Of a stretch of 64,000 nucleotides of DNA, positions 1 through 64,000 are shown piece by piece. The notes beneath the pieces were generated by a model, which was not told the DNA's origin, made no database searches, and was given only the letters and a program-made list of their open reading frames with translations. Within the stretch, counting starts at the first letter, position 1. Every line of letters starts with the position of its first letter. Origin of the DNA: Nemertoderma westbladi (taxonomy: Eukaryota; Animalia; Xenacoelomorpha). Both the position numbers and the translations under genes were made by a program. The stretch lies in NCBI GenBank assembly GCA_032718475.1, contig JAUCBJ010006078.1:9566-73565 (forward strand), in the 5' to 3' direction.

Positions 1-414
1 GAGGAACCAAAATTTATTGGTTAACCCCAGATTAACTGGATGCAAATCCAATCTCGGCGAATTGTTATTTTTTTGCAATGTTAAATTATCGATTTATGGA
101 AAAGGACAGGTTACAGTGGCACGTTATTCTAACCAAAACAACAAAAGAAAGGCAATCTAACAACAGATTAATGTTTTATTTTTTAGAGTAATGAGCTGTT
201 ATTTGCGTCGATTTTTCCCTGGAGAGTGATGAATTTTGACTGCGTCGAAAGTCCCCCCACCCCCTCCCTCATCTGGCACAATCTTATCGTCCTACTGTAC
301 CTAACAGCAATGTTTACTTACTTAGAGAATGGTTTTCACTATCACTTGCATCTGAATAGGCCTATTATTATTATAACTTGATGGAAATGGATGGTGACGG
401 ACATATTCCTATTC

Positions 415-883
415 TTAAAAGGAAAACTTGCCCGAATGTAGTCTGTGAAGAGACATGCATAGTATGTGGAGCAAATAAAGATGAGCCATTAAGAATTGCT
501 TCAGTTGACGGAAAGTTAATTAATTAAATTAAATTAATGAAATTAATTAATTTTGCACAAAAAAGGTTGGTATTTCAAGATATTTCTAATATAGAGCCCA
601 TTGATTATATACAAAGTATGACTGAAGAAGATTGGGCTACTATTGCTTTAAAATACCATTTAAAAGGAAAACTTGCCCGAATGTGGTCTGTGAAGAGACA
701 TGCATAGTATGTGGAGCAAATAAAGATGATCCATTAAGAATTGCTTCAGTTGACGGAAAGTTAAAATTAAAGGTGTCAGCACAAAAAAGGTTGGTAATTC
801 AAGATATTTCTAATATAGAGGCCATTGATTATATACAAAGTTTCTCTGAAGAAGATTGGGCTACTATTGCTTTAAAATACCAT
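415..883 (+). repeat. Tandem duplication of about 224-245 bp in the Academ 5' coding region
   Basis: 415-659 and 660-883 both run ttaaaaggaaaacttgcccgaatg...gctttaaaataccat; the first copy has an extra AT-rich expansion. Confidence 0.9.
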
Positions 884-1339
884 AAGTCATGTTATAACAG
901 CTTTACCTCTTCTGAAAAAGGAAACGCTTACAATGTAAATTTCAACATAACGAAAATGTCAAACTTCAGATACAAAGAGACATTCAAACAAGCTCATCAG
1001 CAGTATCTTGGGAAAGATGTATATTTTACCAACTGTAATAAGCAAAAACTTGTAATATTGAAACAATAGAAAAGTCCCATCAGATTCTGAAATATCATGA
1101 CCCTGATTTGATTTGAAGGTTTTCTAATATTAATGACGTTTATCTCTGTAGGAAGCAAATATCATCTTAAATGTTTTGTTCAATTTGAGCATGGAGTTGT
1201 GAAGGAGATGTGCAGTAGTGAGATAGATTACACATCCATTTTGAAAATTTTATGCAATAATATAGAGATAGAACTAGGATGACAACAAATTATAGATATG
1301 GGAAATGTCTGGCAATGTCTAGTTGACAAATTAAACTCA

Positions 1340-1970
1340 CTAAACTTACCAATCACATTAAAATCAATCCTATACGGCCAGAAATGTAAGGATCTGAACA
1401 AACTTATTAATGCGGTATCAAAATATATATTGGACTCTAAACGATTTAGCTCAGTTGAAATATAAACTATAAAGGCTCTAGTGTGTAGAGAACTACAAAA
1501 AATTCCAAATTAATAAATAAATTAGCACTCCTAATCAAATGTATTTTTGGACCTAAATATACTGTGAATAAATTGAGAGCATTCACTTTCGTGTTGGAAC
1601 TATTTATATGTACGTACAGTATAACAACACACAATCATTTGTTGTATGTAATATATCTAATTTAACTTTGCTCTTCTACCCTTCTTGTTAACTATGTATG
1701 TAGGGTAATTGTGGAATATACAATAGCCTAGACTAGCCATAGCTATGACTAGGATTGTGACTGTGAGGTTTTCACCGGCGCTCGTGTTGGGTATGCGCTG
1801 CAAATATCTGTCGGTACAGAAATAATATATCTATATTTAATAATAGTATGTTTATCATGAATTTGTTGGTGGTGTATCATGTAACAAACCCGTGAGGGCA
1901 GGATATAGGGCTTTGCCCTGTTTGCCCGTAATTAAAGAAATATTAATGTAAAAAAAAAAAAAAAAAAAAA
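1340..1970 (+). mobile_element. 3' end of a CR1/L2-group LINE (ORF2 C-terminus, 3' UTR, poly-A)
   Basis: Frame reads ITLKSILYG..LNKLINAVSKYILDSKRF before the stop, a typical LINE ORF2 tail. A GC stem-loop lies near 1895-1930 and poly-A at 1950-1970. The Academ frame resumes right after. The 5' boundary is approximate. Confidence 0.7.
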
Positions 1971-2414
1971 CATGCTGTCCCTCAGAAGTACTTATCTAGA
2001 TTACAATCTTTTTTACGAAGATATTAAACCAATCATTGGAAGCAAAGCTAGATTTATGCGTCCATTACACCCACATAAATGTATCTTAATATGCCCTAGT
2101 AATACACCTTATTTATTACTTTCTGCTGCGTTGACAGACATACGTCGAATCAAGCGGTTGCAGATGCAGAACCTGTAAATGATAATATAGTATAGTATAA
2201 ACCAAGAACATGTTGATAAAATTATTCCACGCAGTCTAAGTATGTTTCTTTCCCTTCTCTTTGGTTTCGAAAATGCCTTGGAATGTTCCAGTAGTCATAA
2301 CACTACAAATCATGCTATTAGTAGCATCGCTCAAGATATCATATATAGTGTTTCCAATAGAACTAAACTAACTCCGGAACACTTTGGTCTAGGTCTGGCA
2401 TTACTTCAAGTAAC

Positions 2415-3120
2415 CGGTTTACCGGTACCTGTAGTTACTGTATGGTTTGGTGTAGTTTTTCCTGTGGTAGTTGGGTTGGGTTATGTAGCACTAAAATCGA
2501 TTTGGTATTTTGTTTTTTAATGGGCCTTAGTGCCTGAGTACTAACAGTGGCCCAAGTGGCCCTAAATGCTAGGTAGTATCTGAGGGAATAAGACCCCCAT
2601 GTCCTATTCTATTGTTTTCATATTAATATCACAATCCCTCTAAAGTCGTGGTTGTCTAACATCATATAGTTATATATTTACAGGGGCATTTTCTGACATC
2701 TGTGCAATTTTGTTTAAAAATCTGATCATTTATCTGTACATACCGGTAGGTGCTAATTGGGGTTGGTTGCATTCAGTGGGGAATCATGTTTGTTTATGCA
2801 TTTGGGGCTGATGGTAACATACTTTGGGGGTGGGTGGTTTCAACTCTGTTTGGTGGTACGGTAGGATTTCTAATTTATTGGTCATTGTCTTAATTTAGTG
2901 GTGCAGTTATGTTAGGGTAGGGGTGGGGTTCGTGGCACACTGCTGATGAGGAGAACCACGGATCCCAGGGTTCAACCTCAGGGTGCCTGAGTACTAACAG
3001 TGGCCCAAGTGGCCCTAAATGCTAGGTAGTATCTGAGGGAATAAGACCCCATGTCCTATTCTATTGTTTTCATATTAATATCACAATCCCTCTAAAGTCG
3101 TGGTTGTCTAACATCATATA
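2415..3120 (+). mobile_element. 706-bp non-coding Penelope-like insert with a partial tandem (pLTR-like) repeat
   Basis: Degenerate 15-bp TSD attacttcaagtaac (2400-2414) / attacatcaagcaac (3121-3135) splits the Academ LHQAT motif. A 138-139 bp direct repeat lies at 2530-2668 and 2983-3120. A hammerhead half-core CTGATGAG is at 2943-2950. Confidence 0.6.
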
Positions 3121-3327
3121 ATTACATCAAGCAACAAGGTCAGAGCAATTGGTAAATTTATTTCATGCCACCAATCACATTGTTGGTATTGAAACTATAA
3201 GAAGATTTGACAATGCAATTGCCAACTCAATTCTGGATAAATATATATATTGGTAATTAAAAAAAATATATATATTATATATAATATATATATATATAAT
3301 ATAGATATAATATATAACATATAATAA

Positions 3328-5195
3328 CTTATTAGATATTCTATTAAAACCGTATCTGCAATTCATTGGGGCGCATGTAAAGGACACATTTGATTTTCTC
3401 CGAAAGTTTAGTAATTTTAAGGATGTGTTCAAGGAGCTAGAGGTGGTTCACCTTATAACAGTGGATGTAGAAAGTATGTATCCCTCAATGACATGGGAGT
3501 TGGGCGAAAAGGCCAATATCCTACTGGTTAGATAAGCACCCGGAATGTTTAAACAAACGATTTACCAAGGAGTTTGTATTGAAGGGGTTGGAAATTGTGC
3601 TGAACAACAATACAATGGAGTTCCAGGGGATGTATTATATACAAGTTAAAGGGACGGCTATTGGAACTATATTGGCACCAACTTATTCAGATTTGGTAAT
3701 GGGTTACTTGGAACATAATAAATTTTATCCAGAGATAGAACGAAAATATGGAAAGACCGTTGCTAATTTTATTGAGAAAATGTGGACCAGATTTTTAGAT
3801 GACGGTGAACTTGCGGTCGATGATGCCATCATTAAACCGAACCAAATACTGCAGATATTGAATACCATGTCACCGGGAATAAGTTTTACGATGGAAACAA
3901 GTCAAACGAGTATAAACTATTTAAATGTTACAATAAACCGCATTAATAATATTTTAGAAACCGAAGTATTTTTCAAGCCAACAGATTCAAGGGAGTACCT
4001 TCCATTTTCTTCCTGCCATCCAAGACATGTAAAAATAAATATACCATACAATATGTCACGTTTGCTGGCTACAATTATTGATAATAGAAGTATTCTAGAA
4101 ACCAGGTTAATAGAACTAAAAGAGTCACTGATACGATCAGGTTATCCGGAAGACCTTTGTGGTGACGCAGTGGAATGGGCGTTAACGTTGAACAAACCAC
4201 ACTATTGAAAGAAAAAGTGAAATCGAGTACAAACATTCTGCCAATGGTTCTAAACTACAATCCATTAAACCCACACGTGTTCCCTATGGTAAAAAATTGC
4301 ATCGCTCAAATGTCTAAATCAAACTATCGTATTCGAACTGTTTTTGGGAATACCAAGGTGATTTGTAGTTACAGACGGGCGCCAACATTAAAGGATATAT
4401 TTCACTCTGATCTTTTCATGAAGGAGAACCCAGGAGTCAATAAATGCAACGTTAAAAAATGCAAGACATGCGACCCCATTGTGGATCGTTTCGAAAGAAG
4501 TACTTTTTAAGAGGGCAAGCTATGATATTCAAAAGAAAAAAGACTGCACGGTTAAAAATGTGATATACGTTTTAAATTGCAATGGATGCGGTGAGCAGTA
4601 TATTGGGGAGACCATTGATTTGAGGCACAGAGTTTCACTGCACAAGTCACAGATTAAAAATGGACAGTATAGAAATTTGAAAGTATCGAAGCATATCTGG
4701 GAGTGTGCGGCTCATCTTGAGGTCCAATTTAATATAACTCCATTTCACAAAATGAGAATTGGCTCAACACCTGTGGCAAGGCGGATAAAGGAAGATTTAT
4801 TTATTAAAAGATATAAGCCCTCCCTCAACAGTTGAATCTGGAACACAATGGAATGGAACAGTGAACCGCAAAGGAACTATAGAATTAGTATCATTAGTAG
4901 CCCCCCCCCCCCCCCGCCCTTCTTCGTCCCCTAATGATTATCTAACTCATATTGCCTAAACTGGTGTATTGCATAGTATATTACACATACTTTAGGCCCT
5001 CATTTACTATAATTCTATAATTTGCCTGAAGATAACTTTAAGTTTGAAATGCATTGCAATTTTTATAAATAATTTTAAATACAGTATTTTACCTCATATT
5101 TATTATTTTATTTATTTTATTTGCCATAATATTGTTTTAATTGGAAATTAAATATAATAACTGAATCTGTGAATCATTTTATCTCAATTGCTGTA
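3328..5195 (+). mobile_element. 5'-truncated Penelope-like retroelement (RT, Cys linker, GIY-YIG; Neptune/Naiad-like), frameshifted
   Basis: RT motifs VKDTFDFL, DVESMYPSM, QVKGTAIGTILAPTYSDLVMGYLE, RFLDD and KPTDSREYLPFSSCHPRH. Linker CNVKKCKTC. GIY-YIG NVIYVLNCNGCGEQYIGET. Flanked by TA-rich tracts at 3241-3327 and 5195-5252. Confidence 0.93.
5022..5059 (+). ncRNA. Minimal type I hammerhead ribozyme in the Penelope-like 3' UTR
   Basis: Stem I ttgc(5022-25)/gcaa(5056-59); CTGAAGA 5026-32; stem II aac-tttaa-gtt; GAAA 5046-49; palindromic ATGCAT helix III; ATT cleavage triplet. The pair closing stem II is T-T, so it may be inactive. Confidence 0.8.
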
Positions 5196-7191
5196 CATAT
5201 AATAAATATATATATATAAATAATAAATATAATATATATAACAATATATAATATGTAACATCTACATACCCAGTAATATTGGGAAGGGACCATTTATTCA
5301 CTGCAGTTGTGACAACATTGATGTATTGGAAGCAACAATAGATGGGGAAAATACTTTCCACAGCACGCAACTAATGGCTTGTTAAAGAGAAAATGTTGCA
5401 GAAACCACTAATGAATCAAATTTATTTCCTAATATAAACTTGAGACGAAATCTAAATGAGAATGTCCTGAAACAATTTCACAAAATAGACAAAGCTTACC
5501 TAATACCTAGCAAACGACCAAGAACCAATTTTTTTTGTCTGGAATTGACTTTCATATTGGAAATTGGTTAGAAAATAAATCATCAATGAATAATGCTGTA
5601 ATGAGAGATATTGGCTGGTTATTAACATGGCTCTATAATCCTGAAAACCAAAGCATACCTCACTGGGGAGCATACAATGAAGCAGTCTCAATATCTGATC
5701 ATCCTATAACAGTTGCTGGTATGCTTCCTATTTTACATGGGGTGGCTGATGATTATAATACAATGGCAACCGTAATTCATTGCTTCATCAATATAAGTAA
5801 ACAGTTTGACCAGACATATACAGTTATAACTGCAGACCAACCTTTATACAGCAAGTGCAAGGAATTAGTTTGGTCAAATCCTAATAAATATAAAAATGTA
5901 ATACTTCGCATGGGTGGTTTACATGTTTGCTTCAACTTTTTAAAAGCAATTGGACAGCATGGAGAGTGCGTGGGTCTTGATGATGTGTGGATAGAGGCTG
6001 GTATCTTTGCCCCAAATACAACAGAGGTTGTATTAGTAGGTAAAGCTTACTATAGAGCAGTTCGTGGTAATTTATTAGCATACAAATCACTTTGGAGATT
6101 ACCATGGAATATGTTTAAGACATGGCTATGTGAAACAGGACTTCTTGGTATCGTGTGCCTTTGCGCAATCAATGAAATTATCTACAAGAATTAAACGTAA
6201 TAGAAAACGAAGGCCTATACAAAAACGTATCAGTAATGCCAAGGTGCCCTTGCCACAAGTTTGGGACCAGTATATTGCACTAGAAGAAAAAAGCTGACTT
6301 AGCTCATTTCATTTCTGAACAAGTTTTGACTGAAGCTGCTAATCTACCTGCAAAATATGAAGTAGTTGCAGGTAGTGGATTCCCAGCACCTGTGTATGCA
6401 AAATCAAGCACGCACAGTGTTAAAACCTGAGGTGTAGATGATGAAGAGGCAGATAACCGTCTCATTGCTCACATTAGAGACGCTGTTAAACAGGGAATAT
6501 ATAAACGAATTATTGTATATTGTCGTGACACCGATGTGTTAGTTCTGCTACTGCACCATTTTTCCAACATTAGCTTAGAGTTATGGATGATTTCAACTGT
6601 GTCAAAACAGTGGAAGTATATTCCAATACATAGGATAGCAAGAAAATTGGATAGCAATTTTTTATTCAATATCCTAGGGTTCCACGCTTTCATAGGCAGT
6701 GATACAATCTTGTTATTTAACCGCATCAGCAAGAAGTCATGGTTTAATTTATTTTGCAAATATCCAACTATGGTCACTGGAATTGGTCGAGATGGTCCGT
6801 TTATTGAGGTAGAGAAGTTCGCATGTCTTATGTATGGTGGAGAAGGAGTTCTATGTGAACCTAGAACCGATATCGATTCTATAAGACTGTGAATGGTAAA
6901 GGTTTAAGAAATGTTACCACCCACTAAAGACGCACTCGAACTGCATTATTATATAAGGGCCAATCATCAAACAATGATTTGGCTGAACACCAATGACATC
7001 TGGAGTAATCAGATCTCAGGCCCTTTCCTTTGTATAGAATGGATATCAAACACTCCTTCCAGATGTTTGAGAGTTAACCGATGTTGAGACAAGCATTGAA
7101 TAGCAGGCGACATCTACATAAACCAGTCAACCCTCAATACCTCGATCCCTGAAGTCTCACCGATCCACCCGGGTTTTACGACCTCTTTTAA

Positions 7192-8757
7192 CCCTATTAG
7201 TACCGGGCTATAATAAAATGTTGTACAAATACCGGGGGGGGGGGGGTCATATTGACCCCCCCCCCCCTCTAAAATCTACAAATATTTACGAAAACGTCTG
7301 ATTTTTTGTTTGTACGTAGGTATCACTTGTCTGGATCCGACCGAAAAAAAAAATTTTCGAAAAAATGTACTGGGGTGGTTATATTGCAGCACCAAAATTA
7401 CAAGTAGTGCACAATTTTCACAAAATTTGAAAGTTACATTTTCGGCTAATTATTTTTCAATACAGGTTTTCTGGGGTGCAAAATACATTGGAAAATATTC
7501 AAAAATGATATGATTACTATAAATAGCTGTTTAGTCCTCTCTGCGTAGGAATAAAATGAAAAAAACAAGTAACCAGCACTTTTCAGTTAGAACACAAAAT
7601 TTTTAATTCACTTATACGATGCTATAAATTTACATTTTCAGGTTTTCGAGGGCGCTGATTCTAATGGAATACGTTTCTAATATGCCAGATCATTGCTACT
7701 TGTATTTTTCGGCGTAATTTGGCAAATTTTGGTGCTAGCACCAAATTTCGTACCCATCACCAAAAAGTACAATTTTGCGATGTCCAGTGCTGTTTTTATT
7801 GATTCCATCGGATTCAGGACCCTCATAAACCCGTATAACGCAAGAAACAAGGTGATACTATCTACTGATCAATTTGCATATTTTCCAAAATTTGGTGCTG
7901 GCACAACAATTTTCACCCACCGGCGAAAAATACAAGTTTGAGGACTCTTATGAAATTTTTACTGATTCCATTGAATTCAGAACCATCACAAACCCATATA
8001 ACGCAAGAAACAAGGTGACACAATCAATTGATATATTTGATGGTTTTCAAAATTTGGTGCTAGCACCACATTTTGCACCCACATCCGAAAAATACAAGTT
8101 TGAGATGTCTAGTTCGATAATTATATATTCCATTGAATTCAGAACAGCCATAAACCTCTAAAACGCAAGAAATAAATTGTCACAAGCAATTTTATCTATT
8201 GAATGGATTTTCAAAATTTCGTGCTAGCACCAAAATTTGCACACAGCACCGAAAAATACAAGTTTGATACGCTTGGTGCAACTCGTATATATTTCATCGA
8301 ATCCAGAACCCCAAAAAACCCCAATTGCGTAAAAAACAAGTTTCAAACAATCAATTTACAAAATTGACATATTTCAAAATTTGGTGCTGGCACCAAAATT
8401 TGGCACCCACCGAAAAAAACAAGTTTGAAATTTCTAAATCAATTTATATGAATTCCATCCAATTTCTAACACCAAAAAACCGGTGTAAATCAAAAATAGA
8501 GATGTTACAATTCATATTTAATGAAATGTAATTTTCAAAAAACGTCTCAAAAAAAGTGCCAAAAGTAGGGTTAATAAAAAATGGTGCAATAACTCGAAAA
8601 GTACCTAATATTTTTGAAAACGGTTTTCACTACTAGGAAGACAATAGATTTTTAGGAAAAGTCATAAAATTTCAGATTCCCAACTGCGTTTGTTTCAGAA
8701 TTATAATAAAAAAACCACGGGGTGGGTCATATTGACCCCCCCCCGGGTTTAATAGGG
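7192..8757. mobile_element. piggyBac-like non-autonomous DNA transposon (MITE), 1566 bp
   Basis: TTAA at 7188-91 and 8758-61; termini CCCTATTA...TAATAGGG; subterminal ggggtcatattgacccc palindromes; internal degenerate repeats containing aaatttggtgctagcacc; no transposase. Confidence 0.85.
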
Positions 8758-8909
8758 TTAAGACTGGGTGTTACCTGAACAGCTAATCGGCGGAGGTCGA
8801 GCCAGGCTGAATATCGTAGAAGTTTGCCCATGAATCTCTTCAGTGGAGCACCTGGATGTGTGTTATCTTATACTATCCAAGAAGGGCGATCTGGCAGAAT
8901 TGGAGAATC

Positions 8910-8971
8910 ACATTTTCCGCTTTCGGTGATCTCAATGGGTGACCATTGAGATCACCGAAAGCGGAAAATGT
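8910..8971. repeat. Perfect 29-bp inverted repeat with a 4-nt loop
   Basis: acattttccgctttcggtgatctcaatgg-gtga-ccattgagatcaccgaaagcggaaaatgt. Confidence 0.95.
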
Positions 8972-9912
8972 AATATTAGAAAGTGTAACATTAGTGTAAC
9001 TATTAAACTCAAGTCCCCCTTCCTGGGAAGGATTTTGCGACTAAAAACTCGCATTTTATTAGCAATGCGCCGTCTTACTCCAAAACCATAGAACAGATGG
9101 GTAAGATTTATAAATCTATAAAAGCCAAATGCCCTGCCGTGTTCATTTTTGGTATCCACTTTTAGTATTCCCGTACCTCCTTTTTAGTGGTGGGAATGCA
9201 GCCAATAAGAGACCTTTTCATTTTCTTCTCACCATTGAACTCCAGTAAATAAACCTAGTAACTAAGCTTCTGATTGGAAGTTACTATGTAGATCACCGTG
9301 ATTCAGCGTTCTAAGCATTCTGTGCAATGCATTCGACACCAGGTGAGTTTTGTGCTGCATTGTAAGTGCAACATCTCTTTGTTCAGTGTGTATTCTGCTT
9401 TGCTGATAGCAGGATGTTTTGCCGATAACACCAGGCTTAAAGTTTATGAATTATAGTTAATCACCGCAACATTGCATCAGTTTATGTATTAGTAACGATA
9501 GGGAGATTCTGCTATATTAACACTGCAAAACTTCGAACTTGTTCATATTTATATTTAACGAGGTAAGCTTTTGGGCTAATCATATCATCTTATCGTCCAT
9601 ATGTAACCCGGTATGGGGTTGGTCCGTTATCATAGACCAACAAAGGTAAATCCTACTTTAGTCTATAAGTTTGAAGAAGAAGCAACAACAGCAATTATAA
9701 TAACATTAATACACATCTCAAATACTATTTACAAACTGTACTAACAAATATTTTGAAAATTTTAATCATCAATTATTGGATGCCCGCCCACACAACATTA
9801 AAGCAATATTGGAACCAAATGTACTAAGTTTTCAATATCATACCAGCCAATGCCCATGCTTATCATTTGACCACAGAATAAATATATTCTATCATGCTTT
9901 ATGTTATTGCAG

Positions 9913-10110
9913 TTCGGGATTGCTCAACAGTCGCAGGGCCACGACCTTTTCGGAATTGTGTGTTCCCATTCAAATATAATGGCAACGAGTACATCAATAA
10001 GTGTCCTGTCGACCACAATGATGAGCCATGGTGCCCCACCGAAGTTGACAGCGGTAGCAATTATGTTCTGGGTTCAGGAAATTGGGGAATATGTAATTTG
10101 CAATGTGTTG
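9913..10110 (+). CDS. Host gene exon: fibronectin type II-like domain
   Basis: Acceptor ttattgcag, donor gtatgt; 198 nt, phase 1-1; CVFPFKYNG...C...PWCPTEVD...GNWGIC. Confidence 0.88.
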
Positions 10111-10447
10111 GTATGTATGTACTTTATGTTCAATGTACAAGAATTGCAGAAATTACATAAGATGGATGAATAGAAACAGATACATAGATAGATGTTTATT
10201 ATATTTCCTTTTTAAATTATTTTACTGCTTTGAATCTTTGATATTATCTTTGATATATTAAGATTAGGCCGATTTTCCAATAAAATCATAATATTATTCA
10301 TCAAAAAGGATTGAATATGATTTGACGCAAGTTTGTGGTGATTGGATATGTTGGTAGTGAGTGAAGTGTTAGTGATACTTTCAAGAGCAGTTAATTTATA
10401 GACATTAATTTACATGATAATAATTTACTTTTATAAATATTTTGCAG

Positions 10448-10564
10448 ATGAATGTGAAACAAATATTCACAGTTGTCACCACAATGCGATTTGCACAGAT
10501 ACCCATGACAGTTACACTTGTTCATGTAATCCTCCCTATATAGGAGATGGATATTCATGTGAAG
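10448..10564 (+). CDS. Host gene exon: calcium-binding EGF-like domain
   Basis: Acceptor ttttgcag, donor gtaaga; 117 nt, phase 1-1; DECETNIHSCHHNAICTDTHDSYTCSCNPPYIGDGYSCE has six Cys in cbEGF spacing. Confidence 0.92.
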
Positions 10565-10574
10565 GTAAGACAAT

Positions 10575-11500
10575 AGTTACTACTACTACTATTATGATCG
10601 GCATGATGCATTGCAGCTGCATTTTTAAGAATGCTGTGCCGGCTTGTCGACAAAATTGCACCGACACAACTCCCTCTAGATCATCCGCATCTTCAAGGCC
10701 AGCATCCTTTAAGATGCGTCTCAAGAATGTCATAGACTGACCACCATTATGCATTATGCATTGGCTGGTCCTCACGGCGAAAGCAATGTCCTGCAAAGCG
10801 GAGGCGACTTTGTTATAGTGTCAAGCTTGGGGCAACCACTGAGACACCTCCAATATTATATAGTGTCTGGTTGGAGATGTGTGCATTGTACTTTACACAA
10901 TGAACCCGGCGTAGCATTCTCGAATGTGCCATCCAGAGATTTTGTGTCCTCAGCAGTTAAGCCCAGCATGGACTCCCATAGAGGGAACTACTACTGCTCT
11001 AAATAATCGGACCTTAAACTTCCAGATCCTGGAAAACCTATTCAAGGCTGCCCATGCCTTTCCCTTACGTATTCGAAGGTCCTCACCTTACTTCCGGATC
11101 CATGATCCCAGGTAACAGAAGTCGTCCACATGCTTCAGCATACCATCCTTTGAGCTTATGCTCATCCAGTCAGCGTCTTGCTGAGGACTTTCAAAGTTAA
11201 CTGTAAAAATTTTGGTCTTTCTGGAGTTAATAAAAAGACAAACACTAGAAGCAGCCTGTTCTAATGAGCTGAGGGGCCTTTGGGCTCCCTCTAATGATTC
11301 TGAGAGTACTCCTAAGTCATTAGTTAGTAACTAGATCAGTTAGGTACTTGGCAGGATTTCCTCGACTTCTGGAGCCAGTAGGTGGAGTTATCATCACCCC
11401 ATCATCATTATGATTATCTAAGGACATGCGTAGAACATTTATGCACGAGTTCAACAATTATGAACAAGAATGGTGCAAGTGTGTCTCCTCAGAGGACGCG
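10575..11500 (-). mobile_element. 5'-truncated, decayed RTE-clade LINE in the host intron
   Basis: Minus strand gives GDTLAPFLFIIV, a frameshifted segment with SRGNPAKYLTDL, ESLEGAQ..LEQAASSV.LFINSRKTK and AGHCFRRED, ending in a (TAG)n tail near 10578-10592. Confidence 0.8.
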
Positions 11501-11610
11501 TGTTCAATTTTGAACGTTAATAACTCGATCAATCCTCGATGAAATGTAACCAAACTTGGTAGACAAATAGTCTGTCAAAAGTTTAGAAATTTTCCAAGTT
11601 GAATTTGTTT

Positions 11611-12987
11611 GGGGCCTTCGTGCAGCACCAGTCTTACTGACTTACAGTTATAATAAATTGATTTATCCAAAATTATAACGCTTGACATCAGCGGGTTGCT
11701 AGGAGACTAAATCAGCTGGGTTTCTGGCAAATTACGAAATTACACTAATACCATTGTGGCCTATCTGCCTGTACCGCAGTACCGGTACTATACTCAATCC
11801 CTGAATCCAGGAATCCTGCAATTAGACAATACTGCAATTCCATACTGTGTTCGGTGTTTTACAGTACTGGCTGCCTGGTACCGCGGTACCGGTGCAGTGA
11901 TTATAGATCACGTATACTGGTACAGGACAGGCCTAATTTTATAGGCCCTCATTCAGTAATTAGCCATGCTTTGAGGGTCCGTTGGCGCCGTCCGCTGTAC
12001 CGCCCTACCTGCCTTCTACTGTCAGACTGTAGAACCGGACTGGTACCAATTGCCAACTACAGATCTAGATGTACCGGTACATACCAATCTGCCAATACAA
12101 CAATAGCAATAGGCCTACCCCTCCTACCAACCATCCATCGACTCTGGACTCGGCAACCAGGCAACTGCAACCATGGAAGTTATGCGGACTAACCAGCTGA
12201 CTGGCATTCTTAGTTCAGGTACCCACTACCACCAGAGTCTACCCAGCTGCCCAGAAAAGTGTTGGAATTGAAATCAAACAACTCACCACCAAGGCCGCCT
12301 CTGTCTGTTACCTCGACTTTCGGTATCGCTGCCGCTACGGCAAACTGGACTAACCGTAGCCGAGGATGAAATAATTCGGTTTTTTAATCTCACTCTCTCT
12401 GCCATCACCCAGTGCCCGGCGGTATTGAAATTGACACGCATTGTACAAGCAGTAGGCCTATTGCTCCGAATTTCCGGCTGGTTGGGTGCAACTGCTGCAT
12501 CTACATTGCCATGTTTCCACACTATAACTCGGACTCATGAGGACGAGTGCTGCGTAGACTATTCCTATAAACCAAAACCATACCTGGCTTCGCCTATTGA
12601 ACGCATCGGTAGTTATCAGTCTTCGTTTAAGAAATATATTTAAATACAAAACAGGGCGAACTCAACGTGGCTTATAATGAAGACGAGTACTGCGTTTATT
12701 ATATTCCTATAAACCACATGGCTTCGCATATTGGACGTGCGATTGGAAATAAGTTTATCCTACCCTCCGCCCCGTGGGTGGTAGATGTCGCGGTTATGTA
12801 TTGGTTGGTAGGAAGGGGGGGGGGGGGGGGGGTGGTGCAGATTAAAAGGGCTGAACACGTACTGTCCCCCTTTCTTTGATTGATTAGCGGTGTGGTTGAA
12901 TTTCTCAAACAAATACTGATTTTCTGATACAGTCGCTCAATTTTAATTTGTATCTCATAACTGGGCCTCGTGCTGCGCGAAGGCCCC
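11611..12987. mobile_element. Putative non-autonomous element bounded by an 18-bp imperfect inverted repeat
   Basis: ggggccttcgtgcagcac (11611-28) versus gtgctgcgcgaaggcccc (12970-87), 17/18 match; the right end is itself a GC hairpin. No TSD or ORF recognised. Confidence 0.35.
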
Positions 12988-14789
12988 ACGAACGTGTATA
13001 TTGTTATTATCCATTAATCCGTCAAGGATAGACATTAATTCGATGGATCGAATAATTAATGTATGTTTAGGGGTAAATAAGAGCGTTGTGAAAAGGGGCT
13101 GGGCTGTGATGTCGGATGGGGTGGTGTAGAGTGAAGATTCATCTAATATAATGTAATCAATGCTATTCTAACAACTATCTTTCTTGACTTACAGTAGAAT
13201 GATAATTACCTCCCATGCAAATGTGCATATTGCAATAAAATATGAATATAATCATAAAAATAGCAATGATACTCTCCGCCTGATTTAAAATTCTTCACTA
13301 TTTTAGTTATATCATCCATCAACAGCCTTATTAGTTATTTGTTATAAATAAACATAATATTTCACTCCTTCTTCATAGGCCTCTACTGCTGTGTTTCAAA
13401 TTCAGCCACTGCACTGGTATGGCTGCGCGCGTTTAATGTTATATAATTAAAGTATCCTCGTTTATTCTTGATCGTTAATATACAAGGGGCCTTCTGTAAT
13501 TTAATTTAATACGATGTATAGGGCCTCGTATTTGCTGCGTATATTTGTGTATATGGGGAGGGGGCGAGGGCGGGGGGAGGGGGCTTTCACTGTGCTTTAA
13601 CATTATATCTTATTTTTTTTACAACTAGTATACAAACAATACCTGCGTTACAATATCAGCTCACAAGCAGGGCTGCTTTATCGCCTAGGCTCAAAATGCC
13701 TCATCCTTGGGGCCATGGCTTAAAAGAGGACACTAAATGTTAAAATAACCGATGAGTGGATGAGAAATTCAAAAGGCCCCACCCGGCACCTACCTTTCGT
13801 CTTAATTCCAAAAAGTTTAAATTTTCGCTCGCTTTGCTCGCGTTTGCTTCTGGCCAAACCTATTTTATAATACCATTATGGTGAAAATTATAACCAAAGC
13901 CTAAAAAAAAGCAATAGTTAATCACGAAGAAAGTTAGCAAATTTCGTCAATTTGTTTTATTTAGTTAAGCGGCTCTCTAGTTACATAACAAACATTCGAG
14001 AACACTAAATTATGTAACATTGAGTAAGGCAGTATCAGGAGTTGAAATGTACAAAAATTGCAATCGCAGTAACCATGGAAGCAATAATATAGTAAAATAC
14101 TACAATTCTATTTATTTTGAGCAACACTTATAAATAAAATTACCGCATTACATGGGAAAAAAACTTAAACATTTTTTCTTCAGTATTCTCTGGACCCAAC
14201 AACCTCGCTGACACTCGCTAAATAAAATGCCTCGAGAATATTGTAAAAAAGTTCTACATTTTTTCCCCATGTAATAAATAATTATTTTTCAACAATTCTC
14301 TATCGTTTTCTAACATTATTATTTTAAAATAAAAAATTTAAAATAAAAAAATAAGAGCCATTTTTCACTCAACTTACAACACAAGCTTGTTATGTTATAC
14401 CATAATAATAACTCTATATACAGTAGGCCTACGTCATTGTTCATAAAAGAGCACTATATAGCTTTACGGCACGATTGATTTTGTCAAATAACAAAACGAG
14501 GGCCGTAATGGCTTTAAATTGCTAATTATGAACAATGGATAATTTTATTTATTTGTGGGGATTTATTTGTAGTTATGCACTTAATCTTTCTAGATCAACC
14601 TAATAATGACGTGATGAAATTCTTAAATACATAATAAATGTATGGCGTGGGGACATAGGCCTACTGAGAAATAATGTCGCACAACGGTATAAAGTTGGAA
14701 ACTACAGTATGTCGCACTGGCGATTTGGTAGTGTGACTTTTATTCCATACAAATAAATAAAAATATGATATCATATTTATGTTTTTCAG

Positions 14790-15544
14790 TTATATGGCAA
14801 ACTTTGACTGGATCATTTAAGTGGGTGAGTGCTGGAAAAGCTGGTGTTTGGAGTATCGGCACTAATGATGCAATTTTCTACCGAGAAGGGACATACGGAT
14901 CATGCAGTATTGGTACGAGATGGATAACTATCCCTGGGTCGCTCATCAATATTGCTGTTGGAAATGATATTGTTTGGGGAGTAAATGTAAACAATTACAT
15001 TTACTGGCGACATGTCAGTCAGCAAAATCCAAGTGGCAGTGCCTGGGAAGAGATGGACCATGTTCATCACCTTTCATGGATAACCGTTGACTCAACCAGC
15101 AACGGAGTCTGGGGTATCAATCGTGATAAGCTTGTGTTGAAAAGATTAGGTATATCGGCCTCAAATCCTGTTGGAACATCATGGTATCCTATTACTGGTG
15201 CTAGCATGGCAGACATCAGCTTCGGACCAGCAGGGCTTTGGGGGATCAACTTAGGATACGCTCCATACTACATGCAAGGCACCTTTGGTTCCAATAATAA
15301 TGTTGGAAGCTTTACAGGATGGGCAGCTGCAAACTGGCTAACGATTAGTTCAGGAGCAGATGGTACTTTATGGGCTACAAAGACAAACCATGAAATATAC
15401 ACAGCCACAGTGGAAGAAGGGAATATAAATCCAGTTTGGGAACGTGTAGGGAGTGGACTGAGGCATGTGAGCGCCAGTGATTGGAATGATGGGGTTTGGG
15501 GGGTGGATAATTCCGACTCGATAAAGTTTAAACAATGTTCTTAA
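14790..15544 (+). CDS. Host gene exon: tectonin/tachylectin-1-like six-bladed beta-propeller lectin
   Basis: Acceptor gtttttcag, phase 1. Repeated blades VSAGKAGVWSI, IAVGNDIVWGVN, ITVDSTSNGVWGIN, ISFGPAGLWGIN, ISSGADGTLWAT and VSASDWNDGVWGVD. Stop TAA at 15542-44. Confidence 0.92.
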
Positions 15545-16111
15545 GGTGAGAGTGTATTATTCAATCATAAATATATATACTGTACATAAATGCATAAATT
15601 TTTCTCAGTAATTCCATTCCAAAAAAAGTAAAAATTACTAGTACAATTTTGAAACTCTAGCTGAAACTGAATGCTACCTAGAAGTAAACACTGCAATTAT
15701 TTTAAATACTGAGGGTTCCATTGAAGCAAGATCAAAGCTTCCGAAATATTGGAAGAATACAGCACTACCAAAGCTACTACTTCTACAAACCTACAGTATA
15801 GACATAATCAGAAAATCTTGAGTAGTAATTACAATATATTTAATTGGATTAAAAGGATAAGAAATACAGTATTTAGAAAATATAATTACACCATAATAAT
15901 TATATTTTCTATAACTAAAGAACTACGCAAACAATGGTCGGCTGAAGTCAGTTAACGGACAGTTGGCTGATAAGTCGGTTTCGCTGACGAGGGTTAAAAA
16001 GGTTCCAAAGCTAGCACGGCAGTATAGAGTAAATGATGAAGGATCTGAGGTGATAAACCAACCCAAGAAGCACCACTTTAAACTTACGCCCATCATGCTT
16101 CTGAATTTTGC

Positions 16112-16418
16112 TTAAGGGCCAGCATGGCTAATATAATTTTCTGGTTAATGGCCAGCATGGCTAATATAATTTATTGGTTAATGGCCAGCATGGCTAATAT
16201 AATTTTTTGGTTAATGGCCAGCATGGCCAATATAATATATTGTTTAAGGGCCAGCATGGCTAATATAATTTATGGTTAATGGCCAGCATGGCTAATATAA
16301 TATATATTGGTTAAGGGCCAGCATGGCTAATATAATTTTTTGGTTAATGGCCAGCATGGCCAATATAATAAATTGGTTAAGGGCCAGCATGACTAATTTA
16401 ATTTATTGGTTAATGGTC
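16112..16418. repeat. 33-bp minisatellite, about 9 copies
   Basis: Unit ggccagcatggctaatataatttattggttaat. Confidence 0.95.
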
Positions 16419-16420
16419 AG

Positions 16421-18808
16421 TGTAAGCGGATTCAATTCCCTTACATTACCCACCCGAAAATGGGACCAGTGGCATTTTACCAATATAGTTGGCGATATGA
16501 GATTACCAATAATAATCTCGCCTCATAACCAACTCGGGGGGGGGGGGGGGGACACAGGCCCTAAAGCCACAGAGAGAGGTCAGATGTCAAACCACCTCAG
16601 AGGGAGAACCAGCTAGTTGAGGCTAGCAGCAGGGGGTAACACCTACAGGGAGTGCCAAAGTGACAATTAGTATATTTGCCAATAGCGGGCAGGGGAGCAC
16701 GTGGGGAAAGATAGGAAAGCATCCATTGGCTAGCGAAGGCCAAAGTAGAGTAGAGGTGAAACCAATATATATGTGTATCAATCATATAGTTATCCTGATT
16801 ACTGATTTACCGGTCAGTTCATTAATCACACAGTTAGGGACCAGCAATAGATTAGACCGTCATTTCATACACTGCTGTCATCATTCTGTATTGCAATTCC
16901 TACTATTGTTTGTTATACATACTGTGCTATTATCATTGGAACATTAACATCGAGAAACACAAACTCTGTTATTTTCCCGACGGCCTTCGGCCAAAGATAT
17001 TAGTCCAGCAGCCCAGCAGAGAAGTGACGCGAACAACCTAACCCTGTCGGGATCTTTGAACTCAATCCTGTCACAGTCTAAACTAGCGACTTCCAACAAC
17101 AACTGTGACCACAATCCAAAGATAAGTGAAGGAAACCAAACGCCCTGAGAATCGGAGGAAGAAAGAATGCCGCCGCGGACCCCGGACGACACCAACCAAA
17201 AGATCTGAGATGCCGCTACGAGACGATACCAGCCCACCACCCCGGATTCGCCAATGAGGGACGATCCGCATACCCAAGAGGAGGGCGGCCGACAACAACG
17301 AGGAGGGAAAGTCAACGATGAGTCGACGCGAGATGACGACGGCGGTCAGAGTACCGAAGTTGCCGGCCAGCCACAGGCTGAGGGCAATGGACGCCCCACC
17401 GGAATGGCAACGGTGGGGCTGCTGGTACGACGCCAGACGAGGAGGGAAGGTAGAGTCTACGAGGAGGACGTTGGGACGAGTGATTGCTTGCGATGGGCAT
17501 ACAACACCACTTAGAAACTACTAAAAGAGGCTAAGGAGGGGAGAAAGGTAGACCAGCCTAAATTATACAAGAGACTAGGTGAGTCAAACAAACATTTTCG
17601 TTACTTAGTCCGTTTTGGACAGGGAGAACTGGCGAGTGAGAGAGCGAGGGGGGTCGCCACAGAACTGTTTGAATTGTGGCAGTCCGAGGTAATGGAACCA
17701 GATGTAGTGTATGTAGGCCTTACTTAGTGGATGCCAGGGGAATTAAGTTAGTAGGTTGGGCGGACCCGCATGACGGCGAATCCGAGGTTAACCTCGAGGA
17801 TTCGGTGTTGTCGGTGAGTAGGAACCCCAGTAAACAGGGGAAAATTAGAAGGACAGAGAGGCGACGGGAGTCCGTCGCGACCGATAAGTCCGCTACATCC
17901 TCCGCGAAAGCAAGAAGGGTGTTAGAGATAGATCTGGCGTGTCAACTAGACATTGTGGCGCTGGATCAAAAGGAACTGGAAAGGCAGTTAGATGAGGGAA
18001 CTGCGTTGTTAGAGAGGGAGAGGGAATTAGCGAGAGAGTGTAAAGAGAGGGCTGAGAAGGTGGCGAGAAACTATAGGGAGCGGGAAGAGAGAGAGATGAA
18101 TGAGCGTAGAGAGCGTGAGGAGCGGGAGGCAAGAGTGGAAAACGAGCGCAAAGAGCGGGAGGCGAGAGAGATAAACGAGCGAAAAGAGTGGGAGGCGAAA
18201 GTGGAGAATGAGCGTAGAAAGCGGGAGGCGAGGGAGACATAATTAGCCAACCAGAGTATGAGGGAGGATAGAGAGAGAGAGAGAGAGCGGGCAAGCAGAT
18301 GTGGGATGATATGCATACGCGGCTGAGGGGGTTAATGCAGTATCAAGCGAAGCAAAAGCGCCTGTTAGAATTGGCAAAAATGGGACTATCGGAGAGTGAG
18401 GCTGGTTCGGGTAGTATTTACGAGGAACCAGAGGTAATGCAAACCTTTGTTATTACCACACTTACAGGTACCCGGCGACAGACCCAGGACTGGTGTGACC
18501 ATACGGGCAGGGGGGGGGGGGGGGTAATAATAATAATACGTTAGAGGGAGTTAATATTAATAGTACCGTAATAGACAACCCTAATCAAACCTTTCTTGCA
18601 GGAAATAATGTTTTACCTGGTAACAATAACCCTAATTTAAATGTGCAAAATAATCTAAATAATATAAATAATTCTGAGCAAAATAATTTAAATAATTTAA
18701 ATAATAATTTAGGTAACAATAATACGTTAAATAACCCTGAAGAAATTAATCAAAATAATATTATTAATAACGGTGTAACAAATCAAGGCGAAATTAATAA
18801 CGGTGCTA
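16421..18808 (+). mobile_element. BEL/Pao family B copy B1: 5' LTR 16421-17075 plus degenerate N-terminal gag region, truncated at a MITE
   Basis: LTR TGTAAG...TCACA is homologous to the B2/B3 LTRs. Gag-like frames at 17254-18800 (coiled coil, Asn-rich tract) match the B2/B3 ORFs. Confidence 0.85.
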
Positions 18809-18812
18809 TTAA

Positions 18813-19029
18813 CCCTATTAAACCCGGGGGGGGGGTCAATATGACCCCCCCGTGGTTTTTTTATTATAATTCTGAAACAAACGCAGTTGGAAATCTGAAA
18901 TTTTATGACTTTTCCTAAAAATCAGACGTTTTCGTAAATATTTGTAGATTTTAGAGGGGGGAGGGTCAATATGACCCCCCCCCCCCCCCCGGTATTTGTA
19001 CAACATTTTATAGCCCGGTACTAATAGGG
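18813..19029. mobile_element. 217-bp internally deleted derivative of the 7192-8757 piggyBac-like MITE, in the opposite orientation
   Basis: TTAA at 18809-12 and 19030-33; both ends match the long copy and are joined at the shared heptamer gattttt. Confidence 0.9.
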
Positions 19030-19069
19030 TTAAGCCCCACTGTGTACCCCCATTCACCCTATAGTTTCA

Positions 19070-19790
19070 TTTTTTAACCCTACTTTTGGCACTTTTTTGA
19101 GACGTTTTTTGAAAATTACATTTCATAAATTACAATTTGCAAAATAAATATTTTTGAGTTACACCTGTTTTTTGATGTTCGCAATTAGATGGAATTCAAA
19201 TAAAATAAGTTAGAAATTTCAAACTTGTTTTTTCGGCAAGTGCAAAATTTTGGTAGCAGCACCAAATTTGAAAATACGTCGATTTTGTAAATAGGTTGTT
19301 TGAACCTTTTTTTTTGCGCAATATGGTTTTTTTGGGATTCTCTTTTCGATTGAATGTTTACGAGTTGCACCATATATATCAATATTGTATTTTTCGATGC
19401 TATGTGCAAAATTTGAAGCAAGCACGAAATTTTAAAATCTATTCAATAGTTAATTTGATTATGACAACTTATCTCTTGCATTTTAGAGGATTATGGGGGT
19501 TCTGAATTCAATGGAATAAATAATTATATAACTAGACATCTCAAACTTACAAATGTACAAAATGTGGTCATAGCGCAATATTTTGAAACCTATCAAATAT
19601 ATAAATTTATCGTGTCACCTTGTTACTTGCGTTATACAGTACGGGTTTGTGATGTTTCTGAATTCAATTGATTAAGTAAAAATTAAGTTTTCTACACGAA
19701 ATTTTCAAATTGTATTTTTCGGCGGCTTAAAATCAGGCGGCAAATCGGCGACAAATCAATAGATACAGTAGTATCATCTTGTTTCTTGAA
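19070..19790 (-). mobile_element. Diverged internal fragment of the same MITE family
   Basis: Reverse complement of roughly 7840-8580, e.g. aaccctacttttggcacttttttgagacgttttttgaaaattacatttcat. Confidence 0.75.
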
Positions 19791-22700
19791 AAAAAATGTT
19801 TTATTTTTCTACTCCATCCCCATTAGGTATTCAAAACCTCCAAAATTCTAGCTACTGTTGATAGAGAGGGAAATTCTGTATATAAGGGGTTAAATTTCTA
19901 TGACAATTGGATTTATAGATTTGGAGAAACGTGTACCCAAGTAAGTACACTACGAGTCGCGATATCTCGAATGGTGTAAATGAGGACCCAATTTCACAAC
20001 CGCATTAGCTTATATATATAATACAACCTTTAGTATAGGTTTTGATCGACTGCTCTTTTCTGTTCTGCTGTAGAAAATTCTGAAATTCCTGGATGAGACG
20101 GGATCGTAGATCCCGACCGGGTTAGATTAAGTATGGGTCACCGTTCTGCTGGGGCTGTTGAGCTACTGGTCGTTTTGGCCCAAGGCCGTCGGGGAAAATA
20201 ACAGAGTTTAGTGTTTCTCAATATTAATGTTCCGAATGATAATAGCCAGAATCAGTATGGAATGAATATCCTGATACAGAATGACAGCAGAAAATACACA
20301 GATATTAATTGGTGATGTTGGTGGCGGTGATGGTCATAAACTATGACCGGTCTGCAACTCTGTGATTAATGAACTGACCGGTAAATCAGTAATACAGAAT
20401 AGTCATAGAATAGAATAGTTATTGGTTTCACCTCTTACTCTACTTGGCCTTCTGTACCCAGTGAATGCTTTCCTATCCCTGTTCACGTGCTTCCCTCCCT
20501 GCTATTGCCTAATATAATAATTGTCACTTTGGCACCTCCAAGGTGGTTTGACCTCTCATCTCTCTCTGTGGCTTTAGGGCTTGTGTCGCCCCCCCCCCCC
20601 CCAAAGTTGGTTATGAGACGAGATTACTATTGGTAATCTCGTATCCCCAACTATATTAGTAAAATGCCACTGGTCCCATTTTCGGGTGGATAATGTAATG
20701 GAATTGAATCCGCTTACACTCCCACCCATGCTATCTTCCCGGTGAGAAGATAGCATCAACCTTAAGTGCGCTTCAATTCCGCTGGAACCCAATCTAATAT
20801 CGGGTGTGGGGTGGAGTTCTTTTCTCGGGGTCGGCTTTCCAGACCGCCTCCCTGGATGTGTTATTACTACCCATCCTTGGTGCAATCGCGAGCTAAGTTG
20901 CACCAAGGCATCTGATGTCTCTGTATTGGACAATTGTGCTCTCTCCTCACACAATTTTCTACAACCTCACTCTAATTTTCCTCACGTACCTCGTTGTCCC
21001 TTACTCTCACTCTCATCTTCCTTACGGACCTCGCTGTCCCTTAGTCTCACGTCGATCCCTTGGGACTCTTCCCCTCTCACTGCTCGCTCCCCACACTTGA
21101 ATTGCACTCCTTTCACTCACTCACGTGTCAACACCTCCTCTCCATACTTCCCCCGATTCTCCATTTTCGTTTTCATTCTCCATACACTTATTGGGTCCCA
21201 TGCATGTGCGCATCATGTTAGTGGGATCCGTCTAAGTCTTGTCCTACATATCGTACATATCATATGAGTTGTATATAATAATTAATTATTATATTATGTA
21301 TTATATGTATTATATTATATGCCCGTCTATACGACGCATCTTAACCCCCCCCCCCCTTTCAGAGGTGATATGACCCGTCACTCCCGGTCCCGTCCGTTCA
21401 TGCTCTCTCCGCCTTTCACTTCCTTACTAACCTTTCCACCATCACGAACTTTTCCTGCGCTCACCCAATTGGTGGGGCCTTACAAAGGCTCAATTTAAGT
21501 GAGTGCCGTTAAACAAGATGTTACAATATACCATACTCTACTTTCTTACTATGTGGCGCTCTCAGTGCCCACAACTTATAACTCTTATGGTACTATGTAC
21601 CCTACTACTTCTATGGTATACCTACATACCATACTCTCTACTCTCTTACTTCTAACTCTTATGGTACTATGTACCCTGCTACTCTCATGGTATGTCTATA
21701 TACCACACTCCCTATTCTCTAACTTCTAACTCTTACATTACTATGTACCCTGCTACTACTCTCATGGTATGTCTATATACCACACTCCCTATTCTCTAAC
21801 TACTTCAATGGTATGCCTATATACCATACTCTCTACTACTACTATTTCTATGGTATGCCTATATATCATAGTCTCTCTACTACTTTGTGCTACGTACTAT
21901 CTACTACTAATACTTTCTACTATTGTAAGGGTCCAGTAGTATACCGCTTACCAGATCCTAGTAACGATGTATCTTACTATGAGACTCTAGTAATGTATAC
22001 GGGCTTGTACAGTATCTGACAACAAATCCCAGTCCAGGATATCTAAACAAACAGATACAATACACAAACGACTACTGGCGAGGAACAGAGCCTAGTATCT
22101 ATTCTATGTACGTGAGCGGGTTTAATGCCTACGTACTAGACAAAAGGATACCTGTCCTCTAACCGGTGAGGCAGATGTACAGTTACAGTAACAGACCAAA
22201 CTCACGGGAAAACAATCCCCGCGCAGCGAATCCTAACTATCACTGACAGTCCTAAATACAGTAACTTGCCGCGGTGTGATTTATATGGTTTATATACGAG
22301 CTAGGTGGTTAACAGACCTAGTGTAACAATGCTGATTACCCCTGTCTAAATCAGCCTAAAAGGTCGTGCCTAAATGTAAGGATAACTGATCCCCCTGTAC
22401 GAAATCAGTCTAAAGGGTCAGGCCTAAATGTAACAATACTGCTGGACAGAAATCAACAGTTTAATAACGAAAATGAAATACTCTATCTTGCCGCAACTAA
22501 ATCAGATCCTAATTTTACAAATACAGATAATTTCTACCCAAAATAATGTACAGTGCGCTATAGCTAGTAGAACTTTAAAGGGCAATATGTTTTAGGGCGT
22601 GTGTGTGTGGGTGTGTTACAAATAAAACAATTTCGTGTAATTCCTTTACTAGGTTTTAGTGATTTTCTGACTAAATGATACCGTGCGCTAGCTACTAAAA

Positions 22701-24378
22701 TAAACTAGTCGCGTTTGTAGAACTTTATACTCACAAATGACGTCAAAGCTCTCTCCTTCCTATCCACAACCCAATGGGCAACCACAGTGTTAGTAACTAC
22801 ACCCGTGATCGGCACTAATACCAGATTCTGGTTGTAAGATAAGGAATAGGGGTTAATTGCTACCGTACGTTAGCTGATCTGGTATACTAATTTAATTCTA
22901 GAACTTTGTTGCTGCGGTAGTTAGCAGCAATACCTATCAGTACGTGGCAAGGCGCGGTAGGATATTAATAAACCTCCATAGGCCAAGCAGTGTGCCGGTA
23001 GCAGAAATACTCCTTGCCTGATCAAATAGCTAACTCCAGACAGGGGGGGGGGGGGGGGTACTAATGTACGTTCTACAAAGCGAACCGGTACCAAACAGTC
23101 AGTGCTACGAATCACTAAATTATGGAACATATGCTGTCCGTACCTAATATGTACTCGCGTACTGACGAATGGCAATAGTTCGCACCTGTAGGAAGTACAG
23201 GTTAACCCAGGGGTTCGTAGGACTGACAAAGGGGGGGGGGTGTTTCTGTCTGAATATAATTATTTGATCCTAAATTTGCGGCGTCCAGTACGGCGTCACG
23301 CTTACCCTGATCTATAAGTCTTACCTTCTCACAAAGCGGGCGCTGCATAGCAAGTGGAGTATTTCGAAGGGCAAAGGGGGTGCGCGGTCAATCCAAATGT
23401 GGGCGCTAGTGTGTTGTGGACATCTCTTCCCTGCGTTGCTTACCGCCTAACGGTCTAGGCTGCCATCTCCCTGATGTTTGGCTGTCCCAAAGTTGGACCA
23501 AAAGAAAACATGTTCAGGAATTTGCAGTATATTTACAGTTTTTACAAAGGATTTATCAAAATAAAGTTTCAACAAGAAACCGAAATAACTAATAACAATT
23601 TAGAATAACGTTATAAGGAGAATTTTACAAAGTGGTAAGAAGTCGTAGAAGGTGATAACCGAAGGCAAACCGGCCTTTTATACTAAATATCGCACATGGA
23701 AACTAAACAGACCCATGAACACACTCACCGCTCCATGAAAACAGTAAGTAAGACTGTTTTCACCAATCGAAACATAAAATATTTACAAACTACTTCTAAA
23801 TCTACTAGTAGGGCCTAAAATATAAAATATAATCACTATCTAATTATTGCATACTTAATATTGCAGATACGGCGTAAATACAATCGATCGTACATACAAA
23901 TACAAATTTACGAATTAACTTTAGTGCCTAAAATACAAAAAAAAGGCTTTCGGTTATCAAGGTAAGCAAATTAAACAAATCAGAACAAACAAATCGAACA
24001 AATAAATCAAAACAAATCAAACAAATAATTCAAACTCTTTCGATAAATCTTTATATATTGTAAATATACCTAATAAACCTTCACCAAATTAAATCGGTCC
24101 AAATATAATATAAACATAATGCGCTAATAACTTTCAATAATGTCCTCCTGACGATCTAATAGTTCGTCCTGCTGGTCTGGATATCTTCTCCTGAGCACCA
24201 ATTGCTAACGGTAGGCTCGCAAGCCTTCCTTTCCATATCTCGCTCCTCCAAACCCAACATTCAAACATAACGTCCAATATAAATATCCAAATATAATATC
24301 CAAATATGATATCCAAATAAAATATCCAAATAAATATCCAAAATCGGTAGGCTCGCAAGCCTTCCTTCCACTCGCTTC

Positions 24379-25170
24379 CTATTCCTTCGCTGAGCGGGCT
24401 CGTCCACGTCCTCTAGTGCGATTGGGGGGTGGTCGAGGTCGAACTGGGCTCGGACTTCGGCGTCGAGTCGTCGGTGGTTCCAAAACGCTAGGAAAGGGGA
24501 CGACGGGAGTTTCGCACATCCGTCGTGCGCTTAATCCTCTAAATCCTCGTCCGATTCCAACTGTCGGCTTAACATCGGATCGAGTTTCTACAACGCTAGG
24601 AGGAAGTCGAAAGGGTAGGACCGTTCCGTCCGTTGACACCTCGCTCTCTGACATCGTTTGAATCCTAATGGGTTCAGTCAAAGCGTATCCTGTCCCTCCG
24701 CGTGGTTCTCTAGCAAGGGAAACCGTGCCCCGAGTCATCCGGATTTGTGACTTCGACGTCGTCCTCTCGGCGACATTTACTATCTTCTTAATCTCTTGTC
24801 TGGCCTTCTGGGCTTTGAGTATACGAAATTGCTGATCATCCTGTGGGTGACGCGTCTTCTCTGCTAACGGCGTGGCCTTGAAGCCAGTCTCACGCAAAAC
24901 GTCGGTCTCGTCCAGAATGCACGAGGTTACGCGTTTGTGATAAAATGCGCTCCGGTATGCCCAAGCTATCGAATGCCAGGCTCCTCGATTCCGCTGTTCA
25001 ACTCGCAGTTTATCGAATTCTCCGGCGGTAATCTTGTTCACCACAGTTTGAAAGTTCCAAGTATTCTTGTTGTCGGGTTGCACTTGTAAGAAATAGTCCC
25101 GCACAACTTTGAATCCACTGTCCAACGGCAATATATCCAATACCTCCAACAATTCATCGTACTGAGGCAT
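24379..25170 (-). CDS. Accessory ORF of element A, 263 aa, unknown function, Arg/Pro/Ser-rich basic C-terminus
   Basis: Intact ATG-to-stop ORF in element sense, 25 nt after the 434-aa ORF; ends RRRSPSPVRPRPPPNRTRGRGRARSAKE. Confidence 0.7.
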   Translation of the reverse strand: MPQYDELLEVLDILPLDSGFKVVRDYFLQVQPDNKNTWNFQTVVNKITAGEFDKLRVEQRNRGAWHSIAWAYRSAFYHKRVTSCILDETDVLRETGFKATPLAEKTRHPQDDQQFRILKAQKARQEIKKIVNVAERTTSKSQIRMTRGTVSLAREPRGGTGYALTEPIRIQTMSESEVSTDGTVLPFRLPPSVVETRSDVKPTVGIGRGFRGLSARRMCETPVVPFPSVLEPPTTRRRSPSPVRPRPPPNRTRGRGRARSAKE

Positions 25171-25195
25171 AGCCGATACATATCCTTACATATCC

Positions 25196-26500
25196 TTATA
25201 TCATAGGTTTACCAGTCCAATTGGTCGCGATATCGGTGTCGGTCTCAAACGTCCCAACTCCGATCCATAATCGAATCATTTTCGTCAGATATCCTCGCAA
25301 GATACAAGGTGCGATATCCGTCCCCGCGCGATCCACTTCCTTAAAGTCCGTGATATGTGGAGGCACGTTGCGTACGATTTTTTGAACTATTACTTTACGC
25401 AACTCGGTTGATTCTAACACATCACAGAAGGTGACCGATGGGAGGAAATCCAGGTTCGAGATGATCTCCGGGTGTTCAACTATAGGGATCTCGTAAGTTG
25501 TCTCCTTCCGGGTCGGTATACTAATAGGAAAACTAGTTGGTCTCGCAACCGGTACTATCGCTCCAGTAGAATGGGGCTGAGGTTCTCGCGTCATCTCGAC
25601 ATGAGGTATCTGTAGTCTCTGCGACAAACGCTGAGCAAAGGTAATACTATCGAAGAGCTCGGGTGTCATCTCCTTGGGTTCGGTTTGATCGTGGGATATC
25701 CAATAGAATGGTAGGCTCGCGAGCCTTCCGCCGAACTCCTCGATCTCGCCTTTCTCGTACGCCTTGTACGCCCTGTAGAGGCTCAAAGCTTCCCGTTTCT
25801 CTTGTGTCGACTTATTAGACTCGTCCACTACCATGCTGTAGACGTCTGGTTCGACTAATTTAGGTTCGTAAATAACGATCTCACCCGCGTTCAGTCCACT
25901 CATTTTAAATGAATGATACGGATTTGTCAAAGGGTATCCGCCTTCTTGGTAACGTAGACTTTGGTGGTATGAACATCGCGCTAATATCGGCTCGGGGTTC
26001 TCCGAGTTCAACCGCATAGGAATCGCGTTGTCTTGCACGCGCATACACGCTCCACATTTATAAAACAGTTTGTATACGGAAAACGCGTCCTTGGTCTCTG
26101 GATCCGCTCCTCGAGCGCGTCTATAAAGATGCATTCCTTCAAATTCGTCTCTAGCTGCAGGTAAGGGTTCGTTTACCGTCAAATATTGCAGCGTATGATA
26201 CAATCGGCGTATTTCGGTGTCTGGATCCTCGCAAATGTCGCTAGCGTCGCATAACGCATCGTAGGGATATAACGCATTGTATTCCGCGCGTAATTCCTCC
26301 GTTCTTTTGTTGTATGCGTCCAACCGCTGTCGCGTAACATTTGGGTCCGCCTTGGATTTAGCGAGCTTGGCCGTACTCCTAGCCATACTCTCCACTCCAA
26401 ACACACTAAAGTTTTTAGCTCCATAACGATTGAATGGCGCCTGGTGCTCTTGTTCTTGCGTAAACCCTTGACGTAACTCTTTATACATCTTCTCTGCCAT
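25196..26500 (-). CDS. Accessory ORF of element A, 434 aa, unknown function, possible CxxC...CxxH Zn site
   Basis: Intact ORF downstream of integrase in element sense; CGAC...CSYH; no evident signal peptide or TM segment; preceded by a strong splice acceptor at 26541. Confidence 0.78.
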   Translation of the reverse strand: MAEKMYKELRQGFTQEQEHQAPFNRYGAKNFSVFGVESMARSTAKLAKSKADPNVTRQRLDAYNKRTEELRAEYNALYPYDALCDASDICEDPDTEIRRLYHTLQYLTVNEPLPAARDEFEGMHLYRRARGADPETKDAFSVYKLFYKCGACMRVQDNAIPMRLNSENPEPILARCSYHQSLRYQEGGYPLTNPYHSFKMSGLNAGEIVIYEPKLVEPDVYSMVVDESNKSTQEKREALSLYRAYKAYEKGEIEEFGGRLASLPFYWISHDQTEPKEMTPELFDSITFAQRLSQRLQIPHVEMTREPQPHSTGAIVPVARPTSFPISIPTRKETTYEIPIVEHPEIISNLDFLPSVTFCDVLESTELRKVIVQKIVRNVPPHITDFKEVDRAGTDIAPCILRGYLTKMIRLWIGVGTFETDTDIATNWTGKPMI

Positions 26501-26540
26501 TGTATACGAATATATGCGGTTACATATCGTTACATTTCTA

Positions 26541-26568
26541 CTAGATGAAGCACAAAATAGAGGTTAGA
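26541..26568 (-). promoter_or_regulatory. Splice acceptor upstream of the accessory ORFs
   Basis: Minus strand tctaac (branch point) + ctctattttgtgcttcatc + TAG/TAG, 41 nt before the ATG. Candidate donors are AAG/GTGAGT at 26737 and AAG/GTAAGT at 36193 and 36295. Confidence 0.6.
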
Positions 26569-28939
26569 TGTGAGGTGACTTAGAGTTTGTCGGCCTTTGG
26601 CTCAACTCTGCTCTAAACCCCAACCCATTTTGCCTAATGATTTCGGGTTCGCGTGATTTCGCACTGGCTCCTAATCCAAAATTGTGCCGATAAAAAACGA
26701 ATTCCGGGTAAACTAGCCGCGAGTCTAAAATACTCACCTTTTAATTTCCCAAACTACGTTTCCCAAGAAAAATAGTGCAGTCGAGAATTAATTGGTCTAA
26801 ATAATAGTAGACACGACTACGTAGAACAAGGCCGATTTTCTTTTTTCCAAAAAAAATTTATCGGTAGGCTTGCAAGCCTTCCATCCGCTCTTGTCCTCCC
26901 CAATTTTAATTTTATCTAGCTGTATTCTAGAATTTGCTTTCACTGGAGAATCGTTTTTCTTAAATTTAAATCCAAATAAATGGATTTGTCTAATAATTTT
27001 GAAAAATTGTCTCACTTGTGGGTTCCAAGTGGAATTCCATTCCTACTGTACACACAATCCCGCTCCTATGTGATACATAAGGGTACTACCCTCCATGTTC
27101 ACGTATAAAGACAATGGAATTCCACCGCTGTCTCTATCTACAGTGAAGAGGATTACAAATGCACGTACAGTAATACAAATGCAAATAACTAAAATACAGT
27201 AGGTCTATGTGGCGGCCAACAAAGGTCCCACATCTATTTACTAATATTGGGTGGAGATTTGTAGTCTCCTGTCTCGTTTCTAGTCTCCTCAAGGAGTACG
27301 AGACGTTGTACAGGCCTATCTACGGTACGTCCGTCGATAGTCCTTACAGTAACTGTCCTCACTACACCAGATGTAGGGTGCATGGTCAAAATGACTCCAG
27401 TCAGCCAAAACCGTCTTTTCAGATTAGCTTCAGCCAATAAAACATGGTCACCACTTCTTAAACATCGGGTATTTAGATACCAAGAAGTTCTGGTCGAAAT
27501 AGAGGGCAAATAATATTTCTGCCATATTTCCCAGAATTTATTTGCAAGCAATTGAGTGATTTTCCAAGCCTTGTTGCCGTATCCGTCACTATCAACGGGT
27601 ACCGAAATGGGCAACAATGTCGTCGGCGCGTGCATAAGCAGGTGCGCTGGTGTCAAGGCAAACTGTACGTCGTTATTGTCTGGGATCAAAGCGATCGGTC
27701 TAGTATTTAAGATTGCTTCGATTTCTATTAGTAACGTCGTTAGTTGGTCGTCTGTCAAAATGTGTTGCGTCGGTACGACTTTAGCCATAGCTGTCTTTAT
27801 TGAGCCAATCAGCCTTTCCCAAACGCCGCCTCTCCCCGGACTGTCTGGAGTATTGAAAAACCAAACAATACGGTGAGGACGTAGTTCCTCGGAAATCTGG
27901 TTTTGGTCCAATTTTCTCAAAGCTCTGGTTATTTCGTTCCGTGCACCCACAAAGTTTGTCCCTTGGTCGCAGTATATGGATTTGACCAATCCACGTCTAG
28001 CGATAAATCGCCGTAAGGCTAGGATAAAGGCATTGGTGGTCAAGTCTGTCACTCGCTCTATATGGACAGCTCTGCTGGCCATGCAAGTGAAGATCAATCC
28101 CCAACGTTTTACCTGTACCCTTCCGCGTTTCGCGATCAGAACAAACCTCGAACGTAAGTGTGATAGACAGTGGTGTCTACCTACGTGTTTGAGTTGTACA
28201 TGTGCGTCCAGTATCATGGCGCGCTGTAACTCATGGTGTTGCGGTATGATGATAGGATACCTAAAGTCAAGTGCAAAGTCGATGTTTTGGAGTCTGGACT
28301 TGTGACAAAGTAAGCCCTGGTAAATAATCGGACTCCAACTCAAAATCGGTGAAGACTTAATCTGTTTACCTTGTTTGATCGCTGTGAACTCTCGTGCGAA
28401 TATCGCAATTGATAATGTCGAATGATATCAACTTCACAGTGGCCAATTTCCTTTAAGGTAAGTCTTCTAGGAAAGTCGCGTTTGCCTCTGGCATATTGTC
28501 TCAATCGTTTGAGCCATGCTAACTTGCGGCACGCGTCAGTCCAGGATCTAGTTAGGTTCACTATCCTGTCAACGTAAGTGTTAGTGACGTCATCGGGTAA
28601 GGTGTAGTCGTAGTGTGGATACTTGTCTGGACTTGGTAGGCCCACGGGCCTTCCGGTAGGTTTGTCTGAGTCCCCAAGTACGTCAATCTCTACGGTCTTA
28701 CCTTTACCGTCCGCACCTAATGTGTCGACTGGCAGTAACGGTTTCAACTCTACAGTGTCAGTGTGCTCCTGTGAGCCTGTAAGCTTCCTAACCTTAGTCA
28801 CACGTTTACCTGTAGGTAAGTCAAGTACCTTCTTCGAGCGGAGTGTAATCCCTGTGGCCACACCTTTGTCGTCCAGAGAAGTCAAATTCGGTAAGTCTCT
28901 AAAGGTCCGCTCCAATGGGTCTTCTAATGGAGTGTCTAG

Positions 28940-29360
28940 TAGACAGTCCGGTGAAGCGTCTGGTGAACAGTCTGGCGAGACGTCTGGTGAGACATAGCGC
29001 GGAACATCCAGCGAAATGTCTTGTCGTTGGTCCCAAAGTCTGTCTAGCGTAACTTCCGTCAGAAAGTCTGGTTCAAAGTCTGGTCTAAAGTCTGGTGGAC
29101 AGTCTGTCGAGATGTCTGGTGGAAAGTCTGGTGAGACGTCCGGTAGACATTCTGTCGAGAGTTCTATCAAACAATCTGGCGAACAATCCGGAGAACAATC
29201 TGGTGTCGCTTCTGGTGAATAATCTGGCGAGTAATCTGGTGAACAATCCGGCGAAACGTCTGGTGAAATCTCCCGCGGAACATCCGGCGAAGGATTCGTA
29301 CAAGCGTCTGGTCGAGTGTCTGGCGAGACGTCTGGCGTAATGTCAGGTCTGGCGTCCAGG
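28940..29360 (-). repeat. In-frame 12-bp degenerate repeat (PDxS)n between RNase H and integrase
   Basis: Protein reads PDVSPDCSPDYSPDYSPEATPDCSPDCS. Confidence 0.85.
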
Positions 29361-30126
29361 TCATCAGATTTCGTCCGTCCTTTTTTCCTCTTGACCTTGG
29401 CGTTGGCTTTCGCTTTAGACTTGACAACCTTGTCGAGTTTTATCTCGGCACCCTCTGGTATGGTGTTGGTCGTCGCGTCGAATAACGGTGGCCATTCGTC
29501 TGATGGTCGCTGTAGGAAATCGGGTCCTCTAAACCAAAAGGATTTATTGTCCGGTTTACAAAAGTCAAGTGGTTGCATCCCCCGTGACGCGATGTCACCT
29601 GGGTTCAGCTTCCCTGGACAGTGACGCCAATCTTGTTTGAGCGACCGGTCTAGTATTTCAGCCCGTCTGTTGGCTACGAAAGTCTTGAACTCAAATGCTT
29701 TGTTGTTTATGTACCAAAGTACCAACGTCGCATCCGTCCAATACGTGACCTTCAAGTTAGCCTCCAGCTCGCGTTGAACTAGACTGATAATATCGGTGGA
29801 TATCGTCCCGGCTTGCAGCTCCCCGCGAGGTACAGTCATATACTTCAATGGCATTGTTCTAGCCCTTGAAGTAACGAGAGATACATCGTAGCTGTCCGAT
29901 GTCACTTGTCGTCTAAGGTATAAAGTAACCCCCAATCCATCCTTGCTAGCGTCACTAAAGCTGTGAAGCTCTAAATCGGCAGGAAAGGTGGTTTGCAAAG
30001 GAAAGTATACCCTTGGTATGGTATAGTCTTGTAGGAACGTCAGTTGGGCTTCCCAGTCCCTCCATCGCTCAGCTAACTTTGCTGGGATGGGATCGTCCCA
30101 TTCCAGTCCGGCTTGCCAAATGCTGC

Positions 30127-30420
30127 GGAGTATGATCCTAGCATGTAGGATCACTGGACTAATGAAACACAATGGGTCATACAATCGACTCATGGTCGAT
30201 AAGCAAGTTCTCTTAGTGAGAGGTCTAGTCTGGTCGTTGGACCTTACACGTACCCTAAAATTGTCGGTGTTAGGGAGTATGATCCTAGCATGTAGGATCA
30301 CTGGACTAATGAAACACAATGGGTCATACAATCGACTCATGGTCGATAAGCAAGTTCTCTTAGTGAGAGGTCTAGTCTGGTCGTTGGACCTTACACGTAC
30401 CCTAAAATTGTCGGTGTTAG
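30127..30420 (-). repeat. Exact 147-bp in-frame tandem duplication in pol
   Basis: The 49-aa block PNTDNFRVRVRS...LHARIIL occurs twice. Confidence 0.95.
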
Positions 30421-33400
30421 GGTCCCAACTAAGTCCTAATACTTTGGTCGTCGGCAGAGGTTCTAGGTCTAAGTCCAAGTCACCTCCACTGCGATCCGTC
30501 GGGTCAAATGAGTTCACCAGTTCGGGTTCGTTGGAAGCGAACTTCGTCAGATGAAATCCGCCCTCAGCGAGACAATCCTGGAGTTGGTGTGCTACGGTAG
30601 TAGCGCGCTCCAAGGTGTCACAACTCTTGAGGCCGTCATCCACGTAGAAGTCTCGTTCCACGGTCCGAACTACTTCTGGGTCAAATTGGTCTCGTCTGTC
30701 CAATGCTGTCTGCTTCAATGCGTACATGGTGCAGTTGGGGCTGTCCCTGGCTCCAAATACTCTTACCTGCATTTGGTAAGTTTCTGGCGGAAGTTGTAAG
30801 TTTCCGTCCGGATACCAAAGAAACCTCAAACTGTCCCTGTCCCGCTCCAAAGCCTTAACCTGGTGAAACATGGCCTCTACGTCACAGGTGAAAGCCACTT
30901 TGCGTTGTCTAAAACGCATTAGGACTCCCATGAGGTAATTATTCATATTCGGCCCGTCCATCAGTTCGCTGTTCATAGACATCCCTTGGTAAAGCGCAGC
31001 GCAGTCGTTGACTACACGCACCTTGCCAGGTTTGTCCGGGTGTCGAACAAAATGATGTGGCAGGTAATATGTCTGGTCTGTGGTTACCTCGGGATTTAAC
31101 ATCCTAATGGCGTATCCCTTTTGGAGATACGTCTGAAGTTGTGCATTGTATTGCATATGGGCCGTCTCGTCTCGCAACAATCGCTGCCTTATTGATTTGA
31201 GTCGCCTCAAAGCAAGCGGGTAATTGTTAACGAGTTTAGGTTGTCCATCGCGCCACAACATACCAACCTCATAGTAGCCATTCGCGGTCTGGCGAATGGT
31301 ATCTCTCATAATATTTAATGACCGTTTTTCCTGTTCTGACATAGCGGTCTCGTAACTACCAGGTTCTGCTGAGTCCTGTTCCGTTCAGTCAGCAGTCGGT
31401 CAAGCGCTGCTTGCACTGCGCCATGGTCCTCGTCCACGTCTTCGTCCGCTGCGGTGGCTAGTGTCAATGTGTCTGGTAGGCTCGCAAGCCTTCCGGTGTC
31501 ACTAGTCGGCGTCGAATCGTCGTGCGGCGGTTTGACAACCTTTTGATCTGTCGGTAGGCTCGCAAGCCTTCCAAGATCAACGACCGGTGTCGAAGCCTGG
31601 TGGGTGGGGTCAATGACCTTCGGATTTTTCGGTAGGCTCGCAAGCCTTCCAAAATCCTCGTTCATCGAGTCATCCATGGCAACAACCCTTAGGTCTTCAG
31701 TAGTCAATACAACCTGGTCTACTGCAAGTAGTTGTAAGTCAGAGGTCCGTATGGTCGTGTCCAGATCGGTTACGTCAGTATCGGTGGCGTCTGCATTAGC
31801 GACGCAGGTCTGTCGTAGTGCCGTCCGTACAATTGGACCACAGGAGTGTGAAGGAGAATTATCTATCGTGTTAGTCAATAAACTACACGTACTCAAAACG
31901 TCGTCCTCCTGGTCACTTACCTCTAGTGAACGTATTGGTGCTCTAGTATACCAACCTATGGGAGTTCTACATGCGTAGGGGTTGCCCGCTGTAATAACAG
32001 ATGGGCGTGTCTCCCATACCTGATGTAAGTTAAACTGGTCTGTCCCAATTAACATCGCAATAGAACGATAATTGACAGGACATTCCGGTATTCCAAGGTG
32101 TCGGAAATACTTACGATCTTCCGGTGATTGCTCTGGCACAGGGCCGAGCAAGTTACTAAAGTCCTTCGTAGCTGCAAAGGTCAAATTTCTTACTGGAAGT
32201 AATGAGCGCTCCACCTTGCTGTGTTCTGCTTTGGAAAGAAGAGTGTCTAAAGTTAATTTTACTCTCGTCACAGGAATCGCTCTCTTACCATGCATGCTGC
32301 TTACAGTATACTGAGCAGTCTTACCTTGACTCATGTCCGTAACTACGTCGGCTACTTGTTCGTCGACATAGCTATGCGATGACGCAGAGTCTAAGATGGC
32401 GTATATACGCTTGCTCCCTCGGGTTCCGGTAATCTTTATAGGAATCACGCTAAACCCTTTCAATTGGTTCTGTGTGAGGAGCGTTATCGAAGGCTGTTCC
32501 TCACCTGCATGCACGTAAAAAGTGTCGTCTTCCTCCTCGTCCTCGTCCGATGATCCTGACTGATCCATACAGTCGGTATAAAAGGTACGGATCTCGCGCG
32601 GCGCACGCTCCTTATAAAGCGCGTCGCATCTAGCCGCTTTATCTGGATGCTCTCGTCGAAAGCGTCTGGTCGGAGTATGACTAGTTGTGTGAAGCAACGC
32701 GTCATGGTTACGTCCACACAGAGAACATGTATCGTCGCTCGGGCAATCCTTCCGGACGTGTCCTGGCTTCATACATCTCCAACAGGAATCTAGAGATCGG
32801 ATTTGGAGTCTCCTCTCCTCGATCCCTAACTCTTTAAAAGCGCGACATCCACGTAGTTTATGTCCGCTATGGTTTCTGCCGTTCCGCTCGCAGTATGAGC
32901 ATCCCACAAAGTCCGCCGGCAACTGTTGTCGTGGCTGCGTGGTGCCGATAGGCGTCAGAACTTTAGAAGTCTCAGTAGGGGTGGCGTAAGTAACGGCTTT
33001 CGCGTTCGTCGGAAATGGTTTTGTCCGAGTCGGCGCAGAAACAGCTATCCCTTCCGCCGCGATATGGTGATCGGTATAGTTCGATAGAGTCTCGATCACG
33101 GCCTCCCGTGAAATAAGTTGATAGACATCGGTGAGTTTTAATAACCCTCCGGCCTCTTCACGCTGGTACTCGATGCGTCGCCATTCTCGTCGTAGTCGAT
33201 GGTGAAGTCGACCGATTATTCGAATGAGAACCGTCGGTGCGTTAGCGTACTCGAGTTGTCCAATGGACCGTAAAGTCCCTATAGCGTTCTTTATTTCGTC
33301 CGCGAGTCGTAAAAGGTCGATCGGTCTCGAAATGTTGCCTCCTCTGCAGAGGTCTTCAATGATGGATTTAGCCATGGCGACGTTACCGCCGTAAATCGAA

Positions 33401-36400
33401 TACAAACGGTCGTACGCCAATTCAAAGGCATCGGGAACTCCAATGAATGTTTCTGCTAATCGTTTCAGCTCACCAGACAGAACTTGGAGCAAGTAATTAA
33501 ACTTCTCCGTCGAGGTGAAAGCACACTTAGCGATCTAGGACTCTACGTAGTCTACCAGTGTGCGCCAGTGTTTCGCGTTGCCAGAGAACTTCGGCGGTTG
33601 CTGTGCCGGTAATCCGTGTCTAGCCGCGAATTTCGCAATCTCGCTAACCAAATCCAACTGTCCGCGTCCTTGTTCGGTGGCGTCGTCCAGTCGCTCCCTT
33701 CCGTGCGTTGTTCGTCGGTAGGAATTATTAACGGGATCTTCTTCTCGATGTGTCGGAGTCCGTCTAGTCTCCTGTTCTCTCCTCGGTGGTCGATGTTGTC
33801 TAGGTTGTTCCAACTCCACGCTGGTTCGTGATCGATCCGACGGTTGCGCTTCGAGTCGCTCTTCTATCTGAGCTAGTCGGTCCGCTACAGGTCGCATTAT
33901 TTCGGCGAGTCTGTTGGTGCTGATCGCTTCCGCTGGTTGCAACGTGGGTTTCTGTTGGGGTGTTTCTCGAGGTGGATTGTCGATGTAGGGATTCGTCGAC
34001 CTCTCCTCTCGTTTGTAATCTTCCGCCGCTCCAGTACGGAATATTTCCCGTTCCGTCGACTCCGAGTCGCTAGATGAGTCGCTGTCGTCCGGATAAGGTG
34101 GCTGGCGGGTTCGTGTCCGGCGTATTATTCTAGATTTCGTCCGTTGCGGTCCGGAATCTACGGCTCTCCGTTGTTCGGTAGGCTCGCAAGCCTTCCACGA
34201 AGTCGTAGGTCTCGCTATACGTTGTCCGATCCCGTGGGTACTACCCACATCCATCCTCCTCCGTAATTCGGTAGGCTCGCAAGCCTTCCACGAAGTCGTA
34301 GGTTGCGTCGAACATTGTGTCAACGGTCGAGTGAAATAGTCGGGTTTCGTAGTCGGTCTATAAATAACTGGATTTGCACAGCACGTCACAGGTTTAACTT
34401 GTAATGGTTTACTCACCTGTTTAATGGTCATAAACGCAGGTTCCTCTCTTCCTACAAGTAGACTACGACTTACTGTAGGTGGACTAGTTACGTTACCTGC
34501 TAAAATCGGCGATGAAGTCGCCCTAGGTTACGGTATTTCTGTCACAACAAACCTGTTGCCTTGCGTCGGATGCACAGGCGTTATTCCCTTAGGTTTCGTA
34601 ACGAAGACCGGTTTTATCGGATTCGTGGGTTTGAGCATAGGAATAACTTGGGGAAAACGTTTACAGTAATCCTCGACGAACTCCTCTCCTCGATCTATCG
34701 CTCCCACACTTCCTTCCTCGATCCGCTTCTGTATGCCGCGATATCGAGCTTCCATACGATCCAGGGCAGACAAGTCGTGTCCAGTCCGCGATCTTATAGA
34801 TCTATCTCTCGCGTCGAGTTCGAGGTCCGCTTGCGCGTTCGCTGTCTCGCGCGATCTACGATTCAATTCGAACTGTAGTTGCATCTCCCTTTCGCGTCGA
34901 TTCGCTACTTGTTGTTGTGCCGCTAACTCCGCTTCCTGTATAGCTAAGCGTGCGTTTATTTGTCGTGCCTCCAACTTAGCGCGAGCATCGGACGCTGCCT
35001 TCTTCCGTGCTAACTCAGCTGCGTTTACCGCCGCAACTCGTACTAGCTCGTCGGCTGCCGTCTGTCGTGCTAACTCGTCCGCTGCTGCTGCCGCGGCCGC
35101 TTCTTGCGCCAAGTTTTCCTCCAATCTGCGCATTTCCGAAGCTTCGAATTCGGCTTGCGCCTTGAGTTGCGCAATTCTTGCTTCGTCCTCTCTATGTTGT
35201 TTCTCTCCTTCGATGGCGATCTGTGCCATCTGGTGTTGCGCTTCTTCCTCGGCGACTTGTTGTCGGCGTGCAACCTCCTGTTGTTGTCGAGTAATTCCAG
35301 ACGCTGTTCTACTAACGTCGCCAACGTCGCCAACGTCGCTCCGTACGCTAACGAACGATCTATCCAGTGGTGGATGTTGGTAGGCTCGCGAGCCTTCCGT
35401 AGTGAGAACTTCCGTCGTCCCTCGCGGTTCGACTTCCGGTTCGTCGATCGGTACGCCGCATCTACGAAGAAAATTGGTCAGCGTTTCCAACCTTCCGTCC
35501 AGGCAGTAGAGTTCTTCTTCCTCTTCGGGTTGTAACAACGCGTCCGAAACTGACTCACCTAGCAGTTGGTCAAACTGCTCCTGTTGAGCCAATCTTATTA
35601 CTGACTTAAACTGGATAATGCTTTCTCTCGCACTTACTAATTTATCTACTATCTTTACCTGAGTAAAGTTGTCGCCACGCAACTCCGCAAGTTCGTGTAA
35701 ACCTTTAAGTTTATCTACGGAGGCATGTACCCTACTTTCTATCCTTACCTGTAAGGTGTAGAACTCGTATCTCAACATCGGGGCAGTTAACTCGCGTAAA
35801 ACGCGAAAACCTTCTCCGAGGTTCCGAGTAATCTGGGCCATGGGTCCTCCTATACTTCTAATAACGTTCTCCTGGCTTCCAGTCGAACTTACCATGTCCG
35901 GTTCCCGTGATCTAGTCTGCGGGACGGTAAGGAAATCTTCGATTCTGCCGTCGCCACGCGTTGCGGCTTCCGGTATTTCCGTTCGGGGTACCGGCGACGC
36001 AAGCGGTGTGACATCGATGGAATCTCGGGTTCTCCTTCTCGGTTCGTCTACTGTCGATCTGTCCGGGTCGAACGAGTCATAGTCGGTAGGTGGGTATCTC
36101 GTTGAACGGGGTGTGTCACTCATGTCTTATTATATACGTCAAGTACGGGTAATAAAATGTCAAAGTGTCTGAATGTTGAAGTGTCAAACTTACCTTGGTA
36201 TATATAGTATATATATACCCTAACCGGTACAAATAAATCAACAAGTCAGAATGTCGAAATGTCAAAATGTCGAAATGTACAAATGTCAAACTTACCTTGT
36301 TATATATATATCATATATATACCCTAACCAGTACAAATAAACTAACAAGGTATATAATAAAATAAGTAGTAATCTAGCCTACCGGCTAAATTTGTACGAA

Positions 36401-38962
36401 TAAATGAGATAACGATATACGTTAACAAAATATAGATCAACAAGTACGAATAATAGGCTAAACAGCAACGTCTAACGGGAAAATAAGTACCAACAACACT
36501 ACTAATAGACAGTGAAACCCACAAATTTTGAGTACTACTGTGCTTTCTTAAGTTTGAACGACGCGAGTCATAAAACTTACGTTCCTTTGATCTTCCAGTC
36601 GTACAAATTCCCAAATACAAACCGGACGTGGGTCTTTCCATTTTTCGGCGGCGCGGACGAATTTATTGTCTCCCAAACTTTGCGAAAAGCGGTCTAATCC
36701 TCGAAGCGGTCCAGAAATGAGTCCTTGAGTCCTGAAAAGGTCGAAGGTGAGAGTTTTACTTCTACGCTTACGAAAAATCTTCCTAGGTACCGATACAAAT
36801 TGGTCTTTAAACCCTATGTACCTTTTCAAGTACCGAAAAGTAACACCGCACACACACGGCGTAAAACAAAGTGCTACAAACTAACTGTTAGCTAGTCAAA
36901 TATTAAATACGAAAGTACTAGCTACCCTAAAAGCCTACTGAAGCAGGGGACGTTCTAAATTACTAAATTTACTAACCTTAAATTTTAAATATCTCCTACT
37001 TTCAAATAGCTAGCAGATCTAAACAATACTATACACTAATTTCAGAATTTGTATAATATACTTCCTACTGTTGTCAGATTGTAGTGCGCACGCACTACAA
37101 AGCGTACAGATCTAAACAATACTATACACTACGGTAGAAATACTATACACTAATTTCAGAATTTGTATAATAATACTTCCTACTGTAAGGGTCCAGTAGT
37201 ATACCGCTTACCAGATCCTAGTAACGATGTATCTTACTATGAGACTCTAGTAATGTATACGGGCTTGTACAGTATCTGACAACAAATCCCAGTCCAGGAT
37301 ATCTAAACAAACAGATACAATACACAAACGACTACTGGCGAGGAACAGAGCCTAGTATCTATTCTATGTACGTGAGCGGGTTTAATGCCTACGTACTAGA
37401 CAAAAGGATACCTGTCCTCTAACCGGTGAGGCAGATGTACAGTTACAGTAACAGACCAAACTCACGGGAAAACAATCCCCGCGCAGCGAATCCTAACTAT
37501 CACTGACAGTCCTAAATACAGTAACTTGCCGCGGTGTGATTTATATGGTTTATATACGAGCTAGGTGGTTAACAGACCTAGTGTAACAATGCTGATTACC
37601 CCTGTCTAAATCAGCCTAAAAGGTCGTGCCTAAATGTAACGATAACTGATCCCCCTGTACGAAATCAGTCTAAAGGGTCAGGCCTAAATGTAACAATACT
37701 GCTGGACAGAAATCAACAGTTTAATAACGAAAATGAAATACTCTATCTTGCCGCAACTAAATCAGATCCTAATTTTACAAATACAGATAATTTCTACCTA
37801 AAATAATGTACAGTGCGCTATAGCTAGTAGAACTTTAAAGGGCAATATGTTTTAGGGCGTGTGTGTGTGGGTGTGTTACAAATAAAACAATTTCGTGTAA
37901 TTCCTTTACTAGGTTTTAGTGATTTTCTGACTAAATGATACCGTGCGCTAGCTACTAAAATAAACTAGTCGCGTTTGTAGAACTTTATACTCACAAATGA
38001 CGTCAAAGCTCTCTCCTTCCTATCCACAACCCAATGGGCAACCACAGTGTTAGTAACTACACCCGTGATCGGCACTAATACCAGATTCTGGTTGTAAGAT
38101 AAGGAATAGGGGTTAATTGCTACCGTACGTTAGCTGATCTGGTATACTAATTTAATTCTAGAACTTTGTTGCTGCGGTAGTTAGCAGCAATACCTATCAG
38201 TACGTGGCAAGGCGCGGTAGGATATTAATAAACCTCCCTAGGCCAAGCAGTGTGCCGGTAGCAGAAATACTCCTTGCCTGATCAAATAGCTAACTCCAGA
38301 CAGGGGGGGGGGGGGGGGGGTACTAATGTACGTTCTACAAAGCGAACCGGTACCAAACAGTCAGTGCTACGAATCACTAAATTATGCTGTCCGTACCTAA
38401 TATGTACTCGCGTACTGACGAATGGCAATAGTTCGCACCTGTAGGAAGTACAGGTTAACCCAGGGGTTCGTAGGACTGACAAAGGGGGGGGGGGGGGTGT
38501 TTCTGTCTGAATATAATTATTTGATCCTAAATTTGCGGCGTCCAGTACGGCGTCACGCTTACCCTGATCTATGGGTCTTACGGCGGGCAAGGGCGTCGAA
38601 CAAAGTCTTACCTTCTCACAAAGCGGGCGCTGCATAGCAAGTGGAGTATTTCGAAGGGCAAAGGGGGTGCGCGGTCAATCCAAATGTGGGCGCTAGTGTG
38701 TTGTGGACATCTCTTCCCTGCGTTGCTTACCGCCTAACGGTCTAGGCTGCCATCTCCCTGATGTTTGGCTGTCCCAAAGTTGGACCAAAAGAAAACATGT
38801 TCAGGAATTTGCAGTATATTTACAGTTTTTACAAAGGATTTATCAAAATAAAGTTTCAACAAGAAACCGAAATAACTAATAACAATTTAGAATAACGTTA
38901 TAAGGAGAATTTTACAAAGTGGTAAGAAGTCGTAGAAGGTGATAACCGAAGGCAAACCGGCC

Positions 38963-38969
38963 TTTTATA
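38963..38969 (-). promoter_or_regulatory. TATA box of the element A 5' LTR
   Basis: TATAAAA on the minus strand with an upstream CCAAT near 39046-50. An Inr-like TCAC places +1 at 38940, 29 nt downstream. The related LTR has TATATAA at about 59966. Confidence 0.7.
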
Positions 38970-39255
38970 CTAAATATCGCACATGGAAACTAAACAGAAT
39001 TTTCCACAGCTTCACATTTGAGCAATAAAGTGCTTCGTGCCCTATGATTGGCCCAGCTCATCGTTCAACGCAGTCCGGCCCTTACACTAATCTGGGACAT
39101 GGAATCCTAACAGAATTTTCCACTGCCTCACATTTGAGCAATAAGATAATTTATGCCCTATGATTGGCCTGGCTCATCATTCGCTACGTTGTACGCTTCT
39201 CATTGGCCTACCAATTAGCACCAAACGAAAATAAATGGTCCCAAAATACAATTTT

Positions 39256-39325
39256 CCCGACCGGGATTCGAACTCGTAACCTATGTAATGTAACCAACGC
39301 CTTAACCATCTGACCACTACGCCAC
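39256..39325 (-). other. tRNA-like Pol III module (A and B boxes) inside U3 of the family A LTR
   Basis: gtggtcagatggttaaggcg...gagttcgaatccc; a homologous module is at 59715-59785 in the related LTR. Confidence 0.65.
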
Positions 39326-40271
39326 GAGAGTACCTAAGGGTTTTATGTGTACAAATATGAATAGGCATATTACATTACTGTAACTCAATCAAAATACGTC
39401 GGATTTTCGAAAGTTTTTACGTTAAAGTTAAACTACAAATGCTATCTTATAGTGAAATAATTCATCAACTATCTTACTTCTTATTTTATTATTTGCTTAT
39501 TATATTTTATTATTATTTCTTATTACATTATATTATATTCTTATTAGATTTGCCCTTATTTATTTTTTATATTTTTATGTGTGGGAAGGGCATCTCGCCC
39601 TCATTCCTACCCCACTTAGTCCAACATATTGGATGACTAAACTCTAAGGTGACCCTTCCAATAGGCAACACTTTCCCACAGCCCTCCTGTAGGTCTTCCT
39701 ATCTTTGGCCCTTATCTTCCCTCCTATCCAAGTCCGTCATGCTTCCGTCCGGGAAATACACGCATGGCATGCTGTACGTCCCCATCTCCTTTAGACTCCG
39801 CGTCCACTTGCTCCACTGTCAACTTATTTCTTCCGGGACTTCCGTATCCCACTCAACCTTTAACTTATATACTTTCTTTAGTATTTGCTTCCCCGTGACT
39901 AACAATGGGGATGCTAGGGCTAGGGGATCGTATATCCTTGCTATGTACGATACATAGCCCCGCTTAGTGTGGATCTCTGCACCCTCTTGGCTCAGTTGAT
40001 ACTCCAACTCGTCCATCTCCCAGTTCCACACGATCCCTAGTGCCTTTTGCTGCGACTCCACTCTCTTGTTCTCCATAACCTGTCCCTTTCTTGTTGTGGG
40101 ATTGTCCATGGTCGACTCTGGTCGTTTGTCTTCTATGGCCTTCATAAATTCCTCAGAGCTGGACTGGAACTTAGTAAGGTTGAACCCGGATCCTTTTAGG
40201 ATGTCACGAACCTCGCGTCCTATCTCCAGTATCTCTTCAACCGTGTTTCCAGATCCCATCCCATCATCTAC

Positions 40272-40529
40272 CTCCGCTATGCAGGACATTGCTTTCGCCG
40301 TGAGGACCAGCCAGTGCATAATCTTGTACTTTGGCAGCCTCATGGAGTGAATAAGCATGGTGGACAGCCCATGACTTTCTTGAGACGCATCTTAAAAGAC
40401 ACTGGCCTTAAAGATGCGGATGATCTAGCAAATGTCATGGGTGATAGGGAGTTGTGGCGGTGCAATTTTGTTGACAAGCCGGCACAGCATTCTTAAAAAT
40501 GCAGCTGCAATGCAGCATGCATGCTAGTA
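40272..40529 (+). mobile_element. 3' fragment of the same RTE family as 10575-11500, inserted in the B2 RT
   Basis: Shares gcaggacattgctttcgccgtgagg...gcattcttaaaaatgcagctgcaatgc; 9-bp TSD atcatctac at 40263-71 and 40530-38. Confidence 0.88.
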
Positions 40530-43500
40530 ATCATCTACATAGAAACCGCATTGAATCATGTCGATCGCCTTAGCACTATACTCTCCTTCCTTACCTTCTA
40601 CCGTATCTCTCACAGCTGTAGTCGTTGTAAATGAGGACGACTTGGCCCCCATGTTTTGCACCACCATTTTGTACATCGGTTTCTCAGACGGTTCTTCATT
40701 GCCGTTATACCATATGAAGCTTTGACTATCGCTGTCTTCTTCCATCACACGGACTTGGTTGAACATGCCTTCAACGTCACATGTGAAGGCGTGCCTCCCA
40801 TTTCTGAATCTCAACAGGACCTCTATCCCTGAGTTGTAGATGTTGGGGCCCTCCAGCAGATAGTCGTTCAGGCTCTTGCCACCGTCGCATCGATGGTGGC
40901 GTCACGTCGCGTTGACGCGTCGACCACCATCCGCAGTTTACCCTTCTTTGGATCTAAAGCCACGTGCAGTGGCAGATAGTAGGTTCTGTCTGTGTTTGGT
41001 TCGTCGACTGGTAACTCCACGGCCCACCCCTTTTCAACGTATTTCTTGATTGTCTTGTGGATGTACTCATCCTTCTCGGGGCTCCATCTGAGCGTCTGTT
41101 TCAGTTTGCGAAGCCCCGTGAGTACCATCCCTATGTTATCTGGTAATGGCATCTTTGGTTGTTTCCACACCATCCCTATGGTGTACTGTCCAACTTCGCA
41201 CTTCATCGACTCCTTTACACTCTCTATCGCTTGTTTATCTTCTACTGAGGTTCCAACCCCGGCCTCCTTTAATCCTTCGAAGTCCTGCTGCTGCAGCCTC
41301 TTAAGTTGTTCCTCTGCTCCTTCATCCTCCATCTCCCTCATTGTGCCTGCGAACATGCACCCTGATGTCTCCGACACCCTGAATGGAATCTTGGTTTTAA
41401 TTGGGCCGCTAAGCGTCCATCCGAATGGCGTAAGAATCGCCATCGGATCCACTGCTTATTCTCTCTGAATATGGTCCGTACTCTCTCGTGGGCCGTCGGA
41501 CAATCTATTCTGACTATGATGGATACCTTTGAGACGTCCACTTCCGGTATTGAGAAATCGATTTCGTCCAGGAACCGGTATTGCTCGACCTCGATCCTGG
41601 TGGGTCGCCTGGCATTTATATTAACCGATTCTATTATTTGAATGGGGTCGATGGTCGCCCCATAATCACATCCTGGTGCTATTGCTGATATCTCGCACCG
41701 TCCCATTCTCATCTCCAGGACCTCATCCTTGCTCAAGATAGTAGTTACCACCATCCTACTCGGCGTTGTCTGCAACCCTATCTCTTCAGCCACCCAATTC
41801 TCCACCAGCGTGAAGGCTGCTCCACTGTCGACCAGCATCAATGTTGTGACTGATCAGCCGCTTTCTCCTATCACCCTCACCAGTACTACCCCGAGTAGTA
41901 CTGTTCCCCTTCTCTTCGTTCCTATGGTGCTTGTCGCCATCGTTTGACCTTTGCTTTGACCGAATCTTATTGGTGTCTCCTTACACTGTTCAACTTTGTG
42001 TCCGCCTACCACACATCGATGACAGATTCCACTTCTGTCCGCATATTCTACCTGATCTTGTTTGGGCAACACCTGCCAATACTTGCAGTTCATAGTCTGA
42101 TGGAGTGCGTTTGAGTGTAATTGGCATTTGTTTCTCGGATTATAGCCTTCTCTATACAGTGCATTGCGTATCGCTCATATATTCATACTTAGCTGTCTAG
42201 CATTCTTATTATTTGGGTTTGGCCTACTGGGCGTGTTGGGGTTATATTTGTTTGTGTTATTATTTTGTCCCTGTTCATGCCACGGTGTGGCCCTAACCCC
42301 GGCTATCTGTGGACTTGCAGTCCCCTATGTCACCACATATGGTAGCGATTGTCTGAACTTCGGTAATGCATTTGCTGCACTATGCTCTGGTTTCAGCCTA
42401 TTGTATTCGGTTCTCGGCACCCTCCACAGACTATCCTCGCTGTAGACTGGGTCCGCGATTAGTCCGCCTCGTAATTGAGGAAGTTCAACATTTCCTCTAG
42501 GCCTGGTTCCGCACCTTTCTTCTCCCGGGTGGAGAAGGCAATCTTTCTCCACTTGTTTCTTAGCCAGATCGGTAGTGCCTGCACTATTGTGGTGATGTTG
42601 TTCGAAGCGTTGAGTTCATAAGGCCATCTAAGGTCTTTAGCACAATCAGCTTTATTTGCGAAAGTCTTGATGCTGACAGTGTTATCCTGAAGTCCACCTG
42701 ATGTTATTACCATTAAGGTTTGTCGGATGATCTTAGCAGGATGTCCGAATTCCCTGTCTAGGGCCCGCCATGCAGTCTTGAATCCACCTTCGCTACCTTG
42801 GTACTGCCTTACGATGTCGTATGCTGGCCCCCCTGTGTAAACTTGTAAGTATTTTGGGCACTCCGCCTGCGTCAGGTTCTTTGTTAATATTTCATTACTG
42901 TACATACGTCAGCATTGCAGATATTCCTCCAGTTTGCTTCCATAGAATTTGAACAGTTCCACTGGTGGCAGCTCGATCCTGGGCTTAAGCGCGTCGATGA
43001 GTGTTGCCACTCCCATCGCTTGTACTTCTAGTGCGCTCGATGGATGCTGTGCAGATTCCCCTGCTGCTGGGTGTGGTTTGCCCGTCAGGCCTGTCGACCT
43101 TTTCTGCGTTGGATATATCATTGGGGGTAACGGTCCCCTCCATATCTCTGTATCACATGACTTATTTTGGTCCGAGGGGTTTGGGGTTTTTGTTCTTGGT
43201 TGAGTATATTGCTGATATTGTAATGGGGGAATGTCACCCTGCCCCCCCCCCCCCCCCCACCGGTGTTATATTTGGTATTGGGGTTGATGTTACCATGTTA
43301 GGGCCCATACATCTATCGGAAATAGCTCCCCCTTCCCCTGGGTATATATTATATCCTTGCATATTATAGTCATACTGGTGTGCAGGTACCGGTATAGGCC
43401 TATCCACTTCTTGCCTAACTACCGGTATGTATGCCGCGACTTCCGGATCTAATCCCGTTGTCCACGTTACCCTATCGCCTACACTATCTCTTCCAGCATG

Positions 43501-45305
43501 GCCTATAGTATGTGCAGTTACGGCCTACAGTATGTCCTGCAGTCTGCCTTTGTCCTTCTGGACCGAAGTTTAATCTTCTCAAATATTCCAGGAAGTCCTC
43601 CCTGCGACTACCGTACTCTCGATCAACAGCTATGTCCCATTGGGAAGTTTCTCCTCGATCCCATCTCCGGTCCTCGTCCTCATACCGGTACATCCTGCAC
43701 TCTTCTCCTGGTGTGTGGTATATCTCACCAGGCTGCGTCACTCCAGGGCGACAGCAATCTCCCGGAGTTCGACCACACTGACTCTCTAACTCCATCTCTG
43801 CTACCGATGACTCACTGTCCATCCTTCCTCTCTGGTTGCTCGTAGCAACGCTTCTTTTATTCTCCCCACCTCTTCTCACTTCAGTGCAGTAATCATCCCC
43901 GTGAGATCTCGCTTCAACCTCCCAGATAAACTCTACTGCTCCTCTTCTGTCTTCCAACAGGGCTCGACGTCTTCCCGCTCGCCCGCCCATGGCGCCAACG
44001 TCTCTCTCTCTGCCCGGTTGGATGTTCCTGGGGACACTCGCAATTCCCCTACTATTCTCTGTCGTTGGGTACCGTGGTTCACCTAACTCGCCGCGCGCAC
44101 TGTCCGCCGACGCTTGTGGGACATTCTCTGCCCCCCCCCCCCCCTCACGCCACTAATCTCTCGTGGTGGGGTGCCCGTAGCCCCCCCCCCCCCCATTCGC
44201 CAACTCCTACTTTGCTACCTGTTACTTCGCCTCTACGCCCCTCTCTAGTCGACGCACTATCTCTACCCTGGCTGGGTCTACTCACCCCAGCCTCTCCCTG
44301 CGCCTCTCTCACTGCATGGCCTTGCAGGCTCCCATTGGGTTGACTCGCCCCCTCTACTCTCTGTGCGACTACGTGGCCTTGCAGGCTCTCGTTGGCCGGA
44401 CCACCTGTCTCCCCTACGTTCGTATTAATTGCACCGTTATTGATAATATTATTTTGATTAATTTCCTCGGGGTTATTACCTAACGTAACGTTGTTACCTA
44501 AATTATTTAAATTATTTTGTTTGGAATTAGGGTTATTATTTGGATTATTTTGCACATTTAAATTAGAATCATTATTTGGATTGTTTTGCACATTTAAATT
44601 AGAATTATTATTTGGATTATTATGCATATTTAAATTAGAATTATTATTTGGATTATTTTGCACATTTAAATTAGAATCATTATTACCGGGTAAAATATTA
44701 TTTCTATTTCCTGCAACAAAGGTTTGATTAGGGTTGTCTATTAGGGTACTATCAATATTAATTCCTTCTAACGTATTATTATTAAACCCCCCCCCCCTCC
44801 CCCGCCCGTACGGTTATACCAGTCCTGGGTCTGTCGTCCGGTACCTGTAAGTGGGGATTAACAAAGGTCTCCATTACTTCTGGCTCCTTGTAAATGCTAC
44901 CCGAACCAGCCTCACTCTCTGATAATCCCAACTTCACCAGATCTAACTGGCGTTTTTGCTTCGCCTGGTATTGCATAAGCCCCCTCAACCAGGTATGCAT
45001 ATCATCCCGCATGTGCTTTCCATCTCTCTCTCTCTCTCTCTCTGTCCTCTCTCAAACTTTGGTTCGCTAATTCTGCCTCCCTCGCCTCCCACTCTCTACG
45101 CTCGTTAACTTCTCTCTCTACCCTCGCTGCCTCTTTCGCTTCTCGCTCTTTGCGCTCATTTTCTATTCTCACCTCCCGCTCTCTGCACTCGTTTTCTACT
45201 TTCGCCTCCAATTCCTCGCGCTCTTTACGCTCACTCATCTCTTTTTCCTCCCTCTCCCTGCAGTTTATCGCCACCCTCTCGGCTCTCTGTCTACATTCAC
45301 TCGCT

Positions 45306-45384
<79 letters not shown>

Positions 45385-45947
45385 ATAATGCGGTTCCCTC
45401 ATCTAATTGCCTCTCCAACTCCTTCTGATCCAGCACCACAATGTCTAGTTGATACACCAGATCTATCTCTAACACCCTTTTTGTTTTCGCGGAGGATGTA
45501 GTGGACTTATCGGTTGCGACGATTATCGGTCGCCTCTCTGTCCTACTAACTTTCCCCCATTTCCTGGGGTTTTCGCTAACCGACGACACCGAATCCTTGG
45601 GATTAACCTTGGGTTCGCCTCCGTGCGGGTCCGCCCATCCCACTAACTTAATTCCCTTAGCATCCACTAAGTAAGGCCCTGTGTACACTACGTCTGGCTC
45701 CATTACCTTGGACCGCCACAATTTAAACAGTTCCATGGCGACCCCCCTCGCTCTCTCACTCGCCAGTTCTCCCTGTCCAAAACAGACTAAATAACGAAAA
45801 TGTTTAATCAACTCACCTAACCTCTGGTATAGCTTAGGCTGGTCTACCTTTCTCCCCTCCTTAGCCTCTTTGAGTAGTTTCTTGGTGGCGTTGTAGGCCC
45901 CTCGTAGCCAATCACTCACCCCGACGTCCTCTTCGTCGACTCTACCT

Positions 45948-46272
45948 AGTAAGGCGTAAAACCTGGTATTCTTTACATGGGCGTAAAACCTGGTATTATT
46001 TACATGGGTGTAAAACCTGGTATTCTTTACGTGGGTGGAGAACCTGGTATTCTTTATTTTGGCGGGGAACCTGGTATTCTTTACATTGGCGTAAAACCTG
46101 GTATTCTTTACATGGGCGTAAAACCTGGTATTCTTTACGTGGGCGGAAAACCTGGTATTCTTTACATGGGCAGAAAACCTGGTATTCTTTACATGGGCGT
46201 AAAACTTGGTATTCTTTACGTGGGTGGAAAACCTGGTATTCTTTACGTGGGCGGAAAACCTGGTATTCATTA
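45948..46272. repeat. 27-bp minisatellite (about 12 copies) between two copies of a 326-bp gag segment
   Basis: Unit ggcgtaaaacctggtattctttacatg; flanking duplicates at 45622-45947 and 46273-46598. Confidence 0.92.
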
Positions 46273-46873
46273 CGTGCGGGTCCGCCCATCCCACTAACTT
46301 AATTTCCCTAGCATCCACTAAGTAAGGCCCTACGTACACTACGTCTGGCTCCATTACCTTGGACCGCCACAATTCAAACAGTTCCGTGGCGACCCCCCTC
46401 ACTCTCTCACTCGTCAGTTCTCCCTGTCCAAAACAGACTAAATAACGAAAATGTTTATTCAACTCACCTAGCCTCTGGTATAGTTTAGGCTGGTCTACCT
46501 TTCTCCCCTCCTTAGCCTCTTTGAGTAGTTTCTTGGTGGCGTTGTAGGCCCGTTGTAGCCAATCACTCATCCCGACGTCCTCTTCATCGACTCTACCTTC
46601 TCTCCTCGTCTGGCGTCCTACCGGCAGCCCCACCATCGCCGTACCGGTGGGCCATCCGTCACCCTCGGCCTGTGGTTGGCCGTCGATTTCGGAACTCCGA
46701 CCGCTGTCATCGTCATGCGTCGACTCGTCCCTCTCTCGTGGTTGACGGCCGCCCTCCGCTTGGGTAGCCGGATCGTCCCTCGTTGGTGAATCCGGCGTCG
46801 CAGGCTGATACCGTCTCGTCGCGGCCTCTCAGATGGTTTGGTTGGTGTCATCCGGGGTCTGAGGTGGTGTTCT

Positions 46874-48893
46874 GGTAATCAATAGTATAGCAAAACTCTA
46901 TGATATGGTTCTTACGAATAGATTATATGCTTGGTACAAGCCCCTACCAGAACAAGCGGGAGCGAGTAAGGGCCGCGGTTGCTTAGAGCAGATCCTTGCG
47001 ATTAGATTACTGTGCGATTATGCCAGGAAGTACAAAAAGATTTTGTACATAATATTTGTAGACTATGAAAAAGCGTATGACAATGTTAAAAGGTGTTTTA
47101 TGTTTGATACGTTAAAGAACCTCGGATGTGGATGTAAAATGCTTAATGCATTACAGGCCATGTACAAAATAACAGTCGCCAACATTAACAAGCTCCACGT
47201 TATTTGTAATAGAGGCGTTCGCCAAGGATCTCCAGGAAGCTGCTACCTATTTGTAATAGTTATAGACTTCTTCGTACGCACTTTGAAACGTCTGCCTTTT
47301 GATGATTGGCTGAAATCTTTACATAGCGTACTCCTAATGGATGATACGGCAATTCTTGGAACAAGCAGACTTTCTATATTGGATAAGTTAAAAGTTCTAC
47401 GTAATTTTTGTTCCCTATCTGGCATGGTAATTAATATTAAAAAAACCAAATTCCTAGTGATAAATGGAGCAGAAAGCGATAAAAACTCCTTTGATATCGG
47501 CGAAAAAGAAATAGTAAATACAGATTCGTACATTTACCTGGGCTCACCAATAACTTCAGATGGTTTAATATCTACAGTAATTTCCCTCAACGCCTCTGAA
47601 AAGCAGTGTCACCTATTAAAATTTTCGACATTTCTAAATAAGAACCCAGACTTACCTTTCGTTGTGAAAAGGAAAGTTTTTGACGCCGCAGTGATCTCTG
47701 CTATAACTTACGGTTGTGAAACCTGGTACGGGGGTTCATTGGCCCCTATGTCTAAATTGTATATGTCTATGGTAAGGCTACTATTGGGTGTTCGACCTAC
47801 CACGTGCGGCGACATCTGCCTTATCGAATTGGGACTCCCAGAGTTCGAAACCTTAATCCGTGATAAACAGCGGAAATATCTGAATAGTTTTATTCCAGTC
47901 GCCGACTCTCCATTGCAGATGGCCTTGGAAATCGGCCGGGATAACAGCTCACCCATGTTTATCGAGGTGGATCGAGTAAAGAACCTCCCGTCGGATTACA
48001 GTAAAATCCAGAACGATAAGCTGAAAAATGACGTGTTTAAGTCTGTAACAACAAAACGTCATCTGTATAAGTTAGTGAATCCGTTGTTAACTTCGCCGCA
48101 ATTGTACAAAGACTGCAAAGTTCCGGAGCGGTACCGTCTAGCGTGGTCGAGATTTAGGCTGGGTAGCCACAGCTTCCCCGTAGAACGAATGAGGTGGGCC
48201 AGGGTACGAGATACTGAGCGCTTCTGTGTATGTGGAGCTATCCAGACGGAACAACATATTGTTACCGTTTGCCCATTTACTGAGCGATCCAGGAGACATG
48301 TCAATGGAAGCTGGTCTGATTTAACAAGTTTATTTGGTTTAGGTAATCAAGTGGAGGTAGCTAAAATGATCGAAAGTATGACCCACGATTATTAATAAGT
48401 GACTAAGTAACAAATAGCGAATTATTTATTGGATGGAGCGCGATTCGAGTATTTAGTATAATGTAATTTTCATTTATATATTTTATGAACCTACTGACCA
48501 TAATTATTTAATTAAGTGGAACATGATAAATTGTGAAAGAAGCACTGTTCTTTATTTATTTACATAATATTATTTATTTATTTTAACTATAACTTTTTAT
48601 TACAATACACTAGACCCAGTATCACACGGCTTGACAATTATTTAGATATAACATATTTATTCATTTAATTATATTAGACCCAGCATCGCACGACTTGACA
48701 GTTAATTAGAGATGTACTCGTAAGTAGGTACTTTTATTGTGCTATTTCTGTTCGGAATTTAAATATTTAATTTTTTCTGGTAAATCTCTTTATATTATGG
48801 TCGGCACTACCGCTTCAATCATGTATACTGTTAATTATTGTGCAAGTATTGAACTGTATAGAGAAGTGTAGACAATAAACAATCAATCAATCA
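46874..48893 (+). mobile_element. 5'-truncated LINE (RTE-X-like) with an open 496-aa RT C-terminal ORF at 46905-48395
   Basis: EQAG, FVDYEKAYDNV, GVRQG, LLMDDT, KKTK, YIYLG, RFRLGSH and CVCGAIQTEQHIVTVCP; 3' UTR ends with AATAAA and (AATC)n. Confidence 0.88.
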
Positions 48894-49516
48894 CCCCCCT
48901 CTGACTGTCGGGGTATTCCTCCTTCACTCACTTGTCTTGCAGTCACAGCTTCAGTTGTAGGTGGCTGTTTATGACTGTGACAGGATCGTTGATCCCGACC
49001 GGGTTAGATTAAGTACACGTCACCATTCTGCTGGGGCTGTTGAGCTACTGGTCGTTTTGGTTCAAGGCCGTCAGGGAAAATAACAGAGTTTCGTGTTTCT
49101 CAATATTAATGTTCCGAATGATAATAGCACAGAATCAGTATGTAATGAATATCATGATACAGAATGACAGCATTAAATCAGTAATAAATATTGATTGGTG
49201 GCGGTGATGGTCATAAACTATAACCGGTGTGCAACTCTGTGATTAATGAACTGACCGGTAAATCAGTAATACAGAATAGTTATAGGATTGATACACACAG
49301 ATATTGGTTTCACCTCTTACTCTACTTGGCCTTCTGTACCCAGTGGATGCTTTCCTATCCCTGTTCACGTGCTTCCCTCCCTGCTATTGCCTAATATAAT
49401 AATTGTCACTTTGACACCTCCGAGGTGGTTTGACCTCTCATCTCTCTCTGTGGCTTTAGGGCTTGTGTCTCCCCCCCCCCCCCTCCCAAAGTTGGTTATG
49501 AGACGAGATTATTATT

Positions 49517-52500
49517 TGTGACGGGATCAGAAATCCCGACAGGGTAAGTTGTTTATACGCATCACCGTAGGCTGAGATGATATAGATAACTTGGCCGAGG
49601 CTGTTGGAGAAAAACGTTCAGAGTTTGATTTTCCTTGCGTTCTAATATATGTATAATAATAGCACAATATAGATTGCATATGTTAATGGTAACGAGAGGT
49701 AATATATGATTGATATACCAATATATGATGACGGTGAAACAATATTACCGGTCTGCACTGAAACTGGGTAACTGACTAATTGAATCACAAACCGGTAACG
49801 AGAGGTAATATATGATTGATATACCAATATTGCTTCACTTCCTACACTACTCTGGCCTGTTACCTAATGGGTGCTCTTCTGTGCCCTACCACGTGCTTTC
49901 CTCCCCCCTTATTGGCTAATGTTCTACTTGTCACCCTTTCACTCTCTGGGAGTGTTTCCCCTCTGCTGCTAGCCTCTACTAGCTGTGTCCCCTCTGAGGT
50001 GGTTTGACCTCTAACCTTCCTTTGTGTGTGGCTTCGGGGCTTGTGTTGCCCCCCCCCCCCCCCAAATGTTGGTTGTGATACGAGATTAATATTGCTAATC
50101 TCATATTTCCAACATATTGCTGAAAATGCCACCATCCCATTTTCTGGTGGGTAATGAGGCAGAATTGAATCTGCTTACACTCCCCCCATGCTATCTTCCC
50201 GGTGAGAAGATAGCATCAACTACCATTGCGCTTCAATTCCGCTGGAATCCGATCTACTATCGGGCGTAGAGTGGAGTTCCTTTCTTGGAGTCGGCTTTCC
50301 AGGCCGCTCCCTCTGGGTATGATATTGCTACCGCTTCTTGGTGCAATCGCAACCTCTGTTGCACCAAGATATCTGATGTCTCTGTTCGAGACAATTGTGG
50401 ACTCTTCACTAATTTTCAAAAACTCTAACTCTGAACTCACTCTAACCTCACTCTCAGACCCCTCTGTCCCTTACTCTCTCTCTCTCACACCTCGCTCCCC
50501 ACACTTGAATTGCATTCCACTCGCTTCCTCACGCGCCAACACCTCCTCTCCATACTTCCCTCGTACTCCTCTCATACTCCCCTCGGAACTTACCCCAGTC
50601 AATCGGCTTGTGGCAGACAAGGCCCATGAGCTGGCCCATCCCCACTGCTCTACAATGTCCTGTGTTCTCTACCACTCCCAAAGTGCCAGTTTTTCTTATG
50701 TTACCCCTGTCTGTGCTATCATCCTATCTACCTTGCTACTTGCTTCTTACTATGTACTTACTATGTAACTCTCTTACTACTAAATCTATTAACTCTATTA
50801 ACTCTAACGGTACTATGTACCCTAATATTGCTACTACCTACATAAGGCTGCTACCTAATACCTACATACCACACCCTTCATCTCTCACTACGTGGCGCTT
50901 GCGGTGCCCACAACCCATCTGCTACTACCTCTATGGTATACCTACATACCATACCCTCTACTCTCTTTCTATGTGGCGCTTTCGGTGCCCACAACCCCTC
51001 TGCCACTACTTCTATGGTATACCTACATACCATACCCTCTACTCTCTTTCTACGTGGCGCTTTCAGTACCCACAACCCCTCTACTCTCTTTCTACATGGC
51101 GCTTTCGGTTCCCACAACCCCTCTGCTATTACTTCTCATGGTATGTCTACATACCACACTCCCTCTCTTTCTACCTACTTCTAACTCTAACGGTACTACG
51201 TACCCTCCTACTCCCGTGGTATGTTTATATACCACACTCCCTATTTTCTGACTACTTCTAACTCTGATGGTACTATGTACCCTCCTACTCCCATGAGCTG
51301 GCCCATCCCCACTGCTCCACAATGTCCTGTGTTCTCTACCACTCCCAAAGTGCCAGTTTTTCTCATGTTACCCCTGTCTGTGCTATCATCCTATCTACCT
51401 TGCTACTTACTTCTTTACTATGTACTTACCAAGTAACTCTCTTACTACTAACTCTATTAACTCTATTAACTCTAACAGTACTATGTACCCTAATATTGCT
51501 ACTACCTACATAATACTGCTACCTAATACCTACATACCACACCCTTCATCTCTCACTACGTGGCGCTTTCGGTGCCCACAACCCCTCTGCTACTACCTCT
51601 ATGGTATACCTACATACCATACCCTCTACTCTCTTTCTATGTGGCGCTTTCGGTGCCCACAACCCCTCTGCCACTACTTCTATGGTATACCTACATACCA
51701 TACCCTCTACTCTCTTTCTACGTGGCGCTTTCAGTACCCACAACCCCTCTACTCTCTTTCTACATGGCGCTTTCGGTTCCCACAACCCCTCTGCTATTAC
51801 TTCTCATGGTATGTCTACATACCACACTCCCTCTCTTTCTACCTACTTCTAACTCTAACGGTACTACGTACCCTCCTACTCCCGTGGTATGTTTATATAC
51901 CACACTCCCTATTTTCTGACTACTTCTAACTCTGATGGTACTATGTACCCTCCTACTCCCATGAGCTGGCCCATCCCCACTGCTCCACAATGTCCTGTGT
52001 TCTCTACCACTCCCAAAGTGCCAGTTTTTCTTATGTTACCCCTGTCTGTGCTATCATCCTATCTACCTTGCTACTTACTTCTTACTATGTACTTACCATG
52101 TAACTCTCTTACTACTAACTCTATTAACTCTATTAACTCTAACAGTACTATGTACCCTAATATTGCTACTACCTACATAATGCTGCTACCTAATACCTAC
52201 ATACCACACCCTTCATCTCTCACTACGTGGCGCTTTCGGTGCCCACAACCCCTCTGCTACTACCTCTATGGTATACCTACATACCATACCCTCTACTCTC
52301 TTTCTACGTGGCGCTTTCGGTGCCCACAACCCCTCTGCTACTACTTCTATGGTATACCTACATACCATACCCTCTACTCTCTTTCTACGTGGCGCTTTCA
52401 GTACCCACAACCCCTCTACTCTCTTTCTACATGGCGCTTTCGGTGCCCACAACCCCTCTGCTATTACTTCTCATGGTATGTCTACATACCACACTCCCTC

Positions 52501-55500
52501 TCCTTCTACCTACTTCTAACTCTAACGGTACTACGTACCCTCCTACTCCCGTGGTATGTTTATATACCACACTCCCTATTTTCTGACTACTTCTAACTCT
52601 GATGGTACTATGTACCCTCCTACTCCCGTGGTATGTTTATAAACCACACTCCCTAATTTCTGCCTACTTCTAACTCTGACGGTACTATGTACCCTCCTAC
52701 TCCCGTGGTATGTTTATATACCACACTCCCTATATTTCTGCCTACTTCTAACTCCCCTCTTACTCTTACTAACTTCTACTGACTTTCTAACTTCTTACTA
52801 ACTTACTAACTTCTACTAACTTTCTGCTACTTACTAACTTCTACTAACTTTCTACTACTTCCTAACTACTACTTACTATCTAACTATCTACTACTATTAC
52901 TTTCTAACTTTCTACTATCTCACTTCATATTTTATTCTTATTTGCTTTTATTATTTATTTATTATAATTTGTGTAGGAAGGGCTTGTCGCCCTCATTCCC
53001 ACCCCCCTCAGTCCAACATTTGGACGACTAAACTTTAAGGTGCCCCTTCTAATAGGCAGCACTTTCCTACAGCCCTCCTGTAGGTCTTCCTGTCCTTTGC
53101 TCCTATCTTGCCTCCTATTCTCACCTCCACCGACCGGACTCTTCCGTGCTCATCGGGGTAAGTATCTACCACTCTCGCTAGACTCCTTCACCACCCTAAA
53201 ATCGGGATTTCCAATCGCCTTCTTGATTTCCTCATGGTCCCCTGGCAGCAAAATCCCACCCTTCATCTTGTCGTCACCTGGTGGTAGAATGAAAAGAAAT
53301 CGGAAGAATAGATAGAACAGAATGGATAATACTAATCCTATCCCTTTCCACCCTGTCTTCTTATTTGACCTCCCCCTTTTCGGTATGCCTCTCAATCGGA
53401 CCGGCATCTCCTCCGGACACTTCTCTGGACATCTCGCTGTCCACTTTTCTCCATCCTCATACCGATACTTGCCGGGGAAATCCTTGTCCCATGCCATCAT
53501 CTCTAGGTCTTCCGCGTCGAATCCATTCTCCCCCGCCCACTCTCTTGCTGTTACTTCCCCTCCTGAATCATCTACTGACGGTATTTCTCTGGAACTATCC
53601 TCTATCCTTTCACCACGCTCCACTATGTGTGGTTCCAGATCCATACCCAACTCCTGGTATCTTTCCCCGGACCGCTTCTCACATGGGACCTCACCATCAC
53701 CCGTCTCTGGTTTCTCCTCTACGTCCTTAACGGTGCCTGATAGCATGCACACTGATGTCTCCGACACCCTGGATGGAATCTTGGTTTTAATTGGGCCGCT
53801 AAGCGTCCCTTGTGATATTGGAGCCCACACATCTATCGGCAATAACTTCCCCCTCCCCTGGATATATGTTATGTCCCTGCATATTATAGTCATTCTGGTG
53901 TGCAGGTACTGGTATAGGGCTATCCACTTCTTGCCTGCCTACCGGTATGTATGCCGTGACTTCTGGGTCTAATCCCGTTGTCCGCGCTACCCTGTCGCCT
54001 ACACTATCTCTCCCAGCATGGCCTATAGTATGTGCAGTAAGGCCTACAGTATATCCTGCAGTCTGTATGTGTCCTTCCGAACCAAAGTTTAATCTTCTCG
54101 AATATTCCAAGAAGTCCTCCCCGCGACTACCGTACTCTCGATCGGCAGCTAGATCCCGTCGGGAGGTTTCTCTTCGATCCCCTCTCATGTTCTCGTCCTC
54201 GTATCGGTACGTTCTGTACCCTTCTCCTGGTGTGCGGTATATCTCACCAGGCTGCGTCTCTCCGGGGCGACGGCAATCTCCCGGAGTTCGACCCCACTGA
54301 CTCTCTAACTCCATCTCTACTACCGACAGTTTGCTATCCGTCCTCACTCTCCTGTTGCTCCTAGCAACGCTTCTTCCCTTCTCTTTACTTCTTCTCTCTT
54401 CAGTGTAGCGATCCTGCTCATGAGATCTCTCTTTGACCTCCTGGTTAAACTCCATTGTTCTTCTTCTCTCTTCCGACTGACGTCTTCTCGCTCGCCTGCT
54501 CCCGGCGTCAACATCTCTCTCTCTGCCCGGGTGGACGCTCCTGGGGATACTCACAATCCCCCTACTATTCTCCGTCGTCGGGTGCTGTGGTACAAATAAC
54601 TCGCCCCGCGCTTGTGGGACATTCTCTGCCCCCCCCCCCCCCCCTCTCGCCACTAATCTCCCATGGCGGGGCGCCCGTAGCCCCCCCCCCCCTCCACTTG
54701 CCACTTCTTACTTCACTACCTCTTACTTCGCTTCTACGCCCCACTAGTGGGACATTCTCTGCCCCCCACCCCCTCTCACCACTAATCTCCCGTGGTGGGG
54801 CGCCCGTAGCCCCCCTCCCAGTCACCACTTCTTACTTCACTACCTCTTACTTCGCTTCTACGCCCCTCTTGTGGGACATTCTTCGGTTAGGGTTGTCCAC
54901 TACAGTACTATTAATATTAACTCCTTCTAGCATATTATTATTACCCCCCCCCCCCCCCCCCGCCCGTACGGTTACACCAAACCTGGCTCTGTCGTCCGGT
55001 CCCTGTAAGTGGGGTATTAACAAATGTTTCCATTACTTCGGGCTCCTCATAAATACTACCCGAACCGGCCTCACTCTCTGATAATCCCAACTGCGCCAGT
55101 TCTAATCGGCGCTTTTGCTTAGCCTGATATTGCATAAGCCCCCTTAACCGGGCATGCATATCATCCAGCATACGCTTTCCCGCTCTCTCTCTCTCTCTCT
55201 CTCTATCCTCTCGCAAACTTTGGTTCGCTAATTCTATCTCTCTCGCCTCTTGCTCTTTACGCTCATTCGTTTCTCTTTCTTCCCGCTCTCTACAGTTTCT
55301 CGCCACCCTCTCTCTACATTCCCTCGCTAACTCTCTCTCTTTCTCTAATAATGCAGTTCCCTCGTCCAATTGTCTCTCCAACTCCTTCTGATCCAGTGCC
55401 GCAATGTCTAGTTGACATGCCAGATCTATCTCTAACACCCTTCTTGCTTTTGCGGAGGATGTAGCAGACTTATCGGTCGCGACGGACTCCCATCGCCTCT

Positions 55501-56924
55501 CTGTCCTACTAACTTTCCCCTGCTTTCCGGGGTTCTCGCTAACCGACGAGACCAAATCCTCGGGGTTAACTTCGGGTTCGCCCTCGTGCGGCCTACCCAC
55601 TAACTTAATTCCCCTAGCATCCACTAAGTACGGCCCTACGTACACTACTTCAGGCTCCATAACCCCGGATCGCCACAGTTCGAACAGTTCGGTGGCGACC
55701 CCCCTCGCTCTCTCACTCGCCAGTTCTCCCTGTCCAAAACGGACTAGATACCGAAAATGTTTGTTAGACTCACCTAGCCTTTGGTATAACTTAGGCTGGT
55801 CTACCTTTCCTCCCTCTCTGGCCTCCTTTAGTAGTTTCTTCGTGGCGTTGTAGGCCCGTCGTAGCCGATCACTCGTCCCTACGTCCTCTTCGCCGACTCC
55901 TCCACCTCTCCTGGTTCGGCGTCGTACCGGCGGCCCCACCATCGCCATTCCGGTGGGCCGTCCGTCGCCCTCGGCCTGTGGCTGGCCAGCAACTTCGGTA
56001 CTCTGACCGCCATCGTGCTTCGACTCGTCCCTCCCTCGTGGTTGACGGCTGCCCTCCGCTTGGGGTACCGGATCGTCCCTCATCGGCGAATCCGGCGTCA
56101 CAGGTCGATACCGTCGCGTCGCGGCCTCACGGATCGGCCCCGGGGTCTGCGGCGGCGTCCTCTCTCCTTTAGATAATCGTGGGTTCTCCTTGGCTCATTT
56201 TTTATCTCTTATTCTTGCAGTCACAGTTTGATGGCAGTTGGTCTATTGTTTCACTGTGACGGGATCAGAGATCCCGACCGGGTAAGTTGTTTATACGCGT
56301 CACCGTAGGCTGAGATGATATAGATAACTTGGCCGAGGCCGTTGGAGAAAAACTTTCAGAGTTTGATGTTCCTTGCATTCTAATATATGTATAATAATAG
56401 CACAATATAGATTGCATATGTTAACGGTATTGAGAGGTAATATATGATTGATATACCAATATACGATGATGGTGAAACAATATTACCTGTCTGCACTGAA
56501 ACTGGGTAACTGACTAACTGAATCACAAACCGGTAACGAGAGGTAATATATGATTGATATACCAATATTGCTTCACTTCCTACACTACTCTGGCCTGTCA
56601 CCTAATGGATGCTCTTCTGTGCCCTACCACATGCTTTCCTCCCCCCTTATTGGCTAATGTTCTACTTGTCACCCTTTCACTCTCTGGGAGTGTTTCCCCT
56701 CTGCTGCTAGCCTCTACTAGCTCTGTCCCCTCCAAGGTGGTTTGACCTCTAACCTTCCTTTGTGTGTGGCTTCGGGGCTTGTGTTGCCCCCCCCCCCCCC
56801 AAAAATGTTGGTTGTGATACGAGATTAATATTGCTAATCTCGTATCTCCATCTCCAACATATTGCTGAAAATGCCACCATCCCATTTTCTGGTGGGTAAT
56901 GAGGCGGAATTGAATCCGCTTACA
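49517..56924 (-). mobile_element. BEL/Pao family B copy B3, non-autonomous, 7.4 kb, inserted in the 5' LTR of B2
   Basis: LTRs 49517-50179 and 56255-56924 are highly similar; TSD TTATT at 49512-16 and 56925-29; PPT 50180-87; gag N-terminal ORFs 54941-56101 and 53799-54704; pol almost entirely deleted. Confidence 0.93.
50623..52625. repeat. Three tandem copies of a 667-668 bp unit with internal subrepeats in the B3 3' region
   Basis: cccatgagctggcccatccccactgctc recurs at about 50623, 51290 and 51958. Confidence 0.92.
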
Positions 56925-57242
56925 TTATTGGTAATCTCGTATCCCCAACTATATTAGTAAAATGCCACTGGTCCCATTTTCGGATGGATAATGTAATGGA
57001 ATTGAATCCGCTTACACTGGATATTTCTTTGGTTACCAGTACGTATATCATATGATTATTCCAAGATAATTTATTCTCCACCCAAATTAATACACATGAA
57101 TTTTGTAAAATTTGTATATAATATGCACTATGGTCCATGATTTCATATGCAGTTTGGGCATGTATAACAACTGTTTATATGCAGTTTTATATACGCAGTT
57201 ATGCACAATGCATTATTTATTACATGCATTTTATATGTAATT

Positions 57243-60200
57243 TCTACACATACACTACTTCTCTACACATACACTACTGCTCTACGGCCTACACTACTGC
57301 TCTACAAATACACTACTGCTCTACGGCCAACACTACTGCTCTACGGCCTACACTACTGCTCTACACATACACTACTTCTCTAAGGCCTACACCACTGCTC
57401 TACGCATACACTACTGCTCTGCGGCCTACACTACTGCTCTACGGCCTACACTACTGCTCTACACATACACTACTGCTCTACGGCCTACACTACTTCTCTA
57501 CACATACACTACTGCTCTACGGCCTACACTACTGCTCTACGGCCTACACTACTGCTCAACACATGCACTACTGCTCTGCGGCCTACACTACTGCTCTACA
57601 CATACACTACTGCTCTACGACCTACACTAATGCTCTACACATACACTACTGCTCTACACATACACTACTGCTCTACGGCCTACACTACTGCTCTACACAT
57701 ACACTACTGCTCTGCGGCCTACACTACTGCTCTGCGGCCTACACTACTGCTCTACACATACAGTACTGCTCTACGGCCTACACTAATGCTCTACACATAC
57801 ACTACTGCTCTATGGCCTACACTAATGCTCTACACATACACTACTGCGGCTCTACGGCCTACACTACTGCTCTACGCATGCACTACTGCTCTACGGCCTA
57901 CACTAATGCTCTACACATACACTACTGCTCTACGGCCTACACTACTGCTCTACACATACACTACTGCTCTACGGCCTACACTACTGCTCTACACATACAC
58001 TACTGCTCTACAGCCTACACTACTGATCTACACATACACTACTGCTCTACGGCCTACACTACTGCTCCACACATACACTACTGCTCTACGGCCTACACTA
58101 CTGCTCTACACATACACTACTGCTCTACACATACACTACTGCTATATGGCCTACACTACTGCTCTACACATACACTACTGCTATATGGCCTACACTACTG
58201 CTCTACACATACATAGTACTGCTCTACACATACACTACTGCTCTAAGGCCTACACTACTGCTCTACACATACACTACTGCTCTACACATACACTACTGCT
58301 CTACACATACACTACTGCTCTAAGGCCTACAGTACTGCTCTACACATACACTACTGCTCTAAGGCCTACACTACTGCTCTACACATACACTACTGCTCTA
58401 CGGCCTACACTACTGCTCTACACATACACTACTGCTCTACGGCCTACACTACTGCTCTACACATACACTACTGATCTACGGCCTACACTACTGCTCCACA
58501 CATACACTACTGCTCTACGGCCTACACTACTGCTCTACACATACACTACTGCTCTACACATACACTACTGCTATATGGCCTACACTACTGCTCTACACAT
58601 ACACTACTGCTCTACACATACACTACTGCTCTACACATACACTACTGCTCTACACATACACTACTGCTCTAAGGCCTACAGTACTGCTCTACACATACAC
58701 TACTGCTCTAAGGCCTACACTACTGCTCTACACATACACTACTGCTCTACGGCCTACACTACTGCTCTACACATACACTACTGCTCTACACATACACTAC
58801 TGCTCTACACATACACTACTGCTCTAAGGCCTACAGTACTGCTCTACACATACACTACTGCTCTAAGGCCTACACTACTGCTCTACACATACACTACTGC
58901 TCTACGGCCTACACTACTGCTCTACACATACACTACTGCTCTACGGCCTACACTACTGCTCTACACATACACTACTGCTCTACAGCCTACACTACTGATC
59001 TACACATACACTACTGCTCTACGGCCTACACTACTGCTCCACACATACACTACTGCTCTACGGCCTACACTACTGCTCTACACATACACTACTGCTCTAC
59101 ACATACACTACTGCTCTAAGGCCTACAGTACTGCTCTACACATACACTACTGCTCTAAGGCCTACACTACTGCTCTACACATACACTACTGCTCTACGGC
59201 CTACACTACTGCTCTACACATACACTACTGCTCTACGGCCTACACTACTGCTCTACACATACACTACTGATCTACGGCCTACACTACTGCTCTACACATA
59301 CACTACTGCTCTACGGCCTACACTACTGCTCTACACATACACTACTGATCTACGGCCTACACTACTGCTCTACACATACACTACTGCTCTACGGCCTACA
59401 CTACTGCTCTACACATACACTACTGCTCTACGGCCTACACTACTGCTCTACACATACAATACTGTTCTACGGCCTACACTACTGCTATACGGCCTACACT
59501 ACTGCTCTACACATACACTACTGCTCTACGGCCCACACTACTGCTCTACACATACACTACTGCTCTACGGCCTATGTTGGATTATTTCACTGTTAAGCAG
59601 ATATCTACAGTACCACGTAAAAACTTTCTAAATCCGACGTATTTTGCCTTGATTTGTAGTAGTTGTAATATGCCTACTTCCTATAATAGTTATAAGTTAA
59701 TTGGTTATTCTATTGGCGCAGGGGTCAGATACGTTAAGGCGTTGGTTACATTCTAGGTAGGTCACGGGTTCGAATCTGGATTGGGAAATTTGTATTTTGG
59801 GCTATTAAATTTTTGGTTTAATTTAATTAGATAAGCCAATGAGGTGTGTACAACACATGGAACGATGGGTTGGGCCAATCATAGGGCACTTAATAATTTA
59901 TTGCACCAATGTGCGGCCGTAGAATGTTATCGAATGTTCTAGTTGATTCCATGCCTAGGATTTGCTATATAAGGTGCAGCTTGTCCTTGGTTATCACTTG
60001 ATATCATCTAATCTTTGTCACTAATGCACTTTGTTACTTAGTTAATTTAGTTAATCTTGTTACTTATCTCTCTTACTTTAGTTTAGTTCCTTTTGTTATT
60101 TTGTAAAGTAAAAGTTTGATAAGTCTTTGTAATTACGTTATTACGTTAAATATACTGCAAACTCTTAACCATGTAGTTTTAACGTATCCACCTTGAGACA

Positions 60201-60995
60201 GCCAAACGCTTCGGAGAATGGCTACCTAGACCGTTAAGCCTCAGCAACGCAAGGGAAGAGATGTCCACGACGCATTAAGAGCCCACATTATCTTCGCCCA
60301 CGCCCATTCAAAAGTATGACCCCTTGCCAGAAAGCGTCCACTTCAGAGGAAGGTAAGACTTTGTTTGACGCCCTTGCCCGCAGTAAGACCTTAGATCAGG
60401 GTAAAGCGTGACGCCATCCTGGGACGCCGTAAAATTTAGGAATAAATATCTCAGATTCAGACAGGAAAAAAACCCGGTCAACCTGTATCTCCTACAGGTG
60501 CGAGCTGTTGCTGTTCGTCAGTATGCGCAAGTACACTTAGGTGCGAATAGCACGCTGTATAATTTGGTGATTTGCAGGACTGACAGTACAGTACCGATTA
60601 GCTTCGTAGGCCTTATAGTTTGACTTCCCCGTCTGAGTCCAAAATATTTGATCAGGCAAGAGGCAGCTTTCTGCTACCGGCACATGTTTGGCTTAGGGAG
60701 GTTTACTAACATCCTACCGCGCCACGTACTGATAGGTATTTACTGCTCTACACATACACTACTGCTCTACGGCCTACACTACTGCTCTACACATACACTA
60801 CTGCTCTACGGCCTACACTAACTGCTCTACACATACACTACTGCTCTACGGCCTACACTACTGATCTACACATACACTACTGCTCTATGGCCTACACTAA
60901 TGCTCTACACATACACTACTGCTCTACGGCCTACACTACTGCTCTACACATACACTACTGCTCTACAGCCTACACTACTGCTGTACACATACACA
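57243..60995. repeat. Satellite of 20-bp and 19-bp monomers, often alternating as a 39-bp dimer, interrupted by an LTR at 59575-60740
   Basis: cactactgctctacggccta and cactactgctctacacata. Confidence 0.97.
59575..60740 (+). mobile_element. Truncated LTR of a family A-related BEL element
   Basis: Starts TGTTGGATTATTTCACT (compare TGATGAATTATTTCACT at 39467). Shares the tRNA-like module, CCAAT, TATA and downstream blocks with the A LTR. The 3' part is lost. Confidence 0.85.
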
Positions 60996-61564
60996 GTACA
61001 GTAGATCCCTTATGGATATGATTGCCGACTCCGCTGTTCCCAACGAAAATTATAATAAAGGATTATTAGTTCGCGGGTAATTGGCATTTGATTTCGTGAA
61101 CTTTAAATTTGAAGATTTATCGAGATAGTGGAACCTATAATGCACATTTCGATCTCTGAACAGAGCCATTGAATGAAGCTCCATAAGTAGTTGTTTCTAG
61201 GTTATTTCTATGCAGTTACTAAAGATTGAGTAAATCATTTTTTAAATGGATTTTCCTTACCAATATTACTTTTCATAACATAATTCTAGAAACACCAATG
61301 GAAAACTTATATTATTCAATAATATATCATGAGAAGGAATATTTCATATTATATTATTTAGCTGCTATTTTAACTTTTATTTACAATAAATAAAATTATT
61401 TTATTTTTAGTTTGAATAGTATGGTGTGATGACTCATCTATTCCTTCTATTATCGTTCTCGCTATTCCTTGTTCAACAACAAGTAGAAGATCATAGTAGC
61501 CATATATGGTGGTGGTGAACAATTATTATATTTATTGTGTTGCACCTTTAACCTTACGTCATAC

Positions 61565-61813
61565 GGCAGGGTAGCTCAGTTGGTTGAGAGGCCGGGCCTG
61601 CAATCTATTGGTTGTAGGTACGAGCCCCCCCCCCCCCCCCCCCAGGGTCCACTCAGCCTTTCATCCACTAGGGTCGATAAAATGAGTACCAGTTAAATAA
61701 CTGGGGGCAAATCTTGGGATAGGAGTAGCACCTACCCCTACCATCGGGTAGCAGCTATCGAAAGGGGAGCCTTCGGGTCGCCTCCGGCTTCGGCCGACTG
61801 TTTGTTTTGTTTG
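61565..61813 (+). mobile_element. tRNA-derived SINE
   Basis: Head ggtagctcagttggt...ggtacgagccc (A box and degenerate B box). Central block ccactcagcctttcatcc...ggtcgataaaatgagtacc resembles Sauria-SINE-like domains. GC stem-loop tail followed by (tttg)n; possible TSD cctttaa. Confidence 0.8.
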
Positions 61814-61859
61814 CCTTTAATGTGTAATTGATTATATTATTTTGATGTTAACTGTATCC

Positions 61860-62561
61860 GTGAGGTTTGATCAAGAAACCGACATACGGTTAACAAAAAA
61901 TAATTTCGTGTTTTTTATTGATTCAAATAAACATTTTTATGCTGAATCGAACACTGAAAACAGATTGCAAATCCGATAAAATGTTGTCGAGATATTGAGT
62001 TTTGAAAATTAGTAGTCTAATGACCAAATATTAACAAAGTTTTGAGAAAAACGGCTTTGCAGCATTATTTTAATTTTTATTATTATTGGAGATCACTCTG
62101 TCTGTCTGTCTGAATACCTTGTCTGTTTGTCTGTCAAAAAATATAACAAATAAATAAGTAAAGCACCACCACCTACATTTTTTTGCTATTGGGCTTTTAT
62201 CTGCCGATGATTTCAATTGCGATGTCGGTTTTCACTATTTACCGAATCTAGACGATTGTCTGCCTGTCAGTCAGTCTGTCTGTTTTTGGTATGTCTGTCT
62301 TTCTGTTAAAATTTAAGAAAGCGTACAAACTCTTTAAAGTTTGTGCTATAGGGTTTTCCTTGGTGGTAATAACATTGAAAATGTCACTGGGTGGTAATTA
62401 CATTTAAAATTTCACTTTTCCAGTTTGATGAAATATAGACTTTCTGTCTGTCTGAGAAAGAAATCAAATTAACAAACAATTTTATTTATGGGGTTTTATT
62501 GGTCGGTGATTTCATTTCCGATATGTATTATTACGTATTATTGATTATTTAAGGTTTGTAA

Positions 62562-62592
<31 letters not shown>

Positions 62593-63150
62593 AAAAATGA
62601 CAGTCAGGATCGCGTCAAACCCATAAATCGACATTGGAAATAGAATCGTCTTCCAAGAAAACCCCCAAAGCAAAACATTTTGTTAGATATCATGTTTCCC
62701 TAATTTTTGACAGACAAACCGACACCCAGACAGAGAGACTGATCGACAGTCTAGAATCCGTCAGAAGAACCATCCAACCAGAAGCAACAAGGGAAGTAAC
62801 ATTTGAAATGAAATCAACGAACAGGAAAACTCATAGCGAAAATTATCCTGTATGACAAATACAATTACAGTAATTTGAAAAACTAATGCCTATCTTACAA
62901 TAAAATTGGCCCCTTAAATTTATAATAATTTCAAAATTAGTGAAGTCTACAAAAAATCAAATAACTCCAAAACTATAATAGATATGAAAATTTCGTTTAC
63001 AATTTCAGAATTACCAACAAATTCCGTTCTAGAATAAGTAAAAAAATAAAATTCGATTTTTTAAAACCAAATGAACTATTTTTACTTCAACCTCTAATTC
63101 TGTGAAATAATATTTTGCAACGCTAGGTCGATTTCTTGATCAAACCTCAC
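61860..63150. mobile_element. Non-autonomous TIR DNA transposon (MITE), superfamily uncertain
   Basis: gtgaggtttgatcaagaaaccgac / gtcgatttcttgatcaaacctcac (23/24); internal (tctg)n repeats; no transposase. Confidence 0.8.
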
Positions 63151-63626
63151 CTATACTTACCACATAATTGGATTTTCTTTGCTGTCTATGAAGCTACTTC
63201 TCCTGCAGGCCATTTATCCTATTTAATACAGTAAAAATACAATATTCTGAATCATTTTGTTCATCACATACGTAGCTGGGCAACAATGCAATACCTCTTT
63301 AATTATACTATTACGTAGCTATTCATGCATAAACAAAATGTTCTAGAATATGATATTTTTACTAATAGAATAAAATAACCTCGCACAGATGCAAAACCAT
63401 GCAACTTTTGAACTATCAAATCTCAGAAATTTTTCAACAAATTCAGATTATGTTACATATTTTGAAACCTTGCATGGCCAGCTTTCAATCAGTACCAACA
63501 AATCACTATAATATTGAAGAATAACTGAAGTGTAACTGGTGAAAAATATAGCCGGAGACACCATTTTCAAACTTTGTAGTATTTATAATTGTATGTGTAT
63601 CGTATATGTAATCATTGTTTACCTTA

Positions 63627-64000
63627 GGCCCCCCTCACACGGAGCAACTTGTTTCTGCAACTTGTTTCTGAAACTTGTTGCTGGACCCCCTCACACACAG
63701 AAACAAGTTGCTGCAACTTGTTTCTGCAACTTGTTTCCGAAACTTGTTTCAGCAACTTGTTGCTGGACCCCCTCACACACAGAAACTTGTTGCTGAAGAA
63801 AATAACAATTATTTCCAAATAAATAGCTAACATGTCCAGTCATTTGTATATAATATCACATCACTCAAATTATCTAATATTAGCTAGTATCAAAATGGAA
63901 TGTAATAAAAGTTTTTCAAAAAGTTGCTGGGAATATAACTTCCAGCAACTTGTTGCTGGACCCCCTCACACACAGAAATAAGTTGCGGAAACAAGTTGCA
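63627..64000. mobile_element. Left end of a probable PIF/Harbinger-type MITE, running off the window
   Basis: TTA followed by GGCCCCCCTCACAC; arrays of gcaacttgtttct and ggaccccctcacac subterminal repeats. Confidence 0.55.

Follow-up and report, generated by a model that had tools for sequence, protein, structure and literature searches.

Likely self-priming in BEL/Pao retrotransposons whose primer-binding sites covary with a segment of their own LTRs

BEL/Pao retrotransposons in DNA of the animal Nemertoderma westbladi carry, beside the end of the 5' LTR, a primer-binding site (PBS) that is complementary to a segment of their own LTR, hereafter the core, and PBS and core differ in step between copies. 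In a superfamily described as tRNA-primed, these elements are likely to be self-primed, with an architecture unlike that of Tf1. That self-priming takes place in some form appears to us probable, as far as sequence can tell. A preliminary description had proposed as much for one family, B: the covarying self-complementarity stands and extends to a second family, A, and to nine of 12 distant relatives, and the priming itself is still a deduction.

The window, that is the whole stretch of 64,000 nucleotides that was analysed and whose positions are used throughout, is animal DNA carrying nested retroelements. On its forward strand lies the 5' LTR of copy B1 (16421..17075, TG...CA), with a primer-like core at 16848..16857 and a non-tRNA PBS at 17076..17085; neither a 3' LTR nor a TSD of B1 was found within the window, and it is because of the missing 3' LTR that the 3' end of the 5' LTR was placed by homology. 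The reverse strand holds B2 (20094..57016; TSD CTGGA at 20089-93 and 57017-21), inside which B3, a LINE and family A are nested. The 3' LTR of B2 spans 20094..20718 (core 20333-20343), and its 5' LTR is separated by the B3 insertion into a 3' part (48976..49516, core 49210-49220) and a 5' part (56925-57016); its PBS lies at 48967..48975, and a degenerate gag-PR-RT(YVDD)-RNase H region, recognised by PF13650, PF05380, tblastn and reading frames, at 39750..43000. No integrase remnant of B2 was found by profile search, tblastn or reading frames, and the same approaches found no pol in B1 or B3. B3 (reverse strand, 49517..56924; TSD TTATT at 49512-16 and 56925-29) sits inside the 5' LTR of B2 and has LTRs at 56255-56924 and 49517-50179, a core at 56472..56482 with a second copy at 49734-49744, and its PBS at 56244..56254; a predicted U5-terminal hairpin of the GGGAT/ATCC type, present in all three B copies, occupies 56255..56275 on the same strand. 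The two LTRs of B2 share 94.8% identity and those of B3 96.2%; between different B copies, LTR identity is 76-84% (divergence 16-24%). Because of this LTR divergence and their degenerate or absent pol, the B copies are taken as old, defective insertions; since they are related, they do not amount to three independent origins. Family B is abundant in sequencing runs X1-X3 of the same organism, with a read depth that gives no copy number.

All PBS and LTR strings of the preliminary description were located where it had placed them. The TGG start of a tRNA-type PBS, which it had reported missing from the B copies, occurs in none of the four elements (B1, B2, B3 and A) within 60 nt of the 5' LTR end. 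Complementarity of each PBS to its own LTR was reproduced (9/10 in B1, with one internal mismatch; 9/9 in B2; 11/11 in B3), and the three B segments, said to be homologous in position, occupy identical columns of the LTR alignment. When 11-nt complements are compared, the best is the cognate one each time (9/11 in B1; 9/11, nine of them consecutive, in B2; 11/11 in B3), whereas non-cognate pairs reach 8/11 at most when each PBS is scanned over all five B LTRs. This cognate-only pairing bears out the claim that PBS and core have changed together. The LTR of B1 offers the PBS of this copy a further 9/11 site, where the longest run is just 1. An equal match anywhere in the dinucleotide-shuffled own LTR arose in 116/5000 (B1), 11/5000 (B2) and 3/5000 (B3) shuffles, and the chance probability at one fixed position is 3.5e-5, 4.5e-6 and 2.2e-7, respectively. 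In a looser search, with spacers of 0-5 and contiguous or spliced matches allowed, shuffles reached the match in 42/200 (B1), 45/200 (B2) and 22/60 (A) cases, none of these being individually significant; B3 is (0/200). The family B case rests on shared position, zero spacer and covariation. At position 48966, every run contig that covers it (9, 5 and 6 in X1, X2 and X3) differs from the window copy such that the B2 pairing grows to 10. The X1-X3 contigs, which are too short to span core and PBS, contain one further variant of the LTR core. DNA pattern searches gave 0 matches in viral contigs and 12 in metagenome contigs, all of them chance matches of 18-21 nt, and protein searches of the viral contigs gave none. 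A primer formed across a splice junction was sought in B and not found, the best match being 6-7/11.

Family A, whose RT piece is 38% identical to the B2 RT, replicates the arrangement. The element (reverse strand, 21924..39467; TSD ATAGT in element sense) is nested in B2 and has a 5' LTR at 39467-37184 and a 5'-shortened 3' LTR at 23709-21924. Its non-tRNA PBS (37183-37174, with a second copy at 37059-37068 from a leader duplication) is 10/10 complementary to primer-like cores in both of its own LTRs (38450-38441 and 23197-23188), where 0.003 such matches are expected. Non-cognate matches in the 2.3-kb A LTR go up to 9/10, and a splice-junction match of A, 10/11, equals the contiguous site. 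A2, a partial family-A-like LTR on the forward strand (59576..60740), has a variant core at ~60486-60495 and no PBS.

By the homology of Pol, on which membership rests, B and A are BEL/Pao elements, as the preliminary description had held for B: their RT/RNase H is of the Pao type. The Pao RNase H profile PF05380 matches B2 with E 1e-11 and A with E 3e-46; B2 has a PF13650 protease, an RT with YVDD and PF05380 in the order PR-RT-RH, in A the domains DUF1759, zf-CCHC, RH and DUF5641 follow one another in order, and the RT neighbours carry PF05380/PF18701. BEL/Pao traits of the LTRs are likewise present (TG...CA ends, and 5-bp TSDs in B2, B3 and A), and a PPT precedes the 3' LTRs of B2 and B3. 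The 18-nt tRNA-Arg/Gly PBS of the ICTV type was not found in B1, B2, B3 or A. Membership of the Tf1/sushi group, of which these elements do have one trait, a PBS complementary to ~11 nt of their own LTR RNA, was rejected on the Pao-type domains, which are not those of a Ty3/gypsy chromovirus Pol; the integrase ORF of A gave no match to a chromodomain.

How far does the arrangement extend beyond the window? A search with the RT alignment gave 15 BEL/Pao loci in animal DNA inside bacterial MAGs, to which 13 further regions were added; 16 without a usable BEL LTR and leader were excluded (L014, L016, L020, L025, L027, L056-L061 and L063-L067). The 12 usable elements come from 7 MAGs and form a sample biased to kin of the B2 RT, in which contiguous and spliced matches were searched alike. 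An 11/11 self-match is present in nine of them: it is contiguous in L015, and in L017, L018, L019, L021, L022, L023, L026 and L062 it exists only across a GT..AG junction inside the LTR, with predicted intron donors GTGAGT, GTAAGT or GTATGT and a pyrimidine-rich AG acceptor. No shuffled leader reached 11/11 (0/200; L021, 0/60). Where the match exists only after splicing, the pairing must be between RNA and RNA. L017 and L022, which are close relatives, have a common acceptor but unlike final three bases in exon 1, and the PBS of each fits its own version. The script found no significant self-match in L013 or L024; by eye, with weaker acceptors, these reach 10/11 and 11/11, and neither is counted among the nine. 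In L055 the PBS is of the TGG type and no self-match was found, nor was there one in a Copia-like LTR pair in L020. LTR ends were set by eye in L018, L019, L021, L023 and L024, and the spacer of L026 was widened to 8 after inspection; of the seven elements in which paired LTRs define the LTR end, four reach 11/11 by the preset rule, the remaining three being L026 (spacer 8), L013 (10/11 by eye) and L055 (tRNA-type). We predict that the core in many relatives is formed by splicing out an LTR intron and that B, A and L015 have contiguous versions of it. In unrooted trees with no named references, a long branch for B2 and L055 as the sole tRNA-type element, the self-complementary elements, B2 and A included, share one side of a branch, with L055 apart (support 99/98 in a first tree and 97 in a second, where the B2 row consists of in-frame pieces and the grouping is the same). 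No named clade, such as Sinbad, Sailor or Suzu, is assigned.

Where might the transcript begin? The preliminary description had predicted that each segment's first A is the start, in which case the transcript would open with the core, as its first 10-11 nt, and priming would follow Tf1 exactly. We consider such a start doubtful, and an exact copy of the Tf1 scheme unlikely. It would agree with the length of the core and with its sharp 5' edge, beyond which the next pair forms in only 1/15 elements (p ~0.009; 0.03 with the relatives dropped), with the U5-end hairpin adjoining the PBS, and with L015, which has a TATA-like motif 29 nt upstream of the core and no 5' extension; promoter motifs, moreover, predict weakly. 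Against it, all B copies have two promoter-like motifs upstream of the core, one TATA-like at ~63-68 nt and one Inr-like (TCAGTT) at 32-37 nt, spaced by 31-32 nt: in B1 the Inr-like one lies at 16814..16819 on the forward strand, with the predicted start at its A (16816) and the TATA-like one 31 nt farther upstream, and on the reverse strand the Inr-like A is at 49252 in B2 and at 56519 and 56511 in B3. L019 has the same spacing as the B copies. These calls in B, L019 and L015 are made against what we take to be the TATA and Inr consensus. A DPE-like motif at +28, noted in passing, fits B2 and B3, not B1. A start at the first A is further at odds with the preceding T, which also pairs in B1 and B3, and with the spliced relatives, which would keep a first exon of 3-7 nt only.

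Sequence 5' of the core, which such a start would exclude from the transcript, also pairs with the leader. In 12/15 elements, it forms a second helix of 2-6 bp after a 2-3-nt bulge (a rule chosen after inspection); L013 and L015 lack the helix, and in A it amounts to 1 bp. Its pairing is cognate-specific, with a score of 111 vs 55 by permutation (1/20000; permutations as good number 9/20000 with the relatives dropped and 41/20000 for the outside elements alone). Distal pairing between arm and leader in B is weak (p 0.007-0.13 by shuffling) and not cognate-specific. Pretzel pairing of the Tf1 type, between nucleotides located downstream of the PBS and the LTR 3' of the primer, is not above chance (160 vs 162 by permutation, 15 elements), which again speaks against the Tf1 scheme; short pretzel candidates of 4-5 bp can be seen in B1 and B2. 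For RNA that begins at the Inr and includes 45 nt of leader, folding gives the core:PBS helix P 0.74-1.0 in all B copies; folded from the first base of the core, it has P 0.3 in B1, 0.04 in B2 and 1.0 in B3, so that a Tf1-like start is disfavoured in the first two. With the Inr start and 100 nt of leader, the helix of B2 is lost (P 0.0). The fold of B3 has z = -3.63. We regard a longer 5' fragment, with an 11-bp core at its 3' end, as the probable primer.

How might the RNA of such an element serve as its own primer? The sole complement found for the PBS is the element's own RNA. We infer transcription start, splicing, cleavage, priming and core-to-PBS copying, and we lean, with rather better than even confidence, towards self-priming by a longer primer, in which the core is internal, is cut at its 3' side and is copied into the PBS. 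We envision a scenario whereby the element RNA starts ~30-37 nt upstream of the core, the genomic RNA bends round so that its 5' end anneals to the PBS, and a cut immediately 3' of the core, probably made by the RNase H of the element in analogy to Tf1, follows; the resulting fragment of own RNA would prime minus-strand DNA synthesis, and plus-strand synthesis would eventually copy the core into the daughter PBS. PBS and core would change in step because of this last copying; alternatively, selection alone could cause their lock-step change. A ~44-nt primer that leaves an 11-nt copy is conceivable if a second cut occurred at the bulge or if the second helix acted as a block. Evenly balanced, in our judgement, is the broader proposition of a large and widespread animal BEL/Pao clade without tRNA priming, whose primer would be the capped 5' end of its own RNA with an 11-bp 3' core, spliced in many families and intron-less in B and A.

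It is also conceivable, if rather improbable, that the pairing is a selected structural or regulatory RNA element, for packaging, translation or as a masking switch, and that a host RNA is the primer. The B LTR end has an alternative predicted pairing with the leader CTGTGAC, conserved in B, which encloses the PBS in a loop, and some folds leave the core helix unstable, both of which would suit a structural role. With the three B copies, in whose alignment the columns of core and PBS are out of register, RNAalifold misses the core helix and prefers a hairpin that hides the PBS, possibly an alternative state. In LTR elements, however, the primer must sit beside the LTR end, and it is there that the helix is found, at 0-5 nt (8 in L026); its length is near-fixed across unrelated families, and a host primer would need to fit four different PBSs in one genome. 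Internal tRNA fragments as primers, with the LTR match incidental, would have a precedent in the half-tRNA priming of Copia lineages (as given in the available part of PMC6317226); no host tRNA was found in the window, and the idea is very improbable given that it leaves the cognate-specific LTR complements and the cross-junction matches unexplained. Chance complementarity in A/T-rich sequence, to which the singly non-significant B1, B2 and A of the loose search and the 9/10 non-cognate matches in the long A LTR might point, is already largely refuted and scarcely credible in view of the same column in three copies, the zero spacer, the second family and the 11/11 matches in 9/12 outside elements.

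If priming by their own RNA is true for these elements, a BEL/Pao clade of this kind would add another case of self-priming, apparently an independent one; it would bear on the order of origin of self-priming and tRNA priming, and would explain elements missed by PBS-based annotation. A spliced primer, if true, would tie the spliceosome directly to the initiation of reverse transcription, which splicing would gate, and the elements would escape silencing by tRNA fragments. The preliminary description knew of no earlier report of self-priming in BEL/Pao, and our literature searches likewise found none; subscription journals, Repbase, GyDB and supplements may hold one. PBS, tRNA and priming go unmentioned in the BEL/Pao surveys PMC554778, PMC3118150 and PMC6238403, as do PBS, priming and primer in PMC2774666; in their available parts, PMC8220671 mentions the PBS only generically and PMC3286476 does not analyse BEL elements.

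Belpaoviridae are described as primed by host tRNA through an 18-nt PBS for tRNA-Arg or tRNA-Gly, in a replication that is 'poorly understood' (ICTV, PMC8742986). The elements described here share with them the animal host, LTRs with TG...CA ends, 5-bp TSDs, a PPT, PF05380 and, in B2, the order gag-PR-RT-RH, and depart from their profile in that B and A lack the tRNA-Arg/Gly PBS (PMC8742986). Named BEL/Pao clades include Sinbad, Sparrow, Surcouf and Suzu (PMC6238403, in the part available). Self-priming has been placed in Tf1/sushi, in Tcn1 and, as a prediction, in TAR Copia (available parts of PMC4600332, PMC6317226, PMC7175516, PMC5341516, PMC3601003, PMC6934838 and bioRxiv 2022.12.06.519325); according to these parts, it is demonstrated for Tf1 only and predicted in related chromoviruses and one plant Copia lineage. 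As with that TAR lineage of plant Ty1/copia elements (Houba, Osr-1), self-priming is here predicted outside Ty3/gypsy; unlike in our BEL/Pao relatives, no splice-junction primer is described for it in the available part of PMC6317226. The likeness to Tf1/Tf2/Tj1, Tf1/sushi and the Tcn1 chromoviruses lies in the absence of a tRNA PBS (PMC7175516, PMC4600332 and bioRxiv 2022.12.06.519325, as far as available), in a PBS complementary to ~11 nt of RNA from the LTR of the same element, and in a U5-end hairpin. In Tf1, the primer is 11 nt long, the RNase H cut falls between bases 11 and 12, and plus-strand synthesis ends in PBS sequence (available part of PMC7175516). Unlike the Ty3/gypsy elements of the Tf1 group, B and A have a Pao-type RT/RNase H; their core is probably internal, whereas the Tf1 primer, as described in the parts available, is the first 11 nt; the flanking duplexes of Tf1 use the LTR downstream of the primer, whereas the extra helix here uses sequence 5' of the core; and, again unlike in the Tf1 group, the core of the BEL/Pao relatives spans a predicted splice junction.

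Integrase is absent from both B2 and B3, two copies of the BEL/Pao family B, and when the copies are compared (39727-39458 in B2 versus 53118-52856 in B3), their common 3' region begins at the same point in each. Together, these features of the sequence suggest that B2 and B3 are non-autonomous deletion derivatives. Directly preceding the PPT, both copies carry an identical 11-bp stem-loop (20728-20756 and 50188-50216, respectively), which is the same despite differing flanks. The B2 leader also contains an antisense insertion with a LINE-type RT ORF (PF00078; 46863-48395, plus strand).

In family A, the second BEL/Pao element, and in the partial A-like LTR A2, the core (the primer-like LTR segment complementary to the element's own PBS) also provides the pyrimidine tract for an acceptor-like site (38460-38435, minus strand, in A; about 60475-60505, plus strand, in A2), where a branch-like AAC is followed by CAG/GTGCG. 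Conserved donor-like GGTAAG motifs lie upstream of this site in both. CAG/GTGCG could itself be a donor as well, which would shorten the 1.26 kb that separate this site from the end of the LTR. The family A leader harbors a duplication (37186-37020, minus strand) that repeats the final LTR bases and the PBS, the second PBS copy lying at 37068-37059. The U3 of A-type LTRs contains a tRNA-like stretch (59715-59785, plus strand; homologous stretch within 39118-39422, minus strand) with a box-B-like motif; ARAGORN calls no tRNA in the window. Downstream of family A pol, two ORFs, 455 aa and 268 aa long when measured between stops (24379-26563, minus strand), gave zero matches in a Pfam search.

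The A2 fragment breaks a 39-nt satellite array (57200-60990); further tandem arrays occupy 7717-8480 and 16072-16450 and also occur inside the B elements. Adjoining B1 is a host gene with a Tectonin/Hyd_WA beta-propeller coding exon (14732-15544, plus strand).

Outside the contig, PF05380 scored above cut-off in nine of ten GTDB MAGs (G001-G010), with 13 matches in G001; the animal BEL/Pao elements in these MAGs are host contamination. As a negative control we used a 331-nt LTR pair (1182-5901, minus strand) in L020, a locus of animal DNA within a bacterial MAG, for this pair, the PBS resembles the half-tRNA-Met type of Copia.

What the first reader, a model, noticed from the sequence alone, without database searches (positions are those of the whole stretch)
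24379..26737. Two intact non-env accessory ORFs in the env position, with subgenomic splice signals
Seen: 434-aa and 263-aa ORFs lie in sense orientation after integrase, 25 nt apart, and both are open while gag-pol is broken. There is a strong acceptor at 26541, with consensus donors in the 5' leader (36193, 36295) and at 26737. The first protein has a possible Zn site; the second has an RRRSPSP/RG basic tail reminiscent of nucleic-acid-binding capsid tails. Established: some BEL elements carry env here, but these ORFs lack evident signal or TM segments. Inference: an accessory module that may act on the 20-nt hairpins or counter host silencing.
Basis: partly seen in the sequence, partly recalled or inferred. 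Interest (0 to 1): 0.78.

Follow-up and report, generated by a model that had tools for sequence, protein, structure and literature searches.

The report
Selected orphan gene in BEL retrotransposon
A BEL/Pao jumping gene carries, where an envelope gene would sit, protein-coding sequence with no relative found in our searches, which its many copies keep under selection; it likely encodes a regulator of the element's own RNA that may bind eleven repeated hairpins, and the split into two genes is likely a lesion of this one copy.

Summary
The two ORFs (434 and 263 aa), three donors and the acceptor are at the stated places, in a 17.5-kb BEL/Pao element. They are real coding sequence: among differences to other copies in two independent runs, 29 of 40 listed are synonymous (13 expected, P about 1e-7). 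Neither protein has a signal peptide, a membrane segment or any homologue found, so this is not env. Correction: 'two intact ORFs 25 nt apart' likely describes only this decayed copy. Other copies diverge from it at 25203 and 25187, and ORF1's stop lies in the unshared segment, so the family form is probably longer, perhaps one gene. Splicing is untested because no RNA holder was listed. Eleven same-orientation 20-nt hairpins are real (0.005 expected) and are read in all three frames. Best guess (0.35): a CERV/Rev-like nuclear RNA-binding regulator made from spliced RNA that helps export of the unspliced genome. Binding is not shown. Non-env genes in this position are a known kind, and this scan noted others in Gypsy elements; I found none described for BEL/Pao.

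The parts
25196..26500 (-). ORF1, 434 aa in this copy; predicted helical, acidic (pI 5.7), CxxC-x23-CxxH motif at residues 149-179; C-terminal end probably cut by a lesion
   Evidence: 20 of 28 listed variants synonymous; loose ends at 25203
24379..25170 (-). ORF2, 263 aa from the first ATG in this copy; basic (pI 10.4), R/S/P/G-rich tail; true start uncertain
   Evidence: 9 of 12 listed variants synonymous
25188..25202 (-). Segment not shared by other copies; holds ORF1's stop and part of a 10-nt tandem duplication; likely lesion filler
   Evidence: tables 7 and 8; sequence
26538..26560 (-). Candidate splice acceptor (pyrimidine tract, tandem AG at 26541 and 26538), followed by two ATG-TAA start-stops (26535, 26525) before the ORF1 ATG
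   Evidence: use not observed
26732..26740 (-). Consensus splice donor, GT at 26737
36188..36298 (-). Two consensus leader donors (GT at 36295 and 36193) in an 86% identical tandem duplication upstream of the gag ATG
24210..35398 (-). Eleven 20-nt hairpins starting at 35398, 34289, 34196, 31650, 31572, 31494, 28654, 26882, 25729, 24365, 24229; same orientation; invariant A-A mismatch in the stem
27234..36123 (-). BEL/Pao gag-pro-pol (zinc knuckle, RT, Peptidase_A17, integrase with DUF5641), broken in this copy
37184..39467 (-). 5' LTR (TG...CA, about 2.3 kb) with CCAAT-like boxes and a TATA box at 38969
21924..23711 (-). 3' LTR, lacking the first ~470 nt of the 5' LTR; 5-bp target-site duplication outside both ends

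Best explanation
The region is a selected, non-envelope accessory gene of a multi-copy BEL/Pao family, likely split in this copy by a lesion, and its product likely works like CERV or Rev, as a predicted nuclear RNA-binding regulator that would help the unspliced genomic RNA leave the nucleus. Steps: (1) shown: protein-coding and under purifying selection; (2) shown: no env features; (3) inferred, about 0.8: the ORF1/ORF2 junction of this copy is not the family form; about 0.55 that typical copies have one gene of roughly 700+ aa; (4) inferred, about 0.7: made from a subgenomic RNA spliced from the leader donors to 26541, with its own ATG; (5) inferred: because the genomic RNA carries strong splice sites it needs protection or export, and the Zn-motif plus basic-tail protein would supply this by binding and multimerising on the 11 hairpins.
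For: Selection: 29 of 40 listed places synonymous against 12.8 expected, 27 of 31 among places that vary between copies, no stops, approximate pN/pS 0.16-0.18. Only 5 indel places at 2% or more in 2,191 nt, against 10 of 12 listed indel places in non-coding parts. No signal or TM segment. Zn motif and Arg-rich tail. Excess of consensus donors. Hairpins: 11 against 0.005 expected, one orientation, read in all three frames, all variant positions still pair and the commonest loop pair is U-G. Contigs with unlike neighbouring letters still have a hairpin just after ORF2's end (table 5c). Precedent: CERV is a 517-aa orphan in the env position of Cer1, made by splicing, with a Cys loop, and required for genomic RNA export (PMC10309623).
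Against: No RNA evidence of transcription or splicing was available. The hairpins are not confined to or enriched in the would-be intron (8 of 11 against 72% of the length; three lie in the retained part). Covariation is not significant (51 of 500 shuffles, only 4 distinct rows). No sequence or fold link to CERV, Rev or any RNA-binding family, and both models are unusable (pLDDT 33 and 43). Unlike CERV, no consensus donor in gag-pol has the phase to fuse gag to ORF1 (0 of 16). NES-like patterns are common in shuffles. A 1-nt deletion at 26412 is seen in 2 contigs each of X3 and X4, and internal-deletion copies exist, so not every copy keeps the gene.
Confidence: 0.35

Rival explanations
1. A particle-associated nucleic-acid chaperone or packaging helper. 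The hairpins are Gag packaging or dimerisation signals (the 20-mer is near self-complementary), and the accessory protein acts in the cytoplasm.
For: The R/S/P-rich tail recalls capsid tails such as hepadnaviral core (recalled, not tested); the hairpins run from gag to the 3' UTR; the near-palindrome allows intermolecular pairing.
Against: gag already has a zinc knuckle; three hairpins lie in the predicted subgenomic RNA, which suits selective packaging poorly.
Confidence: 0.2
2. An anti-silencing or transactivating factor (works like plant VANC, or a viral transactivator) that binds the 20-mer as double-stranded DNA pseudo-palindrome.
For: Zn motif and basic tail; an element-specific repeated motif, as with VANC targets (PMC5735166 abstract); a near-palindrome suits a dimer.
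Against: All 11 copies have one orientation, 8 of 11 are in coding sequence and none is in the LTRs; the U-G pair and the A-A mismatch fit RNA structure better; VANC targets often form tandem repeats.
Confidence: 0.15
3. A captured, fast-evolving protein that counters host defence (for example piRNA or RNAi) or has an unrecognised enzymatic role, independent of the hairpins.
For: Other LTR elements carry enzymatic ORF3s (PMC5408684 abstract); nothing here links protein and hairpin directly.
Against: No enzyme or host family match.
Confidence: 0.2
4. A highly diverged or truncated envelope/fusogen.
For: It sits in the env position, some BEL/Pao elements carry env, and the junction is damaged, so a segment is unseen.
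Against: No signal peptide, no TM segment, only 7 + 2 Cys, a basic C-terminal tail; no match to solved or viral fusogens (the gH rows at E 1.7 are noise).
Confidence: 0.05
5. Anatomy rival: two separate genes in the family, ORF2 being reached by reinitiation or by an acceptor lost from this copy.
For: The two parts differ in charge (pI 5.7 against 10.4); ATG-TAA start-stops precede both ATGs in this copy.
Against: ORF1's stop sits in the segment other copies do not share; no acceptor passes the filter between 26541 and ORF2's ATG.
Confidence: 0.45

Closest known systems
CERV of C. elegans Cer1 (Ty3/Gypsy; Sun et al. 2023, PMC10309623; read: abstract, passages, sections 9 and 15)
   Same: [quoted passage not shown]
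   Different: Different superfamily (BEL/Pao here); no sequence link found; CERV shares exons with gag, whereas no in-phase gag donor was found here; the sections read name no repeated hairpin; CERV's function is shown by experiment, this one is not
Non-env ORF3s of LTR retrotransposons (bdelloid GDSL and DEDDy ORF3s, PMC5408684 abstract; plant extra ORFs of unknown function, PMC6431247 passages)
   Same: Extra conserved ORF downstream of pol in lieu of env
   Different: Those are recognisable enzymes or plant-lineage ORFs; this one matches no family and is paired with a dispersed hairpin
env-like genes of Belpaoviridae (Roo F-like, mosquito gB-like, Atlas Gn-Gc; PMC8742986 whole text, PMC13524379 passages, PMC9094657 search listing)
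   Same: Same superfamily and position
   Different: No signal peptide, TM anchor or fusogen homology here
HIV Rev/RRE and MPMV CTE (as described in PMC10309623 section 15)
   Same: Predicted logic: regulator from spliced RNA, structured cis-element, export of unspliced RNA
   Different: Rev is small and binds one structured region (size recalled); here the protein is large and the candidate element is 11 dispersed 20-mers
VANC anti-silencing proteins of VANDAL transposons (PMC5735166, abstract and outline)
   Same: TE-encoded accessory protein plus an element-specific repeated motif
   Different: Plant DNA transposons; DNA targets in non-coding tandem repeats; here the motif is dispersed, mostly in coding sequence and in one orientation

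Membership tests
Belpaoviridae (BEL/Pao) | gag with zinc knuckle, then pol in the order PR-RT-RH-IN, with Pao-type domains | tested here: met
   zf-CCHC (E 0.003, below cut-off), RVT_1 (weak), Peptidase_A17 E 3e-46, DUF5641 E 5e-19; 910 integrase relatives at E<=1e-20, listed ones 38-46% identical
Belpaoviridae (BEL/Pao) | Flanking LTRs with TG...CA ends and a target-site duplication | tested here: met
   5 mismatches in 1795 aligned positions (2 of them beyond the true end); 5-bp duplication, and the flanks align across the site as one repeat
Belpaoviridae (BEL/Pao) | tRNA primer-binding site after the 5' LTR and polypurine tract before the 3' LTR | tested here: inconclusive
   No TGG-type PBS seen after 37184; the 3' LTR start is missing in this copy (by eye)
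Belpaoviridae (BEL/Pao) | Typical size 4.2-10 kb, LTR 0.2-1.2 kb (descriptive range, PMC8742986) | tested here: not met
   17.5 kb with a 2.3-kb 5' LTR; unusually large, but the range is descriptive and does not define membership
Retroelement env / fusogen | N-terminal signal peptide and a C-terminal TM anchor | tested here: not met
   Hydropathy scan only; the segment missing at the junction is unseen
Retroelement env / fusogen | Homology to F, gB or Gn-Gc fusogens | tested here: not met
   fold searches uninformative
CERV/Rev-like export regulators | Made from a spliced mRNA | not testable with these tools
   No RNA holder listed; consensus sites present
CERV/Rev-like export regulators | Shares exons with gag (CERV) | tested here: not met
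   0 of 16 GTRAG donors in gag-pol have the needed phase
CERV/Rev-like export regulators | Sequence or structural homology to CERV or Rev | tested here: inconclusive
   No hit; whether CERV is in those libraries was not checked; models unusable
CERV/Rev-like export regulators | Nuclear, binds genomic RNA, needed for its export | not testable with these tools
   Needs experiments
VANC anti-silencing system | Targets in non-coding tandem repeats, bound as DNA | tested here: not met
   8 of 11 motifs in coding sequence, dispersed; binding not testable

The most novel reading that the evidence does not exclude
A BEL/Pao element has independently evolved a complex-retrovirus-style regulator and response-element pair: a large orphan Zn/Arg-rich protein made from spliced RNA that assembles on eleven dispersed 20-nt hairpins written through gag, pol and the 3' UTR, licensing export of the unspliced genome.
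Probability: 0.2. Interest if true: 0.8.

Novelty: new variant of a known kind. Interest (0 to 1): 0.5.

Why it matters
How LTR retrotransposons export intron-bearing genomic RNA is largely open, and CERV is the one worked example I found among retrotransposons. Here both halves of a possible system can be read from sequence: a selected orphan protein and a sharply defined 20-nt repeated hairpin, so binding can be tested directly. Even if they prove unrelated, this is a new selected protein with no relative found and an unusually large BEL/Pao element.

Tried and rejected
No whole genome was held, so full-length copies could not be compared. Homology searches that found nothing: Pfam, word-index search for ORF1 and ORF2 within limited length ranges, phmmer of ORF1 against 1.84 billion representatives (ORF2 was not searched there), PDB sequences (gH rows at E 1.7-1.8 are noise), PHROGs and NCBIfam (all below cut-off), ESM Atlas (one 0.75 lead, an unnamed mostly nematode cluster, below the useful level; none), related loci in metagenomes, Rfam. 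Even the integrase has no listed relative above 46%, so these blanks are expected and do not prove novelty. Single-sequence AlphaFold models were unusable, and the fold searches on them are meaningless. Hairpin pattern: 0 viral contigs; 5 metagenome loci of 56-63% GC with no tblastn match to any element protein, taken as chance. No RNA holder listed. X5 is only guessed to be RNA, has no depth in the bin of the acceptor and was not used as evidence. X7 and X8 (other organisms) laid nothing, which is no proof of absence. A third ORF in 27204-26797 was rejected: it has an in-frame stop here, and 3 of the 12 listed indel places, all frame-shifting, fall in it. A gag-fused, CERV-type splice was rejected on phase. 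NES-like patterns are not distinctive. Read depth was not used as copy number or expression. Complex prediction was not used, as there was no testable protein pair. The term 'bel pao' matched no listed paper, so those two searches say little about BEL/Pao; PMC8556966 passages gave nothing relevant. Repbase reports and subscription papers were not searchable, and no supplements were opened.
Full report
Setting. The finding lies in a BEL/Pao LTR retrotransposon on the minus strand. Pfam gives Peptidase_A17 (E 3e-46), DUF5641 (E 5e-19) and weak RT and zinc-knuckle matches in the expected order. The element runs from 39467 to 21924 (17.5 kb), has TG...CA ends and a 5-bp target-site duplication, and its two flanks align as one stretch to a repeat at 52-53 kb. 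The LTRs differ at 5 of 1795 aligned positions plus a few indels, so the insertion is young. The copy is nevertheless damaged: stops at 34530 and 33537, a frame change near 28400, and a 3' LTR lacking its first ~470 nt. The ICTV profile gives 4.2-10 kb and LTRs of 0.2-1.2 kb as typical (PMC8742986, whole text), so this element is unusually large. The listed integrase relatives are 38-46% identical (120 listed of 910): no close family is in the databases.

Observation. ORF1 (26500-25196, 434 aa) and ORF2 (25170-24379, 263 aa) are as stated, and 0 of 1000 shuffles of the region give an ORF of 263 aa. Their GC (48 and 52%) matches gag-pol (50%), not the flanking non-coding parts (39 and 32%). That they are open while gag-pol is broken means little, since 2.1 kb escapes such lesions with probability 0.4-0.5. 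The donors at 36295, 36193 and 26737 and the acceptor at 26541 are there. Four perfect donor 9-mers occur on the sense strand against 0.2 expected (0 of 200 simulations), though two are one duplication. The acceptor is one of five sites passing my pyrimidine filter in 2.85 kb and the last before ORF1. No GTRAG donor in gag-pol (0 of 16) has the phase to fuse gag to ORF1, so ORF1 would use its own ATG, behind two ATG-TAA start-stops. No run on record as RNA holds the region; splicing and expression are untested.

Selection. Four DNA runs from three studies of one organism hold half or more of the region's words. Contigs laid on the ORFs span identity bands from 80 to 100% (1180 contigs in X3, 75 in X4), so this is a multi-copy family with diverged subfamilies. 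The tool listed the 40 best-supported of 433 variable places. Of these, 29 are synonymous against 12.8 expected from codon make-up and transition bias (P 1.3e-7): 20 of 28 in ORF1 and 9 of 12 in ORF2, no stops, approximate pN/pS 0.18 and 0.16 (a site count, not a codon model). The other two sense frames give 2-6; the mirrored antisense frame scores alike, as expected, but holds no long ORF. Among places that vary between copies 27 of 31 are synonymous; among places nearly private to this copy only 2 of 9 are, which fits a selected family and a decaying copy. The integrase control was 5 of 10. Only five indel places reach 2% in the 2,191 nt laid: an in-frame 3-nt loss, a compensated pair and two single-base losses, one of them in two contigs of each run. 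In the wider lay, 10 of the 12 listed indel places (of 44) are non-coding. None of the listed variants touches C149, C152, C176 or H179, but 393 places were not shown.

Correction at the junction. Contigs of other copies match up to 25203 and then go on unlike this copy (12 contigs in X1, 10 in X3, 4 in X4, median loose length 20, 25 and 83). Two X4 contigs do the same from the other side at 25187. One is a close copy (6 differences in 470 nt, depth 112 where X4 totals about 180). None of the listed long pieces spans 25186-25203, though most pieces were not shown. The unshared 15 nt hold ORF1's stop and part of a 10-nt tandem duplication. The 25-nt spacer is therefore probably a lesion of this copy that removed some tens of bases or more. 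No acceptor passes the filter between 26541 and ORF2's ATG, so ORF2 has no evident route of its own. I put a lesion at about 0.8 and a single gene of roughly 700+ aa at about 0.55; whether the frames join in typical copies is left open.

What the protein is not. There is no signal peptide or TM segment. No homologue turned up in Pfam, PHROGs, NCBIfam, PDB, 5.8 billion proteins, 1.84 billion representatives (ORF1 only), the ESM Atlas or metagenome contigs. Single-sequence models are unusable (pLDDT 33 and 43), and the fold searches gave nothing. What remains is a CxxC-x23-CxxH motif (1 of 2000 shuffles) and a tail with 11 basic residues in 32.

The hairpins. A 20-mer occurs 11 times from gag to the 3' UTR, all in sense orientation, and nowhere else in the window, including the LTRs; 0.005 copies are expected. 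Eight lie in coding sequence, in all three frames, so they are kept as nucleotides and not as peptide. Each folds as a stem with an invariant A-A mismatch and a four-base loop (-7.6 kcal/mol; -9.6 for one). All variant positions still pair, two pairs change on both sides and the commonest loop pair is U-G, which fits RNA, but covariation is not significant with four distinct rows (51 of 500 shuffles). Contigs whose neighbouring letters differ still carry a hairpin just after ORF2's end (table 5c, read by eye). Rfam has no match. Eight of 11 lie in the part a leader-to-26541 splice would remove, which is 72% of the internal region: no enrichment.

Mechanism. An element with strong splice sites must still export unspliced RNA. 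Cer1 solves this with CERV, an orphan 517-aa protein from spliced mRNA, partly encoded in the env position, with an essential Cys loop (PMC10309623; abstract, passages, sections 9 and 15). The anatomy here fits that logic and offers a candidate response element, so I commit to a CERV/Rev-like regulator at 0.35. Rivals are a packaging helper (0.2), a hairpin-independent counter-defence or enzyme (0.2), a VANC-like DNA binder (0.15; PMC5735166 abstract) and a diverged env (0.05). It is not filed as a CERV member: gag exon sharing was tested and not met, and homology was not found.

Novelty. Extra ORFs in lieu of env are a known kind (PMC5408684 abstract; PMC6431247 passages), and this scan's unchecked notes list several in Gypsy elements of other genomes, one also rich in hairpins; none resembles this sequence. 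For BEL/Pao the papers I saw describe only env-like third genes. Searches showed no non-env BEL/Pao accessory gene or dispersed hairpin system, but two of them used a term that matched nothing, and Repbase and subscription papers are outside the library. Verdict: a new variant of a known kind; real and selected, anatomy corrected, function inferred. Interest 0.5.

Noticed in passing
window 39467-38999 and 23711: The 5' LTR has about 470 nt (repeated CCAAT-like boxes and a stretch resembling tRNA A/B boxes, by eye; ARAGORN finds no tRNA) that the 3' LTR lacks. This is probably a deletion of the polypurine tract and U3 in this copy. The shared part starts about 30 nt before the TATA box, leaving an unusually long (about 1.75 kb) R-U5.
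   Followed up: partly
window 59615-60747 (+): A 74-85% identical partial copy of the LTR, including part of the segment missing from the 3' LTR: a related subfamily.
   Followed up: partly
window 21500-21923 and 39468-39730 versus 52460-53120: The element is nested in another repeat that recurs at 52-53 kb and lies beside BEL-like pol remnants.
   Followed up: yes
window 26535, 26525, 25191: ATG-TAA start-stop elements, each in the context GATATGTAA or AAATGTAA, just upstream of both ORF starts; they may tune translation.
   Followed up: no
window 28920-29350: A long insert of 12-nt repeats (xSPD-rich, acidic) in pol between RNase H and integrase, and an exact 147-nt tandem duplication at 30127-30422.
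   Followed up: no
window 24509-25938 and 25999-26228: Internal deletions inside the accessory region recur in two independent runs: deletion derivatives of the family exist.
   Followed up: no
window 26871: The loop variant of the hairpin at 26882 is peculiar to this copy; nearly all reads of three runs differ here.
   Followed up: partly
window 10414-15544 (+): Host-gene exons with an EGF-like segment and a Trp-rich repeat segment that recalls tectonin lectins (recalled; no NCBIfam match; not scanned in Pfam).
   Followed up: no
window 34528-36123: The gag region is very long (about 900 codons before the zinc-knuckle part), with an Ala/Glu/Arg-rich, probably coiled-coil N-terminal part and no Pfam match.
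   Followed up: no
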